The translations under genes and the position numbers were made by a program. A stretch of 64,000 nucleotides of DNA from an uncultured bacterium (lineage in GTDB: Bacteria > Omnitrophota > Gorgyraeia > Ghiorseimicrobiales > Ghiorseimicrobiaceae). Location of the stretch: positions 71,709 through 135,708 of the forward strand of contig CAJVXN010000001.1 in NCBI GenBank assembly GCA_913009335.1. Direction: 5' to 3'. Below the pieces are notes generated by a model. That model saw only the letters and a list, made by a program, of their open reading frames with translations. It was not told the origin of the DNA and searched no databases. How positions within the stretch are numbered: the stretch's first letter is position 1; every line of letters starts with the position of its first letter. Of the stretch, positions 1-64,000 are shown piece after piece.

Positions 1-2
1 AT

Positions 3-1277
3 TACGCGTTAAAATCCGGAATATACCCCAGAAGAAAAAAGCTAAAAATCAGCAAAACGAAAATAGCAATAATCGGATCCGGGCCGGCAGGGCTAACAGC
101 AGGCTACATGCTTGCCAATAAAAAATATGATGTTACGATTTTCGAAGCTCTGGATGTTGCCGGCGGAGCACTAGCTGTCTCTATACCGGAATACAGGCTA
201 CCGAAGAATATACTCAAAATCGATATAAAAAATATTACGAATGCCGGCGTAAAAATTAAAACTAAAAACAGAATCGGCAAAGACATATCTTTTAATAGCC
301 TTGTAAATAACTACAGTGCCGTATTTATCGCAACTGGCGCGCATAACTCACGCAGGCTTCATATTCCGGGAGAAAACAGTAACGGAGTTATCAAAGCTAT
401 GAAATTCCTAAAAGATATATGCCTTAATAAAAAAATAAAAATAGGTAAAACAGTCGGCATTATTGGCGGAGGCAATGCTGCCGTAGATGCAGCAAGAACG
501 GCGATTAGGCTTAAAAATTGTGATAAAGTTATTATAATCTATAGGAGGACAGAAGCGGAAATGCCCGCGTTTAAAGAAGAAATAGACGCCGCAATCCAAG
601 AAGGCATTAAGATTCAATACTTGAGTGCCCCGACTAAAATAATAACTAAAAATAAAAATATATTAGGTGTTGAGTGCGTCAAAATAAAATTAGGCCAAGT
701 TGACGAAAGCGGCAGAAGAAAACCTATTCCTATTAAAGATACAGAATTTTTTATTAAACTAGATACGTTGATCGTAGCGGTCGGGGAAAAACCCGATCTT
801 TCTTTTCTTGGCAAGAAACAACTCGTAAAAACTTCCAAAGCAAACACGATAGTCGCATGCCCACAGACACTAGCTACAAATCTAAATAATGTTTTTGCCG
901 GAGGAGATGTTGTTACGGGCCCTAATACCGTGATAGATGCCGTCTCAGCCGGTAAAATCGCCGCAGAAATGATAGATAAGTACATCCAAGGAAAAAAAAT
1001 AACCAGGAATTACAAACTAAGCAGGCCATCTATGTATGTAAAACCAATAGAACTAACAGAGCAGGAAATTAAAGAAGCGCAAAAACCTGAAATACCATCC
1101 ATGGATGCCAGTAAAAGAATAAACAATTTTAATGAAGTAAACTTAAATATAACAAATAAGATGGCAATAAAAGAAGCCAGGCGCTGTCTACGCTGTGATT
1201 TAGAAACCGAAGATGCAAAAAAAATAATTAAAACTTTAGAACAAAAACACACCAAAAAGAAAAAACGTAATGGATAA
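3..1277 (+). CDS. GltD-family NAD(P)H-dependent FAD/pyridine-nucleotide oxidoreductase subunit (formate-dehydrogenase-associated, SfrB/FdhB-like); 5'-partial, frame open to window edge
   Basis: ORF track gives 108..1277, but the same frame has no stop back to nt 3 and translates KIAIIGSGPAGLTAGYMLANKK, a Rossmann GxGxxG FAD-binding motif. A second dinucleotide motif is present (VGIIGGGNAAVDAAR) together with FAGGDVVTGPNTVIDAVSAGK. A 4-nt shared with the downstream molybdopterin oxidoreductase gene suggests translational coupling. Confidence 0.75.
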   Translation, partial: YALKSGIYPRRKKLKISKTKIAIIGSGPAGLTAGYMLANKKYDVTIFEALDVAGGALAVSIPEYRLPKNILKIDIKNITNAGVKIKTKNRIGKDISFNSLVNNYSAVFIATGAHNSRRLHIPGENSNGVIKAMKFLKDICLNKKIKIGKTVGIIGGGNAAVDAARTAIRLKNCDKVIIIYRRTEAEMPAFKEEIDAAIQEGIKIQYLSAPTKIITKNKNILGVECVKIKLGQVDESGRRKPIPIKDTEFFIKLDTLIVAVGEKPDLSFLGKKQLVKTSKANTIVACPQTLATNLNNVFAGGDVVTGPNTVIDAVSAGKIAAEMIDKYIQGKKITRNYKLSRPSMYVKPIELTEQEIKEAQKPEIPSMDASKRINNFNEVNLNITNKMAIKEARRCLRCDLETEDAKKIIKTLEQKHTKKKKRNG

Positions 1278-3945
1278 AATTACACTTACAATCAACGCAA
1301 TCCCGATAAAGGCCGATAGGAATATAAGCGTATTACAGGCAGCGCTAAAAAATAATATTTACATCCCTCATCTTTGCTATAATCCCGATTTGAAAGTAGC
1401 CGGCGTGTGCCGGTTATGTATAGTTGAGGTCAAAGACCGGAAGCTGACTACCTCATGTAATCTAAAAGTCGAAGAAGGCCTTATTATTACAACAGACAGC
1501 CCGCAGATTAAACAATTACGCCGTGTTATCATAGAATTACTTATTACAAACTATCAAGGAAACTACCCTAAGCTTAGTGAAACTGATGATTCCCAACTTC
1601 GAAAAGTCGCCGCTTATGTTGAAATAAAACCCAATCGATTAAGAAGATTAAGGGGACCTACTAAAATAATTCCTATTGATAAATCAAATCCATTCTTTAG
1701 GCGAGACCATAATAAATGCGTACTCTGTGGCATATGCGTTAGAACCTGCCGGGAGCTTCAAAAGGTAAGTTGTATCGATTTCGCATTCCGAGGATATGAT
1801 ACTAAAGTCAGCACATTCGCGAATAAGCCCATAGCAGAATCTAATTGCGAATCTTGCGGAGAATGCGTCATGCGATGCCCAACAGGAGCACTATCACCCA
1901 AAAAATTACAGACGGCATCACGTAAAACTAAAACCATTTGCTCTTATTGTGGGGTTGGATGCGGTATGTATCTAGGAGTTAAAGGTAAAAAAATCGTCAG
2001 TGTAATCGGTGATAAAGATAATCCTGTAAATCACGGCAGTCTATGCGTAAAGGGGCGCTTTGGTTACGATTTTATTAACCACCCAGAGCGTTTAACCTCT
2101 CCCCTAATTAAGAAAAACGGAAAATTCATCAGGTCTAGCTGGGAAGAAGCATTAAAAGTTATTACGAAAAAATTCTCCATCTACCGGGGAGATAAATTTG
2201 CTACCCTATCTTCCGCTAAATGCACCAATGAAGAAAATTATCTCATTCAGAAGTTTACCAGAGCAGTAATGGGCTCAAACCATATAGACCACTGCGCCCG
2301 ACTCTGCCATGCGCCTACGGTCGCGGGTCTTACTCAAAGCTTCGGTAGTGGCGCTATGACAAACTCAATTAACGAAATCGGTAAAGCTGACTGTATCTTA
2401 GCTATAGGCACTAATACCACATCGGCTCATCCCATAATCAGCCTCCAGATAAAAAATGCGGCAGAAAACGGGGCAAAAATTATTATAGCTAATCCCAAAG
2501 AAATTGATCTGTGCTCCTTCGCCGATATTTTCCTGCAGCATAAGCCCGGCAGTGACGTAGCATTACTTATGGGCATGATGCGCGTTATAGTCGAAGAAAA
2601 ACTTTATGATGCAACATTCATAAAAAACCACTGTGAAAATTTTGAAAGTTTTAAAAAATCACTGGGTAATTTTAACCAAGATTTTGTTGAACGTACCACA
2701 GGTGTGGCTTTTCGCGATATAGCAAAAGCTGCCCGTCTTTATGCGAAATATAAACCATCAACTATTCTCTTTGCCATGGGAATTACACAGCACTCACACG
2801 GCACAGATAACGTATTGGCCACCAGCAATCTAGCAATGCTTACCGATAATATTGGCAAGCCATCAACAGGCGTTAATCCATTGCGTGGACAGAATAACGT
2901 TCAAGGGGCATGCGATATGGGAGCCTTGCCTAACGTCTACTCCGGATATCAAAAAGTAAACATGCCGAATATAAGAAAAAAATTTGAATTAGCATGGAAA
3001 TGCAAACTACCCTCATCCCCCGGACTAACTCACGTTGAAATATTTGAAGCTATATACAATAAAAAAATTAAGGCTCTTTATTTAGTTGGCGAAAACCCTA
3101 TTATAAGTGAAGCCAATTCCAATCATGTTAAAAATGCTATAAAAAAAATAGATTTTTTCGTGGTCCAGGATATATTTCTAACAGAAACAGCAAAATTAGC
3201 CGACGTAGTTCTGCCTGCTGCCAGCTTCGCGGAGAAAAATGGCACATTCACCAATACCGAACGCCGCGTACAACGTGTACAAAAAGCAATCGAACCTATA
3301 GGCAAGGCAAAACCGGATTGGCAAATAACATGTGCAATTGCCAAAAAAATGAAGGCCAAAGGTTTTGACTTTTCAAACCCCAAACAAATAATGAAAGAAA
3401 TCGCAAGCCTTACACCAAGCTACAAAGGCATAACCTACGAGCGGCTAGAAAATAGTGGTTTACAGTGGCCCTGTCTAAATAAAAAACATCCCGGCACGCC
3501 TATTTTACATGTTGAACGCTTTGCCACTCCAAATGGAAAAGGTAAATTTATGCCATTAGAATATAAACCACCTGCTGAAGTCCCTGATAGTAAATATCCT
3601 TTCATTTTCACTACCGATCGCAGCCTCTTTCACTTCCACACAAGCACTATGTCGCGCAGAGTAGAAGGCCTTGATATATTGAACGGGGAAGAATTCCTTA
3701 ATATTAATCCAAAAGATGCTGCCGGAATAGGAATTACCGATGGCGAGATGGTAAAAGTCTGCTCCCGCCGCGGAAGAATCAAGGTTAGAGCAAAATTAAC
3801 AGATATCTGCCCACAAGGAGTAGCTTCAATGACGTTTCATTTTGCTGAAACCCCAACGAATGTCCTTACCAATTCAGTCCTTGACCCTGTAGCAAAAATC
3901 CCCGAAACAAAAGTATGCGCCGTACAAATAAAAAAAATAAAATAG
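1270..3945 (+). CDS. fdhA: Molybdopterin formate dehydrogenase catalytic (alpha) subunit with NuoG-like N-terminus (2Fe-2S, 4Fe-4S clusters); Cys-type (no Sec)
   Basis: 891 aa. N-terminal 2Fe-2S ferredoxin-like cysteines (CYNPDLKVAGVCRLC). 4Fe-4S motifs CVLCGICVRTC and CESCGECVMRCP. MopB Fe4S4 motif CSYCGVGCGM. Active-site region HIDHCARLCHAPTVAGL carries Cys where E. coli FdhF has Sec. C-terminal molybdopterin dinucleotide-binding domain. Confidence 0.85.
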   Translation: MDKITLTINAIPIKADRNISVLQAALKNNIYIPHLCYNPDLKVAGVCRLCIVEVKDRKLTTSCNLKVEEGLIITTDSPQIKQLRRVIIELLITNYQGNYPKLSETDDSQLRKVAAYVEIKPNRLRRLRGPTKIIPIDKSNPFFRRDHNKCVLCGICVRTCRELQKVSCIDFAFRGYDTKVSTFANKPIAESNCESCGECVMRCPTGALSPKKLQTASRKTKTICSYCGVGCGMYLGVKGKKIVSVIGDKDNPVNHGSLCVKGRFGYDFINHPERLTSPLIKKNGKFIRSSWEEALKVITKKFSIYRGDKFATLSSAKCTNEENYLIQKFTRAVMGSNHIDHCARLCHAPTVAGLTQSFGSGAMTNSINEIGKADCILAIGTNTTSAHPIISLQIKNAAENGAKIIIANPKEIDLCSFADIFLQHKPGSDVALLMGMMRVIVEEKLYDATFIKNHCENFESFKKSLGNFNQDFVERTTGVAFRDIAKAARLYAKYKPSTILFAMGITQHSHGTDNVLATSNLAMLTDNIGKPSTGVNPLRGQNNVQGACDMGALPNVYSGYQKVNMPNIRKKFELAWKCKLPSSPGLTHVEIFEAIYNKKIKALYLVGENPIISEANSNHVKNAIKKIDFFVVQDIFLTETAKLADVVLPAASFAEKNGTFTNTERRVQRVQKAIEPIGKAKPDWQITCAIAKKMKAKGFDFSNPKQIMKEIASLTPSYKGITYERLENSGLQWPCLNKKHPGTPILHVERFATPNGKGKFMPLEYKPPAEVPDSKYPFIFTTDRSLFHFHTSTMSRRVEGLDILNGEEFLNINPKDAAGIGITDGEMVKVCSRRGRIKVRAKLTDICPQGVASMTFHFAETPTNVLTNSVLDPVAKIPETKVCAVQIKKIK

Positions 3946-4105
3946 ATAGAAAATTTTGAATCCTAAACTATCTAGCCGTACAAAATGGCCCCTTCATTAC
4001 ATCTTTCATTCGCAATTGTATCACTAGTTTTTCGCGGGAAACGCGCTACGTACTTGCCTCAAAATAGAACCGCCCCCTTAAATTAAAAAATAGGTATGAC
4101 TTTTT

Positions 4106-6211
4106 TTAGTTTATCAAAATTTTATATACCTGGCCATCAGTGAAAAACGGATCTCCTGTGAAATTCCGTCCAAAGATTGGCTCAACGAATTTTTGTTTTT
4201 TAAAATCTGTGAAAACATTGGCCTTCTTCATATCATTAAAAAGAAATTCTCGCTCAGTGTCTATGTCCGGTCTTATCTTATGAGTAACTCCCCACTTTAT
4301 ATTGGTGTCTAAACTTACCGTTCCGATATAAATTTGTTTTCCGTCTTCGGTCATATAATTTGTTTTCCAAAATCTTGCATGGTGACGTTCGCGAACATTA
4401 TCTGATTTTGTAGGTTTTTCAAAACCAAAGTCATGTATCTGCTTGTTCCAAAATGACGGCGTCATGGGCGCTTGAGGATATGCTTGTTTTAAGAAAGCCG
4501 CTTTCGCCGTTCTCAACAGTGAAGAAATATTTATCTTATCCGCCAAGAACCAGCCGGAACTTACAAGAGATTTTATGAGTTCCCCATCATTCTTTGTAAG
4601 AATTATAAAACTAAAAGGTTCTTGTCTTTCTCCGGTTAGTGTTTCCGTATATTTTAATTGTTCATCTGAAAAAATATCATTTACATTTTGCACAACGGCC
4701 TCTTTTTGTAAAATTAAAGGTTGATAAACTTGCGGATGATAATTAACAGCAAACATAACAAAAAACACAAGTGAAGCAAAAATCAAAATTGTTGAAATAA
4801 TCCGCGTTTTTATTTGCGGTGAAAATGGGGTACCGTTTTTCTTTATCGAAAACATCCATTCTGAAATACTGATACTTATGATGAGCCATAATGCGCCAAC
4901 CAAATAACCGCCCCATATATCACTTACATAATGAACGCCGAGATACAGGCGGCTAAAGCCGATAACTAATATAAGCGCGATACCAGCAAAAAATAAGTTT
5001 ATTTTTGTTTTCCATCGCTTCGCACCGCGAACAAGCACATATATCAAAAACCCGTAAAAGGCGACCGCTATTGTGGCATGCCCGCTTGGAAAAGAAAAAG
5101 AATGTTCCGCGTAAACTGCCAATTCCGGCCGCGGACGATGAAAAGCAATTTTCCCTAATTTTGTAAAAACTTCACTGCCTATAATAGAAAGAAGTAGTGG
5201 CGCAATATATAATCGTTTACGCCATAGCCATAAAATACCAACAGTTGCAAAAGTAAAACCCAAGACAACTTGCCATTTACCGAGTAATGTAATCCAAAGG
5301 GAAAATTTTGTTATTTCAACACTTCTAAATACAGCAAGTAAATTAGCAATGCGAGTATCCACGGAAACAATAACATCTGCCGTGATGATATCTTCAATAA
5401 TTCCGATAAAAAGAGAAACGGTGTAGATAAACGCAAACAGTAGAAGTGTTGCCGGCAAACCAAAAAATTTACTTTTATCCAACCGTCCTTTTATAAATTT
5501 AAAAAATAAAGCATGTTTCTTTGCCAGTTTTCTAACATCGGGGTTATCTATAATTGCTTGTTTTATTGAATGACATATGGAAATTAAAAAGGAAAAAATT
5601 TGCTTGCCCCTTTTAACTATAATCCACTTAAATATATAAAGAATAAAAATAAAACCAACAAAGGCCGATATAAATACACTTCCCCTTGTTGACCACAAAG
5701 CAACCGCTTCCCATGCTTGCCCAAAGAAAAATCCGATCAGTAAAAAAGTAGTTGCCCAGGCAAAACCGCTAAGGATATTCCATAAAAGAAATCTTTTTCT
5801 GTCCATCTTAAACATTCCGGCAACAAAAGGAATAATTGGCCGTATGGGCCCTACAAATCTACCTAAAAAAATACTCCTCCCGCCATATTTACTAAAAAAA
5901 GATTTTCCTCTATCTAAGTATTTTGATTTGAAAATTCTACTGTCATATCTGAAGATTTTTTTTACATGGCCACCTAGATAATAACTCAAGAGGTCACCAG
6001 CGATTGCGCCAATCGCGGCAAACCAAATTGCATCTCCCAAATCCAAAAATCCTTTTGCTGAAATAAAACCTACTAAGATAACAAAAAACGTGCCGGGGAT
6101 TATAATACCGACAAATGCTAGTGATTCTAAAAAGGATACAAGCAAAACTAGCCAGTATCCTAAAAGGCAAAAATGTTCAATCGTCGGCAATAGGGAAATT
6201 AAAAAATCCAT
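4106..6211 (-). CDS. DedA/VTT-domain - PAP2 phosphatase fusion membrane protein with extra ~240-aa C-terminal domain
   Basis: 701 aa. N-terminal DedA-like multi-TM region (GIIIPGTFFVILVGF...). Central PAP2 motifs KIAFHRPRP, PSGHA and SRLYLGVHYVSDI. C-terminal soluble region without a recognisable motif. Confidence 0.75.
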   Translation of the reverse strand: MDFLISLLPTIEHFCLLGYWLVLLVSFLESLAFVGIIIPGTFFVILVGFISAKGFLDLGDAIWFAAIGAIAGDLLSYYLGGHVKKIFRYDSRIFKSKYLDRGKSFFSKYGGRSIFLGRFVGPIRPIIPFVAGMFKMDRKRFLLWNILSGFAWATTFLLIGFFFGQAWEAVALWSTRGSVFISAFVGFIFILYIFKWIIVKRGKQIFSFLISICHSIKQAIIDNPDVRKLAKKHALFFKFIKGRLDKSKFFGLPATLLLFAFIYTVSLFIGIIEDIITADVIVSVDTRIANLLAVFRSVEITKFSLWITLLGKWQVVLGFTFATVGILWLWRKRLYIAPLLLSIIGSEVFTKLGKIAFHRPRPELAVYAEHSFSFPSGHATIAVAFYGFLIYVLVRGAKRWKTKINLFFAGIALILVIGFSRLYLGVHYVSDIWGGYLVGALWLIISISISEWMFSIKKNGTPFSPQIKTRIISTILIFASLVFFVMFAVNYHPQVYQPLILQKEAVVQNVNDIFSDEQLKYTETLTGERQEPFSFIILTKNDGELIKSLVSSGWFLADKINISSLLRTAKAAFLKQAYPQAPMTPSFWNKQIHDFGFEKPTKSDNVRERHHARFWKTNYMTEDGKQIYIGTVSLDTNIKWGVTHKIRPDIDTEREFLFNDMKKANVFTDFKKQKFVEPIFGRNFTGDPFFTDGQVYKILIN

Positions 6212-6512
6212 AATTATTCCTTCATTAAATTTTTTCGCCGGAGAAAGCCTTTCATTTAGTCGTCAAAACGCAGGGCTTTTTTGACTGACGAATAGGCTAG
6301 GAGCATATTAAGCATAATTCCACAGCTATCATATTATCAGTATATTATAACTTAACTTCTTTATTGTCAACTAAATAACGATTCTACCTGTTGTGCAACT
6401 TTTCCCTCTATTACGACTGCCTTTCGCTTTAGATGGTCGTAAAATGGTTAGAATAGTATTATTTATCTATTTTTTATTGCACGCTTTAATTTCTTTGATA
6501 TATTTTCCGGGC

Positions 6513-6713
6513 GAGATGGTAAAAGTCTGCTCGCGCCGTGGAAGAATCAAGGTTAGAGCAAAATTAACAGATATCTGCCTGCAAGGAGTAACTTCAATGA
6601 CATTTCATTTTGCTGAAACCCCAACAAATGTCCTTACAAATTCTGTTCTTGACCCTGTAGCAAAAATCCCCGAAACAAAAGTCTGTACCGTGCAAATAAA
6701 AAAATTTAAATAA
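6513..6713 (+). pseudogene. Duplicated 3'-terminal fragment of fdhA (last ~67 codons), gene remnant
   Basis: nt 6513-6713 align with fdhA 3743-3945 at about 90% identity. Translation GEMVKVCSRRGRIKVRAKLTDICLQGVTSMTFHFAETPTNVLTNSVLDPVAKIPETKVCTVQIKKFK matches the FdhA C-terminus, which reads ...ICPQGVASMTF...VCAVQIKKIK. The upstream part of the 106-aa ORF (6393..) has no similarity. Confidence 0.7.
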
Positions 6714-6752
6714 ATAATAATCTATGTCTAAAATAATACGGTGAGCGACTGC

Positions 6753-7118
6753 CTAAATACTAATTACGGCTATTTTTAGGGTAGTATGAATGAGGTTCTG
6801 CCATGGCCAAAACATTGCTATTAAAGTAGTATTTTGAAAATCTTTTCTAAATAATGTTTGATTATCGCAAATACCGCCATAGTCTTTTGTCAGGCAAATA
6901 TCTTCCTTGGTAGGCTTTGCTTTTGGATACTTTACCGCCTTGCCTAAAATATTTGTTAATATTTTTTCCCACGCGGCTATTTCTTTACTATAGAATACTA
7001 GTTCACAATAGTTATCATCAGTGATACGTCTTTGATAAACAGTAAGTGAGTCACATTTTTTGACAATCTCCCTTATTACACTATCTGCGTGTTTTATATC
7101 AGGATTAGCTGTTTTCAA
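6753..7118 (-). CDS. Hypothetical protein (121 aa), downstream of REC gene
   Basis: ORF only; no recognisable motif. Confidence 0.35.
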   Translation of the reverse strand: MKTANPDIKHADSVIREIVKKCDSLTVYQRRITDDNYCELVFYSKEIAAWEKILTNILGKAVKYPKAKPTKEDICLTKDYGGICDNQTLFRKDFQNTTLIAMFWPWQNLIHTTLKIAVISI

Positions 7119-7191
7119 AAATTTAACCCTCCTCTGTTTAAGGAAAATTATCCGCTTCTTATTTTTTAATTTACCTCAATTAGAAATTTTA

Positions 7192-7578
7192 CTATTTAAA
7201 CCTTAACGCCTTTTCTATCTTATTAATTAAAGAATCTACATCAATAGGCTTGACTAAATAATCAACAACTCCTAACTTATAAGCTTTTAATTTATCCGTA
7301 TCTTTATCTAAAGCAGAAAGAATAATAATAGGGACAGTCTTGCTAACAGAGTCCTGGTTTAACATCTCGCACACATCAAGCCCTCCTATTCCGGGCATAA
7401 GGATATCCAGTAAAATAACTTCCGGCTTAAAACTGTGCACATCGTTAATGATATTCTTCGCGTTAGATAAAGCCAGGACTTCGTATTTTTCCGTAAAATC
7501 AAGGTTCATTTTTGTAATTTTACGAAAATCGTCTTCGTCATCGATTATCATTATCCTTCGTTTCTGCATTTCGGCCAC
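7192..7578 (-). CDS. Single-domain response regulator (CheY-like REC)
   Basis: IMIIDDEDDFRK...ILLDILMPGIGGLDVCEMLNQ...IIILSALDKD...YLVKP: receiver-domain acid pocket, phospho-Asp, T/S and K positions. Overlaps the upstream kinase by 41 nt. Confidence 0.85.
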   Translation of the reverse strand: MAEMQKRRIMIIDDEDDFRKITKMNLDFTEKYEVLALSNAKNIINDVHSFKPEVILLDILMPGIGGLDVCEMLNQDSVSKTVPIIILSALDKDTDKLKAYKLGVVDYLVKPIDVDSLINKIEKALRFK

Positions 7579-9766
7579 CTCCTGTAGTTTTAAAAAATAT
7601 GCTTACTTTCGTACCTATGTCTTTTTTGCTTTCTATCTCGATAATTCCGTTATGCATATCCATTATATTCTTAGTAACTGCCAAACCTAAACCGACTCCT
7701 TCACGAGGGCCTTTTGTAGTGAAAAACGCGTCGAACACCCTGGCAATATTTTCCTTTGATATACCCACACCCGTATCAACAACTTCGACAATTATAACTT
7801 TTTCCCCCGGCCTAAATTTATCATTTACTCTTCTACCCATATCCTTATCGCCAAACGCTAGCTTCTTCGAATACGTACGGATAAATACGGACCCGCTATC
7901 ACCTAAAGACTGAAAGGCATTAATGAATATATTGATAAATACCTGTTCTATCTTTCTTCTGTCTATTAAAATACGGGGTAAATTATCCGGCATATCTTTA
8001 TTGATAGTAAACTCTTTATCTTTAAACCGTTGTGTAGATAAAAGCAAAGATTCCTCTATTACGGACTTTATATCTTCCGGCGTACGGTTCACCGGGGACT
8101 GGCGTGAAAAATCAACCAAGGACCGCACTATGTCATCGGCCCTTTTAATATTGCGCTTCATCATAAGAAGAATCTCTGATCTTTCCTTATTAACGGAAAG
8201 ATTCTTTTCTAAATAATTAACATTTTGAAGTAATATTCCCAAAGGATTCTTAACTTCATGGGCCACTCCGCTTGCCAGCTGCCCTATAGCTTTTAGCTTT
8301 TCTGATTGGATAAGCTGAAATTGAGTGCTCTTTAATTCTTTGTTTACTTTGATTAATTCCTTATGTGTCCGGTCCGCATCTTCAAAGATATTTAATACAG
8401 CTTGCCTTTGTTTTTCTGATTCATCCATACTCTTTTTTAAATCTACGGTTCTCTCCTCTACCCGCTTCTCCAGCATTTGGCTATACTCTTCAATATTCTG
8501 CTTGGCTGCTTTTAACTCTTCAACCATCTTTATCTTTTGTGTAACATCTCTGGTTATATGGATAAACTGGGTTAGCTCTCCTTTTTCATTTCTTAAAGGA
8601 TAGACGCTTATCTCGGCATAGAATTTGTTGCCTTCTTTGTCAAAATGGGTATGCATTATGGAAACTGGTTTTCCTGTTTTTAGGGCCCCGATGACAGGAC
8701 AGGTATCAGATTTACAGGGTTCATCAAGGTGGTGGGTAACCTTATAGCAGGAGTTGCCCACCACCTCTTCCTCTCTAAGGCCGTTGAGCTCTAATATTTT
8801 CTTATTTGCCCAGAGTATCTTAAAATCTCTATCTATAAGCATTATCCCTTCATCAATACCCTCGGTTATTCTTTCGGTTAGCTCCTTTGCCTCCTCTAAA
8901 TCCTCTGTCCTCTGTTTAACCCTATCCTCTAACTCCGCGTTTGCCTGTTCTAATTTTCTCCGAGAGATCTTTAAATCTTGAGTCATTTTGTTGAAAGATT
9001 TAGCCAGCTGGCCTATTTCGTCATCTGATTTCTCCTCTATCACTACAGACAAATCTCCATATTTTGCTATAGCCCGGGTTACCTGCGATAATTCTAAGAC
9101 AGGTTTTACTACCATACGGCGCAAAAAAAACCAAACCGCCGCTAAACTAAATATGACCCCCAAAGTAAACAATAAAATAAGATAAATTATCCTTTTTTTG
9201 ATAAGGCTGTAGTCTGATTCTACAGAGATAACCGACGAAACGGCGGCCATGGTTTTACCTAATTCTATCTTGTGACAGGAAAGACAACTTTCTCGCGCCT
9301 TAACCGGAGTAATATATCTTATCACCCGTAAATCTTTACCCTTTATATTTACAGTCGTCTCACTCTGGAAAGGTTCTCCGGAAAGAGCCCTTTTTTCTAT
9401 CTCATCCCGGGGAAATTCCACTTCACGAGAACTATATAGCCTGGCTATCTCCGGATCTTTAAATGTCCGCGTTATATCCGGAGAATTAATTAGCCTAATA
9501 TCCAAAACATTGCTTCCACTATCCTTTTCTTTTATTCTTATTTCCTCTATTATGCTATATATCGCTTCAGGATCCGAAATACCCAAAGCCATAACCGCTA
9601 CCAATGAATCAAACAATCTCCTATTTATGCCTTCTGCCTCAGAGTATGTTTTCTCTAATAAAATATTTATCTCTGACTTAGCAATATATCCTAAGATCAC
9701 AGTCAGGCTAACAAGAAGAACAAAACCAATTATAGAAACTATTTTTGTGGATAATTTAAATTGCAT
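7538..9766 (-). CDS. Sensor histidine kinase with periplasmic CXXCH (heme c) sensor domain, HAMP, Cys-rich PAS, HisKA and HATPase_c
   Basis: 742 aa. TM1 near residues 9-28 and TM2 near IIYLILLFTLGVIFSLAAVWFFL. The periplasmic segment contains RESCLSCHKIELGK. The PAS region contains CYKVTHHLDEPCKSDTCPV. HisKA motif ASGVAHEVKNPLG. G-box GVGLGLAVTKNIMDMHNG. Confidence 0.85.
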   Translation of the reverse strand: MQFKLSTKIVSIIGFVLLVSLTVILGYIAKSEINILLEKTYSEAEGINRRLFDSLVAVMALGISDPEAIYSIIEEIRIKEKDSGSNVLDIRLINSPDITRTFKDPEIARLYSSREVEFPRDEIEKRALSGEPFQSETTVNIKGKDLRVIRYITPVKARESCLSCHKIELGKTMAAVSSVISVESDYSLIKKRIIYLILLFTLGVIFSLAAVWFFLRRMVVKPVLELSQVTRAIAKYGDLSVVIEEKSDDEIGQLAKSFNKMTQDLKISRRKLEQANAELEDRVKQRTEDLEEAKELTERITEGIDEGIMLIDRDFKILWANKKILELNGLREEEVVGNSCYKVTHHLDEPCKSDTCPVIGALKTGKPVSIMHTHFDKEGNKFYAEISVYPLRNEKGELTQFIHITRDVTQKIKMVEELKAAKQNIEEYSQMLEKRVEERTVDLKKSMDESEKQRQAVLNIFEDADRTHKELIKVNKELKSTQFQLIQSEKLKAIGQLASGVAHEVKNPLGILLQNVNYLEKNLSVNKERSEILLMMKRNIKRADDIVRSLVDFSRQSPVNRTPEDIKSVIEESLLLSTQRFKDKEFTINKDMPDNLPRILIDRRKIEQVFINIFINAFQSLGDSGSVFIRTYSKKLAFGDKDMGRRVNDKFRPGEKVIIVEVVDTGVGISKENIARVFDAFFTTKGPREGVGLGLAVTKNIMDMHNGIIEIESKKDIGTKVSIFFKTTGGGRNAETKDNDNR

Positions 9767-9781
9767 TGTTTTACTCTATAA

Positions 9782-10264
9782 TTACTTATTCTTCTCAGCA
9801 GTTACGGCTTTTTCAAACAAGGAGATCCTATCTAATTCAATGCTCACCTGCTTATTTAAATCGCTAAAATACCCTTTAAGCTTTTTTATGTGTATTTGCG
9901 TGAGAGCATCGCTTACGGAAGAGACTGTATTCAAACCCTTAATATTCAGATCATTCGTCCGTTTTATTGCCCGCAGCCATCCCGTAAGACTGATAAAAAC
10001 ATCCTCATTCAAATCATCTTTATCTATGGCGTTGAAAATATTTATCATATGAAAATAGGCATCTAACTGCGTAGTCGTCATAATGCATGAATCCCACATG
10101 CTGCTTATTAAAACTACGTCGTTGGATTTAACAAGTAAGGGTTTTAATTCTTGCGCCTCCCTAAAAAAATTGTCCCTCATTATCAAAAATGGATTTTCAA
10201 AAGCATAGAGATTAAAATTACATAATAACAATAAACTCAAAAAAATAAGGAATCTTCTTTTCAT
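9782..10264 (-). CDS. Secreted hypothetical protein (signal peptide), immediately upstream of heme-sensor kinase
   Basis: N-terminus MKRRFLIFLSLLLLCNFNLYAFE is signal-peptide-like. No recognisable domain. Confidence 0.45.
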   Translation of the reverse strand: MKRRFLIFLSLLLLCNFNLYAFENPFLIMRDNFFREAQELKPLLVKSNDVVLISSMWDSCIMTTTQLDAYFHMINIFNAIDKDDLNEDVFISLTGWLRAIKRTNDLNIKGLNTVSSVSDALTQIHIKKLKGYFSDLNKQVSIELDRISLFEKAVTAEKNK

Positions 10265-10335
10265 TTTTTCCCTCCGGGTTAAAGCTCAACCAGCCTTGTT
10301 TTTATATAAATACTCCAGTTTTATTTAAATAAGCT

Positions 10336-11865
10336 CTATATCAAATTAACCCTGGATCTTCTTAGTAAACTGTCCGCATCTTCACCTTCACTGCAAAGTG
10401 CCATACCTAAACTAAAAGTTATATCTTTTTCTAATTTTTCCTCGGCTATAAATTTTTGTATGACCTCCTTAAAACGATCCGAAATAGCCAAAACATCTTT
10501 TTTATCGACATCCGATAAGAATACCGCGATCTCATCAAAGTGGCTTACAACTAAATCGCTGCGCCTATATAAAGATGACTTTATCAACTGCTCAACCCGC
10601 GTCATTAATTGCGTTACCTGCTGCCCGAGTTTATTAAACATTTTTAGAAAATCGTCCATACGCACTACTATAATAAAGGCTGATATTTGACTTTCCAGTG
10701 CTGAATAAACCGCATCATCAAGAGCTTGTCGAAATACAAGCTCAGTACTATACCTGGGAAGAAGAAAAGAAATCTTAGTCCATTTACCAAGCTCACTATC
10801 AACCCGAATACTACCGCCATGGGCCTCAATCACTCCTTTGCTAATCGCCAAACCAAGACCGGTCCCTTTTTCTCCTTCTCCTTCAATACGTCCAAACTGC
10901 TGAAATTTACCAAATATCCTCGGTAAATCATCCTTTGAAATACCTATCCCGGTATCTAAAACAGCACATTCAATCTTCGCTGCCTGTTGGCATACATCAA
11001 TCTGCACAAAACCTTCTTTCGTAAATTTCAACGCGTTATTTACTAAGTTAGTAAAAACCTGCGTAATCTTATCCTTATCGGCATAGATTTCAATTTTTTC
11101 TTTTGGAACATTTGCTTTGAGCTCTAAGCCTTGACTTTTCGCCTTAGGCTCAAAGAAATAAACCACCTCTTTAACTATATCCTTAACATCAACCGCTTTT
11201 TTCTTAAGAGCTATATTCCCTGCTTCAATCTTGGATATATCAAGCAAGTTGTTAATCAAGCGGGTTAATCTCTCTAGATTTTGCCTCGCGATGATAAGAA
11301 TGCTTTTTTGTTGTTGATTTATTTTCCCTGTTATTTCATCTATGATCAGGCCTATAGCTTCATTCATTGTAGAAAGCGGCGTTCGCAACTCATGGGAAAC
11401 AATAAAGATAAAGTCCGACTTTACTTTATCCAGTCTTTTAAGCTCTTGATTTTTCTTGTCCAGCTCTTTATAGAGAATACGTATAGACTCATTTGTCTTA
11501 CCAAGCCCCCAGGTCTGCACGTCTAACTCTTCTTCGGCTTTTTTAAGGCTATCTTTAAGCAAAACATAACGATTAAAGATTTCCCGCAGTAATCCGGCAC
11601 CATGATTACTCAATAAAGTCCTATCCAATGACTTTATTTTAAGCAGCCTTTGCTGTATTTTATCATCCCCGGAAATATTTACTACTGAATCCACTCTCCT
11701 GCCGCCTGATATTTTTTCAACAACAGTATTTATATCCTTAGTATCCTGTTTTAGGTCCAAAACGCCTAGAATATTTATTATTTTGCTTTCAGAAAATAAC
11801 TCACGAAACTTTACCGTCATATCACGGGCGCCGATAAGCACTATATTCATTTTGGTTTTTTTCAT
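10336..11865 (-). CDS. Cytoplasmic histidine kinase with C-terminal degenerate GGDEF-like domain retaining RxxD I-site
   Basis: HisKA motif VSHELRTPLSTM. HATPase_c motifs NLVNNALKFT and GTGLGLAISKGVIEAHGG. C-terminal domain follows the GGDEF layout (RMDDFLKMFNKLG...YRRSDLVVSHFDEIAVFL...SLGMAL). The catalytic GG(D/E)EF is replaced by SHFDE, while RRSD sits 5 residues upstream like an I-site. Confidence 0.75.
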   Translation of the reverse strand: MKKTKMNIVLIGARDMTVKFRELFSESKIINILGVLDLKQDTKDINTVVEKISGGRRVDSVVNISGDDKIQQRLLKIKSLDRTLLSNHGAGLLREIFNRYVLLKDSLKKAEEELDVQTWGLGKTNESIRILYKELDKKNQELKRLDKVKSDFIFIVSHELRTPLSTMNEAIGLIIDEITGKINQQQKSILIIARQNLERLTRLINNLLDISKIEAGNIALKKKAVDVKDIVKEVVYFFEPKAKSQGLELKANVPKEKIEIYADKDKITQVFTNLVNNALKFTKEGFVQIDVCQQAAKIECAVLDTGIGISKDDLPRIFGKFQQFGRIEGEGEKGTGLGLAISKGVIEAHGGSIRVDSELGKWTKISFLLPRYSTELVFRQALDDAVYSALESQISAFIIVVRMDDFLKMFNKLGQQVTQLMTRVEQLIKSSLYRRSDLVVSHFDEIAVFLSDVDKKDVLAISDRFKEVIQKFIAEEKLEKDITFSLGMALCSEGEDADSLLRRSRVNLI

Positions 11866-11890
11866 ATCAGGTAATGTTTAAAATAACACC

Positions 11891-12283
11891 TTACAGCAGA
11901 CGCTTAACCGTCTCGAGCAATGGCGCGGCGTCGCTGGTCTTAACACAGTAATCATTCGCGCCGGCTCTCCTGGCCTCTATCGCATCGACGGCAGCAATTG
12001 AACCGGTACAGATAATAATCTTAGGCTTATGCGAACCGAAATTCTTACGAAGCTGACGGCAAACCTCAAAACCGTTAATGCCGGGCAGCATAGTATCTGT
12101 AATTACTAAATCCGGATTTTTCAACTTTGCTTTCTTAATCCCTTCTTCTCCGGTCTCAGCCGTAATAATTTTTTCATATCCGGCCTTCTTAAGAAATCGG
12201 CTAAATATCTTTCTGTCCGTTTCACTATCATCAATTATCAAAATTGTTTCATCGCTCATTTTCATCTCCTTCAATGAAGCCAC
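11891..12283 (-). CDS. Single-domain response regulator (CheY-like REC)
   Basis: ILIIDDSETDRK...LVITDTMLPGINGFEVCRQL...IIICTGS...YCVKT. Confidence 0.85.
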   Translation of the reverse strand: MASLKEMKMSDETILIIDDSETDRKIFSRFLKKAGYEKIITAETGEEGIKKAKLKNPDLVITDTMLPGINGFEVCRQLRKNFGSHKPKIIICTGSIAAVDAIEARRAGANDYCVKTSDAAPLLETVKRLL

Positions 12284-12391
12284 AATTTATGGAAGTCAAA
12301 AAACTGACATAAATTGTATGGCTGAATTGTCCCACCGAGTGTGTCAAAATTGTAAAATAGAATTTTGGCACATTTTACGAGGTGGGATAGA

Positions 12392-14362
12392 TTAAATGTC
12401 CTCATCAATAATCTTTTTTTTATCTTTCCCACCTTTACTCAGAATCTTCGGTATTGTAAAATAAAATGTGGCGCCTTTACCGGGACTGGAATCAATCCAG
12501 ATGTTACCACCGTGATCATCGATAACTCTTTTGACAATACTCAATCCGGCGCCTGTGCCCTCATATTCTTTTGCTGTATGTAGACGCTGAAAAATACTAA
12601 AAACCTTGTGATGATGCTCAGAGGCAATACCAATACCATTATCTTTGACGGAAAACTTGTGAAAATCGTCATTATCCGCATAATTAACCTCTACTCTGGG
12701 ATTCTCCTTGTTGTTCTTGGAAGAAAATTTTACCGCATTATTGATCAAGTTCAAAAAAACTTCCGTTATTTTAATGCGATCACATTTAACAATCGGAATA
12801 TCCGCCTGGACAACCAAGCGAACATTATGCGTTTTAATATCAAAATCGATACGCTCTTTTACTTCATTTATTGTCGCGTTAATATCAACGTCTTCATAAG
12901 GATTCTTAATTCTCGAAATTCGTGACAGCGCAAGCAGGTCATCAATTAGCTTATTCATGCGATGCGTACCCTCACTAATCTCTCTTAAACATTCTTTGCC
13001 ATCTTCATCGAACTTATTTATGTAATCCTCTTTAAGAAAATTCGCGAAAGCCGTAATTCCCCTTAGCGGGGCCCGTAAATCGTGGCTTGCCGTATAAACA
13101 AAACTATCCAGCTCCTTATTAGCCTCTTCCAGCAGTTTTTTCTGTTCTTCAAGCTCCGATTTTTTCTCTTCTACATTAGCCTTGGCTTTGATTAAGTTGT
13201 CTGTCATTTGGTTAAAAGAATGCGCCAACTCCCCAATCTCATCTTTTGCGCTAATCTCGGCCCTCACAGAAAGCTCGCCATTAGCAATTATGCCGGAAAT
13301 CCGTGTTAGTTCTTTAATCGGACCGGAAATAGAACGCGCGATAAGAATAGCTGCGATTACAACTATGAATAAAAGTATTAAACTAATCAATAATAACGTT
13401 TTTCGCAGCTTATCGGCTGATGCAAAAACTTCAGCTGTATCCATCTTTACCGCTATTGCCCATCTAAAAGAAGGTACATGTTTCCATGCGGACAAAACTT
13501 CCCTGCCTCGATAATCAACGGTAATGCCCGAACCGCTTTCGCCCAAAAGAGCTTTTTGTATATGCTGACTATTATCGGAGCCGATAACTTCTCTTTTTGT
13601 GAACGCGGCATGCTCATCAAATCTCAAAGGAGTAATAAACACCGCTTCATTACCCAGCCTTACTGCTATAATTGTCTCGCCGGTCCGGCCTAAACCCGTA
13701 TAATCTTTAACTAAGGAACTTACTCCCGTATTGCCCATTTGCGCGGCAATGATCCCAATAATATCCCCTCCTTTAAAAACCGGCACGGCAATAAAAAAAG
13801 CCCCTTGATTAATCTTGGGATAATATTGGAGATCGGATATTTCCAGTTCATGCGATATATTCACTCGCATGAAGACTTTCGAAAGTTGAGAATCTTTATA
13901 TTTACCCGCGTAAATCGACCCGTGAATCTTGCTCTGGTTTACAGAAAATATTATGTCACCATATGGACGAATTATAAAAAGATCGTCATATCCGGATGAT
14001 TTCTGATAATATGTTAAAAACGGCTTGTATTCCCGTTCAACAGCTATATATTCTTCGCTTTCAACCCCCTTATCAAAGGCCTGATCAAATTCTTCAATAA
14101 GCGTAACCGTATCCGACATATGCGACAATCTAAGCACGTCTTCTTTCATTTTATCAAGATATACTTTAACCTGGTTAGATTTATTCTCCGCGACAGCAAG
14201 CAGACTATTTGATACCTCCTCTTCTAAAACTAATCTGGCGCTGTTATAACTTATGTAGGTGGCTATTGATAAAGGCACCGAAGCAATAAACAAAAACCAT
14301 AAAATGAACTTAGCGGTAATGGAAATTTTTTTAAAATGCTTTATGGTCGAGACAGGCTTCAT
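12392..14362 (-). CDS. Sensor histidine kinase with periplasmic double-Cache-like domain, HAMP, HisKA, HATPase_c
   Basis: 656 aa. TM1 is FILWFLFIASVPLSIATYISY. Periplasmic region is ~280 aa. TM2 is LLLISLILLFIVVIAAILIA. HAMP follows. HisKA motif TASHDLRAPLRGI. HATPase_c motifs NLINNAVKFS and GTGAGLSIVKRVIDDHGG. Confidence 0.85.
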   Translation of the reverse strand: MKPVSTIKHFKKISITAKFILWFLFIASVPLSIATYISYNSARLVLEEEVSNSLLAVAENKSNQVKVYLDKMKEDVLRLSHMSDTVTLIEEFDQAFDKGVESEEYIAVEREYKPFLTYYQKSSGYDDLFIIRPYGDIIFSVNQSKIHGSIYAGKYKDSQLSKVFMRVNISHELEISDLQYYPKINQGAFFIAVPVFKGGDIIGIIAAQMGNTGVSSLVKDYTGLGRTGETIIAVRLGNEAVFITPLRFDEHAAFTKREVIGSDNSQHIQKALLGESGSGITVDYRGREVLSAWKHVPSFRWAIAVKMDTAEVFASADKLRKTLLLISLILLFIVVIAAILIARSISGPIKELTRISGIIANGELSVRAEISAKDEIGELAHSFNQMTDNLIKAKANVEEKKSELEEQKKLLEEANKELDSFVYTASHDLRAPLRGITAFANFLKEDYINKFDEDGKECLREISEGTHRMNKLIDDLLALSRISRIKNPYEDVDINATINEVKERIDFDIKTHNVRLVVQADIPIVKCDRIKITEVFLNLINNAVKFSSKNNKENPRVEVNYADNDDFHKFSVKDNGIGIASEHHHKVFSIFQRLHTAKEYEGTGAGLSIVKRVIDDHGGNIWIDSSPGKGATFYFTIPKILSKGGKDKKKIIDEDI

Positions 14363-14383
14363 TTCTTTTTTTCTTTCCTTAAA

Positions 14384-14941
14384 TTACGGCACTGCAATTT
14401 TAAATACAGATATGCTGCATACCGCCACACTTGATCCCCGTGATTTAGGGCTTATTCTATATTTATCAATAAAAAGTAAATTATCCGAACTCTCGATAAA
14501 GTACATAAAATCAATCAATTGCTCCATCTGGGATTCGCATGTCAACTTAACAAAATACTTATAATATTCCTGTTCCGGCTCTACCCCGCCGGGCTTTATG
14601 TCTACAAGATAAACTGAAGCCTTATTTGCCAGGCTTTCAATTTCCTTCAGCAAAGAAGCCATCTCTTCATCTTCGGATTCAACTACGCCGAAAAAATGCG
14701 CGTACTTCCGGCTTTCTTTCAATATTTTTTCTTTATAAGCCAATATATGCAGATTCCGTCCAATACCCGACTCTTTCTCCTTAATTTCCGTATTCACTTC
14801 CTGCATATTGGATAAAATCGGACTTATTGCCAGGCGATCCAAGAATGTAAGCGAGATGAAAAATATAGCTCCATAAAAAATAAATTTTTCGCGCTTAGAT
14901 AGGCCTGATAAAATCTTATAAATTGACTGAATATTCATCAT
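14384..14941 (-). CDS. GspM/PilO-like bitopic inner-membrane assembly protein
   Basis: 185 aa. Single N-terminal TM (FIFYGAIFFISLTFL), then coiled-coil and a ferredoxin-like periplasmic domain. Lies directly downstream of the PilMN/GspL-like gene. Confidence 0.55.
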   Translation of the reverse strand: MMNIQSIYKILSGLSKREKFIFYGAIFFISLTFLDRLAISPILSNMQEVNTEIKEKESGIGRNLHILAYKEKILKESRKYAHFFGVVESEDEEMASLLKEIESLANKASVYLVDIKPGGVEPEQEYYKYFVKLTCESQMEQLIDFMYFIESSDNLLFIDKYRISPKSRGSSVAVCSISVFKIAVP

Positions 14942-14944
14942 TTT

Positions 14945-16426
14945 TTAATTAAACTTTTTACTGAGCAGACATACTATCTCGAAATCTGCCACATCCCCGG
15001 TTTCCAGCTTACGCTTTGTCGTATAACGATTCTTGACGTCAGTAAAATAATCTGACTTTTCCATATCCTCAACAAATGAAAACACTGCCGCCATGGATTT
15101 AGCTATGCCCTTTATGGAAAATTTACCTTGCGAGTCAAATTTAATATCAGATAATAATATATTTTGCGGCAGAATAATATAAAGCTCGCCCAAAACTTCT
15201 AAAGAATAACCGCGAGCTGACAAAACATTCTTTATTACTTGAATTCTTGTAAAATCGCGCTCTAGGGTCAAAACTTCTTTCGACTGCGGACCATATATTG
15301 TTTTTAATCTCTTTAAATAGCTGTTTTTAAAATAAACTTTACTTATTAACAAGCTGCATATCAAAACAAAAATTGTAATGATAAAAATTCCTGCCTTGAT
15401 GATATCTTTACTTTTTTCTTGAAATGCGCGCTTTAGTTTTATCTCTTCCGGAATAAGTCCTAACTTAATATTGTCAAAAGTCAAAAGCGGAGCAATAATA
15501 TGCAAAAATGACCTCGTTCGAACAAGCGGCTCCAGGCTAGAGGCCCTTGTTCCTATGGGTAAGAAATTAAGATAAAACAAATTGCTTACAGGAATACGCA
15601 AAGATTCATTCAGGCTGGATTCCAGCCGCATAGCTTCATCTATTAACCCGGTCAGAATAATCCTGTTCGGCATTTTTTCGATACTATCCGATTCATAGGC
15701 TTCCAAAGAATTTTTTATCTCTTCGGTAAATCTTAACGCGTAATATTCCTTTTCTTTTGTTAAATGTAAGGCGCCTATGGGTATATTTCGAAAATACATC
15801 ACCTTTTCTTTGAAAATAACCGTAAAATCCGTAAAATCTTCGCTAATATGTACAACACTTACCGGAAAATCCCGCGCGTCCGATTTTGACACTTTTGAAA
15901 TAAACTGCCCGATGCTCTCCGCGGCAAAAAGCACTTTATCTAAATGAATGCCGGCATTACGAAATATCTCAAACTGCCTTTTTATTACATTGCGCGGCAC
16001 AATTACAAGCAACACTTTCGTATAATTATGCTTATAAGCTCCGATATCAACATAATCAATAATTATTTCTTCGCGCGAATAAGGAGTATGTCTTCCCGCC
16101 TGCAAACTTATAATTTCTTTTATCTCGCCGGGGTCACGCGACGGTATCTCAATATTCTTGGTAATAACTAAATGCGAGGGTACGATACTTAAAACAACCG
16201 CGGGATTTATTTTTTGTTCACTAAATTCAATTCGTATCGCTTCCGATATATCGTTATCGTTCGCGCTTTTTATATTTTTTGTTGAAAAAATAAGGTCATC
16301 AAGGGCACCCTTAGATACCTTGGCATAAGCTGTTTTTAAAGAATTTTCATCAAAATCTATGACCGCGATGGTTCTCTTACCAAGGCCGAATATTGAACCT
16401 ATTCTTTTCATGTCTATTGCGAACAT
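14945..16426 (-). CDS. GspL-like / PilM-PilN fusion (actin-like cytoplasmic domain + TM + periplasmic domain)
   Basis: 493 aa. N-terminal PilM-like start (RTIAVIDFDENSLKTAYAKV). A TM lies near residues 340-362 (IIKAGIFIITIFVLICSLLISKVYF). The C-terminal periplasmic domain is PilN-like. Confidence 0.65.
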   Translation of the reverse strand: MFAIDMKRIGSIFGLGKRTIAVIDFDENSLKTAYAKVSKGALDDLIFSTKNIKSANDNDISEAIRIEFSEQKINPAVVLSIVPSHLVITKNIEIPSRDPGEIKEIISLQAGRHTPYSREEIIIDYVDIGAYKHNYTKVLLVIVPRNVIKRQFEIFRNAGIHLDKVLFAAESIGQFISKVSKSDARDFPVSVVHISEDFTDFTVIFKEKVMYFRNIPIGALHLTKEKEYYALRFTEEIKNSLEAYESDSIEKMPNRIILTGLIDEAMRLESSLNESLRIPVSNLFYLNFLPIGTRASSLEPLVRTRSFLHIIAPLLTFDNIKLGLIPEEIKLKRAFQEKSKDIIKAGIFIITIFVLICSLLISKVYFKNSYLKRLKTIYGPQSKEVLTLERDFTRIQVIKNVLSARGYSLEVLGELYIILPQNILLSDIKFDSQGKFSIKGIAKSMAAVFSFVEDMEKSDYFTDVKNRYTTKRKLETGDVADFEIVCLLSKKFN

Positions 16427-16545
16427 AAGCTAAAAACCCCCAAGAAAATCGCCTTCGGCTGATAACCTTATACGATTTTCAGTGGTATAGGAAAGTGCTT
16501 TACCTGTGCCCGTAAGGGTATACTTTCCTAGTACCATAAAAATTA

Positions 16546-17607
16546 TTACAGCTCCCGCCAGTATAATATCTTCCCTCTTTCATCAACTACGCAGCGCACT
16601 TGATGCTTGCCCTTTTTATTTTCTAACCTTGCCGTAGACTCAATCGTAAAATTACTGGAATTCGTAGTTAAATTTTGATCTGAAATCGCATTTAATTCCG
16701 CTATCTCAGATTCACTAAACTCAAAAATTCCGCTTAATACCGGGACTATTGACGATACGGCATCAAAAATATTATCATCGTTTGTGCCCGTAATCCCATC
16801 ATCCCCCTGGCGAAAAAGAATAATTCTATCAACGATATATTTCCGCAGGCCCAAAACCGACAAGATGCCGCTTGACGCCGTATTAATATTAATATTACCG
16901 CTACCGTAGATAGTAATATAATTTTTTAGGCGTTCGAATAAATCCACTGTCATACCATTAACTAAAAGAAGTTCTTCAACAACTTCAAATTCAGCATCTT
17001 TTGCTTCGTAAGGAAATTGCGAGTTCCTATAATCTCTATCTTCCGCGCTGCCTAATGGTATAGACAATTCGCTATCGCTATCACGCCAATCAATGATTGA
17101 CGCCGCCAACTCTTGAGCGCCTGTCGCGTCAAACTCAAAAATAATTCGGAACAACCGCCTTAAAACCGCACTAGACGCCGTATTTATATTAATCTTGCTT
17201 TCCTCGTCAACAATTCCATAGCGAAGTTCTGTTACTTTTGTATCATCATTGAAATATTCATAAGAAACGCTAAACGTCCCCTCCCCAACTCTAACCTTTT
17301 TAAATATACTCTTACTATTGCGCCAGTTATCACTTAAACTATCGGGGGTATCCTCCGATGCTTTCCTTAATTCAGTGATCGCGCGCTTAACACCCGCTTC
17401 CGCTATAAGACGCAACTTGCTTCTTTCATCAATCCTGTGTGCCAAACTAATTTTCTGCCTGACGCCGGAGCCTAAAACTACCGCGAATATACTTAGCAAA
17501 CAAAGGGACCAAAGAGCAATTATTAAGATACTACCCCTCTTTTTTTTAATATTATCCGCCAACCGGAATCCTAACAGTTCTAATAAACTCGTTTTTTTGT
17601 AAATCAT
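16546..17607 (-). CDS. gspK: Type II secretion minor pseudopilin GspK-like
   Basis: 353 aa. N-terminal hydrophobic segment SILIIALWSLCLLSIFAVVLG. Two NINTAS helix-hairpin-helix-like motifs (KININTASSAVL and NININTASSGIL) are typical of GspK. Position is at the end of the pseudopilin block. Confidence 0.7.
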   Translation of the reverse strand: MIYKKTSLLELLGFRLADNIKKKRGSILIIALWSLCLLSIFAVVLGSGVRQKISLAHRIDERSKLRLIAEAGVKRAITELRKASEDTPDSLSDNWRNSKSIFKKVRVGEGTFSVSYEYFNDDTKVTELRYGIVDEESKININTASSAVLRRLFRIIFEFDATGAQELAASIIDWRDSDSELSIPLGSAEDRDYRNSQFPYEAKDAEFEVVEELLLVNGMTVDLFERLKNYITIYGSGNININTASSGILSVLGLRKYIVDRIILFRQGDDGITGTNDDNIFDAVSSIVPVLSGIFEFSESEIAELNAISDQNLTTNSSNFTIESTARLENKKGKHQVRCVVDERGKILYWREL

Positions 17608-18187
17608 CTTTAAAAGCTAATTTAATTCGCACCGCAAGAGGCAGCTGCTCGTTTTTCCACTCGTCCTGCCAAACATATTCAGCCATTTCTTTATCATAAA
17701 AATAGTAACTAAATTTTAAACTTTCGATATTCGAAAGCGGCTGCGTAATTACCCCTGGACGCTGTTCATAAATCTGAGTAAAATCTCTTTCTTCCCTGAT
17801 TACAACACCCCTTAACGCGTCATAATTATAAATCATTTCTCCTACGGTTTTCTTATTTAAAGTTTTGCTATTTATAAAAGTCGTAAATATTAGTACATCT
17901 TCTTTACCGGAAAACGTAAGTCCGGAAAATCCAAAACTGTTTCGCAGGCTAGTTGTAAATTTATCAAAAAAAATACTCAAATCCTCTTCTTTAGACTGCT
18001 CGTTCATTCTGTTACGAATCTCAACACCATTACTAAAAGTTGTATACAGAGCAAAAGATATAAACGGTAATATAGCCGCCACAATAAGCACTTCGACCAA
18101 TGTAAACCCCGTTAGAGATAGTCCCGCCTTTGGCGGGACGTCCGTAACAGAAAACCTTTTTAATAATCCTCTATGCTTCATAAACAT
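17552..18187 (-). CDS. Prepilin-type minor pseudopilin (GspJ-like) with long K/R-rich leader
   Basis: Class-III signal motif KAGLSLTG|FTLVEVLIVAAIL. 211 aa. Overlaps gspK-like by 56 nt. Confidence 0.7.
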   Translation of the reverse strand: MFMKHRGLLKRFSVTDVPPKAGLSLTGFTLVEVLIVAAILPFISFALYTTFSNGVEIRNRMNEQSKEEDLSIFFDKFTTSLRNSFGFSGLTFSGKEDVLIFTTFINSKTLNKKTVGEMIYNYDALRGVVIREERDFTQIYEQRPGVITQPLSNIESLKFSYYFYDKEMAEYVWQDEWKNEQLPLAVRIKLAFKDDLQKNEFIRTVRIPVGG

Positions 18188-18237
18188 TGAATTGCCGCGT
18201 AAATACTTTAGTTATTATCTCTAACGGGGTAAAACCC
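18103..18237. repeat. Inverted repeat pair bracketing start codon/leader of pseudopilin gene 17552..18187 (arms gtaaaccccgttagagata / tatctctaacggggtaaaaccc) plus internal hairpin gtcccgcctttggcgggac
   Basis: Arm 1 is at 18103-18121, inside the coding sequence for LSLTGF. Arm 2 is at 18216-18237 in the 5' UTR. In the mRNA, 5'-ccccgttagagat...AUG...atctctaacgggg-3' can pair. The same module recurs at the next two pseudopilin genes. Confidence 0.6.
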
Positions 18238-18292
18238 GATAAAAGCCTCTTACGATATTTTCTATAAACCGGCATCGGTAATTTCTCTCTTA

Positions 18293-18751
18293 TTATATAT
18301 TTGTCGCGTCATATATCGCGTAGGCGTTACGCGAAACTTTTACCTGCCGCTTACCTTCCTGCCAGGTAATTTCCAGATTTATCTCATACATACTATACAT
18401 ATCTTCATCATCTACTAGATTAAAGGATAAATCCCAATTGAATGTTCTATTGCGATCTTCAAACTTACCGTTCCTTAATATATTCGCGCCTGGCCCTAAA
18501 TGCTCTAAATCATCCTGAGTCTGCCAAATTTTCTCATCTGCCCAGCTAGCGAGATTCAAATAGTTAACGTAATAATTGTGTAAATCCAGTGATGACAAAA
18601 ATGTTTCGTGTATTAATACGACCCCCAACAATAAAACCATCGCTGCGATCATTACCTCGAAAAGCGTAAACCCCGTTAGAGATAGTCCCGCCTTAGCGGG
18701 ACGTCTATTGACGATAAAATCTTTTAATAACCGTCTAAATCTCTTAAACAT
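18293..18751 (-). CDS. Prepilin-type minor pseudopilin (GspI/H-like) with long K/R-rich leader
   Basis: RRPAKAGLSLTG|FTLFEVMIAAMVLL. 152 aa. Confidence 0.7.
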   Translation of the reverse strand: MFKRFRRLLKDFIVNRRPAKAGLSLTGFTLFEVMIAAMVLLLGVVLIHETFLSSLDLHNYYVNYLNLASWADEKIWQTQDDLEHLGPGANILRNGKFEDRNRTFNWDLSFNLVDDEDMYSMYEINLEITWQEGKRQVKVSRNAYAIYDATNI

Positions 18752-18845
18752 TGAATTGCCGCGTAAATACTTCGGTCGTTATCTCTAATCCAGAAGGATA
18801 GACCTTACCTGTTCCTTTGAAGGAAGGGTCTAACGGGGTAAATCC
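18666..18845. repeat. Inverted repeat pair at pseudopilin gene 18293..18751; UTR arm split by a 41-nt insertion; hairpin gtcccgccttagcgggac with compensatory loop change
   Basis: Coding arm at 18666-18685. UTR arm ttatctctaa (18779-18788) is separated by an insertion from tctaacggggtaaatcc (18829-18845). The 50 nt at 18741-18790 are near-identical to 18181-18230. Confidence 0.6.
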
Positions 18846-18858
18846 TCCGGCCGTTTTT

Positions 18859-19371
18859 TTATTCCCAATTCGTAATATCATCTGTGCCTTCTGCGCCATC
18901 TTTCCCTAATGAATAAAGATCATAATCAGTCCTATGTTCCCCCGGAGATTTATATTTATATTCTCTACCCCAGGCATCTATAGGTCTTTTCTCTAAATAT
19001 GGACCGTTCCAGTTGATAGCCGAGCTAGATTTACTAAGCAATGCCGCCAGGCCCTCCGATGTCGAGGGAAAATTACCATTATCTAACTCATAAAGTTTTA
19101 ACGCTGTAGCAATGTTCGCCTGAATATCAGTCTTAACCGCGGCAATTCTTGCCTGCTCACTCCTTCCGGTAAGCCTTGGTAATACCATAGCTGCCAATGC
19201 CCCGATAATCACAACCACAAGCATAAGCTCAATAAGAGTAAACCCCGTTAGAGATAAGGTACCGAAGGTGTCTGTCGGTCGTCTTCGACGACCTATCTCT
19301 AACGGGGTAAACCCTATTATCCGCGTGATTTTCTTTACCGATCTTCTAAAATTAATCATTGCCCCCTCCAT
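18859..19371 (-). CDS. gspG: Type II secretion major pseudopilin GspG
   Basis: LSLTG|FTLIELMLVVVIIGALAAMVLPRL, and the GspG-typical C-terminus NGPYL...DAWGREYKYKSPGEHRTDYDLYSLGKDG. The ORF encodes a 45-aa leader that contains a second, degenerate GFTPLEI motif. Confidence 0.85.
   Translation of the reverse strand: MEGAMINFRRSVKKITRIIGFTPLEIGRRRRPTDTFGTLSLTGFTLIELMLVVVIIGALAAMVLPRLTGRSEQARIAAVKTDIQANIATALKLYELDNGNFPSTSEGLAALLSKSSSAINWNGPYLEKRPIDAWGREYKYKSPGEHRTDYDLYSLGKDGAEGTDDITNWE
19238..19314. repeat. Inverted repeat pair inside the annotated 5' end of gspG (15-bp perfect arms) with internal hairpin ggtcgtcgaagacgacc
   Basis: gtaaaccccgttagagata (19238-19256) and tatctctaacggggtaaaccc (19294-19314). 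Both arms lie in frame within the 45-aa leader, encoding IIGFTPLEI and LSLTGFTL. Confidence 0.6.
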
Positions 19372-19385
19372 ATTCTGATAATTAT

Positions 19386-20330
19386 TTATTCTCTCTCTAT
19401 CCCCGCCTCTTGCAACTCACTCTCTAAGTATTCCCGCCATCTATCTTCTAAATCTCTCAAATTTCGTATATAAGACGGATAAGCAAATCTGAATGCTTCT
19501 TCCAGTGATTTCCCGTCGCGTAGTTGACGGCAAAAATGAATGAATCTATCTGTTCCGTATCTCTGAATTAAAAATTCCACCACAGAAACAGACTGCAGAT
19601 AATACGTACTGACTAGTGTATTGGCATCTAAAAATAAAACTCCATCCGCCCCCTTCCTCGTGCGTATAGCGCGAATATAAACCCGCTCTATATCTTTAAG
19701 GCGCCTGACATCCAACGTCATTAAATCATCTATGGAAAGCAGCTTATCCTCCGAGTAAAACTGCATGGCCAGCTTTCTCATTTTAACTCTCTTTACCTCT
19801 TCTGACCACTGCGCGACACCTTCATCCAGCCATAAAGGTATCTCCCCTTTAAAGCCTACGAAATCACGAAATATCAAATGTGCTACTTCATGAGGAAGAA
19901 CAGATTCAATAAATTCCTTACTGAAAACATGGCTTGCAATAAACTTATCCGTATAACTAGCCATACCCTCGGACCACTCGGGTTGCCCGGTTGCCTTTAG
20001 AAAAGAACCCTGATCCGGATACATATAAATTTTCACCCTATTATCCCACAACCAAAACTCTGAATATCTGGGATACCCTAAATTTTTAGCAATCGTCAAA
20101 TAATACTTTTCCGATTTATTCAGTATTTCTTTCGCGAATTTTCCATCACCAGCATGATAAACAATAAAATGCTCGCTGCCTGATTGCTGCCAATCAATAG
20201 CAAGCAATATTTTAAAGGACAAAAAACAAAAAGTCAAAATTAAAAAAATGACCTTCGGAAAATTGATTTTTTTCATCCTTCTGTCGGATTTTAACCCAAA
20301 TTCCGGGTCTAATTTTCCATATCCTAACAT
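19386..20330 (-). CDS. Secreted/membrane-anchored MA-clan zinc metallopeptidase (Peptidase_MA_2-like, HEXXH...E)
   Basis: HEVAHLIF and the downstream WLDEGVAQW are gluzincin motifs. A signal-like segment follows an internal Met (MKKINFPKVIFLILTFCFLSF), so the true start is probably about 20276. The gene sits between gspF and gspG with 3-nt and 14-nt gaps. Confidence 0.6.
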   Translation of the reverse strand: MLGYGKLDPEFGLKSDRRMKKINFPKVIFLILTFCFLSFKILLAIDWQQSGSEHFIVYHAGDGKFAKEILNKSEKYYLTIAKNLGYPRYSEFWLWDNRVKIYMYPDQGSFLKATGQPEWSEGMASYTDKFIASHVFSKEFIESVLPHEVAHLIFRDFVGFKGEIPLWLDEGVAQWSEEVKRVKMRKLAMQFYSEDKLLSIDDLMTLDVRRLKDIERVYIRAIRTRKGADGVLFLDANTLVSTYYLQSVSVVEFLIQRYGTDRFIHFCRQLRDGKSLEEAFRFAYPSYIRNLRDLEDRWREYLESELQEAGIERE

Positions 20331-20333
20331 TTT

Positions 20334-21551
20334 TTATCTCGCCATTACATTAATCTCAAACACCGGAAGCAGCATCGCTACTACAATAAAACCCACAATA
20401 AGGCCGATTACCAAAATCATTAGCGGCTCTAACAAAGAAAACATCACCCGCATCTGCTCTTCAGTGTCGCGTTCATAGCTCGTGGCCACCTCTGCTAAGG
20501 ACTCCTGCAATCTACCTGATTCCTCCCCTACTATGATAAGATTACTCATAAAAGCCGGAATTAATTTTGAACTTTTAAGGCTCCTGCCGAATGAACCCCC
20601 ATGCTCTAATTCTTTACAACTCTTATCTATTACGCCTTTTAAAACCTCATTATCCAATACGGGTATAGACACATGAATCGCACTTAACGCATCAATGCCG
20701 CTCTTTAAGAGAAGCTCTAAGGTACGGCTAAAACGGGCAAGCTCTGCCTTAAGAATAAACTTTCCGAATACGGGAAAATGCAATTGAATCAAACTCATAT
20801 GCGCCTTTCCGGATTTTGTTTTAACAAAACGCGCTACTGTTAAAACAAAGGCCGTTAAAATTATAACTATCCAAAACCACCATCGCCGTAAACCCTCGCT
20901 TATCGCAATCAGCAGCTGCGTAGGTAAAGGTAAATTTTGCCCCATACTAGAGAATATTCCTGTAAGGCGAGGCATCACAAAAACAAGCATAAATATTACG
21001 GTTGCCACTCCTACTATACCCATAAGCACAGGATAAACCAAAGCCATCCGAAAACGGGAAAGCACCTCTTCTTGTTTCGTGCGATAATCCGCGACCCGCA
21101 ATAAAGACGCATCAAGCGAACCAGTATCTTCTCCGGTACGAACAATAGCAATATAAAGATTAGAAAAAACCCGGGGATATTTATTAAGTGCCGCGGAAAA
21201 CTCAAGTCCCTCTTTTATGGAATTATGTATATCAACTATAATACTTTTAAAATTACTGCTTTCTATCTGCTCAGAAATTATGTCCAAGGCATCCAGAATA
21301 GGCACGCCGGATTTTAGAAGACTTGCTAACTGCCGGCTAAAAATAGCAACATCCTTAAATTTCACTTTACCCGAACGCGTCCTTTTAGAGGATACCGCAC
21401 CCTGACCGGAATCGGTAAATTCCTTTACGCGGATAGGAAGGTAACCCATCTGGTGAATCTTTTCAATCGCATCATGCTCTGATTGAGCCTCAAGTTCTCC
21501 TTCTTTTATATCTTCCGGCCCTTTTTTCGCGCGATATTTATATATTGGCAT
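20334..21551 (-). CDS. gspF: Type II secretion / type IV pilus inner-membrane platform protein GspF/PilC
   Basis: 405 aa. Two GspF repeats, each with TM segments (VLMGIVGVATVIFMLVFVMP; EPLMILVIGLIVGFIVVAMLLP). N-terminus is typical of GspF. Confidence 0.85.
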   Translation of the reverse strand: MPIYKYRAKKGPEDIKEGELEAQSEHDAIEKIHQMGYLPIRVKEFTDSGQGAVSSKRTRSGKVKFKDVAIFSRQLASLLKSGVPILDALDIISEQIESSNFKSIIVDIHNSIKEGLEFSAALNKYPRVFSNLYIAIVRTGEDTGSLDASLLRVADYRTKQEEVLSRFRMALVYPVLMGIVGVATVIFMLVFVMPRLTGIFSSMGQNLPLPTQLLIAISEGLRRWWFWIVIILTAFVLTVARFVKTKSGKAHMSLIQLHFPVFGKFILKAELARFSRTLELLLKSGIDALSAIHVSIPVLDNEVLKGVIDKSCKELEHGGSFGRSLKSSKLIPAFMSNLIIVGEESGRLQESLAEVATSYERDTEEQMRVMFSLLEPLMILVIGLIVGFIVVAMLLPVFEINVMAR

Positions 21552-21601
21552 AACATCCTCTCAAACCCCTCCTTTTTAAAACGCGTCCGGAAGGTTTTTA
21601 G

Positions 21602-23821
21602 TTAACCGCTTTTACATATTTTATTGATTCTATTTCTCTCGCTACTAGTCAAATCTAAAAAACAGGCCGCGATTTCATACCTCTCGCCAAGAGTGTTTTC
21701 AGTAGCTCTGACTATTCTGGCCAAACACTCTATGGGCGCCTTGCGATCAAGTAGTTCAATCTTTAATTCCAAAAAGGAGCCTAAGGCATACGGCTCATCC
21801 GCAATGAATAAAACTCCCCCCGCGCTTATATCCTTCGTAACGCTAAAGTGTTCGGGGGCATCATCACGTTTAGATACCTCTAGTTTTGTGCGAAAAACCC
21901 TGTAGCTTATGTTTATCGTAGAATCCAAGCGAGAAAAAACCCTCTTATCTAAAAAACTTAAATCCGGTTTTCGCTGCTCTAGCGCATCGAGGTTATTTTC
22001 TCCTTTTTTTCCGTCTATTTCTATTTTTTCCGCTTCAGACGGATAATCTTGTTCAAATTGTAATGTATTAACGGCTGCCTGCCGGTTATCCGATGTTAAT
22101 AAAGAAGTATCGGACGGGGTCAATCGCATAACCTCTTCAGGGGTGGTGACTCCTGAAATCACCTTGGCCCAACCGTCATGACGCAAAGTACGCATACCTC
22201 TTTGTATAGCGAGATTTTTTATTTGATTTGTAGAAACACGTTTAATAACCAGATCCTTTATCGAATCATCAATCAATAAAATCTCATATACGGATGTCCG
22301 GCCAAAAAAACCGCTAAAATTGCACGTTTCGCATCCTTTACCGCGAAAAATCTTTACTTTACTTTCAGACTTTAATCCAAGCTCTTGAGCAATCTGCTTT
22401 TTAAGTTCAACTGCCGCGTCCTTATCCTCATATTTACAATGCGGACAAATAACGCGCAATAGACGCTGCGCGATAAAGGCTTCTACACTGGAGGCAACTA
22501 AATAAGGTTCCAGCCCTATATCAAGAAGCCTCGCGATACCGCTAGCCGCGTCATTAGTATGCAGAGTCGAGAAAACAAGATGGCCGGTTAAGGCAACGCG
22601 TATGGCAATTTCCGCGGTTTCTAAATCTCTTACTTCTCCAATCATCATTATATCAGGATCGTGCCTTAGAACACTACGCAGGCCCCGCGCAAAATCCAAA
22701 CCAATCTCCGGCATAACCTGTATCTGCGTTACCCCTGTCATCTCGCACTCAATGGGATCTTCTATGGTAATAATTTTACGATCCTTGGTATTGATCTTGC
22801 TTAAGCAGGCATATAAAGTCGTAGTCTTACCTGATCCTGTGGGACCGGTAACAAAAATAATGCCGTGAGGTTCTTGAATTAGTTTTTCGAAAACATCCAG
22901 ATCTATTTTCTGTAAACCCAGCTTTTCCAGGCTATGCAGCATCTGGGTGGGAAGTATTCTTATTACGACACTTTCGCCGAAAGGCGTAGGCATAGTAGAG
23001 ATTCTCAGATCAAGTACTTTATCCTGAATTCTAACCGAAGTCCTGCCATCTTGCGGAAGACGCCGTTCAACAATATTTAACCTGCACATAACCTTAATAC
23101 GTGAAATAATCGCGCTCAAAAAACTAGCCAGCTCATCAGAGGCTTTTACATCAAGAAGTACGCCGTCTATGCGATAACGCAAAGCAACTCCTCCCCGATA
23201 CGGTTCAATATGAATATCGGTAGCGCGTTTCTTATAGGCATCTGAGATTATCTGATTAACAAGTTTTATTACCGAAGCTGCTCCCGCTACCTTTTCGATA
23301 TCCTCAATTTTTCCGCGACCTTTATGGGTAACTTCCGGCACTGCTTCAACGCCTTCAGACGTAATTTTATCAAGTATGGCAGCCGTTGAGCCATAATACT
23401 TCCTAAGCCCCTCCAAAATATCATACTGACGGCAAAGGACTATTTCAATATTATAACCAAGCTGCATACGTATCTCATCTTTTGTCTTTATATCCAACGG
23501 ATATGAGACTGCTATGGTCAAAATATTAGCCTTAATTGCAAGCGGCAAAAAACTATAATAAGAAGCGACTTTTATGGGAATTTTACTGATAACCGACTTA
23601 TCTATAGAAGCTGTTCTTAAATCCGTATATTTTAACTTTAATTTCTTCGCCAGTATTTCTAAGATATCCCGCTCAACAACTATTTGCTTTTTAATCAAAA
23701 CATTATTTAAGGTAAGCTCGGAAAACTCAACTTCCGTTACAACCGAATCCAATACTTCTTTCGAAGCCAATCCTGACTCAATTAATGCCTCGTATAAAAT
23801 TTTATCGTATTTATTAATCAT
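21602..23821 (-). CDS. gspE: GspE/PilB-family secretion ATPase with C-terminal PilZ (c-di-GMP-binding) domain
   Basis: 739 aa. N-terminal GSPII_E_N-like region. Walker A is GPTGSGKTTTLYA. Tetracysteine motif CPHCKYEDKD...CETCNFSG. GspE C-terminus GMRTLRHDGWAKVISGVTTPEEVMRL. An extra ~180 aa carry PilZ motifs RVFSR (RxxxR) and TKDISAGGVLF (DxSxGG). Confidence 0.85.
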   Translation of the reverse strand: MINKYDKILYEALIESGLASKEVLDSVVTEVEFSELTLNNVLIKKQIVVERDILEILAKKLKLKYTDLRTASIDKSVISKIPIKVASYYSFLPLAIKANILTIAVSYPLDIKTKDEIRMQLGYNIEIVLCRQYDILEGLRKYYGSTAAILDKITSEGVEAVPEVTHKGRGKIEDIEKVAGAASVIKLVNQIISDAYKKRATDIHIEPYRGGVALRYRIDGVLLDVKASDELASFLSAIISRIKVMCRLNIVERRLPQDGRTSVRIQDKVLDLRISTMPTPFGESVVIRILPTQMLHSLEKLGLQKIDLDVFEKLIQEPHGIIFVTGPTGSGKTTTLYACLSKINTKDRKIITIEDPIECEMTGVTQIQVMPEIGLDFARGLRSVLRHDPDIMMIGEVRDLETAEIAIRVALTGHLVFSTLHTNDAASGIARLLDIGLEPYLVASSVEAFIAQRLLRVICPHCKYEDKDAAVELKKQIAQELGLKSESKVKIFRGKGCETCNFSGFFGRTSVYEILLIDDSIKDLVIKRVSTNQIKNLAIQRGMRTLRHDGWAKVISGVTTPEEVMRLTPSDTSLLTSDNRQAAVNTLQFEQDYPSEAEKIEIDGKKGENNLDALEQRKPDLSFLDKRVFSRLDSTINISYRVFRTKLEVSKRDDAPEHFSVTKDISAGGVLFIADEPYALGSFLELKIELLDRKAPIECLARIVRATENTLGERYEIAACFLDLTSSERNRINKICKSG

Positions 23822-23824
23822 CTT

Positions 23825-26518
<2,694 letters not shown>

Positions 26519-26534
26519 TAGGCAAAATCTCTAT

Positions 26535-28019
26535 TTACACCTTTTGCTTAAAATACTCTCTGAGATGTTCATTAAGTTTATTTTTTAAATCTTCGTTTAA
26601 TTCCTTTGTTTTTCTAAGCTCTGAGAAAAAATCCTTCTGGCGCGCTAAAATAAACTTAAAGATATCTTGCTTGAATTGTTTTATCTGTGAAACAGACAAG
26701 ACATCCAGCATGCCCTGGTTTAAAACATTCAGATAAACAATCTGCTCTTCCACGGCAATCGGTTTATTCTTATCCTGAATGATAAGCTGATTTATTGCCT
26801 CGCCTCTTTTCAGCCTAAGTTCCGCCTCTTGGGAAAGCCCTGTTGTTCGCAACTGCGTCATCTGCAAAAGTTCTTTATATTGAATGTAATCCAGCCTTAA
26901 TGTTTTACTTGCTTCCCGCATAGCCTTCCATTGCGCTTTATTGCCGATACGGGAAACCGAAAGCCCAAAATCAATAGCCGGCTTAAATCCCTTATTAAAA
27001 AGTGCTGTCGAAAAATATAACTGGCCGTCTGTCATAGAAATAATATTAGTCGATATATACCCGGTAACATCTCCCTGTAAAATCTCAACAATAGGAAAAA
27101 ATGTCATTGAACCACCACCTAATTCCGGCTTTAAGTATCCCGCGCGTTCCATTAACTGCGAATGAATATAAAATATATCTCCCGGATAAGCTTCTCTCCC
27201 GGGAGCACGCTCAAGCAGTAGTGATATTTGCCTGTATACCCAGGCATGTTTGGTCAGGTCATCAAAAACCACAAAAACATCCTTGCCCTTAGACATAAAA
27301 TATTCACCCAGCATACATGCCGTATATGGCGCTAAATACTGCTCCCCCGTAGACAAAGAAGCCACACCGCTTACTACTACCGTATAACTTAATGCGTCTT
27401 TTTCCATCAATGTTCGCACTACTTTCAAAAGACTGGAATAGGGTTTTCCAATACAACAATAAATACATATAACATCTTTACCTTTTTGATTCAAAATAGC
27501 ATCTATACCTACTGTAGTTTTTCCGGTAAGCCTATCTCCGATAATCAACTGACGCTGCCCTTTCGCGATAGGTATGATCGCGTCCAAAAGCAAAGCCCCC
27601 GTCTCAAACGTCTCCTTCAACGGAACACGCTCCATAACACCGGGTGCTACTTTAAATACGGGAAGAGTTTCATCCGCCCGAATGACTCCGAGATCGTCTT
27701 GCACCTCACAAAGTCCGTTTACTATGCGCCCGATAAAAGCATCCGACACCGGAAGATTTAAAGATCTTCCTTTATTGTATATCTCATCTCCGGCTCGAAT
27801 ACCGCCGGTATCACCCAAGACTAAAATCTGCACTTTATCTTCCGTAAAACCAAGCACCAAACCTAAAACACCGCTAGCAAACTCTACTATTTGCCCATTT
27901 ACGCAATATGGAAGGCCCGTGGCAATAATAACGAATTTACGCACAGACGCAACATGTCCGATCTCTTTAACATCAAACTTTCTATCGCTATTGCCTCTCT
28001 TTGGTTTGGTCTTATTCAT
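26535..28019 (-). CDS. atpA: F-type ATPase alpha subunit
   Basis: 494 aa. P-loop GDRLTGKTTVGIDAILNQ. Conserved alpha blocks ERAPGREAYPGDIFYIHSQLMERAG and ISMTDGQLYF. Overlaps the b/delta gene by 8 nt. Confidence 0.9.
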   Translation of the reverse strand: MNKTKPKRGNSDRKFDVKEIGHVASVRKFVIIATGLPYCVNGQIVEFASGVLGLVLGFTEDKVQILVLGDTGGIRAGDEIYNKGRSLNLPVSDAFIGRIVNGLCEVQDDLGVIRADETLPVFKVAPGVMERVPLKETFETGALLLDAIIPIAKGQRQLIIGDRLTGKTTVGIDAILNQKGKDVICIYCCIGKPYSSLLKVVRTLMEKDALSYTVVVSGVASLSTGEQYLAPYTACMLGEYFMSKGKDVFVVFDDLTKHAWVYRQISLLLERAPGREAYPGDIFYIHSQLMERAGYLKPELGGGSMTFFPIVEILQGDVTGYISTNIISMTDGQLYFSTALFNKGFKPAIDFGLSVSRIGNKAQWKAMREASKTLRLDYIQYKELLQMTQLRTTGLSQEAELRLKRGEAINQLIIQDKNKPIAVEEQIVYLNVLNQGMLDVLSVSQIKQFKQDIFKFILARQKDFFSELRKTKELNEDLKNKLNEHLREYFKQKV

Positions 28020-28752
28020 TAATCCTTGCTTTAGCCTGGATATCTTTCGCTTGCTGACGGATTTTATTACTCAAACTTCCATCTAGAACTAAATTTCCGA
28101 TAGTTACAATAATGCCGACGATAACCGAGGAATCTATCTCTTCTTTAAGACTTATGTCACGTTTTAACAATAGTTTTAATCTTTTAACTAAGCTTTTACG
28201 CACTTCCTGACTTAAAGGAAACGCGGAAATAACTTTTGCCTCTCGTATCCCATCGCCGACAGCCAAATCCTTAAGCTCATCAAATCCGTTTTTAATCAAA
28301 TCGTCTATCCAATATGATTGTGCCAATTTTTTAAAATCCAGCGGCAAGGAATCCCGCGTCAACTCACAGGCTTTTTTAATCGCTTCACCGGCTATTTTTT
28401 GCTCAATCTCCGCTATGAGACTCTTACGAGACTTATCTGCCTGCTGAATAAGATCATCACTTTGGATGTGCGCCTGATTTATTATTTTATCCCGCTCGCT
28501 TGTGATTTCCTTCCGGGCATCAAGCCTTATTTTTTCCGCCTCGCCGCGCGCCTGAGCTAAAATCTCACCCGATTTCTTTTCCGCGTCTTCCAACTTCTTG
28601 GCAGATTCGATTTCCTTGTTTTCGTAATCATGATTTAATTGATCAAGATGATCAGTGGCAGACGTGATATTTTTCGTCATTATCTTCCTGAATACATATA
28701 TAAGCACGCTAAAAACAAAAACTTGAATTATTATTAATGACGCGATTAACAT
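28012..28752 (-). CDS. F-type ATPase b subunit fused to C-terminal domain of delta (b/delta fusion)
   Basis: 246 aa. Single N-terminal TM (IASLIIIQVFVFSVLIYVF), then a long charged coiled coil as in b. The C-terminal ~90 aa match the delta/OSCP C-domain pattern (VISAFPLSQEVRKSL...VIVGIIVTIGNLVLDGSLSNKIRQ). Confidence 0.7.
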   Translation of the reverse strand: MLIASLIIIQVFVFSVLIYVFRKIMTKNITSATDHLDQLNHDYENKEIESAKKLEDAEKKSGEILAQARGEAEKIRLDARKEITSERDKIINQAHIQSDDLIQQADKSRKSLIAEIEQKIAGEAIKKACELTRDSLPLDFKKLAQSYWIDDLIKNGFDELKDLAVGDGIREAKVISAFPLSQEVRKSLVKRLKLLLKRDISLKEEIDSSVIVGIIVTIGNLVLDGSLSNKIRQQAKDIQAKARINE

Positions 28753-28855
28753 AGATTACCTCATTTTTTTAAATAAAATGTTATTTTCTAATTATATCAT
28801 ATTCGGCATGCAAGATAAAATGAATAATTACGCGACAAAAAGTTGTGCCGCCTAC

Positions 28856-28876
28856 TGTTGAGGCCAAGCCTCAACA
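28856..28876 (-). terminator. Stem-loop immediately 3' of the c-subunit stop (possible partial terminator/attenuator between c and b/delta genes)
   Basis: tgttgagg-ccaag-cctcaaca forms an 8-bp stem with a 5-nt loop, 4 nt after the TAA. A short U-run (acaacuuuuugu) lies 12 nt further on the transcript. It sits within a 127-nt spacer that is unusually long for this operon. Confidence 0.25.
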
Positions 28877-28879
28877 ACT

Positions 28880-29098
28880 TTATTGCGCGGAAAATAGCTG
28901 AAAAACAATTAACATTGCCGCAAACGCCACCATCTGGGTCAATACCAACGCTATAATCATAGCTGTAAAAATTTTAGGAGCTGCCGAGGGATTACGGCCT
29001 AATGCCCTAATACTGGCAAAACTAGTAGCGGCAAACACCGCGCACGGCCCTAAAATGCATATTCCAAAAATTACAATAAGTGCTACATTACGACTCAT
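28880..29098 (-). CDS. F-type ATPase c-subunit (proteolipid) homolog lacking the conserved ion-binding carboxylate (Gln55)
   Basis: 72-aa two-helix hairpin with the loop RNP (E. coli R41-Q42-P43). A gapless alignment puts Gln55 (codon CAG at 28934-28936) at the E. coli Asp61 position. The helix-1 glycine motif is degenerate (ILGPCAVFAATSFAS). Confidence 0.7.
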   Translation of the reverse strand: MSRNVALIVIFGICILGPCAVFAATSFASIRALGRNPSAAPKIFTAMIIALVLTQMVAFAAMLIVFQLFSAQ

Positions 29099-29137
29099 CT
29101 AACCCAGATTTTTTTATTAGAAAAATCTGCCCGTAGT

Positions 29138-29371
29138 TCAAGCTTCCTCAATTATTACTGTTACCTTATTTTGATCAACTCTTATGATCCCTCTACGTAT
29201 CAAAAGTCCTTCTCCGTCAATAAGTAATTTCCCGGAAATAAGACGGCTTAAAATACGCTTATGAAACGGCCCCACCTCAAATACCCCCTGTTCTCCGGGC
29301 ACAACGATACTTTTTACTTTACCTTTAAATACAATATTTTGAGGATTAAAAATAGAGACGTCTAGAAACAT
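29138..29371 (-). CDS. atpC: F-type ATPase epsilon subunit, N-terminal beta-sandwich domain only
   Basis: 77 aa, LDVSIFNPQNIVFKGKVKSIVVPGEQGVFEVGPFHKRILSRLISGKLLID.GEGLLIRRGIIRVDQNKVTVIIEEA. This follows the epsilon N-domain consensus (L.V.S...F.G.V..V..PG..G..G....H.P.L..L..G...I........GG.LEV....VTVLA..A). There is no C-terminal helical hairpin. Confidence 0.6.
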   Translation of the reverse strand: MFLDVSIFNPQNIVFKGKVKSIVVPGEQGVFEVGPFHKRILSRLISGKLLIDGEGLLIRRGIIRVDQNKVTVIIEEA

Positions 29372-29378
29372 TTATATT

Positions 29379-30212
29379 TCAGCCCTCTTGCTTGTCGGAT
29401 TTAGGTTCTTTTTCTGTTTGCTTTTCCCCAAAAGCGGATTCTTTAGCATGCAAAAGTGAGTCTTTGGTAATTTGCGCCTGACGATGCCAAGTAAAAAAAA
29501 GTACCGCTGAAAGCAATCCGCTAAAAACAATTATACTAAAAATTACTATCCAGGTCATAGTTTTTGAAGGAGCATCTGCCTTTATCTTGCTATCTGCCAG
29601 CATTTCAGGAGCGGGTGGGCCCCCGGCAGTAACTAAAATCTTTTCCATTCTAAGAACATCTTTCTCTATCTCTTCCAAGGTAATTAAGCTCGCACGATAA
29701 GCACCGATATGCCGCTGGCGGCTAAGTGATTCATCGGACTGTTGCGTTCTGATTTCATTTAAACGCGGATAAATCGTATCGGCTAAATCTTTAGCCTTTT
29801 GATAATACTCTGAATCTTCCAACTTCCTAAGAATAGAATCCACGCGGTCGGAAAAAATAGAAAGCTTATCTTCTGAAACAATCCAAATATCCCTTACCTC
29901 TATTTCAAAAGTACTTATCTCTTTAGGGATAAGTTCAACTTGCTTTTTATAAACATAGTAAAGGGATTTATTGGTATCATATTCCAACTCAAGGCCCCCC
30001 AAATCTATAATATCTTTAGGAGTTACTTCTTGAGGTAAATACTTTTTAATCTCTGTGGTTTGCGTTTTTGTCGCGGAAGGATTAAGCACGATAACCTTAA
30101 AAGTAACGCTCTCGGCTGCTATTGTTTGCCTAAGGCCGACAAAACCAGACATCAAAAGGAAAAAAGAAAATACACAAACGGATTTTTTAATAAATGTTTT
30201 ATTTTTTTTCAT
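29379..30212 (-). CDS. Hypothetical bitopic membrane protein (N-terminal signal/TM, periplasmic domain, C-terminal TM + charged tail)
   Basis: 277 aa. N-terminal hydrophobic VCVFSFFLLMSGFVG and C-terminal TM TWIVIFSIIVFSGLLSAVLFFTW. Lies between the giant gene and the epsilon-like gene, 7 nt upstream of the latter. Confidence 0.45.
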   Translation of the reverse strand: MKKNKTFIKKSVCVFSFFLLMSGFVGLRQTIAAESVTFKVIVLNPSATKTQTTEIKKYLPQEVTPKDIIDLGGLELEYDTNKSLYYVYKKQVELIPKEISTFEIEVRDIWIVSEDKLSIFSDRVDSILRKLEDSEYYQKAKDLADTIYPRLNEIRTQQSDESLSRQRHIGAYRASLITLEEIEKDVLRMEKILVTAGGPPAPEMLADSKIKADAPSKTMTWIVIFSIIVFSGLLSAVLFFTWHRQAQITKDSLLHAKESAFGEKQTEKEPKSDKQEG

Positions 30213-30236
30213 ACCTGCCTGACCCTTTCAAGCCTA

Positions 30237-30274
30237 AATTACACATTTTAAGCAATGCTTGTTTTGTGTAATTT
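30237..30274 (-). promoter_or_regulatory. AU-rich 10-bp perfect stem-loop in the 88-nt spacer 3' of the giant gene
   Basis: aaattacaca ... tgtgtaattt with an 18-nt loop containing the nested hairpin aagcattgctt. No U-tract follows, so it is not a classical terminator. Confidence 0.25.
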
Positions 30275-30300
30275 TCTTGAAGTTAAGTTTCAATTAAGAA

Positions 30301-33300
30301 TCATTCGAAAATTACGACCGGATCTTCCAATCCTCCCATCTTGGTTTCCATTATTTGGCCCATAACATCAACACTGCTATTTATTGAATCCGCTTTTTCA
30401 CGTATTCTTCGCAGCGTAGGTGATTCTTCGATTGCTTCTTCCAATATCGTACTTAGATCATATCCTTCATCTCCGGCTAGGGTCCTCATCCTGTCAGAAA
30501 TATCGTTGATTGCCCGGGTTATAGTCGCGGAAGGTCCCTCCTTAGCCATAGCATCGGGAAGCGAATCTACGGATGCTTTAAGATTCTTTAAGGTAAGCGC
30601 GATATTAATGCTTTCGCCGCTGATTAAAACCGACTCAATTGCTTTTATCGCCTCTAACGCCTTTTTAGCTGCTGCTGCCGCCCGAGGAGCGGAAGCAGCA
30701 AGGCCGGCAACAGTAGTAATACTCATTGACTCTACCATTCCCGCGCCGGTAAGCAGGGTACTGCTCTCCTCCTCGATAATATTATAAGTGTAGGCTTTAC
30801 CGCCTGTAAACCTTGAATCTGCTTTCAATGAATATTCATAGAATCCCGCTCTGGTGCTACTCTCAACCATAACCAGGGAATCTTCAATAATATTCCCTTC
30901 CCAGTCGTAAATCGTAAGCAGCGGTACCACTTTAGGCAAGCCCATGCACTGTATGATTATAGTATCCCCGAGCAATACCGGATCAGGAAACGCGGCAGTA
31001 GTCCATTCATATTTCGCGACTAATCCTGAACCATAAACTAAACCGCCGGTAACCGACTCGGTAATAACGAAGGAGTAAGACTTACCCGCTTCGAAAGCAT
31101 CATCAGCCTTAAATTCATAAGTATAAATTCCCGGCTCACTCTCGGACATAACCACGTCACTAAAGACTGTCTTGCTATCGGCATCATAGATAGTAAGCGC
31201 AGGAGAATATCCCGGCTGTCCCTGGCAGGTTATGGTTATCGTATCATTAGTCAATGCCGGATCAGGAGAAGCTGATGCACCCCAAGAATACTTCAACGCT
31301 GTTTCTTCCAATAGGCCCGCTGCTTCTTCCGCGGTCACGGCACTATCTTCTAAAAGTATAAGCGAAGCGCTCACAGAAGTTTCAAAGCTTGTCATCGCGA
31401 CATCAATCATTGTTTCCATATTCCCCATCGAAGTCTGTATCATATCTGTCTGATCGGTCATCTTTTGGTCAATAACCGCGGTCTGCGCAGTTAATGTCGC
31501 CTGCAATTCGGTGCTGACCTCAGATATCGGCTTATCAAGGGCAGTATTAACAGTGGAAATCATGCTGTCAACCGTTGTCTCCATATCCGCCATCTTCATG
31601 GGTATAGTAACTGTAAATGATACAGGTGTTGTAAACGTCGCTCCGGTAGCTAACCCCATATAACTTGTTACGGCATATACTTTCCCTGATTGCAAGGTAA
31701 GATAACTATCCGCTCCGGCGGTATAAGGAGTCGGGGTCCAGGATTGTTGGAAGAAACCCGCGAAATCAGACGGGATATCCATCTCTCCTGTCTTATACGC
31801 CGCGCAATCATTTATCACATCATCCATAGTACGCACCTCTCCCGAACGGTCACCTACCCATAATTTCACGCCGGCATCAACATCATCATAATAGAGATGT
31901 TTGTTGTTAGCCTCGTCCACTAATGTTGTTTTCCTCTTGATTTTGTAAATGCTGTCATATATACTCACATCGATAATCAAAGCGCCGGAAACCAAAGCGC
32001 CGTCTCTTTCCAGCCAGGTTGTGATATCCAACTTATCAGGTGTCTCTACATAATCATCATCAGGATCTGCTGGAGTGCCATTGTCATTCCATACTTCCAC
32101 ATTATAAGCGAATTCTGAATAAGCGCGCCAGATATGCACGACCAACGTCTCCATGGTTCTGTATATCGTACGGTCTCCTCTCCAGATTTGCGCATCCTCA
32201 TCCCAACCCACCAGGTATGACTCGGTAATTGTCCCAAAATCCTGATGGGTCCATGTTGCCGACCAGAAACCAGCGGGAACTTCGTGCGATACCGGAGAAG
32301 CAAGGCCGGCAGCATCCCAACCGGATGTATCGCTTACCGTCAATCCGGAAATCGGCTGGTTAGTAACAAGATCCCGTATATCCCAGATAATCTTATAATA
32401 ATCTATCTTCATCGTATCCACACCGCCGGCTACTACCGGCCCCTCTACGTATACGGTATGGTCATTACTGTCATAGATGCGTATCTTAACCGTGGTGGAG
32501 CGGTCATCAGGTATCTTCCAATCGAATGTACCTGTGTTGGCGATACCGGTCGCATCCTGGTCAAGATCATCCTTCAGCGCAATCTCAGTAACAAAATCAT
32601 CCTTTGAATAAACAAGATCTACCGTATTAATCGTTCCGAATGTCGTCCAGGAAACTTCACGGACTTCATTTGTGACCCAGCGGGACTCATAAATTCCGCT
32701 GCTATTCAATGTTACTGCCGGAGCAATAAGGGTAAAAGCGCCCTGAATCTTAAATGTGCCGGACTCGCCAAAAACAGTCGCATCTCCCGGATCAGTAATT
32801 CTTATTTTACAATCAGGCGAGATAGTATCCGGTATAGTCCAGGCATACGTATATTCCGAACCCGACCCGCCTGAACCCGCGCCGTTTTGAACTATACCGT
32901 CATTGGCGATATCGTAACTTTCAACAATCGGATTAAACGGGCCTGTATCCCCATTTGTGGAATAGGTTATCTTGACTTCAGACATTGTTCCTCCCCATTC
33001 CCAGGCAATATCATAAACACTATCAACTGCCAACTCCGTAACGAGCTGACCGCTACCCTGCTCTTTAATGCCGTTTACTATAATATACCCAATGATATGG
33101 AAGGAATCACTCTGGGCAACAACGTCTGACTCGGTAGGCCTGGCATCAACTACTTTAATAATCGCATCGGCTGTTGCCTGATCAGGAACTGTCCAGGTAT
33201 AAGTATAGTTTGAACCTGCCCCGCCTGAGCCTGAGCCGTTAGCTACTATACCGTCATCAGCGATATTATAACTTTCAAGGATTAGATTAAACGGACCGCC

Positions 33301-36300
33301 GGTACCATTTATAGAATAAGTTATCTCAACCTCGGGAATAGTGCCTACCCATCCCCATTCTATGTCATAATCCTGTTCTATATCCCAAGAATCATCTAAA
33401 ACAGGCGCGTTAATCCAGAGATTTCCTTTAATTCTTAAATCATTGGATATACTATAGGCATCATCATCGGTTGAACTCTTAACGCGTACCTTTACTATCT
33501 GAGAAATATCATCGGGTATAGTCCAATCATAGGTCCCGCCAGCTGCGCCATTTGCCCAGCCTAATTGTATATCCTTAGGTGTTGTAAAATCATCCAGTGA
33601 ATAATGCAGGTCTACATTACTTACCGTACCGACCGTATCCCAGGCAATCTGGAATGTATCGCCGACAACTAACTCTTCACCCCCGGTAGGGGCGGTTAAG
33701 GTAAATTTCGCACGTATCTTAGCCATACCGGCAGATTCACCATACGCATCAGCATCGTTTGCGGCAGCTACCTTGACTTTCAACTGAGCTGTAATCTCAT
33801 CAGGAACAGACAGCCAAGTCCAAGATAAATCACTTGCTGAAACAGACGTAAGAGCATTCCAGGTTCCGGCTATACCGCCGACAGTAGAATAGTAGATACC
33901 CACATCAACAACTGTTCCCGTATAAGTCCAGCTAATCGTTGCCGGATCATTTACATACCATTTAGAACTAGCATCAGGTGATGAAACGGTAAATCCCGGC
34001 ATAATCTTAAATGTGCTGTCTGAAATATCAAATGCATCCGTATCATTAGGATCCTCAACACGCATAATTAAATCACTATGGATGAAATCCGGTATAGTCC
34101 AGGCGTATGTTCCGCCAACAGGAGCAGCCGTAGCAATAGTATATTTAATCGCCGGCTGAGTCTGCTTATAACAGTAAATCTTCACTCCTTGGGTATCACC
34201 CAATTCCGACCAGGAAATTGTATACGGATCATCAACAGTTATCTTTTGTCCGCCGTTAGGTGCGGTTAAAATCAAAGTAGCTCGCACGCGGAAATCACCG
34301 TCGGATATATCGTATACGTCGCTATCAGACGGATGCGCAACACGAATTCTCACATTTCCTGAAACAGCCTCAGGAGGTATATTTAACCAATCGAATGCCT
34401 CGTCACTAGCAGTTGAAGTCGTAATCGGTATAGGATTAGTAAACGTTGGGTCATTAACAGAATAATCGATTTTCACGGAACCAAAGGAAGCTGGGCCGTA
34501 TTTTGCCCAATTAATAGTTCCGGAACTTCCGGAATACCACACTTCGGCTCCATTAGGATTCTGAATAACAATCCTACTCATTATCTTGAAAGGATTCGCT
34601 GATATATCATAAACATTCGCCAGATCGGCAGTCGAGCGTACTCGAATCAATGCCTGATCCGTAGCAATGGAAGGTATGTTCCATTCATACTCACCGATAT
34701 TGGTAATTCCCTGAGCCGCGGCAATAGCAACCCAGATTGAACCATTGTAATAATGAATATCGACGTTGGTAATATTTCCGTCCCAATCCCAGTCTATATA
34801 TTTATTATCGGCACAACCCCATTTTTCACCGCCGTTAGGTATATTAAGCGTAATCCTACCCTGAATTTTAAAGTCGTTATCAGACATATCAAAAGAATCT
34901 GTGTCATCGTTGTAATCAGAAACACGGACTCTGCAAGTTGCCGAAATTGTCGGCGGAATTGTCCAATCGTAATTTCCGTCATTTATCTCATCGGTTACAA
35001 TCGGAGTCCAAGTATCATAAGGAGCGACTGTTGCGTATTTAAGATTAACTGAACTTGCCAAGCCTTGAGACGTCCAGGTAATCGTCTCTACATCGCTGAC
35101 TACCCACTGCTCAGTACCATTTGGCACTGTAACATTAAAATTCTCCATTATCTTAAACGCAAGATCAGAAAAATCTTCTACCAAACTATCCTGCGTATCG
35201 CGGATACGTATAAAACAATTATTCGATAATGTGCTCATAGGCACTGACCAGGCGTACTCTAAGAGTGACGCTTGTTGGTTAGTAGCAAAAGTAGTGTAAG
35301 TTCCACCCGAACCATTTGTTGAAAGCGCAATATCTACCCCGGAAAGCGGGCCGATCATCGTCCATTTAACCTTAGATGATTCGTCACTCTGCCCAACTTT
35401 CAACTTATCCTGACCGTTAGGTTGAGCTACGGTTAATGCGCCGTGAATATTAAAATTATCGGATGTAGTTGTAGCATCAGGGTCGGCTGTATCTGTAACC
35501 CTTACCAATGCCTGCTGAGATATAACATTAGGAATAGTCCAGTTATAATTCTCCGTAGCATTAGATATCGCTGAACCGTCATTTACATAACCCCACACTC
35601 CGCCATTATTAAGCGAATATTCCACATAGACACTACTAATAGCACCAAGGGTATTCCATGATATCATGTTCGTACTATTCGCAAGCCATCTATCAGTGCT
35701 TACAGGATGTACAAACGTAAATCCGCCGCGCATGCTAAACTCATTTGATTCATCGTATACATTCGCATCCGCTAAATTGATTATTTTAATAACAGTCTGA
35801 ATACTGGTATCTAAAGGTATGGTCCAGGTTTGAGTATAATCTCCCGGGCCTACAGCTACAGAACCGGCAATAGGCGCATACGGATAAGTTACCCCAGCAT
35901 CAGTTGAATATTCTATGCTGACATTTGCGATGGAACCGTGAATTGTATAAGCGATATCATGCTGAGTTTCGCATAACCAAATATCATTTAACGCAGGGCT
36001 TGTAATAGTAATAGATCCTTGAATTTCAAAATTTGCCGGTGATTCATCAGGCTGCGTACTTGAAGAGGCGTTTGCGTCTTCAATACGTACTCGCAGTTTA
36101 TCGCCGATTACATCCGGAACCGGCCAACTATAACTTCCATCAACTGCCGGACGAGTAGCAATCGTATTAGGATAACCATTCAAACCCTCGTTGGTATCAT
36201 ATTTTAATACGACATTAACAATATCACCGAATTTTTCCCAGGTAATCGGTTCACTGTTATCTACTATCCATACCTCTGTTCCCATCGGCGATAACAAATT

Positions 36301-39300
36301 AATATCCGCGGCTATCTTAAATACATTGGAGGTATGGGTTACGGTATTATCTAAATTATCCGTAATCTTTACCGTGACATTATCCCCTATTGTATTAGGT
36401 ATTGTCCATTGGTAAATCTGATTAGACGCATTTACACTTGCCGTAATCGGATTAAGCCCTGATCCATAATCATATTCTAATCTCACAGTGGCAATAGAAC
36501 CGGTAGTTATCCAGGTAATATCTTTTTGCTGGGCAACATCCCAAACCACTCCGCTAGCAGGATTAGTAATCTGTAATTTACCTTTAATAGAGAATAACCC
36601 TGAAACACCTACTATAGTCGGTTCGGTAATGTCGGTATTACTTACTCTTACCTTTACCTGGTTGTCGATATCGTCGGGAATAATCCAGTCATAGGTTAAA
36701 CCGCTTAAATTATCGGCATCCTGAACCGGTTGATAGGCAGCGCCGCCTACGGAGTATTCTAATTTTACCGTGGGAATCGTCCCTGTCTTTGTCCAGGATA
36801 TTGTCTCCTGATCCTGCACATACCAGACCTCACTTCCTACCGGTGCGCTAAGAGTTAATTGACCCGTAATCGTAAAGTCGTTATCAGACTCATCATAGAC
36901 CGTGGAATCGTCCTTATTGGTAATTTTTACTTTTACCAGCGAAGAAGCATCGTTAGGGATTGTCCAATCAAAGCTCCCGCCTCCGCCGCCGGTATCCGCG
37001 GTTAAATTATCCGCACCCGGAATCTGAACGTATGCCTGTCCGTCTACGGAGTATTCTAATTTCACCGTAGCAACCGAACCTGTAACCGTCCAGGTTATAG
37101 GTTCGCTTGCTCCGATAAGCCATGATTCTGCGCCGCTGTTAGGCGAGGTAACCTGCAGGTCACCGCGGATCTTGAAGTTGCTCGCGGACATATTAGACGC
37201 ATCGGAGTCATTAACATCCGAAACTCTCACTCTTACTAAATCTGATATAGCGTCGGGTATTGTCCATGATTTAGAACCCGTATTTACAATGGAAGCTGAA
37301 ATAACATCCCCATTAGGAATCACCCAGTTATTTCCGCCATCGGTTGAATATTCTAATTTAACATTTGTTACATCTCCGCTGGTTGTCCAGATAATGTCAT
37401 GGCTTGAACCAACAGCCCAGACAACGCCGCCGTCAGGAGAAATAATATCAAATATCGCCTGTACTTTAAAAGCTAAAGAATCGTCATAAACCTGGATATC
37501 GCTATCATCAGTAACCCTTACGACCACATTCGGTGAAACTGCATTATCAGCAATACTCATCCACCAGTAAAACAGATTATCTGTGGCTGTTGAGCTTACA
37601 ATCTGATCATTAAAGTCCGTTCCGCCGTTTAACGAATATTCTATTCTTACGTTAGCAAAATCACCGACCTTTGTCCATTCTACCTTAAAATCACTGCCAA
37701 CCGGTAGTTGCTCGCCGCCGCTTGGTTCAGTAACCGTTATATCACCCACGATAGAAAATGCGGGCGAGGTGCCATAAACATTAGTCTCATCATTTAAATC
37801 AGCTACTCTAATCAAATAAGTATCGCTTACGTGATTAGGTATATTGTTCCAAGTATAAGACTCATCACTCCCCGTAACGGATGCCGCGATAACATTATCA
37901 AATGCTCCCGCGTCTACAGAATAAGTAATTTTAACATCTTGAATACTACCCGTAAGATTCCAGGTTATATTATGGCCGCTCGATTGAGCAATCCATCTCT
38001 CTGTTCCGTCGGGAGCTATTACCTGTATTTTACCTTTTATAGAAAACACACCATCTGACTCGTCATTAACTGTGGCGTCATTAGTATCGGATACTCGAAT
38101 CAAACAAAGTTCGCTTATGGCATCGGCAACAGACGGCCAGGTATATTCACCCGCTCCGGGACCGGCAAAAGCATCAGCTATTATCTCTGTCCATGCCCCT
38201 CCATTATTCTTAGAGTATTCAATTCTTACTGTAGTTACCGAACCTGTTGCCTGCCATCTAATCTTTTTATTTGTATCTGCCACATACCAGGTATCTCCGC
38301 CATTAGGTTCGTTTAAAGTAAGGCTGCCTTTAATTACGAAAGGCACCGAAGAAACATCAACAACATCGCTATCATTTACATCAGATATCCTGACTTTAAG
38401 GCTCCCTCCTATTTCATCAGGAATAGTCCAATCATATGTTCCTTGTACGCCTGAAGCAGAGTTAGAATAAGAAGCCGCTTCAACAGTAATCTCTAACTCA
38501 TCAGCAAATCCATTAGTAGAATATTCAATCTTAACATAGCTAAATGTACCCGTTGGCGTCCATTTAATCTGTTGCGGATCACCAACATACCATGTCGGCG
38601 CGTCGATATCCGGAGAATCCAGCTGAATTTTTCCTTCTATCTCAAAAGCATCAGAATTATCTGTAACCTCTGTGTTATCAACATCTGTAATCTTTATTAC
38701 TGCTGCCTTACTATTAGTGGTTATATCACCTATGCCGGGAAACCACAACGTATACGGGCTAGAATCAAAAGCGACTGTAGCCACAATTGTCCATGGCGCG
38801 GATCCAATTTTCGAAAATTCTATATCTACATTACCCATATCTGCCAAACCTAAAGTCGTCCATTCTATATTAAAAGCATCAAGGACTTTTAAAATATTAT
38901 TAGTATCCGGTTTCGTAACGGTAATACCACTCTTCATCATAAAATCGGCAGACTCATCATAGGCAACCGCTAATGTAGAATCAGATACTTTAATCTTTGC
39001 CTGATCTGCGGTTAAAATATCCAGATTAGTAGGAATTGTCCAATCGTAAGGAGTTGATGCCGCAGGCAAAGAAGGTTCTACAACAAAGGCTCCGGGATAA
39101 CTCAATCCTCCATCCTTAGAGTACTCAATCTTAACGGTATCTACAACACCTGTAATGTTCCAGGATATGATATTACCTGAAGTACCTATAACCCATTTAT
39201 CACTAGAAACAGGAGAAGTAACGCTGATTACCGCGCGCACTTCAAAACTATTTGATGTATCTATTGCGCTGGCATTATCAGGATCTGTAATCCGGAATTG

Positions 39301-42300
39301 ACAAGCAATAGACTTAACATCAGTCGGTACGCTCCAAGAATAAGAACCGGAGTTTGTTACTAAGCCGTTATCGGTTGTCTTGTAGTCGATATTATGCCAG
39401 ATTAAGCCGTCAAAAAATTCCAATTTTGCTGTTGGAATCTCACCCTGCAGACCCAGCGGATCCCAGGTAATGCTATAAGAAGATCCCGCGGAAAGTGTAG
39501 CAGGAACTGCATCTAAAGAGAAATTTCCAATAATATTGTAGGCGGCAGATACCCCTGCTACCTCATCTACGGTTGCCTCTGTATCTTCATCAACTATCTT
39601 TATAGTAGTATTTTCTTCTATTTGCGCTGCCACTGTCCAGTCATATGATGAAGGCGCATGAGGAACTGTAGCTATCCATTCATACGCGCCATCATGATAA
39701 TAGTAGATTTTTACATTTCCTAGTGTTCCATCAGGATCCCAGGTAATCGTCCTTAATTCGCCTACGCCCCAGTTTTCTCCGATGGCCGGCGTAGTAACTC
39801 TTATTTTACCTATGATATCAAAACTAGCGGATGCGCCGTAGACATTGGAATTAGTTGTATCTATTACGCGCACTACGGCATTATCGCTAATAGTATCAGG
39901 GATGCTGTTCCAGGTAAATGCGCCGGCTGTTGCATCTACTGAACCTGTTTCATCGATTACATTTGTAAATGGCCCGCCGTCAACACTATAATATAAATTA
40001 ACATAACTAACCTTGGCGGAACCATTTAAACTCCAAACAATAGCATTGCCGTTTGACGCAACTTCAATATTACTATCTAATGCGGGAGTTGTAACTGTAA
40101 TAACCGGTCTCATGGAGAATGAAGCCGCGGATTCACTATACACATCAGCAGGATGGACAACATCGGATATCTTTATGTAGCAGTCTTCTGAATTCTCATC
40201 GGCAACTGTCCAGGCATATGAATTACCGCCTTGTACATGCCCCGGATCATCAGTGACTATAACATTATAGGCTCCTGCGGCCGATGTCTTATATTCTATT
40301 TTTACATTGCTTACATCGCCAACCGCACTCCAGGTAATATTCTTGCTTTCGTTATATTTCCACACTTCACCGCTTTCCGGCACTGAAACATCCAATGAAC
40401 CGACTACCTTTACGTCAAAGCCGGACACATCATTGACATCGTCATCATTATCATCTCTTACTCTTACCTTTACCGTATCGCTGATATCATTAGGTATGGT
40501 CCAGGAGTATGTTCCCTGCACGCCGCTTGCTGAATTAGTAACGGTTGCAACAGGCTGGAAATCGGCTGCAAAATTATCTTTAGAATATTGTATCTCAACC
40601 GGTGTATATGTACCTGTGGGCGTCCATTTGATATCATGGGGAGTGTTAACCGTCCACATTAAACCTGATGTATCAGGGGCATCGATTTGTATCTTACCTT
40701 CTATCTCGAATAAATCGGACTCATCTCTTACGCCCGTAGGATAATAATCAGCTTTTACCTCTATGACCGCGTTCTTTAAGTCAGAGGTAATAGCCGAGTC
40801 GGGAGGCGTCCATGAATATGTACCGGCAGGCACGCCAAAATCGTAAGGCACGGTATCTATATTTGTAAACGGAGCTCCTCCTGTTATGGAATAACCGATA
40901 GTAACATTACCCATACCATAACCTATAGCGTTCCATTGAATATCGAAGGCATCCCCCACATGAAGGATATCGCTAGTCACCGGGGCATTAACCGTAATAA
41001 ATCCGATTACGGAAAATTCCGGACTTTCACCGTTAGCGGCAGCATAGGACGCATCAGCTACTCTTATTACACCTTGCGTGCTTAATATATCTTTATCCGA
41101 AGGAACGGTCCACGAATAAGGGCTCTGGTCATACGGCCGACTCGCCACAAGCTCCTCTGTGTAATTAGTGCCGCCGTCTTTAGAGTATTCAATCTTTACA
41201 TTCGTGACTATACCCGTAACGGTCCATGTTATATCATAGGCAGCACCTACGGCCCATTCATCGGTAACTATAGGGCCGGTTACGTCTATCTTTGCCCTTA
41301 CTTCAAAGTTTTGATCTGAATCATCTGCAGCAGACGCGTTATCCGGATCGCTGATTCGGATAAAACAGGCTTGCGAAGCAACATTACTCGGTGCGGTCCA
41401 TCCGTAAGTTCCGGTATTAGAAGCAGCCGCATCTATGGTCGACCAATTCTGTTTATTATCGCTGGAAAATTCAATTAAAACAGTCGGGATATCAGTACCG
41501 GTTCTATTCCAGGTAATATCATAACCTGTTCCGGAGATGAGAACATCAGTTGAAAGATTAGGGAACGTAATCGTAAATCCGCCCCTGATGGTAAACACTT
41601 CAGACTCGTCAACTACCTCTGTCTCGTTGTCCGCGTCTGTTATCTTCACCTTAACTGTCTCGGATACATTATCCGGTATGGGATTCCAGCTATATGCCTG
41701 ATCGGTTACGGGAACAGACGCGATAGGCGCTCCATAACCTAAACCATAATCATAATAGATATTTACTGTTCCGATGGAGCCGGTATAAATCCAGGTAATA
41801 TTCTTATCGGTTGTGCCTACTTCCCAGTTAGCGGAAGAATTAGGCTGCTGTACGGTAACGCTTCCGATGATATCAAAACTGGCGCTCTCGCCGAAGACGT
41901 TGTTGTTTACAGAATCCATTACTCTGACTTTTACGTTGTCGCTGACAGCATCCGGCACATTATCCCAATTGGTAGTTAGATCACTTGCTGTAACACCTAT
42001 GGCAATAGTATTGCCGGTATACGCGCCGCCGTCTACCGAGTAATGCACATCGACAGGATTGACTTTAATTGAACTATCGATAGTCCAGTTGATTGCGTTA
42101 CCGCTTGATGAGACTATTAGATTATCATCAAGCGCGGGTGTAGTTACGGTAATTACCGGCCTTATGGAGAATGCCGCGGCTGATACGCTTTGCACGTCAA
42201 CAGGATGGGCAACATCGGATATCTTTATGTAGCAATCTTCTGAATTCTCATCGGCAACTGATGTCCAGCTATAAGAGTTACCGCCCGCTAAATGGCCGGA

Positions 42301-45300
42301 GTCATCGGCAATAATGGTAGTGTATCCTCCCGCGGCAGATGTCTTATATTCTATGCTTATATTGGTTACATCACCGGTCGCGGTCCAGATAATATCTTTG
42401 GTCTCGCCCTTCTTCCAGACTTCTCCTGATTCAGGCACTGTTAAGTCTAGAGAACCGACGATCTTGATATCAAAGCCGGATACCTCATTGACATCGTCAT
42501 CATCATCATCTCTTACTCTTACTCTGATCGTATCGCTGATATCATTAGGTATGGTCCAGGAGTATGTTCCCTGCACGCCGCTTGCGCTATTGGTTACTGT
42601 ATTAACAGGTTGGAAATCGGCTGCAAAATTATCTTTTGAGTATTGTATCTCAACCTTGGCATATGTTCCTGTAGGAGTCCATTTGATATCCTGGGATGAG
42701 TTAACCGTCCACATCAATCCGCCTGTATCCGGAGCGTCGATTTGTATCTTACCTTCTATCTCGAAGAGATCGGATTCATCGCGGACCTTCAACGGGTTAT
42801 TTTCGTATTTCATTTCAATAACCGCTAATTTTTGATTGGCGGTTATAGCATCTATAGGCGGAGTCCAGGGATATGCGCGGTTATTATAATCATAAGGCAC
42901 GGTATCTATATTTGTAAACGGTGCACCCCCTGTTGTTGAATATCCGATAATTATATTACCCGCACCGACAGAGGTCCATTCGATATCAAATGTATCTCCT
43001 ACGCGCAAAACATCAGTACCTACAGGAGCAGTAACTTGAACATCACCAATTATAGAAAACTCCGGGCTCTCATCATATACAGTCGCATATGAAGTATCTG
43101 ATATCTTTATCATACCCTGGCTACTGATAACATCCTGGGTAGGCAATATTGTCCATGAATAAGGGGATAAACTTGCATCCCGCGATGCAACTAATGTTTC
43201 GGTATATGGCGCACCACCTGTTTTAGAATATTCTATTTTTACATCTGTGACTAAACCCGTAACCGTCCATTTGACATCATATGCACTGTTTACATTCCAC
43301 TCATCGGTACCTATAGGAGCATTTACCACAATCTTTGCCCTTACTTCAAAAGTACTACTTATAGTATCGGTTGCGGCAGAGTTATCCGGATCGGTAATCT
43401 TTAATAAACAGGTAGATGAAACAACATCAGAAGGAATTGTCCATCCGTAAGTTCCGGTATTAGAAACCAAGCCTGTACCTCCATCTATAGGATTCCAATT
43501 TTGACCATTATCACTGGAAAACTGAAGCAAAGCTGTTGCAATATCAACACCATTTGGCGTCCATGTTATAGTATACGGATCCCCGGAAATCAAAACCGCC
43601 GGAGGCTGAACCAATATAAATCCGCCTCTAATCTTAAATACATCAGATTCGTCAACTACCTCTGTCTCGTTGTCCGCGTCTGTTATCTTCACCTTAACTG
43701 TCTCGGATACATTATCCGGTATGGGATTCCAGCTATATGCCTGATCGGTTACGGGAACAGACGCGATAGGCGCTCCATAACCTAAACCATAATCATAATA
43801 GATATTTACTGTTCCGATGGAGCCGGTATAAATCCAGGTAATATTCTTATCGGTTGTGCCTACTTCCCAGTTAGCGGAAGAATTAGGCTGCTGTACGGTA
43901 ACGCTTCCGATGATATCAAAACTGGCGCTCTCGCCGAAGACGTTGTTGTTTACAGAATCCATTACTCTGACTTTTACGTTGTCGCTGACAGCATCCGGCA
44001 CATTATCCCAATTGGTAGTTAGATCACTTGCTGTAACACCTATGGCAATAGTATTGCCGGTATACGCGCCGCCGTCTACCGAGTAATGCACATCGACAGG
44101 ATTGACTTTAATTGAACTATCGATAGTCCAGTTGATTGCGTTACCGCTTGATGAGACTATTAGATTATCATCAAGCGCGGGTGTAGTTACGGTAATTACC
44201 GGCCTTATGGAGAATGCCGCGGCTGATACGCTTTGCACGTCAACAGGATGGGCAACATCGGATATCTTTATGTAGCAATCTTCTGAATTCTCATCGGCAA
44301 CTGATGTCCAGCTATAAGAGTTACCGCCCGCTAAATGGCCGGAGTCATCGGCAATAATCGTAGTGTATCCTCCCGCGGCAGATGTCTTATATTCTATGCT
44401 TATATTGGTTACATCACCGGTCGCGGTCCAGGTAATGTCTTTGGTCTCGCCCTTCTTCCAGACTTCTCCTGATTCAGGCACTGTTAGGTCTAATCCACCG
44501 ACTATCTTTACGTCAAAGCCGGATACATCATTGACATCATCATCATTATCATCTCTTACTCTTACCTTTACCGTATCGCTGATATCATTAGGTATGGTCC
44601 AGGAGTATGTTCCCTGCACGCCGCTTGCGCTATTGGTTACTGTATTAACAGGTTGGAAATCGGATGCAAAATTATCTTTAGAGTATTGTATCTCGATAGG
44701 GCCATATGTACCTGTGGGAGTCCATTTGATATCCCGGGAAGAATTAACCGTCCACATTAAACCTGATGTATCAGGCGCGTCGATTTGTATCTTACCTTCT
44801 ATCTCGAAGAGATCGGATTCATCTCTCACCTTTGTAGGATTATCCGCGTCTTTTATCTCGATGACCGCGTTCTTAAGATCAGTAGTTATGGAATCAATTG
44901 GCGGTGTCCAGGGATAAGAGCCTGAGCCGTAATCAAAGGCAACCGTATCTATGTTTGTAAACGGAGCTCCTCCTGTTATAGAATAGCCGATTACAACATT
45001 ACTTCCTACATCATAAAAACCTGTAGTTATCCAGGTGATATTAAACGGATCTGATACATGAAGGATATCGCTAGTTACGGGAGCACTTACAGCAATACCG
45101 CCTTTTACCATGAAGTTAGGAGATGTATCATAAACTACGGAATAAGAGGCGTCAGATACTTTTATCTTTGCCTGATCAGGTGTTCTTAAATCCTCTAGTG
45201 ATACATCAGTTACAGGTATGGCCCATGGATAAGGAGATAATGACGCGTCATATGAAGCAACCGCGGTTAACGGATATCCCGTACCGCCGTCTTTAGAGTA

Positions 45301-48300
45301 TTCAATCTTTACATTGCTTACCACGCCCGTAACAGTCCAGGCGATATTCTCGCTTGTTCCTACTACCCATTCATCACTTGCTATAGGATCAGAAAGGGTT
45401 ATCTTGGCTCTGACTTCAAAATTGCTGGCAATAGTATCTGTGGCAGATGGGTTATCCGGATCGGTTACCTTTATTAAACAGTTAGTTGAGGCAACATTAA
45501 CCGGAGCGGTCCAGGCGTATGTACCGGTATTAGGAGCATTGTTATCTATATCGGACCAGCCAGCCCCATTATCATCTGAAAATTCTAAAATAACATTAGA
45601 TATATCAGTACCGGTTCTATTCCAGGTAATATCATAACCTGTTCCGGAGATAAGTGTCGTAGGAGCTGACGGGAACGTAATCGTAAATCCGCCCCTGATA
45701 CTAAACACCTCAGACTCGTCAACTACCTCTGTTTCGTTGTCCGCGTCTGCTATCTTCACCTTAACTGTCTCGGATACATTATCCGGTATGGGATTCCAGC
45801 TATAAGACTGATCACTTACGGGAACAGACGCGATAGGCGCTCCATAACCTGTGCCATAGTCATAGTAGATATTCACTGTTCCGATGGAGCCGGTATAAAT
45901 CCAGGTAATATTCTTATCGGTTGTGCCTACTTCCCAGTTAGCGGAAGAATTAGGCTGCTGTACGGTAACGCTTCCGATAATATCGAAGCTTGCGCTCTCA
46001 GCATAAACGTTGTTGTTATCCACATCCATGACCCGGATTTGAACATTGCCGTCAATCGAATCCGGGACATTATCCCAGTCGGAAGCCTCAGCAATGGCAG
46101 AGACGGCAGTCTTGACTACATTAACGCCGTAACCTCCAGCGTTAATCTGATAGTGGATATCCACAGTGGTCACCTGAGCAGAACCGTTTAAGCTCCAGAT
46201 AATCGAATTGTTATCGGAACCTACGACTAAGTTATCGTCTAGGGCCGGGATGCTTACCGTGATTAACGGACGAATTGAGAATTGAGCCGACTCGCCAAAG
46301 ACATCATCATAATAGTTAACATCGGATACTCTGACATAGCAATCTTCTGAATTGATATCCGGTACTGCCAAGGCCCAGGTGTATGAATTGGCGCCGGCAG
46401 TGTGCCCCGGGTCATCAGCGACAATGGTGTTACCGGCATAGCTTCCGCCGGCAGAAGTCTTGTATTCTATCTTGACGTTAGTTACCGCGCCGGTTGAGGT
46501 CCATTCGATCAGTTTATTAGTCTCGTCTTTCTTCCAGACCGTAATGGCGGACGGGGTATCAACCACAATGTTACCGATGATGTTGAATGAGGCGGATATA
46601 GCGGTAACTTCATCAACGGTTCCTTCAGTATCCACATCTAAGATCTTGATCGTACTGCCGGTAATCAGGTTAGCCGGGACTGTCCAGCCAAAAGTGGTGG
46701 TAACATCAGAGTTAATGTCACCGCCGGTATCGATTAAGTTATATTGAGAGTTAAACCAATAGAACAGCCTGACCAGTCCCATGGTACCTTTGGAAGTCCC
46801 CCAATCGATGGTCTTGACCTGCCCTGCCCGCCAGTTGACGCCGGAAGAAGGCGCGCTGATAATAATCTTACCGATGATATCAAAGCTGGCGGAATCGCCG
46901 TAAACATTGGCATTGTCGTTGTCGATTACCCGCACTACCACATTGTCACTGATCGTATCGGGGATGTTATTCCAGGTATAATCTAAAGTAGCGTCAACCG
47001 TACCGCTCTCATCGATAACGTTAGTAAAGGGGCCGCCGTCATAACTGTAATATAATTTAACATTGCTTACCTTGGTAGAACCATTTAAATTCCAGGAGAT
47101 AGTATTACCTAAAGAATCGACTTCTAAGTTGACGTCTAAGGCAGGCGTAGTAACCGTAATTACCGGCCGGATAGAGAACTGCAAGGAATCACCATAGACA
47201 ATCGTAGAATTATTATAATCGGCCACCCGGATGTAGCAGTCCTCGCTGTTAACGTCCACTACGGTCCAGGGGTAAGAATTAGAGCCTTCGCCATAGGTTC
47301 CGCCGCCGGTATAGTTAGTCTCGATGTCATTCCAACTGCCCAGCGCCGTGGTCTTATATTGGATATTCACATTGGTGACATCGCCGTCTGAGGTCCAGCT
47401 GATATCTTTAACTTCGTCTTTTTTCCAGATCCTTCCCGCCTGCGGCTCGTTAATCGTAATCTTACCGCCTATAGTAATCGCATCCTGGGAGATAGAATAA
47501 ACGTTGGTATCGGCAGCATCCCTGACGCGAACTCTAATATCATTGCCCATGGCCGAGTTAGGGATCTGCGGCCAGACATAGGTAACCTGCACGCCGGAAC
47601 CGGAATTGGCCTCGGTAGCGATCAGCACCGGACTGAGGAAGTTGGCCGGGTTGGCATCCGGGGTATCCTTGGCGTAATGGATTTCAGTATTGCTGTAGAC
47701 ACCGGTAGGCGTCCATTTAATCTCTCTGGTGGTATCGCCCACGAACCAGGTCTGGGCCCCTACGTTAGGAGAATCAATCTGGATCTTACCTTTGATATTG
47801 AATTTATCCGATGTATCGGTAACCTCGGTGTTGTCCACATCGGTAATCTTGATATCCGCTTCCTTGATCGAGCCCCGGATAGAATCTGCCGGCGGTGACC
47901 AGAGTGTATAAGGACTGGAGTTAAAGGCTACGGTGGCTACCGTGGTATAGCTTTCGGTATCCTTTGGCCTGAACTCAATCTGCACATTACCCATATCCGC
48001 CGCCCCGGTACAGGTAGTGGTCCACTGGATATTAAAAATATCCAATACGGGAAGGGAATCATCAGTATCGGGTTTGGTTACGGTAACCGCGGCCTTGAGC
48101 ATAAAGGATTCCGAGGTATCATAGAGCGACGGGAAGCCGGCATCGGATACTTTTATCTTTGCCTGAGAGGTACTTAAAATGTCCTGGTCCGTAGGAATGT
48201 TCCATTCGAATGTTCCGGCAGAAGCCAAAACACCGACGCCGGTATCAACAAGATAGGCGTAGCCGTCACTGCCGTCATCTTTGGAGTATTCTATCTTGAC

Positions 48301-51300
48301 CGTAAAGTCAAGTCCGGTATGATTCCAGTCAATCAGGTTACCGGTCTGGGTGCCGATTAACCATTTAACCGTGGACAGCGGGGCAGTAACCGCTATATCC
48401 GGCAGGAGATAAAATGTGCCCGTAGTATCTACGGCGTCGGCATTATCCGGGTCGCTGATCTTGAACACGCACCCGGAATTTCTGACATCCACCGGCACAC
48501 TCCAGGCATAGGTGCCGGAATTGGTAACAAGGCCCGTATCGGTACTCTTATAATCTATGTTGTGCCAGACTGAGCCGTCGTAGAATTCTAATTTTGCCGT
48601 GGGTATTTCGGTCTGCAGGCCTAAGTTATCCCAGGTGATATCATAAGAAGTGCCGGATTTTAAAGGGGCTGCCGGCGTATTAATCGTGAATCCGCCCTTG
48701 ATCTTAAACGGCAGGGATTCGGCATATTCCTCGCCGGGGTTGTTTTCCGATTCTACCTTGACCTGGACATTCTCTGAGATTGTCGAAGGTATAGCCGGCC
48801 AGTTATAGGAATGGGTCTCTACTGCGATTGGCGCCGGGTTAATCGGAGCCGAATAAGCGCCACCGTCGTATTTATACCTTATATTTACATTACCTAAAGA
48901 ACCCGTATGCGTCCATGTTATATATTTATCCGTAGTAGCGGCCTGCCAGTTAGAACTGGAATCCGGTGTATGCACTCCATCGGTCATGGTGATACTGCCG
49001 ATAATATCGAAGCTGGAGGATAATCCGTAAACATTGGGATTGCCGGTGCCGCCTGATTTATCCAGGACCTTTACTACAACATCACCGCTTAAATAATCCC
49101 CGACATTATTCCAGTCAACCTTGCCTAATGTCGCATCCACTCCCGTTGCTATTGTTTTATCAAAAGGCCCGCCAATGCCGGTTGTGCTGAATAAGACGTC
49201 TGCTTCAGTTACTTTCACAGAGCCGTTTAAGCTCCATACAATACCATCAACGTATGAAGAACCAACAACCGTATTAGAATCAACCAATGGTTCTGAAACC
49301 GTTATAACAGGCCTGATGGAAAACGCGACCGCTGACTCAATAAATACATCAGAGTCGGCATTATCGGATATCTTTATATAACAGTCTTCCGAATTCTCAT
49401 CGGTAACGCCTGTTGTCCAGGCGTATTGGTTACTACCGTCAACGTGTCCGGTATCATTTAAAACAATAACATTATCATAGGCGCCGGCTAAAGAGGTCTT
49501 ATACCTGATATCCACGCTTGCAATCGAACCATTTGCCGTCCAGGTAACAACCTTATCCGTATCGCCCACATACCAGATTTGCCCGCCGTTAGGGCTCATA
49601 TTCGTAAAAGAACCCTTGATGCTAAACGGATTTTGCGATTGATCCGTAACCGGTATGCCGCCGATACTGGTAACTCTCACCTTCACATTATTATCGATAA
49701 AATCATCTATGGGGTCCCAGGGATAGACAAGGCTATCCGCCGCATAGCTTGCGGAGATAGTGTTAAAATCAAAACTAAAGTCATCATTAGAATATTCAAT
49801 CAACAGGTTGCCGATACTTCCTGTCTTGGTCCAGGTTATGTCGAATGGACCCCCAACAATTAATGTTTCATAGCCGTCGGGGTCTGTCAGATCAACCGAA
49901 CCTTTTATTATATTATCAGCTGTAGATTCGCCGTACACATTAGCGTTATCTTTATCTTTTACGCGGACTTTAACGGTATTGCCGATATTATCGTCTACGG
50001 TCCAGTTATAGGTTGTAGTCCCCTGGGAAAGGCTGCTCGTGGTTACCGGATTCCAGCTGGTGCCGTCGTGATAATCAATATCAAAACCCGGTATCGAAGT
50101 CGCATCGTATGACCATTCAATAGTGTATGATGTTTCGGCTATCATCTCATCCGCGTTCATCGGATAAACAATAGTAATATGTCCGATGATAGCGTTGTCA
50201 GTGGCGGATTCATCCGTTACATAGGCAGCATTGGATATCTCAAATATCTTTACCTTTACCGTGGCAGAAGACTCATCGGGAACGGTCCAGGAATGCGAAT
50301 TCTCGACCCCGGATGCTCCGGGAGCAAGGCTCGCCGCGCCGGCAACCGTATTCCAAATCGCGTGAGCGGCATCGGTTGAATATTCAATCTTCACATTAGT
50401 AATCGTACCCGTGGGAATCCATTTTATATCATAAGGAGTCCCGTAATCTATATTTATGCCTCCATTCGGCTGGGTTAACTCAAGGACACCCATTATTTCA
50501 AACCATGCCTGCGATTGGTCGGAACTATAGCTGGGAACATCGGGATCGCCAACCTTAGATATTCTGACGATAGTGTCGTTATTGGCTTTATTGGGAATAG
50601 TCCAGGGGAATTGCAAGGCAGAGGCATCGTATCCGCTAGATATAGGAGGGTCCTCCCAGATATTACCGCCGTCTAAGGAATATTCAATCTTTATCTGCGG
50701 AACATCGCCCCAGTATTCCCAGGTAATATTGGGGGTAGACTCTATTGCCCAGTGCTCGCCGCCATCGGGCGCGGTCAGATTTATTACCGGTTTAATCTTA
50801 AAATCAGCTATGGACTCATCGTTCACGCTCGCATCCGTAGTATCCCTGATGCGTATTCTGGCATTATCAGTCGTTACATCCACATACTCAGCGAGAGGAA
50901 TAGTCCAGGTATACGTACCCGCGCTGCCGCTTACAGATGATACAATTAGTTCCGAATATCCTCCAGTTCCGCTGATAGTATCTAAGTCTATTGCCACTGT
51001 AGCGATGCTTCCCGTAATACTCCAGTCAATTATGTTATTGTTCGCGGTTACTGTCCAAACTGTAGAAGCATTGGGATTACTACCGATAAAAACCGAACCC
51101 CTTATCCTGAACTTACTAACTAAGAATTCTTCCGTACTCACGCTATTATCTGACGCTTGCTCAATTTTAATTTTCGCATCAATAGTAGGATTATCCGGTA
51201 CTGTCCACTGATACGGCTGGGTATAGCCTACGGCAATCGTATCGAATGCCGGATCCCAACTTGCCCCATCAGTATCGCTAAAATGTAAATTAACATTGCC

Positions 51301-54300
51301 TAAACTTCCGGCATAAACCCAGGTAATATCTATAGGGCTGCCTCCGATATAATAAGTCTCACCGCCCACCGGAGCAGTCAACTTAACCTGGCCTTTTATT
51401 TCAAACGCTTGGGATTCCTGGAATATATGCAAAGCAGAATTAGCATGAGAAATATCCTCAATGGCTATCTTATTAGTCGTTCCGATATTATCGGGGATTG
51501 TCCAAAGATAGTTCCGGTTAAGGCCGTTAGTGCCGTCTGCTGTGGTAGTAAGCGTCGTATCAAATGTTGAGCCGTCCGCCGCGTATTTTATGGTAACCTG
51601 GTCAGTACCGCTTCCTAAATCACCGTAGTTATTCCAAATAATACTTTCCTCGCTGGTAAGCCCGGAGGCGACATTATCAACGCGCCAGGCATTCGCGCCA
51701 ATAATCGTAGCATCCGGCGCGACTATTTCCACTCTTCCTTTTATCTTAAAATCAGCGGGTGAAGTAACGGCAATAAAACTCTGATAATTATAACTCATTA
51801 ACTTAACGCGCACCTTATCGCCGATAGAATTGGGCACTGTCCAGTTATATAAATCTACATTGGATATGGCAGCACCGGCGGCGATATTCCTATCATATAA
51901 ATCTCCTCCGCTGTTTACATCGTAGGCAAGTTTTACCTGAGGTATCTTACCGTAAGTGCTCCAGGTAATATCATAACCGCCTGCCTGCTCTACCTCTAAT
52001 GTCTCACCGCCAATAGGCTGAGTAAGACTGAACCTTGACTGAACGACAAACGGCGTATCAGTCTCATCGGATATTGAGCCGTCGGTTTCCGAGGATATCT
52101 TTATGCGCGCGTATTCTGTGCGTTCGAAATCAAGAGTAGTAAAGAGGCCTGTGGGCATATCCCAGGAATAACTAAGATCATCGTCATCTAAGCCTGTTGC
52201 TATAGTATAGGCATAGTTAGGGGTTGAGTCTTTGGAAAACTCTATTTTAACAGTACCTAAGTCACCAACCTTATTCCAGGTGATAGACTCGGCAATATTT
52301 GACTCCCAGACAGGACTACCCACACCATTTGCCTCGCCTGTAAGGGCGACTGTTCCCTTTACCACAAAGTCAAAATCCGACTCGGAATGAACATCGGTTA
52401 TATCATCTGTCTTATAAACCTGAACCCGCGTATTCTGGCCGACCATACCCGGAACATCTAAAATCGTCCAATCATATGTTTCAAGATCAGAATTAATCGG
52501 GAGGGTGTTTATCGTTCCGTCATAAGGGCCGGCCGCGCCATTCGTGCTGTATTTTAACATCACCGTTCCAAAGGTATCGGGTATAGCGTTCCAGGTTACA
52601 GTTACTATATCCCCGATACTCTTTATAAGGCCTGTTTCATTAGGATACGTAAGCTTTACCTGCGGCTTAACAAAAAATGAGGCGGATTCACCGGCTGTAC
52701 CGGTAGTTAAACTTTCATCATTATCCACGGCTACTTTTATCATGCAGTCATTTCCGATATGCGTATCCAGAACGGTCCAATCCCAGTTTCCGGTAGTTAT
52801 ATCTACCACGCCTTCAGTTAAAGTAGTAGGATAGGATGTTCCGCCGTCTAATGATAATTTTATATCCACCATCCCGGTTACATTCCCGGTCAGGCCCCAC
52901 TGTATATTATACGTTTCTGCTACATCAGAAACTTTAACTACTTCCGCGCCTACGGGTTTATTAACCGTTACAGCACCCTTTATCTTAATTGACAGACTTT
53001 CATGATATATTGCCGCGTCATCAAAATCTTCTACCTTAATATATACTTCATCATAAATATCATTAGGGACTGTCCAGGGAAAACTACCCGTGCCGTCGCC
53101 AATATCCGCGGTCCATCCTGTCGGCTGGGTTATCTCATTCCAGATTCCTCCTGTGCCCTTCTTATAATATATTTTTACCTTATTACTGGCAAGCGCGCCA
53201 TCTATAGTCCACTGGATATTTTCACTTGCTCCTACGCGCCAGACCACACCCGCCGTAACAGGCCTGGTAATCGTAATTACGGAAACTATGGTAAAATTAG
53301 CCCCGGATTCTCCGGCGATTTCATTCGGCGCGTAAGAATCGGTCTGTATTTTAATAAGTCCTTGACTGGTAGGGTTTCCCGCAACAATCCAAGCCTGAAG
53401 CTGGTTAACTACGGGTAAATTAGAAAATATCTCACTCCAGGTACCGCCGTTATTTGTGGATAAGAATATATCTACTGTGCCCAATGTACCTACATAATTC
53501 CAGGTAATGTTTTTACTTTCTCCTATTTTCCAGGTATCTGATACTATAGGAGCTGTCACGGTAATACTTCCGTCAATATTAAATCCTGTTGCACTCTCAC
53601 TGGCAACAGCTGGATCCGTCGCCCACCTTATCCTAATCTTGGCTTGTGCGCTTACCAAAGGCGGCACTACACTCCATCCGGTATAAGGCGATGTATCGGC
53701 TGCAACTATAGCTAAGAGGTCATCGTAAGTCGCGCCGTCATTTCTGGAAAGATGTATTTCTAAATTCTGGGTTGAAGGATTGGGCAATTTATGCGTCCAG
53801 GGGATACTGGGGTTTGTCCCTACCAACCAGGGAGTAGTAAGCGAACCTAAAGTTACATCACCTTTTATTCTAAAGTTTGCTGCTGATTCATCATAGACTC
53901 TTGTTTCTTCGCCTTGCTGTTCTATTTTTACTTTATGCGTTACCCCTATATTTCCGTCTACCGGATTCCACTGCCAGGTCGTAGGACTTGCCGACACAGT
54001 AGCCAAGGTCGTAAGATATCCGCCGCTGCCGCTGGACTCATCGCGTTTTATAACAATATTTCCGATATCCGCGGCATCTCCATAAATAGTCCAGTTAATA
54101 TCATATGAATCACCATAAAACCATTCCTCTCCGCCATCAGGTTGATCCAGTTGAACCTTTGCAATAATCTCAAAGTTAGTGTCAGATTCATCCGAACTGT
54201 AGGTATCGTCAGTGCGGCCAAACTCATTCCAGTTGACGTCTCTGACTTTCACTTTTAAGGTATCCGTAAGAATACCAATCATATCAGTTGTGGTTTCATT

Positions 54301-55716
54301 ATCTTTCGGAACTACCCATCCATAAACTCCGTCATTAGGCGTGGTTGCGACAATCGTATAATTATAGTTAGTCCCGCCGTCATTGGATAACAATATCTCC
54401 ACATTGGCTATCTGGTCAGGAGCATACCAGGTAATGTCTTCGGTGTCATCGCACTGCCATAGCTCGCCGCCATTAGGTGTAAAAACCTGCAGCGGCTCCA
54501 GTTCTATAACAAAGAAATCGCAGACACCCTGCTGGCCGGCCTCCATCCTTTGGAACGCAACCTGGGTGCCTAAATTAACGACAATATTGGAATGTCTAAT
54601 TCTATAATAGGCGTGCCCGCAACCGGTACTATCTTGGGTAGAAGCGCTAAAGGAAAGATCCATATCAACGGCTTGCCCCAAATCTTGTATAACCTGAGTG
54701 GTATCATTATAGGGCAATAAGACCTCGCCGGCTTCTGTCCGGCCAAGGGTACCTAATTCAACAACATACCAATAGGCATACCCCGACCCGGCACTAGTTC
54801 CCGAGGTGCGCCTGTTAAAACCTACCTGCGTATCGGAGGTGATTGCTCCTCTTTGTTCCGAGCACAAAGCTGACTCGTCAAGCCTTGTTCCGAAAAGCAT
54901 AAATGCCTTTGTGCGGTCAACAGGATTAGGCAAGTCAGATACCGCTAAAAAGGAATCTAGCTCCATATAAGACTCACCCTCATAAACCGTAGAATCGTCC
55001 TTTAACTCCACGACAAACGTCCAGACATCGGCGGTAAGATTACCACCTTCGCCAAGATAACGCCTTAATCGTACCTGGTCAGGGGTGCCATGTTGGATTT
55101 GTGTGGCAAAATAAGTCGTGTTCATACGTTCACCCCAATCCGAGGCCTGATGTTGGACGTTAGTCACCCGGGAGATAGCAAATGACTTACCCGGGGTATA
55201 ATCAACGGCAAGGGCCGCCCCGCCCGCAAACTTGTCAGTCTCAGTCGCGGCAAAGCTGGTTTCCCGATACTCGACTTCAAAAGCGTCGGATTCAATGACA
55301 TACCAGCTAATGACACAATCATAACTTGTACTACCAAATGATCTCTCGAAGGTTATATAAGTAGCTAAACCAGTAGGCGTAGGAGTTCCAACAGCGTCAG
55401 TGAATCTAGCTGCCCAGCCATGCGCGGAAGGGTATATCGCGGTATAGGTGGCGACTTCATTTCTAAATTGGAATAGGATAATGGACTTGCTTGTATCTAC
55501 ATCATCAATGTCAACGGTATAAGTGGTGCCTGAGAGTACCGACGATTCACCCGACTGCACTTTTGTCCGGGCAAAAGCAGGCGTAGCGGTAAGGTTAAGG
55601 AGAAGCCCTAAACATATAAATGAAAACAAAGAGATTATAAGAATTCTCTTTGTGAAGGCGCCTCTTCCTCCCGGCTTCAAATCCATGCTTATTTTAGACA
55701 AATCAATCGTACCCAT
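30301..55716 (-). CDS. Giant secreted repeat protein (8471 aa): signal peptide, unique ~450-aa N-terminal region, ~80 tandem Ig-like ~90-aa beta-sandwich repeats in ~681-aa supermodules, divergent ~1000-aa C-terminal region
   Basis: Uninterrupted 25,416-nt ORF. Start codon is preceded by SD AGGTGAGG. N-terminal signal LIISLFSFICLGLLLNLTATPAFA. Repeat consensus GxxTxxxPxxGExWxxGxxxxIxWxxxGxxxxVxIxYSxDGGxxWxxIAxxxxNxGxYxWTxPxxISDxxKVRVxDxxDxxVxDxSDxxFxI. The supermodule is marked by the recurring block EDCYI[KR][IV][SA]D...FSIRPVITV, seen at least 6 times. Confidence 0.85.
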   Translation of the reverse strand: MGTIDLSKISMDLKPGGRGAFTKRILIISLFSFICLGLLLNLTATPAFARTKVQSGESSVLSGTTYTVDIDDVDTSKSIILFQFRNEVATYTAIYPSAHGWAARFTDAVGTPTPTGLATYITFERSFGSTSYDCVISWYVIESDAFEVEYRETSFAATETDKFAGGAALAVDYTPGKSFAISRVTNVQHQASDWGERMNTTYFATQIQHGTPDQVRLRRYLGEGGNLTADVWTFVVELKDDSTVYEGESYMELDSFLAVSDLPNPVDRTKAFMLFGTRLDESALCSEQRGAITSDTQVGFNRRTSGTSAGSGYAYWYVVELGTLGRTEAGEVLLPYNDTTQVIQDLGQAVDMDLSFSASTQDSTGCGHAYYRIRHSNIVVNLGTQVAFQRMEAGQQGVCDFFVIELEPLQVFTPNGGELWQCDDTEDITWYAPDQIANVEILLSNDGGTNYNYTIVATTPNDGVYGWVVPKDNETTTDMIGILTDTLKVKVRDVNWNEFGRTDDTYSSDESDTNFEIIAKVQLDQPDGGEEWFYGDSYDINWTIYGDAADIGNIVIKRDESSGSGGYLTTLATVSASPTTWQWNPVDGNIGVTHKVKIEQQGEETRVYDESAANFRIKGDVTLGSLTTPWLVGTNPSIPWTHKLPNPSTQNLEIHLSRNDGATYDDLLAIVAADTSPYTGWSVVPPLVSAQAKIRIRWATDPAVASESATGFNIDGSITVTAPIVSDTWKIGESKNITWNYVGTLGTVDIFLSTNNGGTWSEIFSNLPVVNQLQAWIVAGNPTSQGLIKIQTDSYAPNEIAGESGANFTIVSVITITRPVTAGVVWRVGASENIQWTIDGALASNKVKIYYKKGTGGIWNEITQPTGWTADIGDGTGSFPWTVPNDIYDEVYIKVEDFDDAAIYHESLSIKIKGAVTVNKPVGAEVVKVSDVAETYNIQWGLTGNVTGMVDIKLSLDGGTSYPTTLTEGVVDITTGNWDWTVLDTHIGNDCMIKVAVDNDESLTTGTAGESASFFVKPQVKLTYPNETGLIKSIGDIVTVTWNAIPDTFGTVMLKYSTNGAAGPYDGTINTLPINSDLETYDWTILDVPGMVGQNTRVQVYKTDDITDVHSESDFDFVVKGTVALTGEANGVGSPVWESNIAESITWNKVGDLGTVKIEFSKDSTPNYAYTIATGLDDDDLSYSWDMPTGLFTTLDFERTEYARIKISSETDGSISDETDTPFVVQSRFSLTQPIGGETLEVEQAGGYDITWSTYGKIPQVKLAYDVNSGGDLYDRNIAAGAAISNVDLYNWTVPNSIGDKVRVKLMSYNYQSFIAVTSPADFKIKGRVEIVAPDATIIGANAWRVDNVASGLTSEESIIWNNYGDLGSGTDQVTIKYAADGSTFDTTLTTTADGTNGLNRNYLWTIPDNIGTTNKIAIEDISHANSALHIFQESQAFEIKGQVKLTAPVGGETYYIGGSPIDITWVYAGSLGNVNLHFSDTDGASWDPAFDTIAVGYTQPYQWTVPDNPTIDAKIKIEQASDNSVSTEEFLVSKFRIRGSVFIGSNPNASTVWTVTANNNIIDWSITGSIATVAIDLDTISGTGGYSELIVSSVSGSAGTYTWTIPLAEYVDVTTDNARIRIRDTTDASVNDESIADFKIKPVINLTAPDGGEHWAIESTPNITWEYWGDVPQIKIEYSLDGGNIWEDPPISSGYDASALQFPWTIPNKANNDTIVRISKVGDPDVPSYSSDQSQAWFEIMGVLELTQPNGGINIDYGTPYDIKWIPTGTITNVKIEYSTDAAHAIWNTVAGAASLAPGASGVENSHSWTVPDESSATVKVKIFEISNAAYVTDESATDNAIIGHITIVYPMNADEMIAETSYTIEWSYDATSIPGFDIDYHDGTSWNPVTTSSLSQGTTTYNWTVDDNIGNTVKVRVKDKDNANVYGESTADNIIKGSVDLTDPDGYETLIVGGPFDITWTKTGSIGNLLIEYSNDDFSFDFNTISASYAADSLVYPWDPIDDFIDNNVKVRVTSIGGIPVTDQSQNPFSIKGSFTNMSPNGGQIWYVGDTDKVVTWTANGSIASVDIRYKTSLAGAYDNVIVLNDTGHVDGSNQYAWTTGVTDENSEDCYIKISDNADSDVFIESAVAFSIRPVITVSEPLVDSNTVVGSSYVDGIVWSLNGSVKVTEADVLFSTTGIGGPFDKTIATGVDATLGKVDWNNVGDYLSGDVVVKVLDKSGGTGNPNVYGLSSSFDIIGSITMTDGVHTPDSSSNWQAATTDKYITWTHTGSLGNVNIRYKYDGGAYSAPINPAPIAVETHSYNWPAIPSTISENVQVKVESENNPGEEYAESLPFKIKGGFTINTPAAPLKSGTSYDITWDNLGLQTEIPTAKLEFYDGSVWHNIDYKSTDTGLVTNSGTYAWSVPVDVRNSGCVFKISDPDNADAVDTTGTFYLLPDIAVTAPLSTVKWLIGTQTGNLIDWNHTGLDFTVKIEYSKDDGSDGYAYLVDTGVGVLASAGTFEWNIPTDQDILSTSQAKIKVSDAGFPSLYDTSESFMLKAAVTVTKPDTDDSLPVLDIFNIQWTTTCTGAADMGNVQIEFRPKDTESYTTVATVAFNSSPYTLWSPPADSIRGSIKEADIKITDVDNTEVTDTSDKFNIKGKIQIDSPNVGAQTWFVGDTTREIKWTPTGVYSNTEIHYAKDTPDANPANFLSPVLIATEANSGSGVQVTYVWPQIPNSAMGNDIRVRVRDAADTNVYSISQDAITIGGKITINEPQAGRIWKKDEVKDISWTSDGDVTNVNIQYKTTALGSWNDIETNYTGGGTYGEGSNSYPWTVVDVNSEDCYIRVADYNNSTIVYGDSLQFSIRPVITVTTPALDVNLEVDSLGNTISWNLNGSTKVSNVKLYYSYDGGPFTNVIDESGTVDATLDYTWNNIPDTISDNVVVRVIDNDNANVYGDSASFDIIGKIIISAPSSGVNWRAGQVKTIDWGTSKGTMGLVRLFYWFNSQYNLIDTGGDINSDVTTTFGWTVPANLITGSTIKILDVDTEGTVDEVTAISASFNIIGNIVVDTPSAITVWKKDETNKLIEWTSTGAVTNVKIEYKTSAGGSYAGNTIVADDPGHTAGANSYTWALAVPDINSEDCYVRVSDVNYYDDVFGESAQFSIRPLITVSIPALDDNLVVGSDNNSIIWSLNGSAQVTTVDIHYQINAGGYGVNVVKTAVSAIAEASDWDNVPDSIDGNVQIRVMDVDNNNVYAESASFDIIGSVTVQQPNSSANWEVGTTDKNITWIYTGSIGTVNIYYDYGTGYGAPIASVPVSDQSYSWNPIPDNVSETVKVKIADADNETEVVDESEVFSIRGGFTITFPSAPTTLISGTGYDITWNRTGTDISNVILEFSDDNGAGWSDIDNNAPNTGTYAWTAPVNVASTNCLIKVTDPDNPSATDTIASNFEVRAKITLSDPIASDEWVVGTSENIAWTVTGVVSNVKIEYSKDGGTGYPLTAVASYDASLSPYPWAIPVTDVSLEDLRTPDQAKIKVSDASYSVVYDTSPNFMVKGGIAVSAPVTSDILHVSDPFNITWITTGFYDVGSNVVIGYSITGGAPFTNIDTVAFDYGSGSYPWTPPIDSITTDLKNAVIEIKDADNPTKVRDESDLFEIEGKIQIDAPDTSGLMWTVNSSRDIKWTPTGTYGPIEIQYSKDNFASDFQPVNTVTNSASGVQGTYSWTIPNDISDTVKVRVRDDNDDDVNDVSGFDVKIVGGLDLTVPESGEVWKKGETKDITWTATGDVTNISIEYKTSAAGGYTTIIADDSGHLAGGNSYSWTSVADENSEDCYIKISDVAHPVDVQSVSAAAFSIRPVITVTTPALDDNLIVSSSGNAINWTIDSSIKVNPVDVHYSVDGGAYTGNTIAIGVTASDLTTNWDNVPDAVSDNVKVRVMDSVNNNVFGESASFDIIGSVTVQQPNSSANWEVGTTDKNITWIYTGSIGTVNIYYDYGLGYGAPIASVPVTDQAYSWNPIPDNVSETVKVKITDADNETEVVDESDVFKIRGGFILVQPPAVLISGDPYTITWTPNGVDIATALLQFSSDNGQNWNPIDGGTGLVSNTGTYGWTIPSDVVSSTCLLKITDPDNSAATDTISSTFEVRAKIVVNAPIGTDEWNVNSAYDVKWTVTGLVTDVKIEYSKTGGAPYTETLVASRDASLSPYSWTILPTQDVISSQGMIKISDTSYATVYDESPEFSIIGDVQVTAPVGTDVLRVGDTFDIEWTSVGAGNIIIGYSTTGGAPFTNIDTVPYDYNNRAYPWTPPIDAITANQKLAVIEMKYENNPLKVRDESDLFEIEGKIQIDAPDTGGLMWTVNSSQDIKWTPTGTYAKVEIQYSKDNFAADFQPVNTVTNSASGVQGTYSWTIPNDISDTIRVRVRDDDDDDVNEVSGFDIKIVGSLDLTVPESGEVWKKGETKDIIWTATGDVTNISIEYKTSAAGGYTTIIADDSGHLAGGNSYSWTSVADENSEDCYIKISDVAHPVDVQSVSAAAFSIRPVITVTTPALDDNLIVSSSGNAINWTIDSSIKVNPVDVHYSVDGGAYTGNTIAIGVTASDLTTNWDNVPDAVSDNVKVRVMDSVNNNVFGESASFDIIGSVTVQQPNSSANWEVGTTDKNITWIYTGSIGTVNIYYDYGLGYGAPIASVPVTDQAYSWNPIPDNVSETVKVKITDADNETEVVDESEVFTIRGGFTITFPNLSTDVLISGTGYDITWNRTGTDIPTVLIEFSSDNKQNWSTIDAAASNTGTYGWTAPSNVASQACFIRISDPDNASAADDSDQNFEVRAKIDVTGPIVTDEWAVGAAYDITWTVTGIVTNVKIEYSKDGGTNYTEELVASRPYDQSPYSWTVPSDKDILSTQGVIRVADASYAAANGESPEFSVIGFITVNAPVTSDILHVGDAFDIQWNAIGYGMGNVTIGYSITGGAPFTNIDTVPYDFGVPAGTYSWTPPDSAITSDLKNAVIEVKADYYPTGVRDESDLFEIEGKIQIDAPDTSGLMWTVNTPHDIKWTPTGTYTPVEIQYSKDNFAADFQPVATVTNSASGVQGTYSWTIPNDISDTVKVRVRDDNDDDVNDVSGFDVKVVGSLDVSVPESGEVWKYNESKNITWSAVGDVSNVKIEYKTSAAGAYNVIVTDDPGHVQGGNSYAWTVADENSEDCYIKISDVVHPADVYSESAASFSMRPVITVTTPALDSNIEVASNGNAIVWSLNGSAKVSYVNLYYSVDGGPFTNVIDETGSVDATAGAFTWNSIPDTISDNAVVRVIDTTNSNVYGASASFDIIGKIRVTTPAIGENWGVGELRTITWDPDGTLGNVKIYYYHDGAYEWIATVPHAPSSYDWTVAAQIEENTTIKIVDEDTEATVDEVAGVSAAYNIIGNFSLDAVPATLSAGSSYSITWDPLGLQGEIPTAKLEFFDGLIWHNIDYKTTDNGLVTNSGSYSWSVPTDVKSIACQFRITDPDNASAIDTSNSFEVRAVISVTSPVSSDKWVIGTSGNIISWNITGVVDTVKIEYSKDGGLSYPGAFVVEPSLPAASTPYDWTIPTNLDILTADQAKIKVSDSTLAVAYDESADFMMKSGITVTKPDTNNILKVLDAFNIEWTTLGLADMGNVDIEFSKIGSAPWTIVATVAFDSSPYTLWFPGIGDITTNSKAAVIKITDVDNTEVTDNSDAFEIEGKIQLDSPDIDAPTWYVGDPQQIKWTPTGTFSYVKIEYSTNGFADELEITVEAASYSNSASGVQGTYDWTIPDEIGGSLKVRISDVNDSDVVDVSSVPFVIKGSLTLNEPNGGDTWYVADTNKKIRWQATGSVTTVRIEYSKNNGGAWTEIIADAFAGPGAGEYTWPSVADAISELCLIRVSDTNDATVNDESDGVFSIKGKIQVIAPDGTERWIAQSSGHNITWNLTGSIQDVKITYSVDAGAFDNVIAASVTGSDESYTWNNIPNHVSDTYLIRVADLNDETNVYGTSPAFSIVGDITVTEPSGGEQLPVGSDFKVEWTKVGDFANVRIEYSLNGGTDFNDQIVSSTATDNLFYWWMSIADNAVSPNVVVRVTDDSDIQVYDDSLAFKVQAIFDIISPDGGVVWAVGSSHDIIWTTSGDVTNVKLEYSTDGGNNWVIPNGDVISASIVNTGSKSWTIPDAISDLVRVRVSDVNDSDASNMSASNFKIRGDLQVTSPNSGAESWLIGASEPITWTVTGSVATVKLEYSVDGQAYVQIPGADNLTADTGGGGGSFDWTIPNDASSLVKVKITNKDDSTVYDESDNDFTITGQLTLSAPVGSEVWYVQDQETISWTKTGTIPTVKLEYSVGGAAYQPVQDADNLSGLTYDWIIPDDIDNQVKVRVSNTDITEPTIVGVSGLFSIKGKLQITNPASGVVWDVAQQKDITWITTGSIATVRLEYDYGSGLNPITASVNASNQIYQWTIPNTIGDNVTVKITDNLDNTVTHTSNVFKIAADINLLSPMGTEVWIVDNSEPITWEKFGDIVNVVLKYDTNEGLNGYPNTIATRPAVDGSYSWPVPDVIGDKLRVRIEDANASSSTQPDESPANFEIQGSITITSPALNDIWLCETQHDIAYTIHGSIANVSIEYSTDAGVTYPYAPIAGSVAVGPGDYTQTWTIPLDTSIQTVIKIINLADANVYDESNEFSMRGGFTFVHPVSTDRWLANSTNMISWNTLGAISSVYVEYSLNNGGVWGYVNDGSAISNATENYNWTIPNVISQQALVRVTDTADPDATTTSDNFNIHGALTVAQPNGQDKLKVGQSDESSKVKWTMIGPLSGVDIALSTNGSGGTYTTFATNQQASLLEYAWSVPMSTLSNNCFIRIRDTQDSLVEDFSDLAFKIMENFNVTVPNGTEQWVVSDVETITWTSQGLASSVNLKYATVAPYDTWTPIVTDEINDGNYDWTIPPTISATCRVRVSDYNDDTDSFDMSDNDFKIQGRITLNIPNGGEKWGCADNKYIDWDWDGNITNVDIHYYNGSIWVAIAAAQGITNIGEYEWNIPSIATDQALIRVRSTADLANVYDISANPFKIMSRIVIQNPNGAEVWYSGSSGTINWAKYGPASFGSVKIDYSVNDPTFTNPIPITTSTASDEAFDWLNIPPEAVSGNVRIRVAHPSDSDVYDISDGDFRVRATLILTAPNGGQKITVDDPYTISWSELGDTQGVKIYCYKQTQPAIKYTIATAAPVGGTYAWTIPDFIHSDLIMRVEDPNDTDAFDISDSTFKIMPGFTVSSPDASSKWYVNDPATISWTYTGTVVDVGIYYSTVGGIAGTWNALTSVSASDLSWTWLSVPDEITAQLKVKVAAANDADAYGESAGMAKIRAKFTLTAPTGGEELVVGDTFQIAWDTVGTVSNVDLHYSLDDFTTPKDIQLGWANGAAGGTYDWTIPDDISQIVKVRVKSSTDDDAYSISNDLRIKGNLWINAPVLDDSWDIEQDYDIEWGWVGTIPEVEITYSINGTGGPFNLILESYNIADDGIVANGSGSGGAGSNYTYTWTVPDQATADAIIKVVDARPTESDVVAQSDSFHIIGYIIVNGIKEQGSGQLVTELAVDSVYDIAWEWGGTMSEVKITYSTNGDTGPFNPIVESYDIANDGIVQNGAGSGGSGSEYTYAWTIPDTISPDCKIRITDPGDATVFGESGTFKIQGAFTLIAPAVTLNSSGIYESRWVTNEVREVSWTTFGTINTVDLVYSKDDFVTEIALKDDLDQDATGIANTGTFDWKIPDDRSTTVKIRIYDSNDHTVYVEGPVVAGGVDTMKIDYYKIIWDIRDLVTNQPISGLTVSDTSGWDAAGLASPVSHEVPAGFWSATWTHQDFGTITESYLVGWDEDAQIWRGDRTIYRTMETLVVHIWRAYSEFAYNVEVWNDNGTPADPDDDYVETPDKLDITTWLERDGALVSGALIIDVSIYDSIYKIKRKTTLVDEANNKHLYYDDVDAGVKLWVGDRSGEVRTMDDVINDCAAYKTGEMDIPSDFAGFFQQSWTPTPYTAGADSYLTLQSGKVYAVTSYMGLATGATFTTPVSFTVTIPMKMADMETTVDSMISTVNTALDKPISEVSTELQATLTAQTAVIDQKMTDQTDMIQTSMGNMETMIDVAMTSFETSVSASLILLEDSAVTAEEAAGLLEETALKYSWGASASPDPALTNDTITITCQGQPGYSPALTIYDADSKTVFSDVVMSESEPGIYTYEFKADDAFEAGKSYSFVITESVTGGLVYGSGLVAKYEWTTAAFPDPVLLGDTIIIQCMGLPKVVPLLTIYDWEGNIIEDSLVMVESSTRAGFYEYSLKADSRFTGGKAYTYNIIEEESSTLLTGAGMVESMSITTVAGLAASAPRAAAAAKKALEAIKAIESVLISGESINIALTLKNLKASVDSLPDAMAKEGPSATITRAINDISDRMRTLAGDEGYDLSTILEEAIEESPTLRRIREKADSINSSVDVMGQIMETKMGGLEDPVVIFE
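41606..42400. repeat. Intragenic direct repeat, copy 1 (709 nt identical to copy 2, then ~95% identity); period 2043 nt = 681 codons
   Basis: 41606-42314 is nucleotide-identical to 43649-44357. The plus-strand antisense ORFs 41813..42043 and 43856..44086 translate identically. Flanking copies near 40.3 kb and 46.4 kb are about 85-90% identical. Confidence 0.85.
43649..44443. repeat. Intragenic direct repeat, copy 2 (see 41606..42400)
   Basis: Same as above, offset 2043 nt. Confidence 0.85.
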
Positions 55717-55729
55717 TTACCTCACCTGA

Positions 55730-56185
55730 TTAATACTCTTGCTCAAGGATAACTTTTCCATATTTATCATACTGTTTTGCTTTCGCTAAGAGATTATTTT
55801 TATAGGCCTTCTGAGACAATAGCTGTCCGTTTTCATAATATTCTTTGACAACGACAATACCTTGCTTTTGGTCTCTATAGTCCCACTCTCTCATCAAAGC
55901 TCCGCTGATGTAGTATTCATTGATAATACCGGTCAGCTCGTTGTTTTTAAAGCGTCCTTCATAATTTAAGTTGCCATCGGGGCAGCATTCTTCGGCAATG
56001 CCATCCAGTTTTTCATTCCCATAGGACTTTTCCCACATTAATTGTCCATCTTCATAATAGTCCTTAAAAATAATATGATTTTTATCGTCTTTTACCGGCT
56101 CTTGCCCATAAACCAGGCTGCAAGAAATCATAACCGGCATAAGTATTAGTAATACTGCTTTTTTAAATAAACTAACCATTCCCAT
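55730..56185 (-). CDS. MORN-repeat (MORN_2-like) lipoprotein
   Basis: Signal plus lipobox (LLILMPVMISC). Repeated Y.E.G.L..E..Y.N.K.DG units (YYEDGQLMWEKSYGNEKLDG; YYENGQLLSQKAYKNNLL). Stop lies 13 nt upstream of the giant gene start. Confidence 0.55.
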   Translation of the reverse strand: MGMVSLFKKAVLLILMPVMISCSLVYGQEPVKDDKNHIIFKDYYEDGQLMWEKSYGNEKLDGIAEECCPDGNLNYEGRFKNNELTGIINEYYISGALMREWDYRDQKQGIVVVKEYYENGQLLSQKAYKNNLLAKAKQYDKYGKVILEQEY

Positions 56186-56186
56186 T

Positions 56187-56639
56187 TTATTTCTTTCTGA
56201 TTATTTCTTTAGCATATAAAACCTCGGGTAATGCTAAATACGTATTAAGCAACGCGGCCATATCAATTGATACGTCGAGTTCAAACTGAATGATGAAAAT
56301 ATCCTTGACCTGGACTACATCGTTCCCTAGCGCAATTTCTTCTTTTCTTGTTTTGTTGGTAAACACCTGATTTACTTCTGCCGTATTTCCTATTGTGGCC
56401 AAGGCATAAACTTTTTCAATTTTTTCCGCGTTATACTGAGAATTAAGATTCCTTAAATCGGTTGACCTTACCCTGACAGCAGAAAGAGGAACTACAGAAA
56501 CTTCGTTTTCCGGCAAGGCAATAGTCCGAGACTCAACCTCAATCATAATTTCTTTATGCGCTGTTTCTCCCTGAGCGTAACAAATTCCCGCGCCAATAAT
56601 CAAACCGCCTACCAAAATGATTATCATTACCTTATTCAT
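56187..56639 (-). CDS. Secreted hypothetical protein (150 aa)
   Basis: N-terminal signal MNKVMIIILVGGLIIGAGICYAQG. No motif recognised. Confidence 0.4.
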   Translation of the reverse strand: MNKVMIIILVGGLIIGAGICYAQGETAHKEIMIEVESRTIALPENEVSVVPLSAVRVRSTDLRNLNSQYNAEKIEKVYALATIGNTAEVNQVFTNKTRKEEIALGNDVVQVKDIFIIQFELDVSIDMAALLNTYLALPEVLYAKEIIRKK

Positions 56640-56641
56640 TA

Positions 56642-57910
56642 TTATCCTCTCTTTTTTCTTTGCCCCTTAGAGACAAATGAAAAATCCCTGACTCTCCCGT
56701 CAGGGTAACGCCTGCTTAAAACACCGCTCATCTTTTCTCCGTCCCATTCTCCGCGCCAGCTGACAGTCGAACCTTTTGCATTACTTTGCATTGTTTCCCA
56801 AACGACTTTCCCGTTAGCATGTACATTTTTCGTATAATTTGTAGCTAAAAAACCTTCCTGTTTCATATTATTGGAGTTAAATCGGCCATCTTCAAATGAA
56901 AGCGTATCGATTTTAATAAAACGATTTTGTAATCCGCTCAATGATGTCAATTCTATTACCCAGGCATAGCCTTCAATTTCCCGCGCCTGCTTGGCGTCCT
57001 CTAATGCCTGTTCAGCCAATTTAATCTTCCATTCATATTGCTTAGTATCCATATTTGCTTTAAGGGCTTTGTCTCTTTCGATTCTAAGCATATCTATTGT
57101 TTTATCATAGAGAGCTAAAGTTTTTTGATATTCTGACCTAAATGCACTGCTCTGGCGATAAAAATAACCGGCAATAATAACTACAACAAGAATTGTGGCG
57201 CCGGCAATAAATATATATAACGGGCGTACTTTTTTTAATCGCTGTTGATTCCTCTGCTCTTGCACGTAATCCTGGATTAAAGCCTTTATGTGTTCTGTAA
57301 ATTCTTGTGAACCTAAAATATTTTTCCGATGTAACTTCTTTTTAAAATCATTTAACTCTTTCTGATCAACATTTTCAGTATAGCCTATGAATTCTTCCTC
57401 CCGGCCGCCTAACGCACGAAAGACTTCTTCGATTTCTTCTTTCATATCCGGATGCCCTCTATGTGCCGGATCAACAAATCGCGAATAACTAGAATGCGGA
57501 TAATCCTTAGGATTATCGCATATTTTTGCCCTTATTGGATTTAAGTGCAGATGGCGCAAAAAAGGCAATATATAGTCTTTTTTCTCCGCCAAAATCGCGT
57601 TAAATCTTGCCTGAAAAAGATGCCCTTTCTTATTATATCGGCTATTGAATGCTTTGGTATATAAAGAATTGATATCATGCATAATGCTGGAGATAGAAAT
57701 ATTATTTCTTAGCTCAATAAGCATATGAATGTGCGTAGGCATTAAACAATAAGAAAAAAGCTTAAATCCGTATTGTGTCTTATAATTATTAATTAGGGAC
57801 ACGTATTCATAGAAATCGGATGCATCCACAAACAAGTTTTGGGCATAACCACTGCGTGAAGTTACGTAATAAAGGATTTTTTCTACATAAACTCTTGGTA
57901 GTCTCGGCAT
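56642..57910 (-). CDS. Membrane-anchored fusion: N-terminal IS200-like HUH (Y1 transposase/RAYT-like) domain + TM + coiled coil + C-terminal WETMQ-family periplasmic domain
   Basis: Residues 1-150 match the COG1943/Y1_Tnp family (VYYVTSRSGYAQNLF...FSYCLMPTHIHMLIE...GHLFQARFNAILAEK...LHLNPIRAKICDNPKDYPHSSYSRF). TM is LYIFIAGATILVVVIIAGYFY. The C-terminus VVWETMQSNAKGSTVSWRGEWDGEKMSGVLSRRYPDGRVRDFSFVSKG is paralogous to 58213..58899 and 60932..61378. Confidence 0.65.
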   Translation of the reverse strand: MPRLPRVYVEKILYYVTSRSGYAQNLFVDASDFYEYVSLINNYKTQYGFKLFSYCLMPTHIHMLIELRNNISISSIMHDINSLYTKAFNSRYNKKGHLFQARFNAILAEKKDYILPFLRHLHLNPIRAKICDNPKDYPHSSYSRFVDPAHRGHPDMKEEIEEVFRALGGREEEFIGYTENVDQKELNDFKKKLHRKNILGSQEFTEHIKALIQDYVQEQRNQQRLKKVRPLYIFIAGATILVVVIIAGYFYRQSSAFRSEYQKTLALYDKTIDMLRIERDKALKANMDTKQYEWKIKLAEQALEDAKQAREIEGYAWVIELTSLSGLQNRFIKIDTLSFEDGRFNSNNMKQEGFLATNYTKNVHANGKVVWETMQSNAKGSTVSWRGEWDGEKMSGVLSRRYPDGRVRDFSFVSKGQRKKRG

Positions 57911-57928
57911 ATTGCCCTCTTGCTTCTA

Positions 57929-58019
57929 TTTGCCAGGTACTACTCCTAAATCTTAAGTTTAGCTCAAAGTGCCTGGCACTTTTATGATTTTCAAAAAAAA
58001 ATCCAGGCAAATCACCTGG
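57929..58019. repeat. Palindromic (REP-like) elements in 300-nt intergenic spacer upstream of the HUH-fusion gene
   Basis: Inverted arms tgccaggtac (57931-57940) and gtgcctggca (57969-57978). A second palindrome tccaggcaaatcacctgga sits at 58002-58019. Both share a ccagg core. Confidence 0.35.
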
Positions 58020-58212
58020 ATTAATAATTCAATGTTTCGGTAATCTGCCAACCCTCTGCAAAACTATTGCAAAGGGATGCACGACTTTGCGTCCCCAGAT
58101 TACTCCGGGTTTGCCTTTATCGAACTTAAATCTAATTTTTAGAGATCGGCTATTCTTCATTAAAAGTATACCCGATTTTTTGACAATTTCAAGAGGTTAA
58201 CGAATTATTTTC

Positions 58213-58899
58213 CTAGCGAAACCACCCTTTTTTCTTCTTTGTTTTTTCTTTCTTTTGAGACTTTGCTGCCTGCTCTGGATCTTCTTTTAACTCCGGCTGA
58301 GCAATTTTAGCCTCATCCTGAGCTATTTCCACATCCGGAGCCGCTACTACCTCTACTTCTTCTATAAATTCACTGCTAACAGACTCCAGCTCTTCTACAA
58401 CAAGCTCAGGGTTCAATTCTTTCTTTGTGCTACTTACAAAAGAATAGTCTTTTACCTTATTATCAGCTAAATGTCGGCTTAATACTCCGCGCATAACGCC
58501 ATTTTCTACTTCACCCTTCCAGAACGCAAGACCTTTCTTATCGCTAGTCTGCATTGTCTCCCAAATAACTATATCTTCTCCTTTGAGACTCAATGTAAAA
58601 TTCGAAGGTAAAAAACCATCCGATGTCAGTTCTTTCGATTTAATTTGATTATCAACAAAATTCAAGGTATCATTTGTTTTACGTTTCTTCTTCTCGCTTG
58701 TCATCTGTGTAAGTGTAATTTCCCAAGTCGAACCATTAAGCTGATCTTTTACATCTTTAAGGATTTTTCTTGTTTTTTGCGCATCATTAACCTTGTTAGC
58801 AGATGCCTTTTCTGCCCAAGCGAGATTTAAAAAAATAAAAGACAAAAATATAGCTGCAATTACTAAAAAGCTCTTTTTTTTATTAAATAATACTGTCAT
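58213..58899 (-). CDS. Secreted WETMQ-family protein (paralog 2) with lysine-rich C-terminal tail
   Basis: Signal FLVIAAIFLSFIFLNLAWA. Domain LNGSTWEITLTQ...IVIWETMQTSDKKGLAFWKGEVENGVMRGVLSRHLADNKVKDYSFVSS. C-terminus KKEKTKKKKGWFR. Confidence 0.5.
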   Translation of the reverse strand: MTVLFNKKKSFLVIAAIFLSFIFLNLAWAEKASANKVNDAQKTRKILKDVKDQLNGSTWEITLTQMTSEKKKRKTNDTLNFVDNQIKSKELTSDGFLPSNFTLSLKGEDIVIWETMQTSDKKGLAFWKGEVENGVMRGVLSRHLADNKVKDYSFVSSTKKELNPELVVEELESVSSEFIEEVEVVAAPDVEIAQDEAKIAQPELKEDPEQAAKSQKKEKTKKKKGWFR

Positions 58900-58936
58900 A
58901 TTTTCCTCCGCTTAATAATTAATGTCCTCTTTTATC

Positions 58937-60388
58937 CTACTCTTTAATATAGGCTTTTATTATCTTCACATCTTTTTTAGGCTTTTCATTAGAATCAACG
59001 GCGACATTATTAATTTTCTCTACTACCTCGTAACCCGAAGTAACTTCTCCGAATATAGTATGCCGATTGTTTAAATGCGGCGTTGGTTTAACGGTTATAA
59101 AAAATTGGCTCGTATTGGTGTTTGCTCCTGAGTTTGCCATAGCTAACAGCCCGGGCTTATCAAACGAAATATCGTCACTTAACTCATCCTCAAAAGGCTC
59201 GCCCCATAAAGATTCACCGCCTGAACCCGTCCCTTCGGGGTCACCTGTCTGTATCATAAAATCCTTAATCACACGGTGAAATATTATCCCGTTATAATAC
59301 CCTTTTTCAGTCAACCCAATAAAATTCTCACAAGCCTTAGGCGCAATCTCCGGAAATAGCTTTAATTCTATATTACCACTATTAGTCTCCAATACAAGCA
59401 AAGATTTCTTTTTTAATTCTTCTATTTTCAAAGCCCGCCTGTCTTCCGCCACATAATCCCTATAATTCGCGCGTTTAAGTAAATCTTCAAAATATCCCTT
59501 AATTATCTTACGTTTTTTGCCTTGAGTAAGCAAATCTTTATAATATTGTTTTTTCTTATCATTATACTTGGTAACATCCGCTCGCCTTTTATATAAAAGA
59601 CGGAAGACCGCATCTCCGTAATAAAACTTCGCGGCTATAAAACTACCCTCGTCAAAGTCAAGAATCCGATAAGCATCTTCTTTGGGTATCTTCCAAAGGT
59701 CAATTAAAGCCTCCAGAGACATTATATTTATCCAGGATGACCCCTTCTGGCCCAGAGGTTTTTTTTCATCATAAGTATCTTTCCAGAACCTAGGATTACT
59801 TTTTACTTTTTCAAGAAACTTCTGCGCATCTTCCTGATTGTCAAATTTTATATATTCACTCTCGAAAGAATTATATTGGTTTAAAAACTTCTGCTCCATT
59901 TCTTCTTCGGTTACGCTAATTTCGGGATTAGTCTTAACCTGCATAAACTTATTTATGGTAAGCAGGTCTTTAATGCGCTGTTCAAAAATATCGGCACCTT
60001 CTTTTAATTGCGTTACAACCCATATATGATAATCATCACTCTCATATTCAATATCTTTTTCGGAAAGCAGGCGTTTTATTTCTTTTTCAAGTTCATCCTG
60101 ACCTATAGCAATACCTATGTCTTTTGCCTCATGTAAAAATATTAAATTCTGCCAGGCCTCCTGTACAACTTCCTCTTCGGTTCTTTCCTCGGCAGCCTTT
60201 CCCGTGCGCGTAAAAATTAAAGCTGTTTTATAATAATAAGTGAATTCTTCGCCTGTTACGGGCCTGCCAAACGCCTCACCGACCGCGCCGGTGCTTATGC
60301 GTTCCGCTTGCGCTAAACTAAAACTATTAAAACCGCTTATCAAAAATAACCCGACTACGGGAAGTACCGATAAAATCCGTTTAATCAT
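58937..60388 (-). CDS. Periplasmic chaperone/PPIase: SurA-N-like domain fused to cyclophilin-type peptidyl-prolyl isomerase
   Basis: Signal peptide. C-terminal cyclophilin signature GYYNGIIFHRVIKDFMIQTGDPEGTGSGGESLWG...GLLAMANSGANTNTSQFFIT. The N-terminal ~300 aa are helical and SurA/trigger-factor-like. Confidence 0.75.
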   Translation of the reverse strand: MIKRILSVLPVVGLFLISGFNSFSLAQAERISTGAVGEAFGRPVTGEEFTYYYKTALIFTRTGKAAEERTEEEVVQEAWQNLIFLHEAKDIGIAIGQDELEKEIKRLLSEKDIEYESDDYHIWVVTQLKEGADIFEQRIKDLLTINKFMQVKTNPEISVTEEEMEQKFLNQYNSFESEYIKFDNQEDAQKFLEKVKSNPRFWKDTYDEKKPLGQKGSSWINIMSLEALIDLWKIPKEDAYRILDFDEGSFIAAKFYYGDAVFRLLYKRRADVTKYNDKKKQYYKDLLTQGKKRKIIKGYFEDLLKRANYRDYVAEDRRALKIEELKKKSLLVLETNSGNIELKLFPEIAPKACENFIGLTEKGYYNGIIFHRVIKDFMIQTGDPEGTGSGGESLWGEPFEDELSDDISFDKPGLLAMANSGANTNTSQFFITVKPTPHLNNRHTIFGEVTSGYEVVEKINNVAVDSNEKPKKDVKIIKAYIKE

Positions 60389-60912
60389 AATTCTTCTTCA
60401 ACAATCTTTATTTTAACGACCTTCGAAACAAGTTCACCCTTAAACGCATCCAGGCCGATTTCCTCCCCAAATACATTTTGATAAACTGCTTTAACTTCAT
60501 AGACTCCCGGCTCTTTAAAATCGAAGAAATATCTTATATTTCTTTTTCTCTCCGAAGTTATTTCATCTTTAGGATTCAATAATACAAAATAATCACTTTT
60601 AGGAAAACCGGTATCCTGAGATATTTTATAGGGAAGCGCCTCGCCCAGGGGGGAAGTTACGAGCAAATATATTTCTCTATCTTCGCTGTTGCTGTCTTTC
60701 GAATTCAGGAAAAATCTTTTGTTTACATAAACAGGCTTCTTGCCATGATTTTTTAAGGTAAAGGTGATAAAAATCGGTTCTGTTTTTTCATATTCGCTTT
60801 TATCAAAAGAAATACTCAACGCCAAATTGCCTCTTGCCGCGCACGCTCCTTGCTGGCTAAAAAAGAATAAGCCAATTATAATTAAAGCTATCCGGCTAAC
60901 CCTCAACCCCAA
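60385..60912 (-). CDS. Secreted hypothetical protein (175 aa)
   Basis: Signal IALIIIGLFFFSQQGACAARG. No motif recognised. A 4-nt overlap with the PPIase gene suggests translational coupling. Confidence 0.4.
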   Translation of the reverse strand: MGLRVSRIALIIIGLFFFSQQGACAARGNLALSISFDKSEYEKTEPIFITFTLKNHGKKPVYVNKRFFLNSKDSNSEDREIYLLVTSPLGEALPYKISQDTGFPKSDYFVLLNPKDEITSERKRNIRYFFDFKEPGVYEVKAVYQNVFGEEIGLDAFKGELVSKVVKIKIVEEEL

Positions 60913-60931
60913 CTCCTTAGCTGTTCAAATA

Positions 60932-61378
60932 TTATTGTTTATTGGTAAAAGAAAAATCGAATGTCCTGCCGCTATTATCTTTTTGAGTTAATACGCCCCG
61001 CATAACGCCTTCATTGATGTCCCCTCTCCAGAAAGCAAAATTATCTTTTCCGTCAACCTGCATTGTCTCCCATATTACAGTACCGTCTTCTTCGACTCTT
61101 ACGGTAAAATCCGTAGCCTCAAAACCGGCAGACTGTAAATTCTTTGAAGACATTTGACCGTCGCTAAAAATTATCACATCGCTCTCTGCGCTCCCCCCCC
61201 CGGATAAAGGTTTTACCGTTACATTCCACTGCGTACCGTTTAGCTCTTGCTTTTTAGCCGCGGATAGTTCTTTTTCCGATAAAACCTGAGCGGAAGAAAA
61301 ATTAACTATTGAAAAAATTAAACCAGCTGCAACCAATAGCATCAAAAATCGTTTCAACATAACTACCTCCTTGATCAT
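60932..61378 (-). CDS. Secreted WETMQ-family protein (paralog 1, minimal single-domain form)
   Basis: Signal LMLLVAAGLIFSIVNFSSAQ. Domain LNGTQWNVTV...VIWETMQVDGKDNFAFWRGDINEGVMRGVLTQKDNSGRTFDFSFTNK. Confidence 0.5.
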   Translation of the reverse strand: MIKEVVMLKRFLMLLVAAGLIFSIVNFSSAQVLSEKELSAAKKQELNGTQWNVTVKPLSGGGSAESDVIIFSDGQMSSKNLQSAGFEATDFTVRVEEDGTVIWETMQVDGKDNFAFWRGDINEGVMRGVLTQKDNSGRTFDFSFTNKQ

Positions 61379-61380
61379 AT

Positions 61381-62451
61381 TTATCTCATTATTGATTTGC
61401 CGCTATAAGTCTCCCAGGTAAGCAAATATTTTCTCACCCAGTCCACATCTTTATCATCACTCTTACTAAGCCTTAAAAAATGCCGGAAGTTCTCAATAGC
61501 CCTTTCACGATTTACTAAATATTCGGCATAAATATACCCTAAATTAAAATGCGCGTAGGCATCATCCGGGTTAATCTCTATAGCCTTCTCGAATTCCGCG
61601 ATCGCCCGCCTGTATTCCTTATTCTTCGTATAGAACACGCCTAAGTTGTAATGCATCTTAGAGGTTTGCTTAATAAGAACTTTATTCTGCCGGGCAATTT
61701 CGGAAAATTTTTTGGGCATTCTTTGTATCTCTTTTTCCAGCGCCTTATTTTTCTTAACAGCGCCGGCATAATTTTCCTTATATTCATTAAGGCTAGCATC
61801 TAAATCCTCGATTTTGGCATTTGCCCCCTGAAGGTTTTCTTTTAGCTTTGAGATATCTTTCCCGGATTTTTCCTTTAATTTATCAATATCGCTATTAGCC
61901 CGCTTAAAGCGTTTATTCAAATCGTTATTTTCTTTCTTAAGATTAGAATTTTCTTTCTTAAGTTCTTTTACAACTATCTTTTTTACGGCCCTTTCATAAT
62001 CCACCTTAAGTTTATCACGTTCTTTTTCCAGCTCTTTTTTTGTTTCAATAAACTGTTTAAATTCATCTTGTAATTGTTGATACCGGCCGGTTGAATCCTT
62101 TTTTTCGGATTTGAGTAGTTTATTTTCTGAACGCGACTCTTCTAAATAATCTTCTAATTCCTTAGCATCGGATCTTTCCCGAAGAAGCTTTTTTGTCTGC
62201 AGCAGCACATTATCACGGTCATCCATTACTAATTTGTAATCTTTATTTAAAGCGCCGTAATCATTCCTCAATTTCTGATTTTCTGTTGTAAGTCTCTTGT
62301 ATTCAGGGTCCCTGCTTTCTAATTCGTGAGTTATGTCTTTTAGCTCTTGAGAGAGACTTTGAGATTTATGAACAAAATAAATAATTCCTATGCCCGCGAC
62401 AAAAAATAGAATGGATAGACAAATTACTAATATTTTGATTTTGCTCATCAT
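61381..62451 (-). CDS. Bitopic membrane protein with long coiled coil and C-terminal TPR repeats (secretin/pilus-associated scaffold candidate)
   Basis: N-terminal TM ILVICLSILFFVAGIGIIYFV. About 220 aa of K/E-rich heptad coiled coil. C-terminal TPR-like helices NLGVFYTKNKEYRRAIAEFEKAIEINPDDAYAHFNLGYIYAEY. Confidence 0.55.
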   Translation of the reverse strand: MMSKIKILVICLSILFFVAGIGIIYFVHKSQSLSQELKDITHELESRDPEYKRLTTENQKLRNDYGALNKDYKLVMDDRDNVLLQTKKLLRERSDAKELEDYLEESRSENKLLKSEKKDSTGRYQQLQDEFKQFIETKKELEKERDKLKVDYERAVKKIVVKELKKENSNLKKENNDLNKRFKRANSDIDKLKEKSGKDISKLKENLQGANAKIEDLDASLNEYKENYAGAVKKNKALEKEIQRMPKKFSEIARQNKVLIKQTSKMHYNLGVFYTKNKEYRRAIAEFEKAIEINPDDAYAHFNLGYIYAEYLVNRERAIENFRHFLRLSKSDDKDVDWVRKYLLTWETYSGKSIMR

Positions 62452-62485
62452 TTAAGTCTCCTGTAAGTAATCATCAGTTATTGTA

Positions 62486-64000
62486 TTAGTTGTTTCTTTG
62501 AATTCCGCCATATTCACGATAAGACTTTATCCGCGTCTCCGGTGAGCCAACCGGCGCCTTGTAATCCGTTTCCTTAGTAAAAGATTCATAGCCCTTATAT
62601 TCCTTTCCGACCGTAACAAAATCACGTTCATCGCCCGTAGTCAAAGTATCTCCGCTTACAATATAAGGCGTAATCATAACCAATAATTCCGTTCTCGCGG
62701 TCGTCTGCGTACTTGACTTAAATATGTTACCTATTATGGGAATACTCCCGAAGAAAGGAACCTGCTCCGAGGAAGTAATTTCTTCTTCCTTGCGCAGACC
62801 TCCGATAATAATCGTTGAGCCATCTTTAACCAAAACCGTAGTCTCCGCGGTGGAAGTATCAATAATCGGTATCTTGTTTCCTGAGGGCGTCGTAAGGGTT
62901 GAAGTTACGCTGGAAATTTCCGGTTTTATCTTCATTGTCACATAGCCGTCATCATTGATAGTGGGTGTTACGGATAACTGAAGCCCTATATCAACGAATG
63001 TTACCTCCTCGGATACGGTGGATGTGCTTTGCCCTGTTGTAGTAGTCGTCGTGACATATGCCTGGCGTTCACCGACATGAATACGCGCTTCCTGGTTATT
63101 TATCACGGCTAATTTAGGATTAGAAAGAATACGCGTGTCTCCTAAAGTTTGAAGATAATTAATTACAGCGTCAAAATCCCTTCTATTGCCCATTATACCC
63201 ACATGCATATTTTCGCCCGGTACGGTTTTCGTAGTAGATGAATAACCGCTAAACGGATATTCATCGGCATGCGTATCTTCATCATCTATTATAAATTCCC
63301 TCGGGCTTAACGCGTCACGCGCGCCCTGAACAGCGGTAAACGGATATGAACCGAAATAAGTCGAACCGAATCTCGCGGAAATATCAAATAATCCTTCCCA
63401 TTCAACTCCCGTACTTAAAGAATCCGAAAGCTTTACCTTAATAACTTTAGCATCAATTAATACTTGTTTTGTTTTTCCGTCCAATGCCTCAATCAATGTC
63501 TCAATCTCATACATCCTATCGGGTAAAGCCTGTACAATAAGTTGATTTGAGCGCTCATCCGCCCTTATCGAGCCGACTTTCTTAGCATCCAATTGCAGTT
63601 TAAGTTTTTCCTCTACATCTTTAGCCCGGGCATATTTTAAATTGAATACACGCACCAAATTCTTCTTCTCCATTGCCACAAGGGCCGCTTGAATAACTTC
63701 AATACTATCCGGTGTATCCATAATCGTAACAGTGCCGGAGTCCGGTTCAACAAGCACTCTTCCAATGTCACTTTTTAAGGTATCGAATAAAGCAAATGCC
63801 TGCTCCGGTATGGCGTATCTTAAGCGAAAACTCTTTACCTGGCGAAGATCGGAAAACTTCTTTCCAAATAGTGCCTTATATTCATCTTCGGTCATTACAT
63901 TATAAATACCTCCCTGCTTTGTATAAGCAAGCTCATTTGACCGCAGCATAATATCAAAAATATCCTGAACTCTTACATCTTCAACCATAAGAGAAACTCT
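62486..64000 (-). CDS. Secretin (GspD/PilQ family), 5'-partial at window edge
   Basis: C-terminal secretin domain ILSNPKLAVINNQEARIHVGE...VDIGLQLSVTPTINDDGYVTMKIKPEISSV...TTVLVKDGSTIIIGGL...VPFFGSIPIIGNIFKS...TELLVMITPYIV. The reading frame stays open upstream of the annotated Met at 63988 to the window end (...RVSLMVEDVRVQD). Confidence 0.85.
   Translation of the reverse strand, partial: RVSLMVEDVRVQDIFDIMLRSNELAYTKQGGIYNVMTEDEYKALFGKKFSDLRQVKSFRLRYAIPEQAFALFDTLKSDIGRVLVEPDSGTVTIMDTPDSIEVIQAALVAMEKKNLVRVFNLKYARAKDVEEKLKLQLDAKKVGSIRADERSNQLIVQALPDRMYEIETLIEALDGKTKQVLIDAKVIKVKLSDSLSTGVEWEGLFDISARFGSTYFGSYPFTAVQGARDALSPREFIIDDEDTHADEYPFSGYSSTTKTVPGENMHVGIMGNRRDFDAVINYLQTLGDTRILSNPKLAVINNQEARIHVGERQAYVTTTTTTGQSTSTVSEEVTFVDIGLQLSVTPTINDDGYVTMKIKPEISSVTSTLTTPSGNKIPIIDTSTAETTVLVKDGSTIIIGGLRKEEEITSSEQVPFFGSIPIIGNIFKSSTQTTARTELLVMITPYIVSGDTLTTGDERDFVTVGKEYKGYESFTKETDYKAPVGSPETRIKSYREYGGIQRNN

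Follow-up and report, generated by a model that had tools for sequence, protein, structure and literature searches.

Gene content and layout of the locus

The window, meaning the whole 64,000-nt stretch of DNA that was analysed, holds 33 consecutive ORFs from a secretin gene (62486 to the window edge) to a REC gene (7192-7578). All 33 lie on the minus strand, as claimed in an earlier, sequence-only reading, and GC skew is negative over the entire 57-kb block. That reading ended the block at 7192; the minus-strand run extends beyond this point, through a 121-aa ORF and a VTT-PAP2-LssY_C gene, down to 4106. Its description of tightly spaced genes holds for the 18 of 32 junctions that overlap or measure 20 nt or less, but not for the other 14, eight of which measure 71-127 nt. 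The one long spacer that it reported (57911-58212, 302 nt) is the only one in the block, and each of its gene identities was confirmed by Pfam and NCBIfam, with small corrections. The features, all on the minus strand, are as follows in order of transcription:

62486-64000, minus: GspD-like secretin (Pfam Secretin 4e-50, plus Secretin_N)
61381-62451, minus: membrane-anchored coiled-coil/TPR protein (Pfam TPR matches)
60932-61378, minus: sm148, small secreted protein with a 'WETMQ' beta-barrel domain
60385-60912, minus: sm175, small secreted protein of 175 aa, signal-peptide-like N-terminus
58937-60388, minus: periplasmic chaperone, SurA-like N-domain and cyclophilin PPIase (Pfam)
58213-58899, minus: p228, secreted WETMQ-domain protein (domain common to sm148 and HUH422)
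58165-58192, minus: promoter-like site
58035-58124, minus: c-di-GMP-I-type riboswitch aptamer, GGC variant model (RF03167)
57991-58022, minus: intrinsic terminator, hairpin 58000-58022 and U-run (10-bp stem, T8)
56642-57910, minus: HUH422, cytoplasmic Y1_Tnp (HUH) domain, TM helix, coiled coil, periplasmic WETMQ domain
56187-56639, minus: p150, small secreted protein
55730-56185, minus: MORN-repeat putative lipoprotein (Pfam MORN_2; lipobox-like MISC at residue 19)
30301-55716, minus: ORF for a giant secreted protein of 8471 aa
29379-30212, minus: p277, signal peptide, periplasmic part, coiled coil, C-terminal TM helix
29138-29371, minus: F-type epsilon, 77 aa, N-terminal beta-sandwich only (Pfam ATP-synt_DE_N 1.7e-12, full length)
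28880-29098, minus: c-like ring subunit (weak Pfam ATP-synt_C match, 1.6e-3)
28012-28752, minus: b-delta fusion, peripheral stalk with N-terminal TM anchor (Pfam ATP-synt_B and OSCP in one protein)
26535-28019, minus: F-type alpha (NCBIfam atpA equivalog 536.6, cutoff 484)
25673-26518, minus: F-type gamma (Pfam ATP-synt 6e-32)
24277-25683, minus: F-type beta, catalytic subunit (atpD equivalog 560.9, cutoff 462.9)
23825-24280, minus: stand-alone MshEN (GspE N-domain) protein (Pfam MshEN)
21602-23821, minus: GspE-type ATPase with C-terminal PilZ (Pfam T2SSE 2e-130, MshEN, PilZ)
20334-21551, minus: GspF platform protein (Pfam T2SSF)
19386-20330, minus: secreted MA-clan zinc metallopeptidase (Pfam Peptidase_MA_2)
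14384-19371, minus: six genes, GspG, two minor pseudopilins (one GspJ-like), GspK, PilM-PilN fusion, PilO/GspM
7192-14362, minus: dCache-HAMP histidine kinase (HK), REC, HK with degenerate GGDEF, p160, HAMP-PAS HK, REC (Pfam)

The window belongs to an Omnitrophota MAG. Its beta subunit is 100% identical to a protein from an NCBI 'Candidatus Omnitrophica' MAG, and more than 100 beta homologs at 75-83% identity belong to Omnitrophota wherever they are named. Synteny was compared across 79 related Omnitrophota loci (L numbers below), with subsets of 58 and 35 used for adjacency counts.

The F-type ATPase module

The catalytic motifs of alpha (GDRLTGKT161, arginine finger SVSRIG354) and beta (GGAALGKS164, GER195, LLFVDN253; start probably at 25683, giving 468 aa) are all intact. 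The top PDB matches of alpha are canonical F1 alpha subunits, and beta falls below the NCBIfam cutoffs for alt-F1F0, MMOB1670 and MSC_0618. With alpha and beta above the atpA and atpD cutoffs, the genes could encode an ordinary ATP synthase whose subunit a lies elsewhere in the genome, their position here having no functional meaning; the Glu of subunit c at the ion-binding position, kept in 20 of 52 loci, is in line with this. Yet we consider this highly improbable. No match to a subunit a gene was found within 10 kb of the module at any of the 79 loci, nor did any unexplained protein with at least four TM helices adjoin the module. The c-like subunit of the window has no Asp or Glu at all, with an RNP loop at residue 35 and, 20 residues on, Gln55 at the ion-binding position; across the 52 loci this residue is Gln in 24 and another residue in eight, so that the carboxylate is lost in 32 (62%). 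The c-like proteins form a small family of their own, to which only 46 clusters among 1.84 billion representatives are related. Epsilon is without its C-terminal domain, and L061 and L067 have neither epsilon nor c, while retaining b-delta-alpha-gamma-beta; the b-delta fusion is kept in all loci. In addition, a 'respiratory' clade is separate from the 'symbiotic' clade that holds these ATPases (Seymour et al. 2023, PMC10066038), and V/A-type ATPase subunits occur in 70-99% of genomes of class Gorgyraeia outside one order (2026 preprint). New here are the lack of a subunit a gene at every locus and the loss of the c carboxylate, together with intact catalytic motifs in alpha and beta.

The T2SS-like cluster

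Both c-di-GMP-binding motifs, 23 aa each, are present in the stand-alone MshEN protein (residues 8 and 37). In GspE the N-terminal MshEN motif is degenerate, and RVFSR627 and DISAGG664 were found. Pseudopilin cleavage motifs of the form G↓FTL(I/F/V)E are present. GspF is the top NCBIfam match of the platform protein, and the gene that had been called GspL-like is so, but is more exactly a PilM-PilN fusion. The 'peptidase' is not a prepilin peptidase but a secreted zinc metallopeptidase of the MA clan (HEVAH147), which occurs within the T2SS-like cluster in most loci.

The sequence-only reading took the coupling to an F1-like ATPase to be undescribed, which is incorrect: F-type ATPase clusters of a non-respiratory kind, next to clusters for type-4a pili, have been reported from every Omnitrophota class by Seymour et al. 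2023 (PMC10066038); the two lie together in 57 of 66 contigs, and alpha falls among the Mycoplasma type-2 and type-3 ATPases. Those authors' explanation is a dynamic type-4a pilus for attachment and motility on host cells, with the F-type ATPase powering surface motility like the Mycoplasma type-2 ATPase; the giant would then be a separate neighbouring adhesin. Besides the published co-location and grouping, the PilM_2, PilN and PilO domains and the closeness of the PilB and GspE models (546 and 574 bits, both under cutoff) are consistent with a pilus. However, the major pilin exceeds the GspG equivalog cutoff (TIGR01710, 141.7 vs 88.9); GspJ, GspK and GspM are the top matches for their respective genes, all under cutoff. 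Neither PilT nor PilD/GspO was found in the window. Alpha and beta, although above the atpA and atpD cutoffs, are far under those of the Mycoplasma gliding families (437 of 850 and 392 of 600) and of the MSC_0618/0619 families (395 of 570 and 303 of 520), and in the PDB ranking canonical F1 beta (492 bits) stands above M. mobile G1 beta (343). Finally, a giant homolog is the immediate upstream neighbour of the F-type module in 30 of 35 loci, no recognisable one being found there in the other five. Thus, the giant gene is not an incidental neighbour, and we judge the pilus explanation unlikely.

The giant protein and the genes upstream of it

The giant protein consists of a signal peptide, a conserved 400-aa N-domain, ca. 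75 Kre9/KNH-like Ig repeats (period 95-100 aa; Kre9_KNH matches weak) and a conserved 750-aa C-domain. Its sole hydrophobic segment, residues 19-50, is a Sec-type signal peptide. The N-domain can be aligned across related loci, and the last 1500 aa, including the C-domain, are 44% identical to L003 and 36% to L002. This architecture makes secretion, or a function at the cell surface, plausible. To our knowledge, at roughly 0.9 MDa (from its length) it would far exceed any characterised T2SS substrate.

In each of the 10 metagenome loci a p150 homolog lies directly 5' of the N-terminus of the giant homolog, as it also does in L061. The p150 homolog is preceded by a homolog of HUH422 (Y1_Tnp 1e-12, HIH60 motif) in seven of the eight metagenome loci with sequence 5' of p150, and also in L061 and L099. 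No homologs of the MORN protein were found among related loci. On the other side, p277 occurs between giant and epsilon in roughly 40% of loci; its single-sequence AF2 model is poor (pLDDT 56).

The secretin, for which GspD is the top NCBIfam match (244 bits, under cutoff), is truncated by the window edge, with its N-terminus outside (504 aa vs 636-669 aa in relatives), and is 45-48% identical to those of L061 and L067. The secretin-TPR pair is kept in L061, L067, L098 and L099, always with the TPR protein second. Sm148, which is paralogous to p228 and to the C-terminus of HUH422, has 47 homologs, on which no Pfam domains were found; those named by source are Omnitrophota hypothetical proteins. 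Its AF2 model (pLDDT 87), a helix and an 8-strand barrel, had no PDB match at E < 0.01. Proteins of similar size to sm175 (173-180 aa) occupy its position in L096-L099, a match by size and position only. The chaperone (Pro_isomerase 1.6e-54; SurA_N_2 and SurA_N_3 weak) lies upstream of the giants in L098 and L099 and adjoins the F-type module in L061 and L067. L098 and L099 share the order AAA_22, GspC-like, secretin, TPR, WETMQ protein, sm175-like, SurA/cyclophilin, giant. In L061 a p228 homolog is directly 3' of beta, and in L091 the giant and the secretin module are not neighbours.

A c-di-GMP riboswitch in the long spacer

The 302-nt spacer is long, as described, but not empty. It contains a promoter-like site (TTGAAA-16-TATACT), which is a pattern match only (10/12 matches in a consensus scan), the c-di-GMP-I-type aptamer (RF03167: 59.1 bits, gathering score 59; E 2e-11) and the hairpin with its U-run, which is the predicted expression platform of the riboswitch. 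An RF03167-type element also lies 5' of the HUH422 homologs in L085, L087, L090, L091 and L092, whereas in L099 the canonical model RF01051 matches (63.3 bits) and the aptamer has its own hairpin and U-run 3' of it. In an alignment of the terminator from six loci, the stem is altered on both arms. The riboswitch and terminator in this spacer, kept in seven loci, are new here. The sequence-only reading regarded strong terminators between the modules as a sign of separate transcription units; one terminator does lie between them, the conditional one of the riboswitch, and terminator-like sites were not enriched downstream of the riboswitch region in the block.

Conservation of the island across Omnitrophota

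Across the 79 loci the order is nearly invariant: giant, (p277), epsilon-c-b/delta-alpha-gamma-beta, (MshEN), GspE-F-peptidase-G-pseudopilins-K-PilMN-PilO. The called-gene contexts of L002, L003 and L095 have the same order as the window. GspE follows beta in 57 of 58 loci, an adjacency that persists down to 56% beta identity. The proposed comparison of synteny across relatives thus came out as the single-island claim had anticipated, and the modules stay together even where their order is rearranged: in L061 and L067 the secretin module is joined directly to b-delta-alpha-gamma-beta, and the F-type module lies beside secretin, giant or T2SS genes, never beside unrelated genes. Because of this order, the secretin module found 5' of the giant elsewhere and the integrity of the modules in rearranged loci, one conserved island with a variable periphery is supported by the comparison; the claim stands for the co-inherited giant, F-type and T2SS-like modules, but not for the two-component genes, which vary between lineages. 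Both main pairings have been published, the second as T2SS-like loci beside Omnitrophota giant genes (West-Roberts et al. 2023). That all three, giant, F-type module and T2SS-like cluster, lie side by side is new here.

The same order might be kept by descent and shared transcription, with modules that are functionally independent but co-regulated, c-di-GMP controlling several surface functions and the F-type ATPase having no physical coupling to secretion. The riboswitch, which marks a separate transcription start within the block, and the variable periphery (two-component genes, MORN gene, p277, position of the secretin module) are in keeping with such an arrangement. The company that the F-type module keeps in the permuted loci, the persistence of the beta-GspE adjacency and the 4-nt overlap of the beta stop codon with the MshEN start codon argue against it, and we hold it to be decidedly improbable.

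Proposed function

We favor, with a probability of roughly 60%, a phylum-wide Omnitrophota island for c-di-GMP-gated surface display and secretion, in which an ion-uncoupled F-type ATPase acts as the accessory motor. The giant would be exported by Sec and held export-competent by the periplasmic chaperones, and the GspE/F/G-K/L/M-like machine would move it through the secretin, for display as a long adhesin or coat with which to attach to hosts or prey. The F-type module, presumably unable to couple to an ion gradient, would hydrolyse ATP and work as a rotary or mechanical motor for the secretion platform, with b-delta (and the c-ring, in loci that have one) as its anchor; translational coupling may run through beta/MshEN/GspE. 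Several observations weigh against this interpretation: the scores of alpha and beta above the cutoffs for ordinary atpA and atpD, the loci that keep the c carboxylate (20/52), a giant that would be larger than the characterised T2SS substrates, the separate secretin module of L091 and the five of 35 loci with no recognisable giant upstream.

Control by c-di-GMP would act on RNA, via the riboswitch, and on protein, via the stand-alone MshEN, the PilZ domain of GspE and the degenerate GGDEF domain with its retained I-site (GGDEF motif missing, RRSD..HFDE retained). Three sensor kinases may provide inputs in the window's lineage; the HAMP-PAS kinase has a periplasmic CxxCH motif (CLSCH161). Two-component genes vary in position in relatives and are often missing. 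There, p160 normally lies directly after PilO, and in L095 its homolog ends the island and is followed by SmpB.

Organization of the island

A sequence-only reading of this DNA had described a unidirectional locus running from a secretin at the right window edge to a REC gene at 7192. Our ORF listing bore out this layout: 33 consecutive genes, from the secretin to the REC gene (7192-7578), lie on the minus strand, GC skew is negative throughout the block, and the sole long spacer is indeed the one proposed, 302 nt at 57911-58212. Other parts of the description needed adjustment. The minus-strand run in fact extends to 4106, and the junctions, said to be mostly overlapping or very short, fit that description in 18 of 32 cases (overlap or at most 20 nt), with 14 longer ones, of which eight measure 71-127 nt. 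The secretin ORF has no upstream stop codon inside the window, so the gene is truncated by the window end. Small corrections apart, the proposed gene list agrees with Pfam and NCBIfam.

Genes of the island in order (all minus strand; p numbers name proteins by length in amino acids)
5' part: secretin; TPR/coiled-coil protein; two small secreted proteins; SurA_N-cyclophilin chaperone; 228-aa secreted protein (p228)
next: 422-aa protein with N-terminal Y1_Tnp (HUH) domain (HUH422); 150-aa secreted protein (p150); MORN protein
next: 8471-aa ORF (the giant); 277-aa bitopic protein (p277); epsilon; c; b-delta fusion; alpha; gamma; beta
next: MshEN; GspE (MshEN-T2SSE-PilZ); GspF; Peptidase_MA_2; GspG; two pseudopilins; GspK; PilM-PilN fusion; PilO/GspM
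3' part: dCache-HAMP kinase; REC; kinase with degenerate GGDEF; 160-aa secreted protein (p160); HAMP-PAS kinase; REC

The corrections include the gene listed as a peptidase, which is present; its product is a secreted metallopeptidase of the HExxH type and not a prepilin peptidase. The last kinase has CLSCH in its periplasmic part and a Tll0287-like match below threshold, which makes the label of heme sensor plausible, not established. Promoter and terminator scans of 7-27 kb, 27.9-30.4 kb and 55.6-64 kb gave no excess over shuffled sequences except for a riboswitch terminator; these scans neither prove nor refute a single operon.

Conservation of the island in related genomes

The beta ORF as called has 482 aa, with its true start probably 14 codons downstream, which would explain why an exact look-up of the 482-aa ORF found no match. 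Along the remaining 468 aa, it shows 100% identity with a protein deposited at NCBI from the 'Candidatus Omnitrophica' MAG GCA_011051015.1. Its best 120 homologs share 75-100% identity, and those with a named source are almost all from Omnitrophota, with one labelled Deltaproteobacteria; more than 100 of them share 75-83% identity with beta and are Omnitrophota wherever named, which places the window alpha and beta in the non-respiratory clade of that phylum. Scanning one genome per GTDB species with beta produced 77 loci of the Omnitrophota type, with identities of 56-82%, besides three canonical atp operons (at most 50%), and all loci were annotated by BLASTP with the window proteins as queries. 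The shared context persists down to 56% beta identity; canonical operons start at 50% or below.

The recurrent order begins with the giant, p277 (optional), epsilon-c-b/delta-alpha-gamma-beta and MshEN (optional), and continues with GspE-GspF-peptidase-GspG-pseudopilins-GspK-PilMN-PilO and p160 (optional). Of the 58 loci that extend 3 kb or more downstream of beta, 57 have GspE as the gene after it, and a giant homolog precedes epsilon or p277 in 30 of the 35 with at least 7 kb upstream. In the window itself, the MshEN start codon overlaps the beta stop codon, with GspE 3 nt further on. Three related loci with independently called genes (L002, L003 and L095) have the identical order, with giants of 3070, 5877 and 5484 aa, respectively. 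The last 1500 aa of the window giant, including a 750-aa C-domain, are 44% identical to the L003 protein and 36% identical to that of L002; thus, the three giants are orthologs, not unrelated large genes.

Upstream of the giant, a homolog search with its N-domain retrieved two fragments only, and a scan of metagenome contigs for the conserved N-domain pattern retrieved ten loci. A p150 homolog lies immediately 5' of the giant in all ten, preceded by a HUH422 homolog in seven of the eight that have upstream sequence. Homologs of sm148, one of the small secreted proteins, pointed to two further loci, L098 and L099. There, AAA_22 (GspA/ExeA-like) is followed by a weak GspC-like gene, a secretin of 636-669 aa, the TPR protein, an sm148-like protein, one of 178-180 aa, SurA/cyclophilin, Y1_Tnp (optional), p150-like and the giant (7753 aa in L098), which places the start of the island probably ca. 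3 kb past the right window edge.

Some loci are rearranged. In L061 the order is SurA/cyclophilin, AAA_22, GspC-like, secretin, TPR, b/delta-alpha-gamma-beta, p228, HUH422, p150 and giant, and in L067 a secretin module of the same type is directly joined to b/delta-alpha-gamma-beta, MshEN, GspE and the remaining cluster. That the modules stay together despite a changed order is, in our view, the strongest comparative argument for a functional unit. The idea of a single island is thus largely supported by comparative genomics, with a variable periphery: the MORN gene, a putative lipoprotein gene, had no homolog in any related locus examined, p277 is present in roughly 40% of loci, and the two-component genes occur in a minority, at varying positions. 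A p160 homolog closes the island in L095, followed by SmpB, and in L091 glycosyltransferase genes lie upstream of HUH422 where the secretin module would be.

The T2SS-like machine

GspG scored 141.7 bits against the TIGR01710 equivalog cutoff of 88.85 and has a G↓FTLIE motif. For GspD, E, F, J, K and M, the best NCBIfam match was a T2SS model each time, all under the curated cutoffs, with PilB and PilQ models scoring close behind; the L position is a PilM-PilN fusion whose top match is a pilM model. A type IVa pilus would be expected to have a PilT retraction ATPase and a PilA-type major pilin; here the pilin matches GspG, not PilA, and the window encodes no second, PilT-like ATPase. Pfam identified neither GspC nor a prepilin peptidase (PilD/GspO) in the window. 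In L061, L098 and L099, weak T2SSC matches adjoin the secretin, and a GspC gene may therefore be found a short way past the edge of the window.

Compared with the classical Gsp T2SS, the cluster has GspD, E, F, G, J-like, K, L-like (the PilM-PilN fusion) and M-like components, and relatives of the window carry GspC-like and GspA-like genes beside the secretin. It departs from the classical system in that most components fall under equivalog cutoffs, MshEN and PilZ domains are part of GspE, prepilin leaders reach a length of 26-42 aa, and the locus has an embedded MA-clan peptidase and no prepilin peptidase. These leaders, far longer than is typical of T2SS, belong to the pseudopilins at 18859-19371, 18293-18751 and 17552-18187 (minus strand) and end in a common (A/T)(G/L)SLTG↓FTL, then (I/F/V)E; the GspG start codon may be miscalled. 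The secreted MA-clan HExxH metallopeptidase (19386-20330, minus strand) lies between GspF and GspG in most related loci and may process the long pseudopilin leaders or the giant protein.

The giant protein and neighbouring periplasmic domains

The giant has one hydrophobic segment, which spans residues 19-50 and ends before AFA↓R. The protein abounds in D, T and S with a period of 95-100 aa, has conserved N- and C-terminal domains, and in Pfam gave weak Kre9/KNH Ig-like and Reelin-subrepeat matches only, with no match to SecA. The single hydrophobic segment and the absent SecA match set it apart from the 'Archaeovorin'-type giants of West-Roberts et al. 2023, which have multiple TM segments and a SecA DEAD-like domain. 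The gene contains, at 40207-45983, three super-repeats of ca. 2.05 kb with stretches of 95-98% DNA identity; in a short-read assembly their copy number, and hence the length of the giant protein, may be uncertain.

Three paralogs (60932-61378, 58213-58899 and 56642-57070, minus strand) carry a periplasmic domain of ca. 100 aa with the motif WETMQ...FW(K/R)GE...GVL(S/T). This WETMQ domain matched no Pfam family, and its source-named homologs are hypothetical proteins of Omnitrophota. AF2 predicts a helix plus an 8-stranded barrel, for which Foldseek against the PDB returned generic calycin-like barrels only (E >0.01). In HUH422 (56642-57910, minus strand), a cytoplasmic HUH domain (IS200/RAYT-like) is joined via a TM helix and a coiled coil to the periplasmic barrel, a ToxR-like topology with a transposase-type domain.

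Anatomy of the F-type module

Both alpha and beta exceed the NCBIfam equivalog cutoffs for atpA and atpD. Canonical F1 subunits came first in a PDB ranking, with the G1 beta under all canonical betas, and Walker A, the catalytic Glu, Walker B and the alpha arginine finger (SVSRIG) are all retained. Epsilon consists of a 77-aa N-domain only, and b and delta are fused. Subunit a was sought in several ways: no window protein matched ATP-synt_A in Pfam, an HMM from the a subunits of two canonical operons matched nothing in any of 79 Omnitrophota loci, and none of these loci has an unexplained ORF with at least four TM helices beside the module. The candidacy of p277 as a divergent subunit a was ruled out by its single TM helix; its single-sequence AF2 model reached a pLDDT of 56.

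The c-like protein of the window lacks both Asp and Glu. Its Gln55 lies 20 residues past the RNP-loop arginine, an offset that we take, from the E. coli and I. tartaricus c subunits, to mark the ion-binding carboxylate. Across 52 loci this position holds Q in 24, E in 20 and V/A/T/F/L in 8, so that the carboxylate is absent from 32. Since the most divergent loci carry E, the carboxylate is probably ancestral and would have been lost repeatedly. Among 1.84 billion representatives, no more than 46 clusters reached E ≤1e-3, which makes the c-like family a small one; it shows a like mixture of E, Q and other residues at this position and, on sequence inspection, is without the helix 1 glycine motif of canonical c subunits. 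Tandem-duplicated members (P0182 and P0189) have 138-140 aa and four helices, with a Glu in both halves. The spacer between c and b-delta (127 nt, 28753-28879) contains a 9-bp GC-rich palindromic hairpin at 28856-28876, which could set the c-to-F1 expression ratio.

In two loci (L061, 6359-11371; L067, 6884-11389), the secretin-TPR pair leads straight into b/delta-alpha-gamma-beta; with neither epsilon nor c encoded, this set amounts to F1 plus a stalk and is reminiscent of FliH/I/J. From these sets, together with the missing subunit a gene beside the module, the loss of the c carboxylate and the N-domain-only epsilon, we infer that the module is unlikely to translocate ions and would rather act as an ATP-hydrolysing motor.

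Known non-synthesising relatives were considered as a home for the module. The N-ATPases (Dibrova et al. 2010, PMC2881411) are likewise second, non-synthesising F-type ATPases; they too have b fused to delta, and their genes follow the same cyclic order, beta-epsilon-...-c-b-alpha-gamma, but they have subunit a, AtpQ, AtpR and a c with the full Na+-binding set, all absent from the window module. Membership was rejected: the alt_F1F0 alpha and beta models scored 491 bits against cutoffs of 752 and 750, and there are no extra membrane genes. Also rejected were Mycoplasma type 2 (MMOB1660/1670; 437 bits against a cutoff of 850 and 392 against 600) and type 3 (MSC_0618/0619; 395 against 570 and 303 against 520). 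The Type 2 G1-ATPase (PMC8406192) and Type 3 ATPase (PMC12994834) are, as the module appears to be, F1-derived, channel-less and genetically tied to a surface protein system. The Type 3 F1-like X0 ATPase, experimentally required for the MIB-MIP surface system in reduced, host-dependent bacteria, would by analogy be the closest functional counterpart, and its cluster encodes a signal-peptide protein with C-terminal TM helices, the topology of p277 (PMC12994834). The Mycoplasma clusters differ in having no c, b or delta genes and unrelated membrane partners, Mycoplasma has no T2SS, and the window alpha and beta are much nearer to canonical F1 by sequence.

c-di-GMP inputs and a predicted riboswitch

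The stand-alone MshEN protein has both 23-residue binding motifs intact, whereas the N-terminus of GspE is degenerate. The PilZ domain of GspE retains RxxxR and DxSxxG, and the degenerate GGDEF domain, having lost its GGDEF motif, keeps the RxxD I-site. A further candidate input lies in the 302-nt spacer, where a promoter-like site precedes the following elements:

58035-58124, minus strand: predicted c-di-GMP-I-type aptamer (Rfam scan, 59.1 bits against a gathering score of 59, E 2e-11)
57991-58022, minus strand: intrinsic terminator, a 10-bp hairpin plus T8, 3' of the aptamer

An aptamer-terminator unit also precedes the HUH422 homolog in L085, L087, L090, L091 and L092, and in L099 the canonical c-di-GMP-I model RF01051 scored 63.3 bits against a gathering score of 35. 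The unit is conserved before HUH422-p150-giant in seven loci, always with HUH422 as the first gene 3' of it; none was detected in L061. The terminator hairpin aligned in six loci, with both stem arms varying, and MFE folding gave an antiterminator using the aptamer 3' strand in the window and L090, not in five other loci. Reaching the Rfam gathering score and preceding an intrinsic terminator, the element has the usual transcriptional design of a c-di-GMP-I (GEMM-I) riboswitch; unlike that class, six of the seven copies best match the GGC-variant model, and c-di-GMP is their putative ligand. In the literature searched, we found no description of a riboswitch-controlled operon of an HUH-domain membrane protein, p150 and a giant.

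Relation to published loci and possible function

Coupling to an F1-like ATPase, which the sequence-only reading had taken to be undescribed, was already reported by Seymour et al. 2023 (PMC10066038). In that paper, non-respiratory F-type ATPase clusters lie beside type-4a-pilus clusters in every Omnitrophota class, within 10 kb of each other in 57 of 66 contigs, and the locus was proposed to serve host-cell attachment. As described there, a non-respiratory alpha/beta clade adjoining a pilus/T2SS-type cluster, these loci are the same thing as the one studied here. In the passages searched, giant ORFs are a separate trait, whereas here the giant gene is the immediate neighbour. The paper names the machine T4aP and puts alpha with Mycoplasma type 2/3, whereas we name the machine T2SS-like and find alpha and beta canonical-type by score; the words proton, riboswitch, c-di-GMP and secretin are absent from the paper.

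West-Roberts et al. 2023 (bioRxiv 10.1101/2023.11.21.568195) had associated conserved T2SS-like loci, PPIase and pilZ genes with Omnitrophota giant genes. The resemblance lies in gspD/E/F-type genes and a conserved PPIase, which precede the giant there, and in PilZ/c-di-GMP links, also noted in that paper. Their giants have many TM segments and SecA-like domains, whereas the window giant is a soluble secreted Ig-repeat protein; their PPIase is of the Rotamase_2 type, that of the window a cyclophilin; and small pilZ genes lie downstream, where the window has GspE/F with the F-type module between. ATP synthase and riboswitches are not mentioned. Of the 176 complete genomes in a 2026 preprint, 125 were noted to have alpha and beta, but gamma was seldom detected, and the authors interpreted this as incomplete F1Fo. 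To these accounts we add that the giant, the F-type module and the T2SS-like cluster are conserved as a threesome. We further describe how an apparently ion-uncoupled F-type module is built, a conserved predicted riboswitch, and an outline of the complete island as predicted from its relatives.

In a bolder reading, to which we give a probability of roughly 0.3, this near-canonical F-type ATPase, with no adjoining subunit a gene and a c-ring often lacking the carboxylate, would be a rotary motor driven by ATP and dedicated to a T2SS-like machine, which in turn would deploy the giant Ig-repeat protein as an adhesin. FliI and FliJ are relatives of the F/V-ATPase alpha/beta and gamma subunits in a protein-export apparatus. 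The correspondence of FliH to b plus delta was suggested by Pallen et al. 2006, as cited in PMC2881411. The L061/L067 sets look like the same solution, but FliI is a highly diverged homohexamer partnered with a T3SS, whereas the window keeps a near-canonical alpha3beta3 beside a T2SS-like machine. If the reading is right, a rotary ATPase would have been recruited a second time, independently, into a protein-secretion apparatus, in parallel to FliH/I/J in type III systems. In bacteria whose membrane potential is low, it would also do with ATP what other envelope motors do with ions.

Omnitrophota are widespread and ultra-small, with a presumed life as predators of other cells or attached to them, and the island appears to gather the hardware for attachment: a giant surface protein, an export route, chaperones and c-di-GMP control. 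Its rotary ATPase apparently no longer moves ions, and should secretion or surface display draw on it for mechanical work, nature would have put an ATP synthase to a new use, which is rare. For tests by reconstitution or in the enrichment culture of Velamenicoccus archaeovorus, concrete handles exist in the conserved genes, the inactivated c-ring and the riboswitch.

Genes beside the island

Between the island and an LssY_C gene, a 106-aa ORF (6393-6713, plus strand) is probably a gene remnant, as its match to a molybdopterin-binding domain is confined to the C-terminal part of that domain. Outside the island, 108-3945 (plus strand) encodes a pyridine-nucleotide-disulphide oxidoreductase and a molybdopterin enzyme of 891 aa that is formate-dehydrogenase-like and has NuoG-type Fe-S domains. 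Both fit the metabolism reported for the phylum, which is fermentative or acetogenic.

Follow-up and report, generated by a model that had tools for sequence, protein, structure and literature searches.

Three neighbouring pseudopilin genes in the window (the whole 64-kb stretch of DNA analysed here) each carry a copy of a small, non-autonomous, MITE-like palindromic mobile element. The best overall explanation, to which we assign a probability of roughly 85%, is that the element inserted at the prepilin cleavage site, rebuilt that site and has been tolerated in a leader that is removed from the pilin.

The three insertions in the pseudopilin genes

The repeat core of the element, CCCCGTTAGAGATA, has five exact matches in the window in a search that allowed up to two mismatches, and all five are paired arms within the three genes. 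The chance expectation from shuffled sequences is 0.40, and none of 100 shuffles reached five; a separate repeat search of the window recovered the same arms. The sequence-only reading, which had noticed a repeated module here, located it correctly. The features are as follows.

17552..18187, minus strand: gene 1 pseudopilin as annotated, starting at an element-internal ATG (MFMKHRGLLKRFSVTDVPPKAGLSLTG|FTLVE…)
18171..18275, minus strand: short ORF with the native start and leader of gene 1 (MPVYRKYRKRLLSG|FT from ATG 18275), running into the element
18107..18229, minus strand: element in gene 1, 123 nt; 127 nt including the TTTA duplication at 18233-18230 and 18106-18103
18293..18751, minus strand: gene 2 pseudopilin as annotated, starting at an element-internal ATG (MFKRFRRLLKDFIVNRRPAKAGLSLTG|FTLFE…)
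18744..18881, minus strand: short ORF with the native start and leader of gene 2 (MILRIGNKKTAGG|FT from ATG 18881), running into the element
18671..18838, minus strand: element in gene 2, 168 nt; 172 nt including the TTTA duplication at 18842-18839 and 18670-18667
18784..18828, minus strand: secondary insert of 45 nt that splits the left repeat of gene 2, with direct TTAGA flanks (from alignment)
18859..19359, minus strand (annotated alternative start 19371): gene 3, a gspG-like major pseudopilin; ORF with probable native start ATG 19359 (MINFRRSVKKITRIIG|FT…)
19308..19311, minus strand: left TTTA duplication of gene 3, within the native G-F-T codons; the empty site is GGG TTT ACC in two related operons (L269, L270)
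19243..19307, minus strand: palindromic MITE in gene 3, 65 nt
19239..19242, minus strand: right TTTA duplication of gene 3, which with the terminal GGGG remakes GGG TTT ACT, or G|F-T
18107-18120(+), 18216-18229(-), 18671-18684(+), 19243-19256(+) and 19294-19307(-): matches to CCCCGTTAGAGATA

Both ends of every copy consist of inverted repeats that begin 5'-CCCCGTTAGAG(A)… and close with …CTCTAACGGGG. In the window copies these repeats are exact over 14-15 nt, and the left repeat of gene 2 is interrupted. A covarying GC-rich hairpin lies beside each terminal repeat, and the element is accompanied by a 4-bp target duplication. The 20-mer that had been described as identical in the three genes matches perfectly in genes 1 and 2 and at 19 of 20 positions in gene 3 (TTATCTC…). 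Its upstream reverse-complement copy is inverted over about 15 nt only; TTTA(C) is repeated in direct orientation on either side of the palindrome, as the target-site duplication.

All three copies are inserted at the TTTA of G-F-T codons (GGN TTTA|CCCC…GGGG|TTTA CN), which is the prepilin peptidase site. With …ACGGGG as the end of the element and the duplicated TTTA after it, the downstream junction reads ACG GGG TTT ACN, or T-G|F-T. The rebuilt cleavage motif stands directly before the hydrophobic mature N-terminus, and the old motif becomes G-F-T-P-L-E. Each gene has the pilin signature …LSLTG|FTL(V/F/I)E and then a hydrophobic stretch, with G at -1, F at +1 and E at +5, and orthologs of the genes carry the PF07963 N_methyl and T2SSG domains. 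Presumably the entire insert lies within the cytoplasmic leader that is cut off by prepilin peptidase, and the insertion would be tolerated for that reason. We predict that pilins with the rebuilt site are probably still functional.

The orthologs of gene 3 are GspG proteins (66-87% identity). A GGAGG stands 5 nt upstream of ATG 19359, and gene callers on identical contigs give a protein of 166 aa. The inverted repeats of its element (19307-19294 and 19256-19243) are 37 nt apart; a subterminal hairpin (GGTCGTC-GAAG-GACGACC) occupies 19293-19277, and a second hairpin has decayed. Including the duplication, the insert is 69 nt or 23 in-frame codons (…TPLEIGRRRRPTDTFGTLSLTG), which would be read through as 23 extra residues in the GspG leader.

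Genes 1 and 2 have a different arrangement. Their 127- and 172-nt inserts break the frame, and the proteins would have to start at an ATG inside the element (18187-18185 in gene 1, 18751-18749 in gene 2). In gene 1 the inverted repeats (18229-18216 and 18120-18107) are 95 nt apart and the subterminal hairpin, GTCCCGCC-AAA-GGCGGGAC, is at 18139-18121; copies of its 122-130-nt subfamily also occur in other pilin genes (L148, L174, L187, L206, L151 and L230). In gene 2 the right repeat is at 18684-18671 and the hairpin at 18702-18685; the element is out of frame with the native leader and contains stops. The orthologs without an insert are 195-200 aa long for gene 1 and 128-130 aa for gene 2.

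The native starts of both genes are retained in the short ORFs, which are homologous to ortholog leaders (MPYMSKENKRG|FT for gene 1; MLRIGSKG|FT and MMSRIGNRG|FT for gene 2); the gene 2 ORF is annotated as a 45-aa gene on two other contigs (L143, L144). The stop of the gene 1 ORF, TAG 18173-18171, is 14 nt past the internal ATG, and that of gene 2, TAA 18746-18744, overlaps the internal start (ATGTTTAA). Neither internal ATG has an obvious Shine-Dalgarno sequence. They are probably used through termination-reinitiation coupling, which we propose because the native-leader ORF ends 5 or 14 nt past the internal ATG.

These observations change several details of the sequence-only reading. The upstream repeat copies of genes 1 and 2 were taken to be 5' UTR, and they are located within the short ORFs that begin with the native leaders. 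They were called near-identical, and the identity is only 84% across 67 nt. The insertion that distinguishes the second copy is 45 nt (18828-18784), not 41 nt, and splits the left arm of gene 2 after CCCCGTTAGA; no second copy of it was found among the fetched loci. The hairpin difference between genes 1 and 2, thought to be compensatory, comes from a single-nucleotide indel, which leaves a stem of 7 bp in place of 8. Prepilin leaders of 25-45 aa had been reported; the annotated lengths are 27, 27 and 43 aa, and the last becomes 39 aa if gene 3 starts at ATG 19359. The suspicion that starts had been mis-assigned was well founded, i.e., genes 1 and 2 have native starts upstream of the annotated ones, and ATG 19359 is the most likely start of gene 3.

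Family distribution, empty sites and competing explanations

The element is not restricted to the window. A pattern search with both arms gave over 120 loci among the matches listed in each of two collections, and the hosts among these matches include Omnitrophota, Patescibacteria, Planctomycetota, Nitrospirota, Deltaproteobacteria and Clostridia. A 15-mer scan of viral contigs gave 22 single-arm chance matches and one real copy (L014). The short copies are 26-190 nt in length, lack a transposase of their own and are most commonly 65 nt long, a form that adds exactly 23 codons. Exact direct flanks of 4-5 bp are present in 82 of 124 copies among the matches listed, with at least 18 different sequences and a chance rate of 1/256. 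About one quarter of the short copies have no matching flanks, and these include a recurrent mixed class, TTTA…TGAA or TTCA…TAAA. The possibility that an additional TTYA/TRAA is part of the repeat was rejected, since the flanks are direct in 79 cases and exactly inverted in one. Subterminal hairpins occur at 54 of 382 ends (2.3 expected), with compensatory stem variation across the wider family.

Element copies are either intergenic or in frame inside unrelated genes, where they are read on either strand. For example, 43 copies are inside long open frames; the Pfam domains Sua5, GcvT, DHO_dh and RsmH each span an insert, in RNase R a copy separates the CSD2 domain from the RNB domain, and another copy is close to the C terminus of a periplasmic-binding-protein (PBP) domain. 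The length plus 4 is divisible by 3 in 70 of 126 copies, and, whichever strand is read, two of the three frames through the inverted repeats are open; the arms encode TPLE…SLTG or xPVRD…SNGV.

Empty sites are found in syntenic operons of related Omnitrophota (L269 and L270), which have GGG, GGA or GGT followed by TTT-ACC at the corresponding positions. The single TTTA at these orthologous sites shows that the flanks in the window are a duplication and not part of the repeat. The short leaders of these operons (MRKRRKKG|FTLIE, MLRIGSKG|FTLME and MPYMSKENKRG|FTFVE) are homologous to the upstream short ORFs of the window. The standard G|FT motif is present in 104 of the 120 closest GspG orthologs, 79 of which have insert-free leaders of 3-17 aa, and about 12 of the 120 have independent GFTPLE…(S)LTGFTLIE inserts of differing lengths. 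Orthologous sites are polymorphic for the presence or absence of the element, a criterion by which MITEs are recognized.

The same insertion at pilin G-F-T codons recurs independently in other phyla, and a route to a G|FT prepilin is kept at all 105 unique pilin-linked junctions. The frame is open through the element at 88 of them, at 16 a stop is accompanied by an internal ATG that is in frame and heads a K/R-rich leader, and one has a GTG start. In-frame, stop-free copies make up 81 of 118 pilin-linked copies compared with 30 of 116 non-pilin copies (Fisher p = 4e-11). The open junctions and the in-frame excess support the conclusion that pilin-linked copies are under selection to keep pilin function. 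Pilin sites were occupied in eight cases and empty in seven, and ordinary TTTAC sites were occupied in 18 of 2137, but this strong over-occupancy is biased because the loci were selected for having an element.

One could also imagine that the element arrived once or twice and then spread among the paralogs, either through local duplications or through gene conversion at the shared GFTLIE-coding sequence. The gene 1 and gene 2 copies do belong to one subfamily, as their 84% identity over 67 nt indicates, share the same internal ATG context and occupy the identical codon position in neighbouring genes. However, the gene 3 copy is a member of another subfamily (the 65-nt class), which implies a minimum of two independent arrivals. 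A separate, intact TTTA duplication accompanies every copy, each copy is preceded by the native leader of its gene, and the sequences of genes 1 and 2 ahead of the element are not homologous, so that a conversion would have had no 5' anchor. Independent insertions at this site are also known from other phyla as noted above. Therefore, local spread is unlikely. The sequence-only reading had a small propagated intragenic repeat as its fallback, which is close to correct, except that the repeat spread by insertion with target duplication and not by gene duplication.

Its preferred explanation was that the paired arms form a long-range mRNA structure selected to regulate pseudopilin translation, by sequestering the ribosome-binding site and start codon or as an RNA thermometer. 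Folding does predict strong RNA stems, at -43.4 kcal/mol (z = -6.5) in gene 3 and -49.1 kcal/mol (z = -5.5) in gene 1. In both gene 1 and gene 2 a 15-bp stem closes the region that holds the internal ATG, and the internal hairpins covary across the family. Nevertheless, we consider regulation very unlikely as the reason for the module. The arms also occur in intergenic regions and unrelated genes, on either coding strand and with target duplications, at the more than 120 loci of many phyla among the matches listed. Most orthologous pseudopilin genes lack the module, and close orthologs of all three genes are entirely without it. A scan of positions 17000-20000 gave only chance-level Rfam matches. 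The stem of gene 3 is 3' of the start codon, and so the ribosome-binding site cannot be sequestered there. The conservation of the arms is accounted for by the needs of a mobile element, and the mRNA stem would be a by-product of its inverted repeats. The stem may still have some secondary influence on translation, especially at the internal ATG of gene 1 or gene 2.

Another thought is that the insert is skipped at the RNA or ribosome level, either because ribosomes bypass the stretch between the two TTT codons or because the hairpin is excised. Identical GGN-TTT-AC sequences on either side of a very stable hairpin would suit this, deletion of 69, 127 or 172 nt gives a canonical prepilin, and the native starts are intact. 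Known translational bypass spans 50 nt, however, and the gaps here go well beyond it. We know of no bacterial machinery that would ligate the RNA after such an excision. Furthermore, selection for the open or internally started frames of the pilin-linked copies would be needless if the insert were skipped, which makes skipping hardly credible. It is just as improbable that the arms flank an invertible segment acting as an on/off switch for the pseudopilin genes: 14-15-bp inverted repeats do surround a short segment that holds the working start codon of genes 1 and 2, but its orientation is identical on contigs from independent samples (L143, L144), there is no adjacent recombinase gene, and the variable 4-bp direct repeats and empty orthologous sites point to insertion.

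Full-length elements with a GIY-YIG gene

Some members of the family are longer. These full-length elements of 277-287 bp (about 280 bp) are bounded by the same repeats and hold an 86-aa ORF with a single GIY-YIG domain (Pfam PF01541, E = 5e-18, residues 1-68), the last codons of which, LSLTG, are the right terminal repeat. The ORF has at least 5904 homolog clusters, its top matches are 74-93% identical across phyla, and its best sequence match in the PDB is UPF0213 BH0048 (E = 2.6e-7). No GIY-YIG copy is present within the 64-kb window. A conventional transposase partner was sought as repeat pairs 0.3-3 kb apart in all of the fetched loci and none was found; no DDE transposase was seen between long-range repeat pairs in these loci.

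The shared ends suggest that the short elements are probably deletion derivatives of the 280-bp elements. By analogy with the Ssn/NTS systems discussed below, the GIY-YIG nuclease probably recognizes the repeat and hairpin ends and drives the spread of the family. To our knowledge, there is no known route to strand transfer for a hydrolytic nuclease of 86 aa. Matching 4-bp flanks occur in only three of about 10 full-length copies. One protein (P0161) is found on 24 contigs that all represent one genomic place, and four others (P0124, P0163, P0199 and P0205) have one context each; one context per protein means that there is no direct evidence for recent movement of full-length elements. The ATG is 18-27 nt from the left end in full-length elements and 25-63 nt in most short copies; despite these differing offsets, it is a possibility that the short elements keep the start codon of the nuclease gene.

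Full-length copies are also fused in frame to pilins (L225, L157 and P0184). Perhaps the family is adapted to coding sequence and uses prepilin genes as safe harbours, from which the peptidase would remove the element product, including the entire 86-aa GIY-YIG protein in the pilin-fused copies. We offer this tentatively and regard it as somewhat unlikely. If true, it would be a host-protease-dependent, intein-like insertion by a tiny nuclease-only transposon that spares the gene, and the inserted transposon would borrow the promoter and ribosome-binding site of the host gene.

Relation to known systems and implications

Full-text searches of the literature turned up no account of the family, either by its repeat sequence or under the themes of GIY-YIG, MITEs or Rickettsia palindromic elements, and it is apparently undescribed. 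Its closest comparisons are instructive. The account of the Rickettsia palindromic elements (RPEs; Ogata et al. 2000) given in PMC10969869 describes short palindromes in frame within unrelated genes. The window family is similar in being short, palindromic, in frame and of frame-compatible length without destroying the genes. It differs in its unrelated sequence, in its hosts (Omnitrophota, Patescibacteria, Planctomycetota and others), in its clear terminal inverted repeat of 11-12 bp and its target duplication of 4 bp, in its strong prepilin-codon hot spot and in its candidate autonomous GIY-YIG partner. Set apart by its hosts and ends, the family is best treated as an analogue of the RPEs and not as a member.

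The Ssn/NTS systems have a gene for a single-domain GIY-YIG protein of about 90 aa between hairpin-forming repeats, an architecture called "identical to" that of an insertion sequence; the repeats have many genomic copies and covarying stems and seldom occur within genes (2%; Chenal et al. 2025, PMC11893778). The window family shares the small single-domain GIY-YIG protein, the hairpin-flanked gene, the amplified repeats and the covarying stems. In contrast, its GIY-YIG gene is bounded by one inverted-repeat pair and the ORF runs into the right repeat. Its repeats differ in sequence, although a GAC-hairpin module is beside each end, and the Ssn SRM consensus HGTCWY…RNCYNB has no matches on either strand of the 64-kb window. 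Unlike the Ssn repeats, it is often in frame inside genes, with target duplications and empty sites.

Bacterial MITEs such as ERIC, Correia, QMITE1 of Coxiella and the Anabaena MITEs are also small, with inverted repeats and occasional in-frame ORF fusions (PMC10969869, PMC5896051). The window family resembles them in size, terminal repeats, target duplication and the lack of its own transposase. However, those MITEs derive from insertion sequences with DDE transposases and are lineage-restricted, whereas the window family spans many phyla with identical 11-bp ends and its only linked protein is GIY-YIG. REP/REPIN-RAYT and IS200/IS605 elements rely on HUH/Y1 enzymes, which transfer strands covalently, and their insertion leaves no target duplication; the target preference of IS608 is TTAC. 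Hairpin-based ends, a very small associated nuclease-type enzyme and a short-oligonucleotide target (TTTAC in the window family) are shared with these, but the 4-bp duplication and the hydrolytic GIY-YIG fold are not. Inteins and self-splicing introns are comparable by analogy only, as mobile coding insertions that are later removed to leave a functional host protein. The window family does not self-splice; its predicted removal is by the host prepilin peptidase at a site that the element has rebuilt.

The finding explains some odd annotations, for example the very long "prepilin leaders" and the 45-aa orphan ORFs between pilin genes. It also explains why some housekeeping proteins of Omnitrophota, Patescibacteria (CPR) and Planctomycetota contain small in-frame inserts, and gene callers should expect all of these cases. 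It ties in-frame palindromes of the Rickettsia type to a candidate driver, an 86-aa GIY-YIG protein between 11-bp inverted repeats, and how such palindromes move, a question since 2000, becomes testable. If the nuclease acts like the Ssn enzymes, many natural enzyme/hairpin pairs would be on offer. Finally, the insertions at the pilin hot spot amount to a natural experiment that can show which lengths and structures of prepilin leader are compatible with processing.

Inserts in the three pseudopilin genes

The three adjacent pseudopilin genes, gene 1 (17552-18187), gene 2 (18293-18751) and gene 3 (gspG, 18859-19371), all on the minus strand, do share a repeated module, as the sequence-only reading had claimed. 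The 14-nt core CCCCGTTAGAGATA has five matches in the 64-kb window when up to two mismatches are allowed; all five are exact and lie within these genes as inverted pairs, compared with a chance expectation from shuffles of 0.40 (none of 100 shuffles reached five). A repeat search recovers identical arms, and the RNA folds of gene 3 (-43.4 kcal/mol, z = -6.5) and gene 1 (-49.1 kcal/mol, z = -5.5) are far more stable than those of shuffles. Some details have to be corrected. The 20-mer said to be the same in each gene matches at 19 of 20 positions in gene 3, and its upstream reverse complement holds for about 15 nt only, the TTTA(C) being a direct repeat. In the hairpin, genes 1 and 2 differ by a 1-nt indel and not by the proposed compensatory change. 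The insertion noted in the upstream copy of gene 2 is present but measures 45 nt (18784-18828, minus strand); it splits the left arm, is flanked by direct TTAGA copies, and has neither inverted repeats of its own nor a second copy among the fetched loci.

In the mRNA sense, an ordinary short prepilin leader that ends in G-F-T lies 5' of the left arm in every gene.

Native leaders upstream of the inserts
ATG 19359, minus strand: gene 3, MINFRRSVKKITRIIG|FT, GGAGG 5 nt upstream
ATG 18881, minus strand: gene 2, MILRIGNKKTAGG|FT, read from sequence
ATG 18275, minus strand: gene 1, MPVYRKYRKRLLSG|FT, read from sequence

A second GGN-TTT-AC is present 3' of the right arm in all three genes, 69 nt (gene 3), 172 nt (gene 2) and 127 nt (gene 1) from the first, and in silico removal of that stretch restores a canonical M…G|FTL(I/F/V)E prepilin in all three. 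Judged by the junctions, GGN TTTA|CCCC…GGGG|TTTA CN, each module is a palindromic insert with a 4-bp TTTA duplication. The insertion is proven by two syntenic operons of related Omnitrophota, L269 and L270 (GCA_018824145.1), whose genes are arranged as in the window (GspE-PilZ, GspF, Peptidase_MA, GspG, two pseudopilins, GspK, PilMN), because they have no insert, their empty sites reading GGG/GGA/GGT TTT ACC, and because their leaders (MRKRRKKG|FTLIE; MLRIGSKG|FTLME / MMSRIGNRG|FTLME; MPYMSKENKRG|FTFVE) are visibly homologous to the upstream short ORFs of the window, also at the nucleotide level (…ACGAATTGG…). A regulatory mRNA stem is not supported as the origin of the module, but the stem may affect translation secondarily.

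The standard G|FT motif is present in 104 of the 120 closest GspG proteins (66-87% identity), and 79 of these 104 have a leader of 3-17 aa and no insert. About 12 of the best 120 have independent GFTPLE…(S)LTGFTLIE inserts, which vary in how long they are and in their sequence and include a tandem pair. The window contig recurs in marine metagenomes, with identical elements in two independent assemblies (L143 and L144).

Two other features of the window can be mentioned here. The region 19386-23821 (minus strand) encodes a GspE-like ATPase (739 aa) with a C-terminal PilZ domain, and a Peptidase_MA_2 gene lies between gspF and gspG; both are kept in the syntenic relatives. The single 8471-aa ORF at 30301-55716 (minus strand), with at least three tandem repeat units of about 2.04-2.07 kb (blocks 74-98% identical), is a giant repetitive protein.

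A dispersed family, often within coding sequence

The two-arm pattern (CCCCGTTAGAG, 34-94 nt, CTCTAACGGGG) occurs at no fewer than 120 loci in the species-representative genome collection. The other suggestion of the sequence-only reading, a small propagated repeat, was essentially right. Among 80 titles listed, 42 are Patescibacteria, 14 Omnitrophota, 10 Planctomycetota, four deltaproteobacterial, three Nitrospirota and one Clostridia, the rest being unclassified. Exact 4-5-bp direct repeats stand directly outside CCCC…GGGG in 82 of 124 copies. They vary in sequence (TTTA/TAAA 34, TCAA/TTGA 13, TGAA/TTCA 8, plus 15 others), and the base after TTTA is C at 24 of the 34 TTTA sites; these flanks are the signature of an element that duplicates its target on insertion and prefers TNNA/TTTAC. 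Matching flanks are absent in about one quarter of the copies. Recurrent mixed flanks (TTTA…TGAA / TTCA…TAAA) replace the duplication in genome copies and in full-length elements (L027, L048, L061, L106, L133; L268, L284), where the stop codon of the nuclease ORF comes from the right flank. Tandem arrays of two or more elements with a single 4-bp junction between them also occur (L029 2942-3105, L108, L261, L071), and some precede one pilin gene, whose leader then contains two or three GFTPLE…SLTG units (protein P0036). One 58-nt copy with a CAGA duplication lies just 3' of a DNA methyltransferase gene on an IMG/VR contig classed as viral (3300031898_000117; L014 553-611).

On each side, two of the three frames through the repeat are free of stop codons, and length plus 4 is divisible by three in 70 of 126 copies; the commonest length, 65 nt (65 + 4 = 23 codons), includes the gspG copy of the window. 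Within non-pilin proteins, 43 copies fall in long open frames; they are read as TPLE…SLTG or, from the opposite strand, as xPVRD…SNGV. Pfam confirms these hosts as ordinary proteins, and the Sua5/YrdC, GcvT, dihydroorotate dehydrogenase and RsmH/MraW domains span the insert. A copy in RNase R sits in the stretch from CSD2 to RNB, between the two domains, and one in a periplasmic binding protein is near the C-terminal end of the domain. Rickettsia palindromic elements behave likewise, in-frame palindromic inserts within coding sequence having been described for them (review PMC10969869).

Prepilin leaders as a hot spot

In pilin context, the right junction (CTCTAACGGGGTTTAC plus FTxxE codons) occurs at no fewer than 120 metagenome loci. 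Where a left repeat is detectable, 81 of 118 pilin junctions are in frame and stop-free versus 30 of 116 non-pilin copies (Fisher p = 4e-11). Among 105 unique pilin junctions, the pilin frame runs open through the element in 88; another 16 contain a stop but also an in-frame ATG within the element, with a K/R-rich peptide after it, and one has a GTG. All 105 can thus still give a G|FT precursor whose leader is basic, which argues that the genes remain under selection. We consider a mobile-element insertion that is tolerated because it lies within the cleaved leader very probable (about 85%).

The long leaders, which had been read as either real or due to mis-assigned starts, are real in gene 3 as a consequence of the insert; those of genes 1 and 2 probably come from a shift to a start within the element. 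The native-frame stop is 2-30 nt upstream of, or overlaps, the internal ATG in 11 of 14 stop-containing copies outside the window; in the window it is downstream of this ATG, by 5 nt in gene 2 (ATGTTTAA) and 14 nt in gene 1. Such proximity would permit termination-reinitiation coupling, which we propose with less confidence than the tolerated insertion.

Of the TTTAC sites in the fetched genome loci, 8 of 15 with a pilin motif carry an element, versus 18 of 2137 others. The choice of loci for having the element inflates this ratio, but its direction is clear. No more than three genuine prepilin motifs are present in the window, each of them with an insert.

A candidate nuclease and its nearest relative

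The pilin-linked insert in locus L225 is 288 nt long and has an 81-aa ORF between the family's repeats, which runs on through the right repeat as …RFLSLTG and encodes a GIY-YIG catalytic domain (Pfam, E = 5e-18). Tblastn homologs (63-79% identity) lie within the same repeats in L261, L177, L157, L045, L141, L023 and L256, and L268, L272, L276, L278 and L284 are further full-length copies of 277-287 bp. The protein database has at least 5904 homolog clusters. The best 120 homologs, mostly exactly 86 aa and 74-93% identical, span Omnitrophota, CPR, Planctomycetota, WOR-3, Elusimicrobiota and Flavobacteriales. In 84 of the 120, the C-terminus is the …(S/P)(L/V)TG that the repeat encodes. In-frame nuclease-pilin fusions occur in P0184, L225 and L157. 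The best solved-structure relative is UPF0213 BH0048. Matching 4-bp flanks are present in only three of about 10 full-length copies, no GIY-YIG copy was found in the 64-kb window, and integration of DNA by such a nuclease alone has no known mechanism. The nuclease is a candidate driver, a role less certain than the tolerated insertion.

The short elements also carry a subterminal hairpin at either end, (G/T)AC-GGYYGCC-loop-GGCRRCC-TRTCTC, matched at 54 of 382 ends versus 2.3 in shuffles; double substitutions occur at all seven stem pairs in a set chosen for perfect stems. Mini-copies of the element are nested in the GIY-YIG ORF of two full-length elements, in frame in L157 (oriented 4556-4602) and introducing stop codons in L023 (oriented ~993-1100). 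More distant small GIY-YIG genes lie between other CCCC-initiated inverted repeats in L055 (~2730-2990), for example CCCCCACACCTAATTTGCTT with a TCAA duplication, and in L075 (~3240-3540, ~3670-3920; oriented), and these two loci suggest a broader class of nuclease/repeat pairs.

A full-text literature search found no description of this element family. The nearest described system is Ssn/NTS, in which a 94-aa single-domain GIY-YIG enzyme cuts single-stranded DNA beside a hairpin repeat (Chenal et al. 2025, PMC11893778). Its gene lies between hairpin repeats, an architecture "identical to" IS, and the NTS repeats are amplified in Neisseria, Rickettsia and Wolbachia (PMC11893778). Both systems combine a tiny nuclease with hairpin repeats on either side of it, and in both the repeats are amplified. 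However, the ends of the window family have another sequence (the published SRM consensus has no match in the 64-kb window), and it has a single inverted-repeat pair that overlaps the ORF end, target duplications and a pilin hot spot. It is also often in frame within coding sequence, whereas NTS are inside genes in only 2% of cases (PMC11893778). The window feature is accordingly filed as a MITE that is RPE-like in its behaviour and Ssn-like in its candidate enzyme.

Follow-up and report, generated by a model that had tools for sequence, protein, structure and literature searches.

A c-subunit proteolipid with glutamine at the ion-binding position in an Omnitrophota F-type ATPase cluster without subunit a

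The open reading frame at 28880..29098 (minus strand) of the window, which is the whole 64,000-nucleotide stretch of DNA that was analysed, is, as far as sequence, homology and predicted fold allow this to be said, the gene of a genuine F-type c subunit that is maintained by selection. Its product carries Gln55 at the position of the ion-binding carboxylate of helix 2, and it is encoded in a cluster that contains no subunit a. Position 55 is variable in the family, purifying selection acts on the rest of the protein, and the catalytic residues of F1 are invariant; the canonical ion-coupled mechanism has therefore very probably been lost, and our confidence in this loss is high but not complete. 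The primary event was probably the loss of subunit a and not the appearance of Gln, which would be a tolerated consequence.

The ATPase operon and its c subunit

The c gene is part of an operon with the order epsilon(N-domain)-c-b/delta-alpha-gamma-beta. The following features were assigned.

29138..29371, minus strand: epsilon, N-terminal beta-sandwich domain only, 77 aa (Pfam ATP-synt_DE_N 1.7e-12, whole protein covered)
28880..29098, minus strand: c-subunit-like proteolipid, 72 aa, two-helix hairpin, zero acidic residues
28934..28936, minus strand: CAG codon of Gln55 at the ion-binding Asp/Glu position (MAFFT and family profile alignments)
28012..28752, minus strand: b-delta fusion, 246 aa (Pfam ATP-synt_B 7-128, OSCP 166-236)
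26535..28019, minus strand: F1 alpha, 494 aa (Pfam; best PDB matches)
25673..26518, minus strand: F1 gamma, 281 aa (Pfam ATP-synt 6.4e-32)
24277..25725, minus strand: F1 beta, 482 aa from a TTG start (Pfam)

Judged by its residues, the F1 part looks catalytically competent. The best PDB matches of alpha were canonical bacterial alpha subunits (E ~1e-134), and its P-loop and Arg finger R357 were invariant among 57 orthologues, as were K184 (the P-loop Lys), E210 (the catalytic Glu), the neighbouring R211 and D271 (the Walker-B Asp) of beta. The gene callers placed the start of beta at the ATG at 25683, which results in a protein of 468 aa. The C-terminal inhibitory helices are absent from epsilon. 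This gene was located directly upstream of c in 78 of 80 related species-level loci, which are mostly labelled Omnitrophota, and the other two loci end at a contig edge. In the b-delta fusion, a single membrane helix at the N-terminus is followed by a b-type helix, and of delta/OSCP only the C-terminal half is present. Its OSCP match covers positions 99-170 of the 172 profile positions, and a full-length delta/OSCP with the alpha-binding N-domain is not present. As the missing N-domain of delta normally holds F1, it is not clear what geometry the stator has.

The absence of subunit a, which had been reported in the first-pass annotation, was borne out by the related loci. ATP-synt_A gave no match in the scanned ORFs of the window, and no a-like or polytopic unassigned ORF was present between beta and the giant gene described below in any of the 80 syntenic loci (10-kb flanks). 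In most of these loci there is no space for an extra gene between the giant ORF and beta. A hidden subunit a was also sought in the intergenic gaps and unassigned ORFs of the 80 loci, without any candidate being obtained. Subunit a is absent from the cluster; with a 64-kb window and 10-kb flanks, a copy elsewhere in the genome is not excluded.

The translation of 28880..29098 (minus strand) is MSRNVALIVIFGICILGPCAVFAATSFASIRALGRNPSAAPKIFTAMIIALVLTQMVAFAAMLIVFQLFSAQ. Three independent alignments agreed in placing Gln55 at the position of Asp61 of E. coli, as had originally been proposed from a gapless alignment of helix 2. With MAFFT, Q55 was found under Asp61/Glu65/Glu56 of the c subunits of E. 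coli, Ilyobacter tartaricus and Bacillus PS3, respectively. The Pfam ATP-synt_C HMM aligned residues 9-66 of the ORF with positions 5-58 of its 60 positions. A family profile built from 34 members matched the c subunit of Chloroflexus aurantiacus in the PDB (9itj_H, E=1.9e-6), with family position 55 on the conserved Glu of the Chloroflexus sequence 'FTEALAI'. The AF2 model was a helical hairpin with helices 3-35 and 37-70 (pLDDT 91.5), and the top 50 Foldseek matches in the PDB were all F-type c subunits (probability ~1, TM 0.65-0.8).

The polar loop R-(Q/N)-P of F-type c subunits is present as R35-N36-P37 and was invariant in 81 sequences, and the essential Asp or Glu of helix 2 is missing. 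The whole protein, helix 2 included, contains neither Asp nor Glu. Together with the agreement of the HMM and profile alignments, this excludes an alternative acidic residue in the membrane core, which would have overturned the assignment. Helix 1 was correctly described as degenerate in its GxGxGxG packing motif: its sequence is GPCAVFA, compared with GPGVGQG (I. tartaricus) or GPGVGIG in Na+- or H+-dependent rings. Three of the four ring-packing glycines are replaced, and AxAxAxA is not present either. F22 occupies the position of the Na+ ligand Gln32 of I. tartaricus in the MAFFT alignment. A terminator-like hairpin 3' of c was considered as a conserved element raising the stoichiometry of c; it occurs in the window as well as in some of the loci, without being conserved, and the idea was rejected.

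Variation and constraint in the c family

There is practically no room left for the view that Gln55 resulted from a sequencing or assembly error, or that the c gene is a decaying remnant. Such a suspicion could be based on the score of the window protein with Pfam PF00137 (ATP-synt_C), which at 19.1 bits is below the gathering score of 24, and on the fact that two gene callers skipped the ORF at 28880..29098. A precomputed PF00137 match exists for most orthologues. The 219-nt gene, however, recurs without a single change in three further public assemblies of this locus, one from ENA (a marine metagenome), one from NCBI (GCA_011051015.1) and one from Logan, and the CAG codon is therefore not due to a base-calling error at 28934-28936, a possibility that had been raised at the outset. 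The ENA copy has the same CAG and represents a different strain, because 22 of the 5936 operon positions are not the same as in the window. While the codon itself was given correctly at first pass, its description as one transition away from GAG was mistaken, since a change from GAG to CAG is a G-to-C transversion.

The c family comprises 527 homologous clusters in a large protein collection, nearly all named ones being labelled Omnitrophica/Omnitrophota, and it is present in 330 GTDB species genomes. Pairwise dN/dS of c was about 0.11, with dS saturated, and the median amino-acid identity of c (0.69) was similar to that of alpha and beta together (0.68). From these two observations it follows that c is under purifying selection, which also argues against a decaying gene. 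Eight residues of c had an entropy of 0 in the 81 sequences (V21, I30, G34, R35, N36, P37, S38 and Q67), and invariant motifs are likewise not expected of a remnant.

Alignment with related genomes demonstrated that Gln is not unique to this assembly. In the window and the 80 GTDB-species loci, position 55 was Gln in 42 sequences, Glu in 32, Val in three, and Gly, Phe, Ala and Ser in one each. The Gln of 41 of the 80 related loci was encoded by both possible codons, and the count at this site was 32 CAG, 9 CAA, 16 GAG, 16 GAA and 7 others. Among the best 120 of the 527 clusters, Gln occurred 62 times, Glu 55 times, Met twice and Gly once. The entropy of the site was 1.51 bits (81 sequences), which is among the five highest values in helix 2. 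In canonical c subunits the helix-2 carboxylate is among the most conserved residues. The simplest reading of the variability at c55 is that the carboxylate would no longer be used in this family.

A neighbour-joining tree was calculated from concatenated alpha and beta sequences of 57 taxa. Glu was found at position 55 on the basal branches, and at least 12 state changes at this position were required by parsimony; on such a tree, Glu looks to be the ancestral state and to have been replaced at least that often. Glu has been kept in about 40% of the species, and some of these rings could still be able to bind an ion. Distant c-like proteins with the loop 'GRNPSAAPKI' have E, Q, S, A or F at the same site. 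Some of them are fused double hairpins, and in all four of the four distant relatives inspected the epsilon gene was directly upstream. One of the 80 loci (L043) contains two tandem c genes, both with Gln. The earlier conclusion that this c-ring is not an ion-driven rotor was supported by the lack of anything like subunit a between the giant gene and beta in the 80 loci, the variable site 55, the invariance of R35, N36, P37, S38 and Q67, and the invariant catalytic residues of F1.

The surrounding locus

The ATPase genes are flanked on the same strand by the following features.

62486..63988, minus strand: secretin (Pfam Secretin 4e-50 and Secretin_N), with which this array of minus-strand genes begins upstream
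30301..55716, minus strand: giant secreted protein, 8471 aa, with an N-terminal signal peptide and Ig-like (Kre9_KNH-type) repeats
29379..30212, minus strand: p277, 277 aa, a conserved membrane-anchor module (AF2)
23825..24280, minus strand: stand-alone MshEN-domain protein, 151 aa (Pfam MshEN 3.3e-9)
21602..23821, minus strand: GspE/PilB-type secretion ATPase (Pfam T2SSE 2e-130) with N-terminal MshEN and C-terminal PilZ
14384..21551, minus strand: rest of the type II secretion/type IV pilus-like genes, namely GspF, MA-peptidase, GspG pseudopilin, an unknown 152-aa protein, GspJ, GspK, a PilM-PilN fusion and PilO/GspM (Pfam; order shared with related loci)

Beyond its signal peptide the giant protein has Ig-like repeats only, and the internal repeats of its gene are about 2.05 kb long. 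A homologous giant ORF was present upstream of the ATPase genes in most loci. p277 belongs to no Pfam family, and only hypothetical proteins of Omnitrophota were found as its relatives. The AF2 model of p277 (pLDDT 87.8) consists of a signal peptide, a beta-sandwich (35-107), a three-helix bundle (114-195) and a C-terminal helix (217-261), which comprises a membrane span and a short conserved cytoplasmic tail ('...FFTWHRQ...AKKSAFP'). The model had no significant fold match in the PDB.

A p277 homologue was found in 73 of the 80 loci, and wherever it was found it adjoined epsilon on the upstream side. In 22 loci it is a separate ORF, while in 41 it makes up the C-terminal ~240 residues of the giant protein. 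By this fusion the p277 module is connected with the giant protein, and by its invariant position next to epsilon it is connected with the ATPase. No correlation was found between the fused or separate state of p277 and the presence of E or Q at c55. p277 was also considered as a replacement for subunit a and was rejected. It has a single C-terminal membrane helix without conserved charge in the membrane, and the ectodomain is a beta-sandwich plus helical bundle; as stated, p277 has no significant fold match in the PDB.

In many loci the gene of the stand-alone protein with MshEN, a domain that binds cyclic di-GMP, is found between those of beta and GspE. The order giant gene, p277, epsilon, c, b-delta, alpha, gamma, beta, (MshEN), GspE, GspF, MA-type peptidase, GspG, unknown, GspJ, GspK was kept in nearly all of the 80 loci, as far as the contigs reach. 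The exception was L063, in which p277, epsilon and c are together and b-delta, alpha, gamma and beta are not adjacent. This arrangement is a hint that a role of c independent of F1 is possible. Polytopic unassigned ORFs occurred only downstream of the secretion genes; by inspection of their N-termini, without a profile scan, they appeared to be sensor-kinase- or permease-like. The link of the ATPase to p277, the giant protein and the secretion system rests on gene order and gene fusion, and there is no direct physical evidence for it.

Mechanism and relation to known systems

The reading that we favour, with moderate confidence, is that of an F1Fo-derived, ATP-hydrolysing motor in which a c oligomer serves as membrane rotor or anchor without ion translocation and is mechanically linked to p277, the giant protein and the secretion/pilus machine. 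With subunit a gone there would be no half-channels, and the mid-membrane carboxylate would then be dispensable. According to the chemistry of c-rings, a lipid-exposed Glu without subunit a should stay protonated and neutral, and Gln would be its uncharged look-alike. As Gln mimics protonated Glu, an interchange of Glu, Gln and occasional small or hydrophobic residues at c55 could be explained. The catalytic residues of F1 are kept and epsilon has no inhibitory helices, whose loss would remove the usual brake on hydrolysis; the enzyme would therefore most likely work in the direction of hydrolysis only. The c oligomer would be embedded in the membrane and translocate zero ions, and its mechanical output would probably act on the co-encoded partners, i.e., the p277 anchor, the giant Ig-repeat surface protein and the secretion/pilus-like apparatus. 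The formation of a c ring, its rotation, the restriction to hydrolysis and the identity of the mechanical load are all inferred, and the role of passive rotor or anchor suggested in the first-pass annotation is an inference as well. Ring assembly is unproven, given the replacement of three of the four packing glycines in helix 1 of the window c.

The chance that the complex is still an ion-coupled ATP synthase or pump appears rather slim. Subunit a would then be encoded elsewhere, rings with Glu would be normal, and Gln subunits would be mixed with Glu-bearing c or be inactive. The presence of Glu in 32 of 81 sequences, and its inferred ancestral state, are in line with this possibility. Mixed Gln/Glu rings are indeed known from Acetobacterium woodii c1 and V-type proteolipids, and the locus with two tandem c genes could provide such a mixture, but both paralogues of that locus carry Gln. 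A subunit a elsewhere would also have to be reconciled with the lack of any a-like gene in the 80 syntenic loci. The window c has not a single acidic residue, and the V, A, S, G, F and M found at site 55 in other members would not be tolerated by a working ion site. In addition, the operon is located inside a secretion/pilus locus and not in an energy-metabolism context. V/A-type ATPase subunits were reported for 70-99% of most Gorgyraeia (2026 preprint), so that a separate chemiosmotic enzyme would be on offer.

It is also unlikely, although it deserves to be kept in view, that the c hairpin does not form a ring at all. As a small membrane protein it could help to anchor or assemble either the b-delta stalk or the anchor formed by p277 and the giant protein. 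F1 would then be a fixed ATPase, e.g., an unfoldase or a motor for export, with FliI/FliH/FliJ of type III secretion as a parallel. The ~240-aa b-delta fusion resembles the b-plus-delta make-up proposed for FliH, and L063 keeps p277, epsilon and c without adjacent F1 genes, but the subunits that couple F1 to the ring, epsilon and gamma, are retained in the operon. The degenerate glycine motif of helix 1 (GPCAVFA) also speaks for a hairpin outside a ring; however, alkaliphile c-rings with AxAxAxA in place of GxGxGxG still form rings, and the predicted hairpin superposes on ring-forming c subunits with the TM values given above (0.65-0.8). Furthermore, the cytoplasmic loop GRNPS, which is the contact to gamma and epsilon in F-type enzymes, is invariant.

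For the preferred reading of a motor without ion translocation, a more specific form can be imagined, which is little more than a speculation and is itself unlikely. The a-less F1-c complex would be an ATP-driven, ion-independent rotary or winch motor with the giant surface fibre as its load. The C-terminal membrane helix and cytoplasmic tail of p277 would dock in or on the carboxylate-free c-ring, and rotation of F1 would turn, tension or reel the Ig-repeat fibre (~0.9 MDa by residue count) through the secretin. In V-ATPase c-rings the lumen is occupied by single-pass proteins, which is similar to the docking proposed for p277. If this were true, it would be a new bacterial surface motor for attachment to or attack on host cells.

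The cluster shares with the canonical F1Fo enzyme (operon atpIBEFHAGDC) homologues of alpha, beta, gamma, the N-domain of epsilon, c, b and the C-terminal half of delta, as well as intact catalytic residues and a c hairpin with an R-N-P loop. It differs by the absence of subunit a from the cluster, the dispensable carboxylate, an epsilon without C-terminal helices, the fusion of b to a truncated delta, a gene order starting with epsilon-c, and the location of the operon inside a giant-protein and secretion/pilus locus. Hairpins without a carboxylate occur in the rotor rings of A. woodii (c1 of the F/V-hybrid ring) and among eukaryotic and archaeal V/A-type proteolipids, and like the window c these have Gln or a similar residue instead of Glu at the helix-2 ion site. 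To our knowledge, such mixed rings always retain other carboxylate-bearing hairpins and work against subunit a, whereas the only c gene of the window cluster encodes no carboxylate and subunit a is missing. FliH/FliI/FliJ (YscL/N/O) are comparable as a rotary-ATPase relative that was recruited to a protein-export or surface-appendage machine, and it has been proposed that FliH unites a b-like with a delta-like part, which is also what the b-delta fusion does. FliI, however, is a homohexamer without a c-type membrane ring, while an alpha3beta3-type F1 with gamma, epsilon and c is encoded here.

The N-ATPase, which is an atypical and laterally spread F-type operon like the present one, retains subunit a, its c subunit has a complete Na+-binding site, and its genes are arranged differently. 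In the accessible part of its description (Dibrova et al. 2010, PMC2881411), it is presented as a membrane ATPase that translocates Na+. Subunit a, AtpQ/AtpR and the Na+-binding motif of c are all absent from the window cluster, which does not belong to this group. The Mycoplasma type 2/3 clusters comprise alpha-, beta-, gamma- and epsilon-like proteins and three unrelated proteins and lack b, delta and c (Beven et al. 2012, PMC3369863), and the extra proteins of the seven-gene cluster include ones with 3 and 12 membrane helices (PMC3369863). In M. mobile, an F1-derived ATPase works with very large surface proteins in movement on host cells (PMC8406192, PMC11864180). A non-chemiosmotic F1-derived ATPase and the pairing of an F1 motor with a giant surface protein are analogous to the system inferred here. 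Nevertheless, the window cluster is not a member of type 2/3, as b-delta and c are retained, the extra proteins are absent, and alpha and beta are far less diverged.

The ATPase gene cluster itself is already published. In its accessible part, the study of Seymour et al. 2023 (PMC10066038) describes an F-type ATPase of Omnitrophota, termed 'symbiotic' and non-respiratory, beside type-4a pilus genes, with both not more than 10 kb apart in 57 of 66 contigs. The window apparently contains the same cluster, with an F-type ATPase within 10 kb of pilus/secretion genes in Omnitrophota; only the 151-aa MshEN gene lies between beta and GspE, and the source names are Omnitrophica/Omnitrophota. Classification in that paper was based, as far as its accessible part goes, on an alpha-subunit tree in which alpha grouped with Mycoplasma type 2/3, whereas the best solved-structure matches of the window alpha were canonical alpha subunits. 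The main text of Seymour et al. 2023 (PMC10066038) contains no mention of subunit c, subunit a, c-ring or proteolipid, and no usable per-genome table of atpB/atpE is included in its supplementary tables. Nor does the accessible part deal with the variable carboxylate, with p277 or with the occurrence of this module as part of the giant protein. West-Roberts et al. 2023 reported type II secretion genes near giant genes, and ATP synthase or F-type ATPase is not mentioned in the text. Beyond Seymour et al. 2023, no description of a carboxylate-free c subunit or an a-less Fo in the Omnitrophota system was found in the searchable literature.

In relation to the searchable literature, the following points are new: a c that does not depend on the carboxylate, a subunit a that is consistently missing, shortened versions of epsilon and delta, and the p277 module together with its fusion to the giant protein. 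What defines rotary ATPases is that the c-ring carboxylate is coupled to subunit a. In a widespread lineage of hundreds of species, selection has kept c, gamma, epsilon and the stator stalk, while subunit a was dropped and the carboxylate is unconstrained. If c still forms a ring, this would be a natural F1-c rotor turning in the membrane without ion movement, and the rotor would be reusable as a purely mechanical part. The best clue to the purpose of the motor is its location in the giant-protein and secretion/pilus locus, a context that the first-pass annotation did not take into account. The fixed giant adhesin-like protein and the secretion/pilus association lead to the testable hypothesis that the motor powers attachment or attack by ultra-small predatory or parasitic Omnitrophota. 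As its mechanical role is inferred, it may be regarded as a possible second case, independent of Mycoplasma gliding, in which an F1 motor was recruited for mechanical work at the cell surface.

Residues and duplications of the c subunit

Two cysteines in helix 1 of the c subunit (28880-29098, minus strand) are each found in most of the 81 family sequences (the window and 80 related loci), with C14 present in 67 and C19 in 59 of them. Helix 2 has Phe66 in 78 of the 81 sequences and an invariant Gln67, both close to its outer end. Canonical c subunits do not have these features of the family, and the four residues might form a new interaction surface.

Tandem c paralogues were seen in one related locus, L043 (988-1498), where both copies carry Gln at the ion-binding Asp/Glu site. 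The more distant c-like proteins P0194 and P0199, 138-140 aa long, are fused double hairpins in which each hairpin carries Glu. These tandem and fused forms parallel the duplicated hairpins of V/A-type proteolipids.

The p277-epsilon-c segment

The following features lie close to c in the window or, in the last case, include c in a related locus:

28832-28876, after the c stop codon: 9-bp GC-rich palindromic hairpin and a second terminator-like hairpin
29379-30212, minus strand: p277 module, consisting of a beta-sandwich, a three-helix bundle and a C-terminal membrane helix
L063 3784-5208: p277-epsilon-c in a MAG labelled Ratteibacteria

The p277 module matched neither a Pfam family nor a PDB fold. 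It is encoded by its own gene in 22 of the 80 related loci (L001-L080), while in 41 it makes up the C-terminal part of the giant protein; wherever it was found in these loci or the window, epsilon lies directly downstream. In L063 p277, epsilon and c stay together with secretion/pilus genes on the flanks, and c carries Glu at the ion-binding site. There, c is followed by a response regulator and unrelated proteins, and none of b-delta, alpha, gamma and beta was present within 4.7 kb. The hairpins between c and b-delta are not a conserved feature; some of the related loci have strong hairpins at that spot.

Giant gene and other window genes

108-3945, plus strand: pyridine-nucleotide oxidoreductase and 891-aa molybdopterin oxidoreductase with Fe-S domains, at the start of the window
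6393-6713, plus strand: separate 106-aa ORF
21602-24280, minus strand: GspE/PilB-type ATPase and MshEN-only protein
30301-55716, minus strand: giant gene, containing the repeat region 39965-45983
56642-57910, minus strand: 422-aa protein with an IS200-like Y1 transposase domain

Three or more tandem-like units, each about 2.05 kb long and with 73-100% DNA identity, lie in the repeat region, and stretches of several hundred residues recur almost exactly in the giant protein. Such repeats are a hazard for short-read assembly, and their copy number may be variable. The transposase-domain protein is encoded just upstream of two small ORFs, after which comes the giant gene. Similar-looking ORFs, judged only by inspection of the N-terminal sequence, were present in other loci, for example L028 (12878-13240) and L078 (9471-10004), in the latter inserted between epsilon and c. 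The 891-aa protein looks like a formate-dehydrogenase-type enzyme; the only match of the 106-aa ORF was to the end of a molybdopterin-binding domain, and this ORF is possibly a gene fragment.

Putative second-messenger domains and annotation of c

The GspE/PilB-type ATPase has an MshEN domain at its N-terminus and a PilZ domain at its C-terminus, and a separate gene between beta and GspE encodes the 151-aa MshEN-only protein. As three putative cyclic-di-GMP-binding domains thus adjoin the two ATPases, second-messenger control of the whole machine is suggested.

In two of the three public assemblies of the window locus (L081 and L083), the c ORF was passed over by automatic gene callers, and the window c protein scores below the Pfam threshold. 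Surveys of ATP synthase completeness that rely on annotation therefore easily overlook this c subunit.
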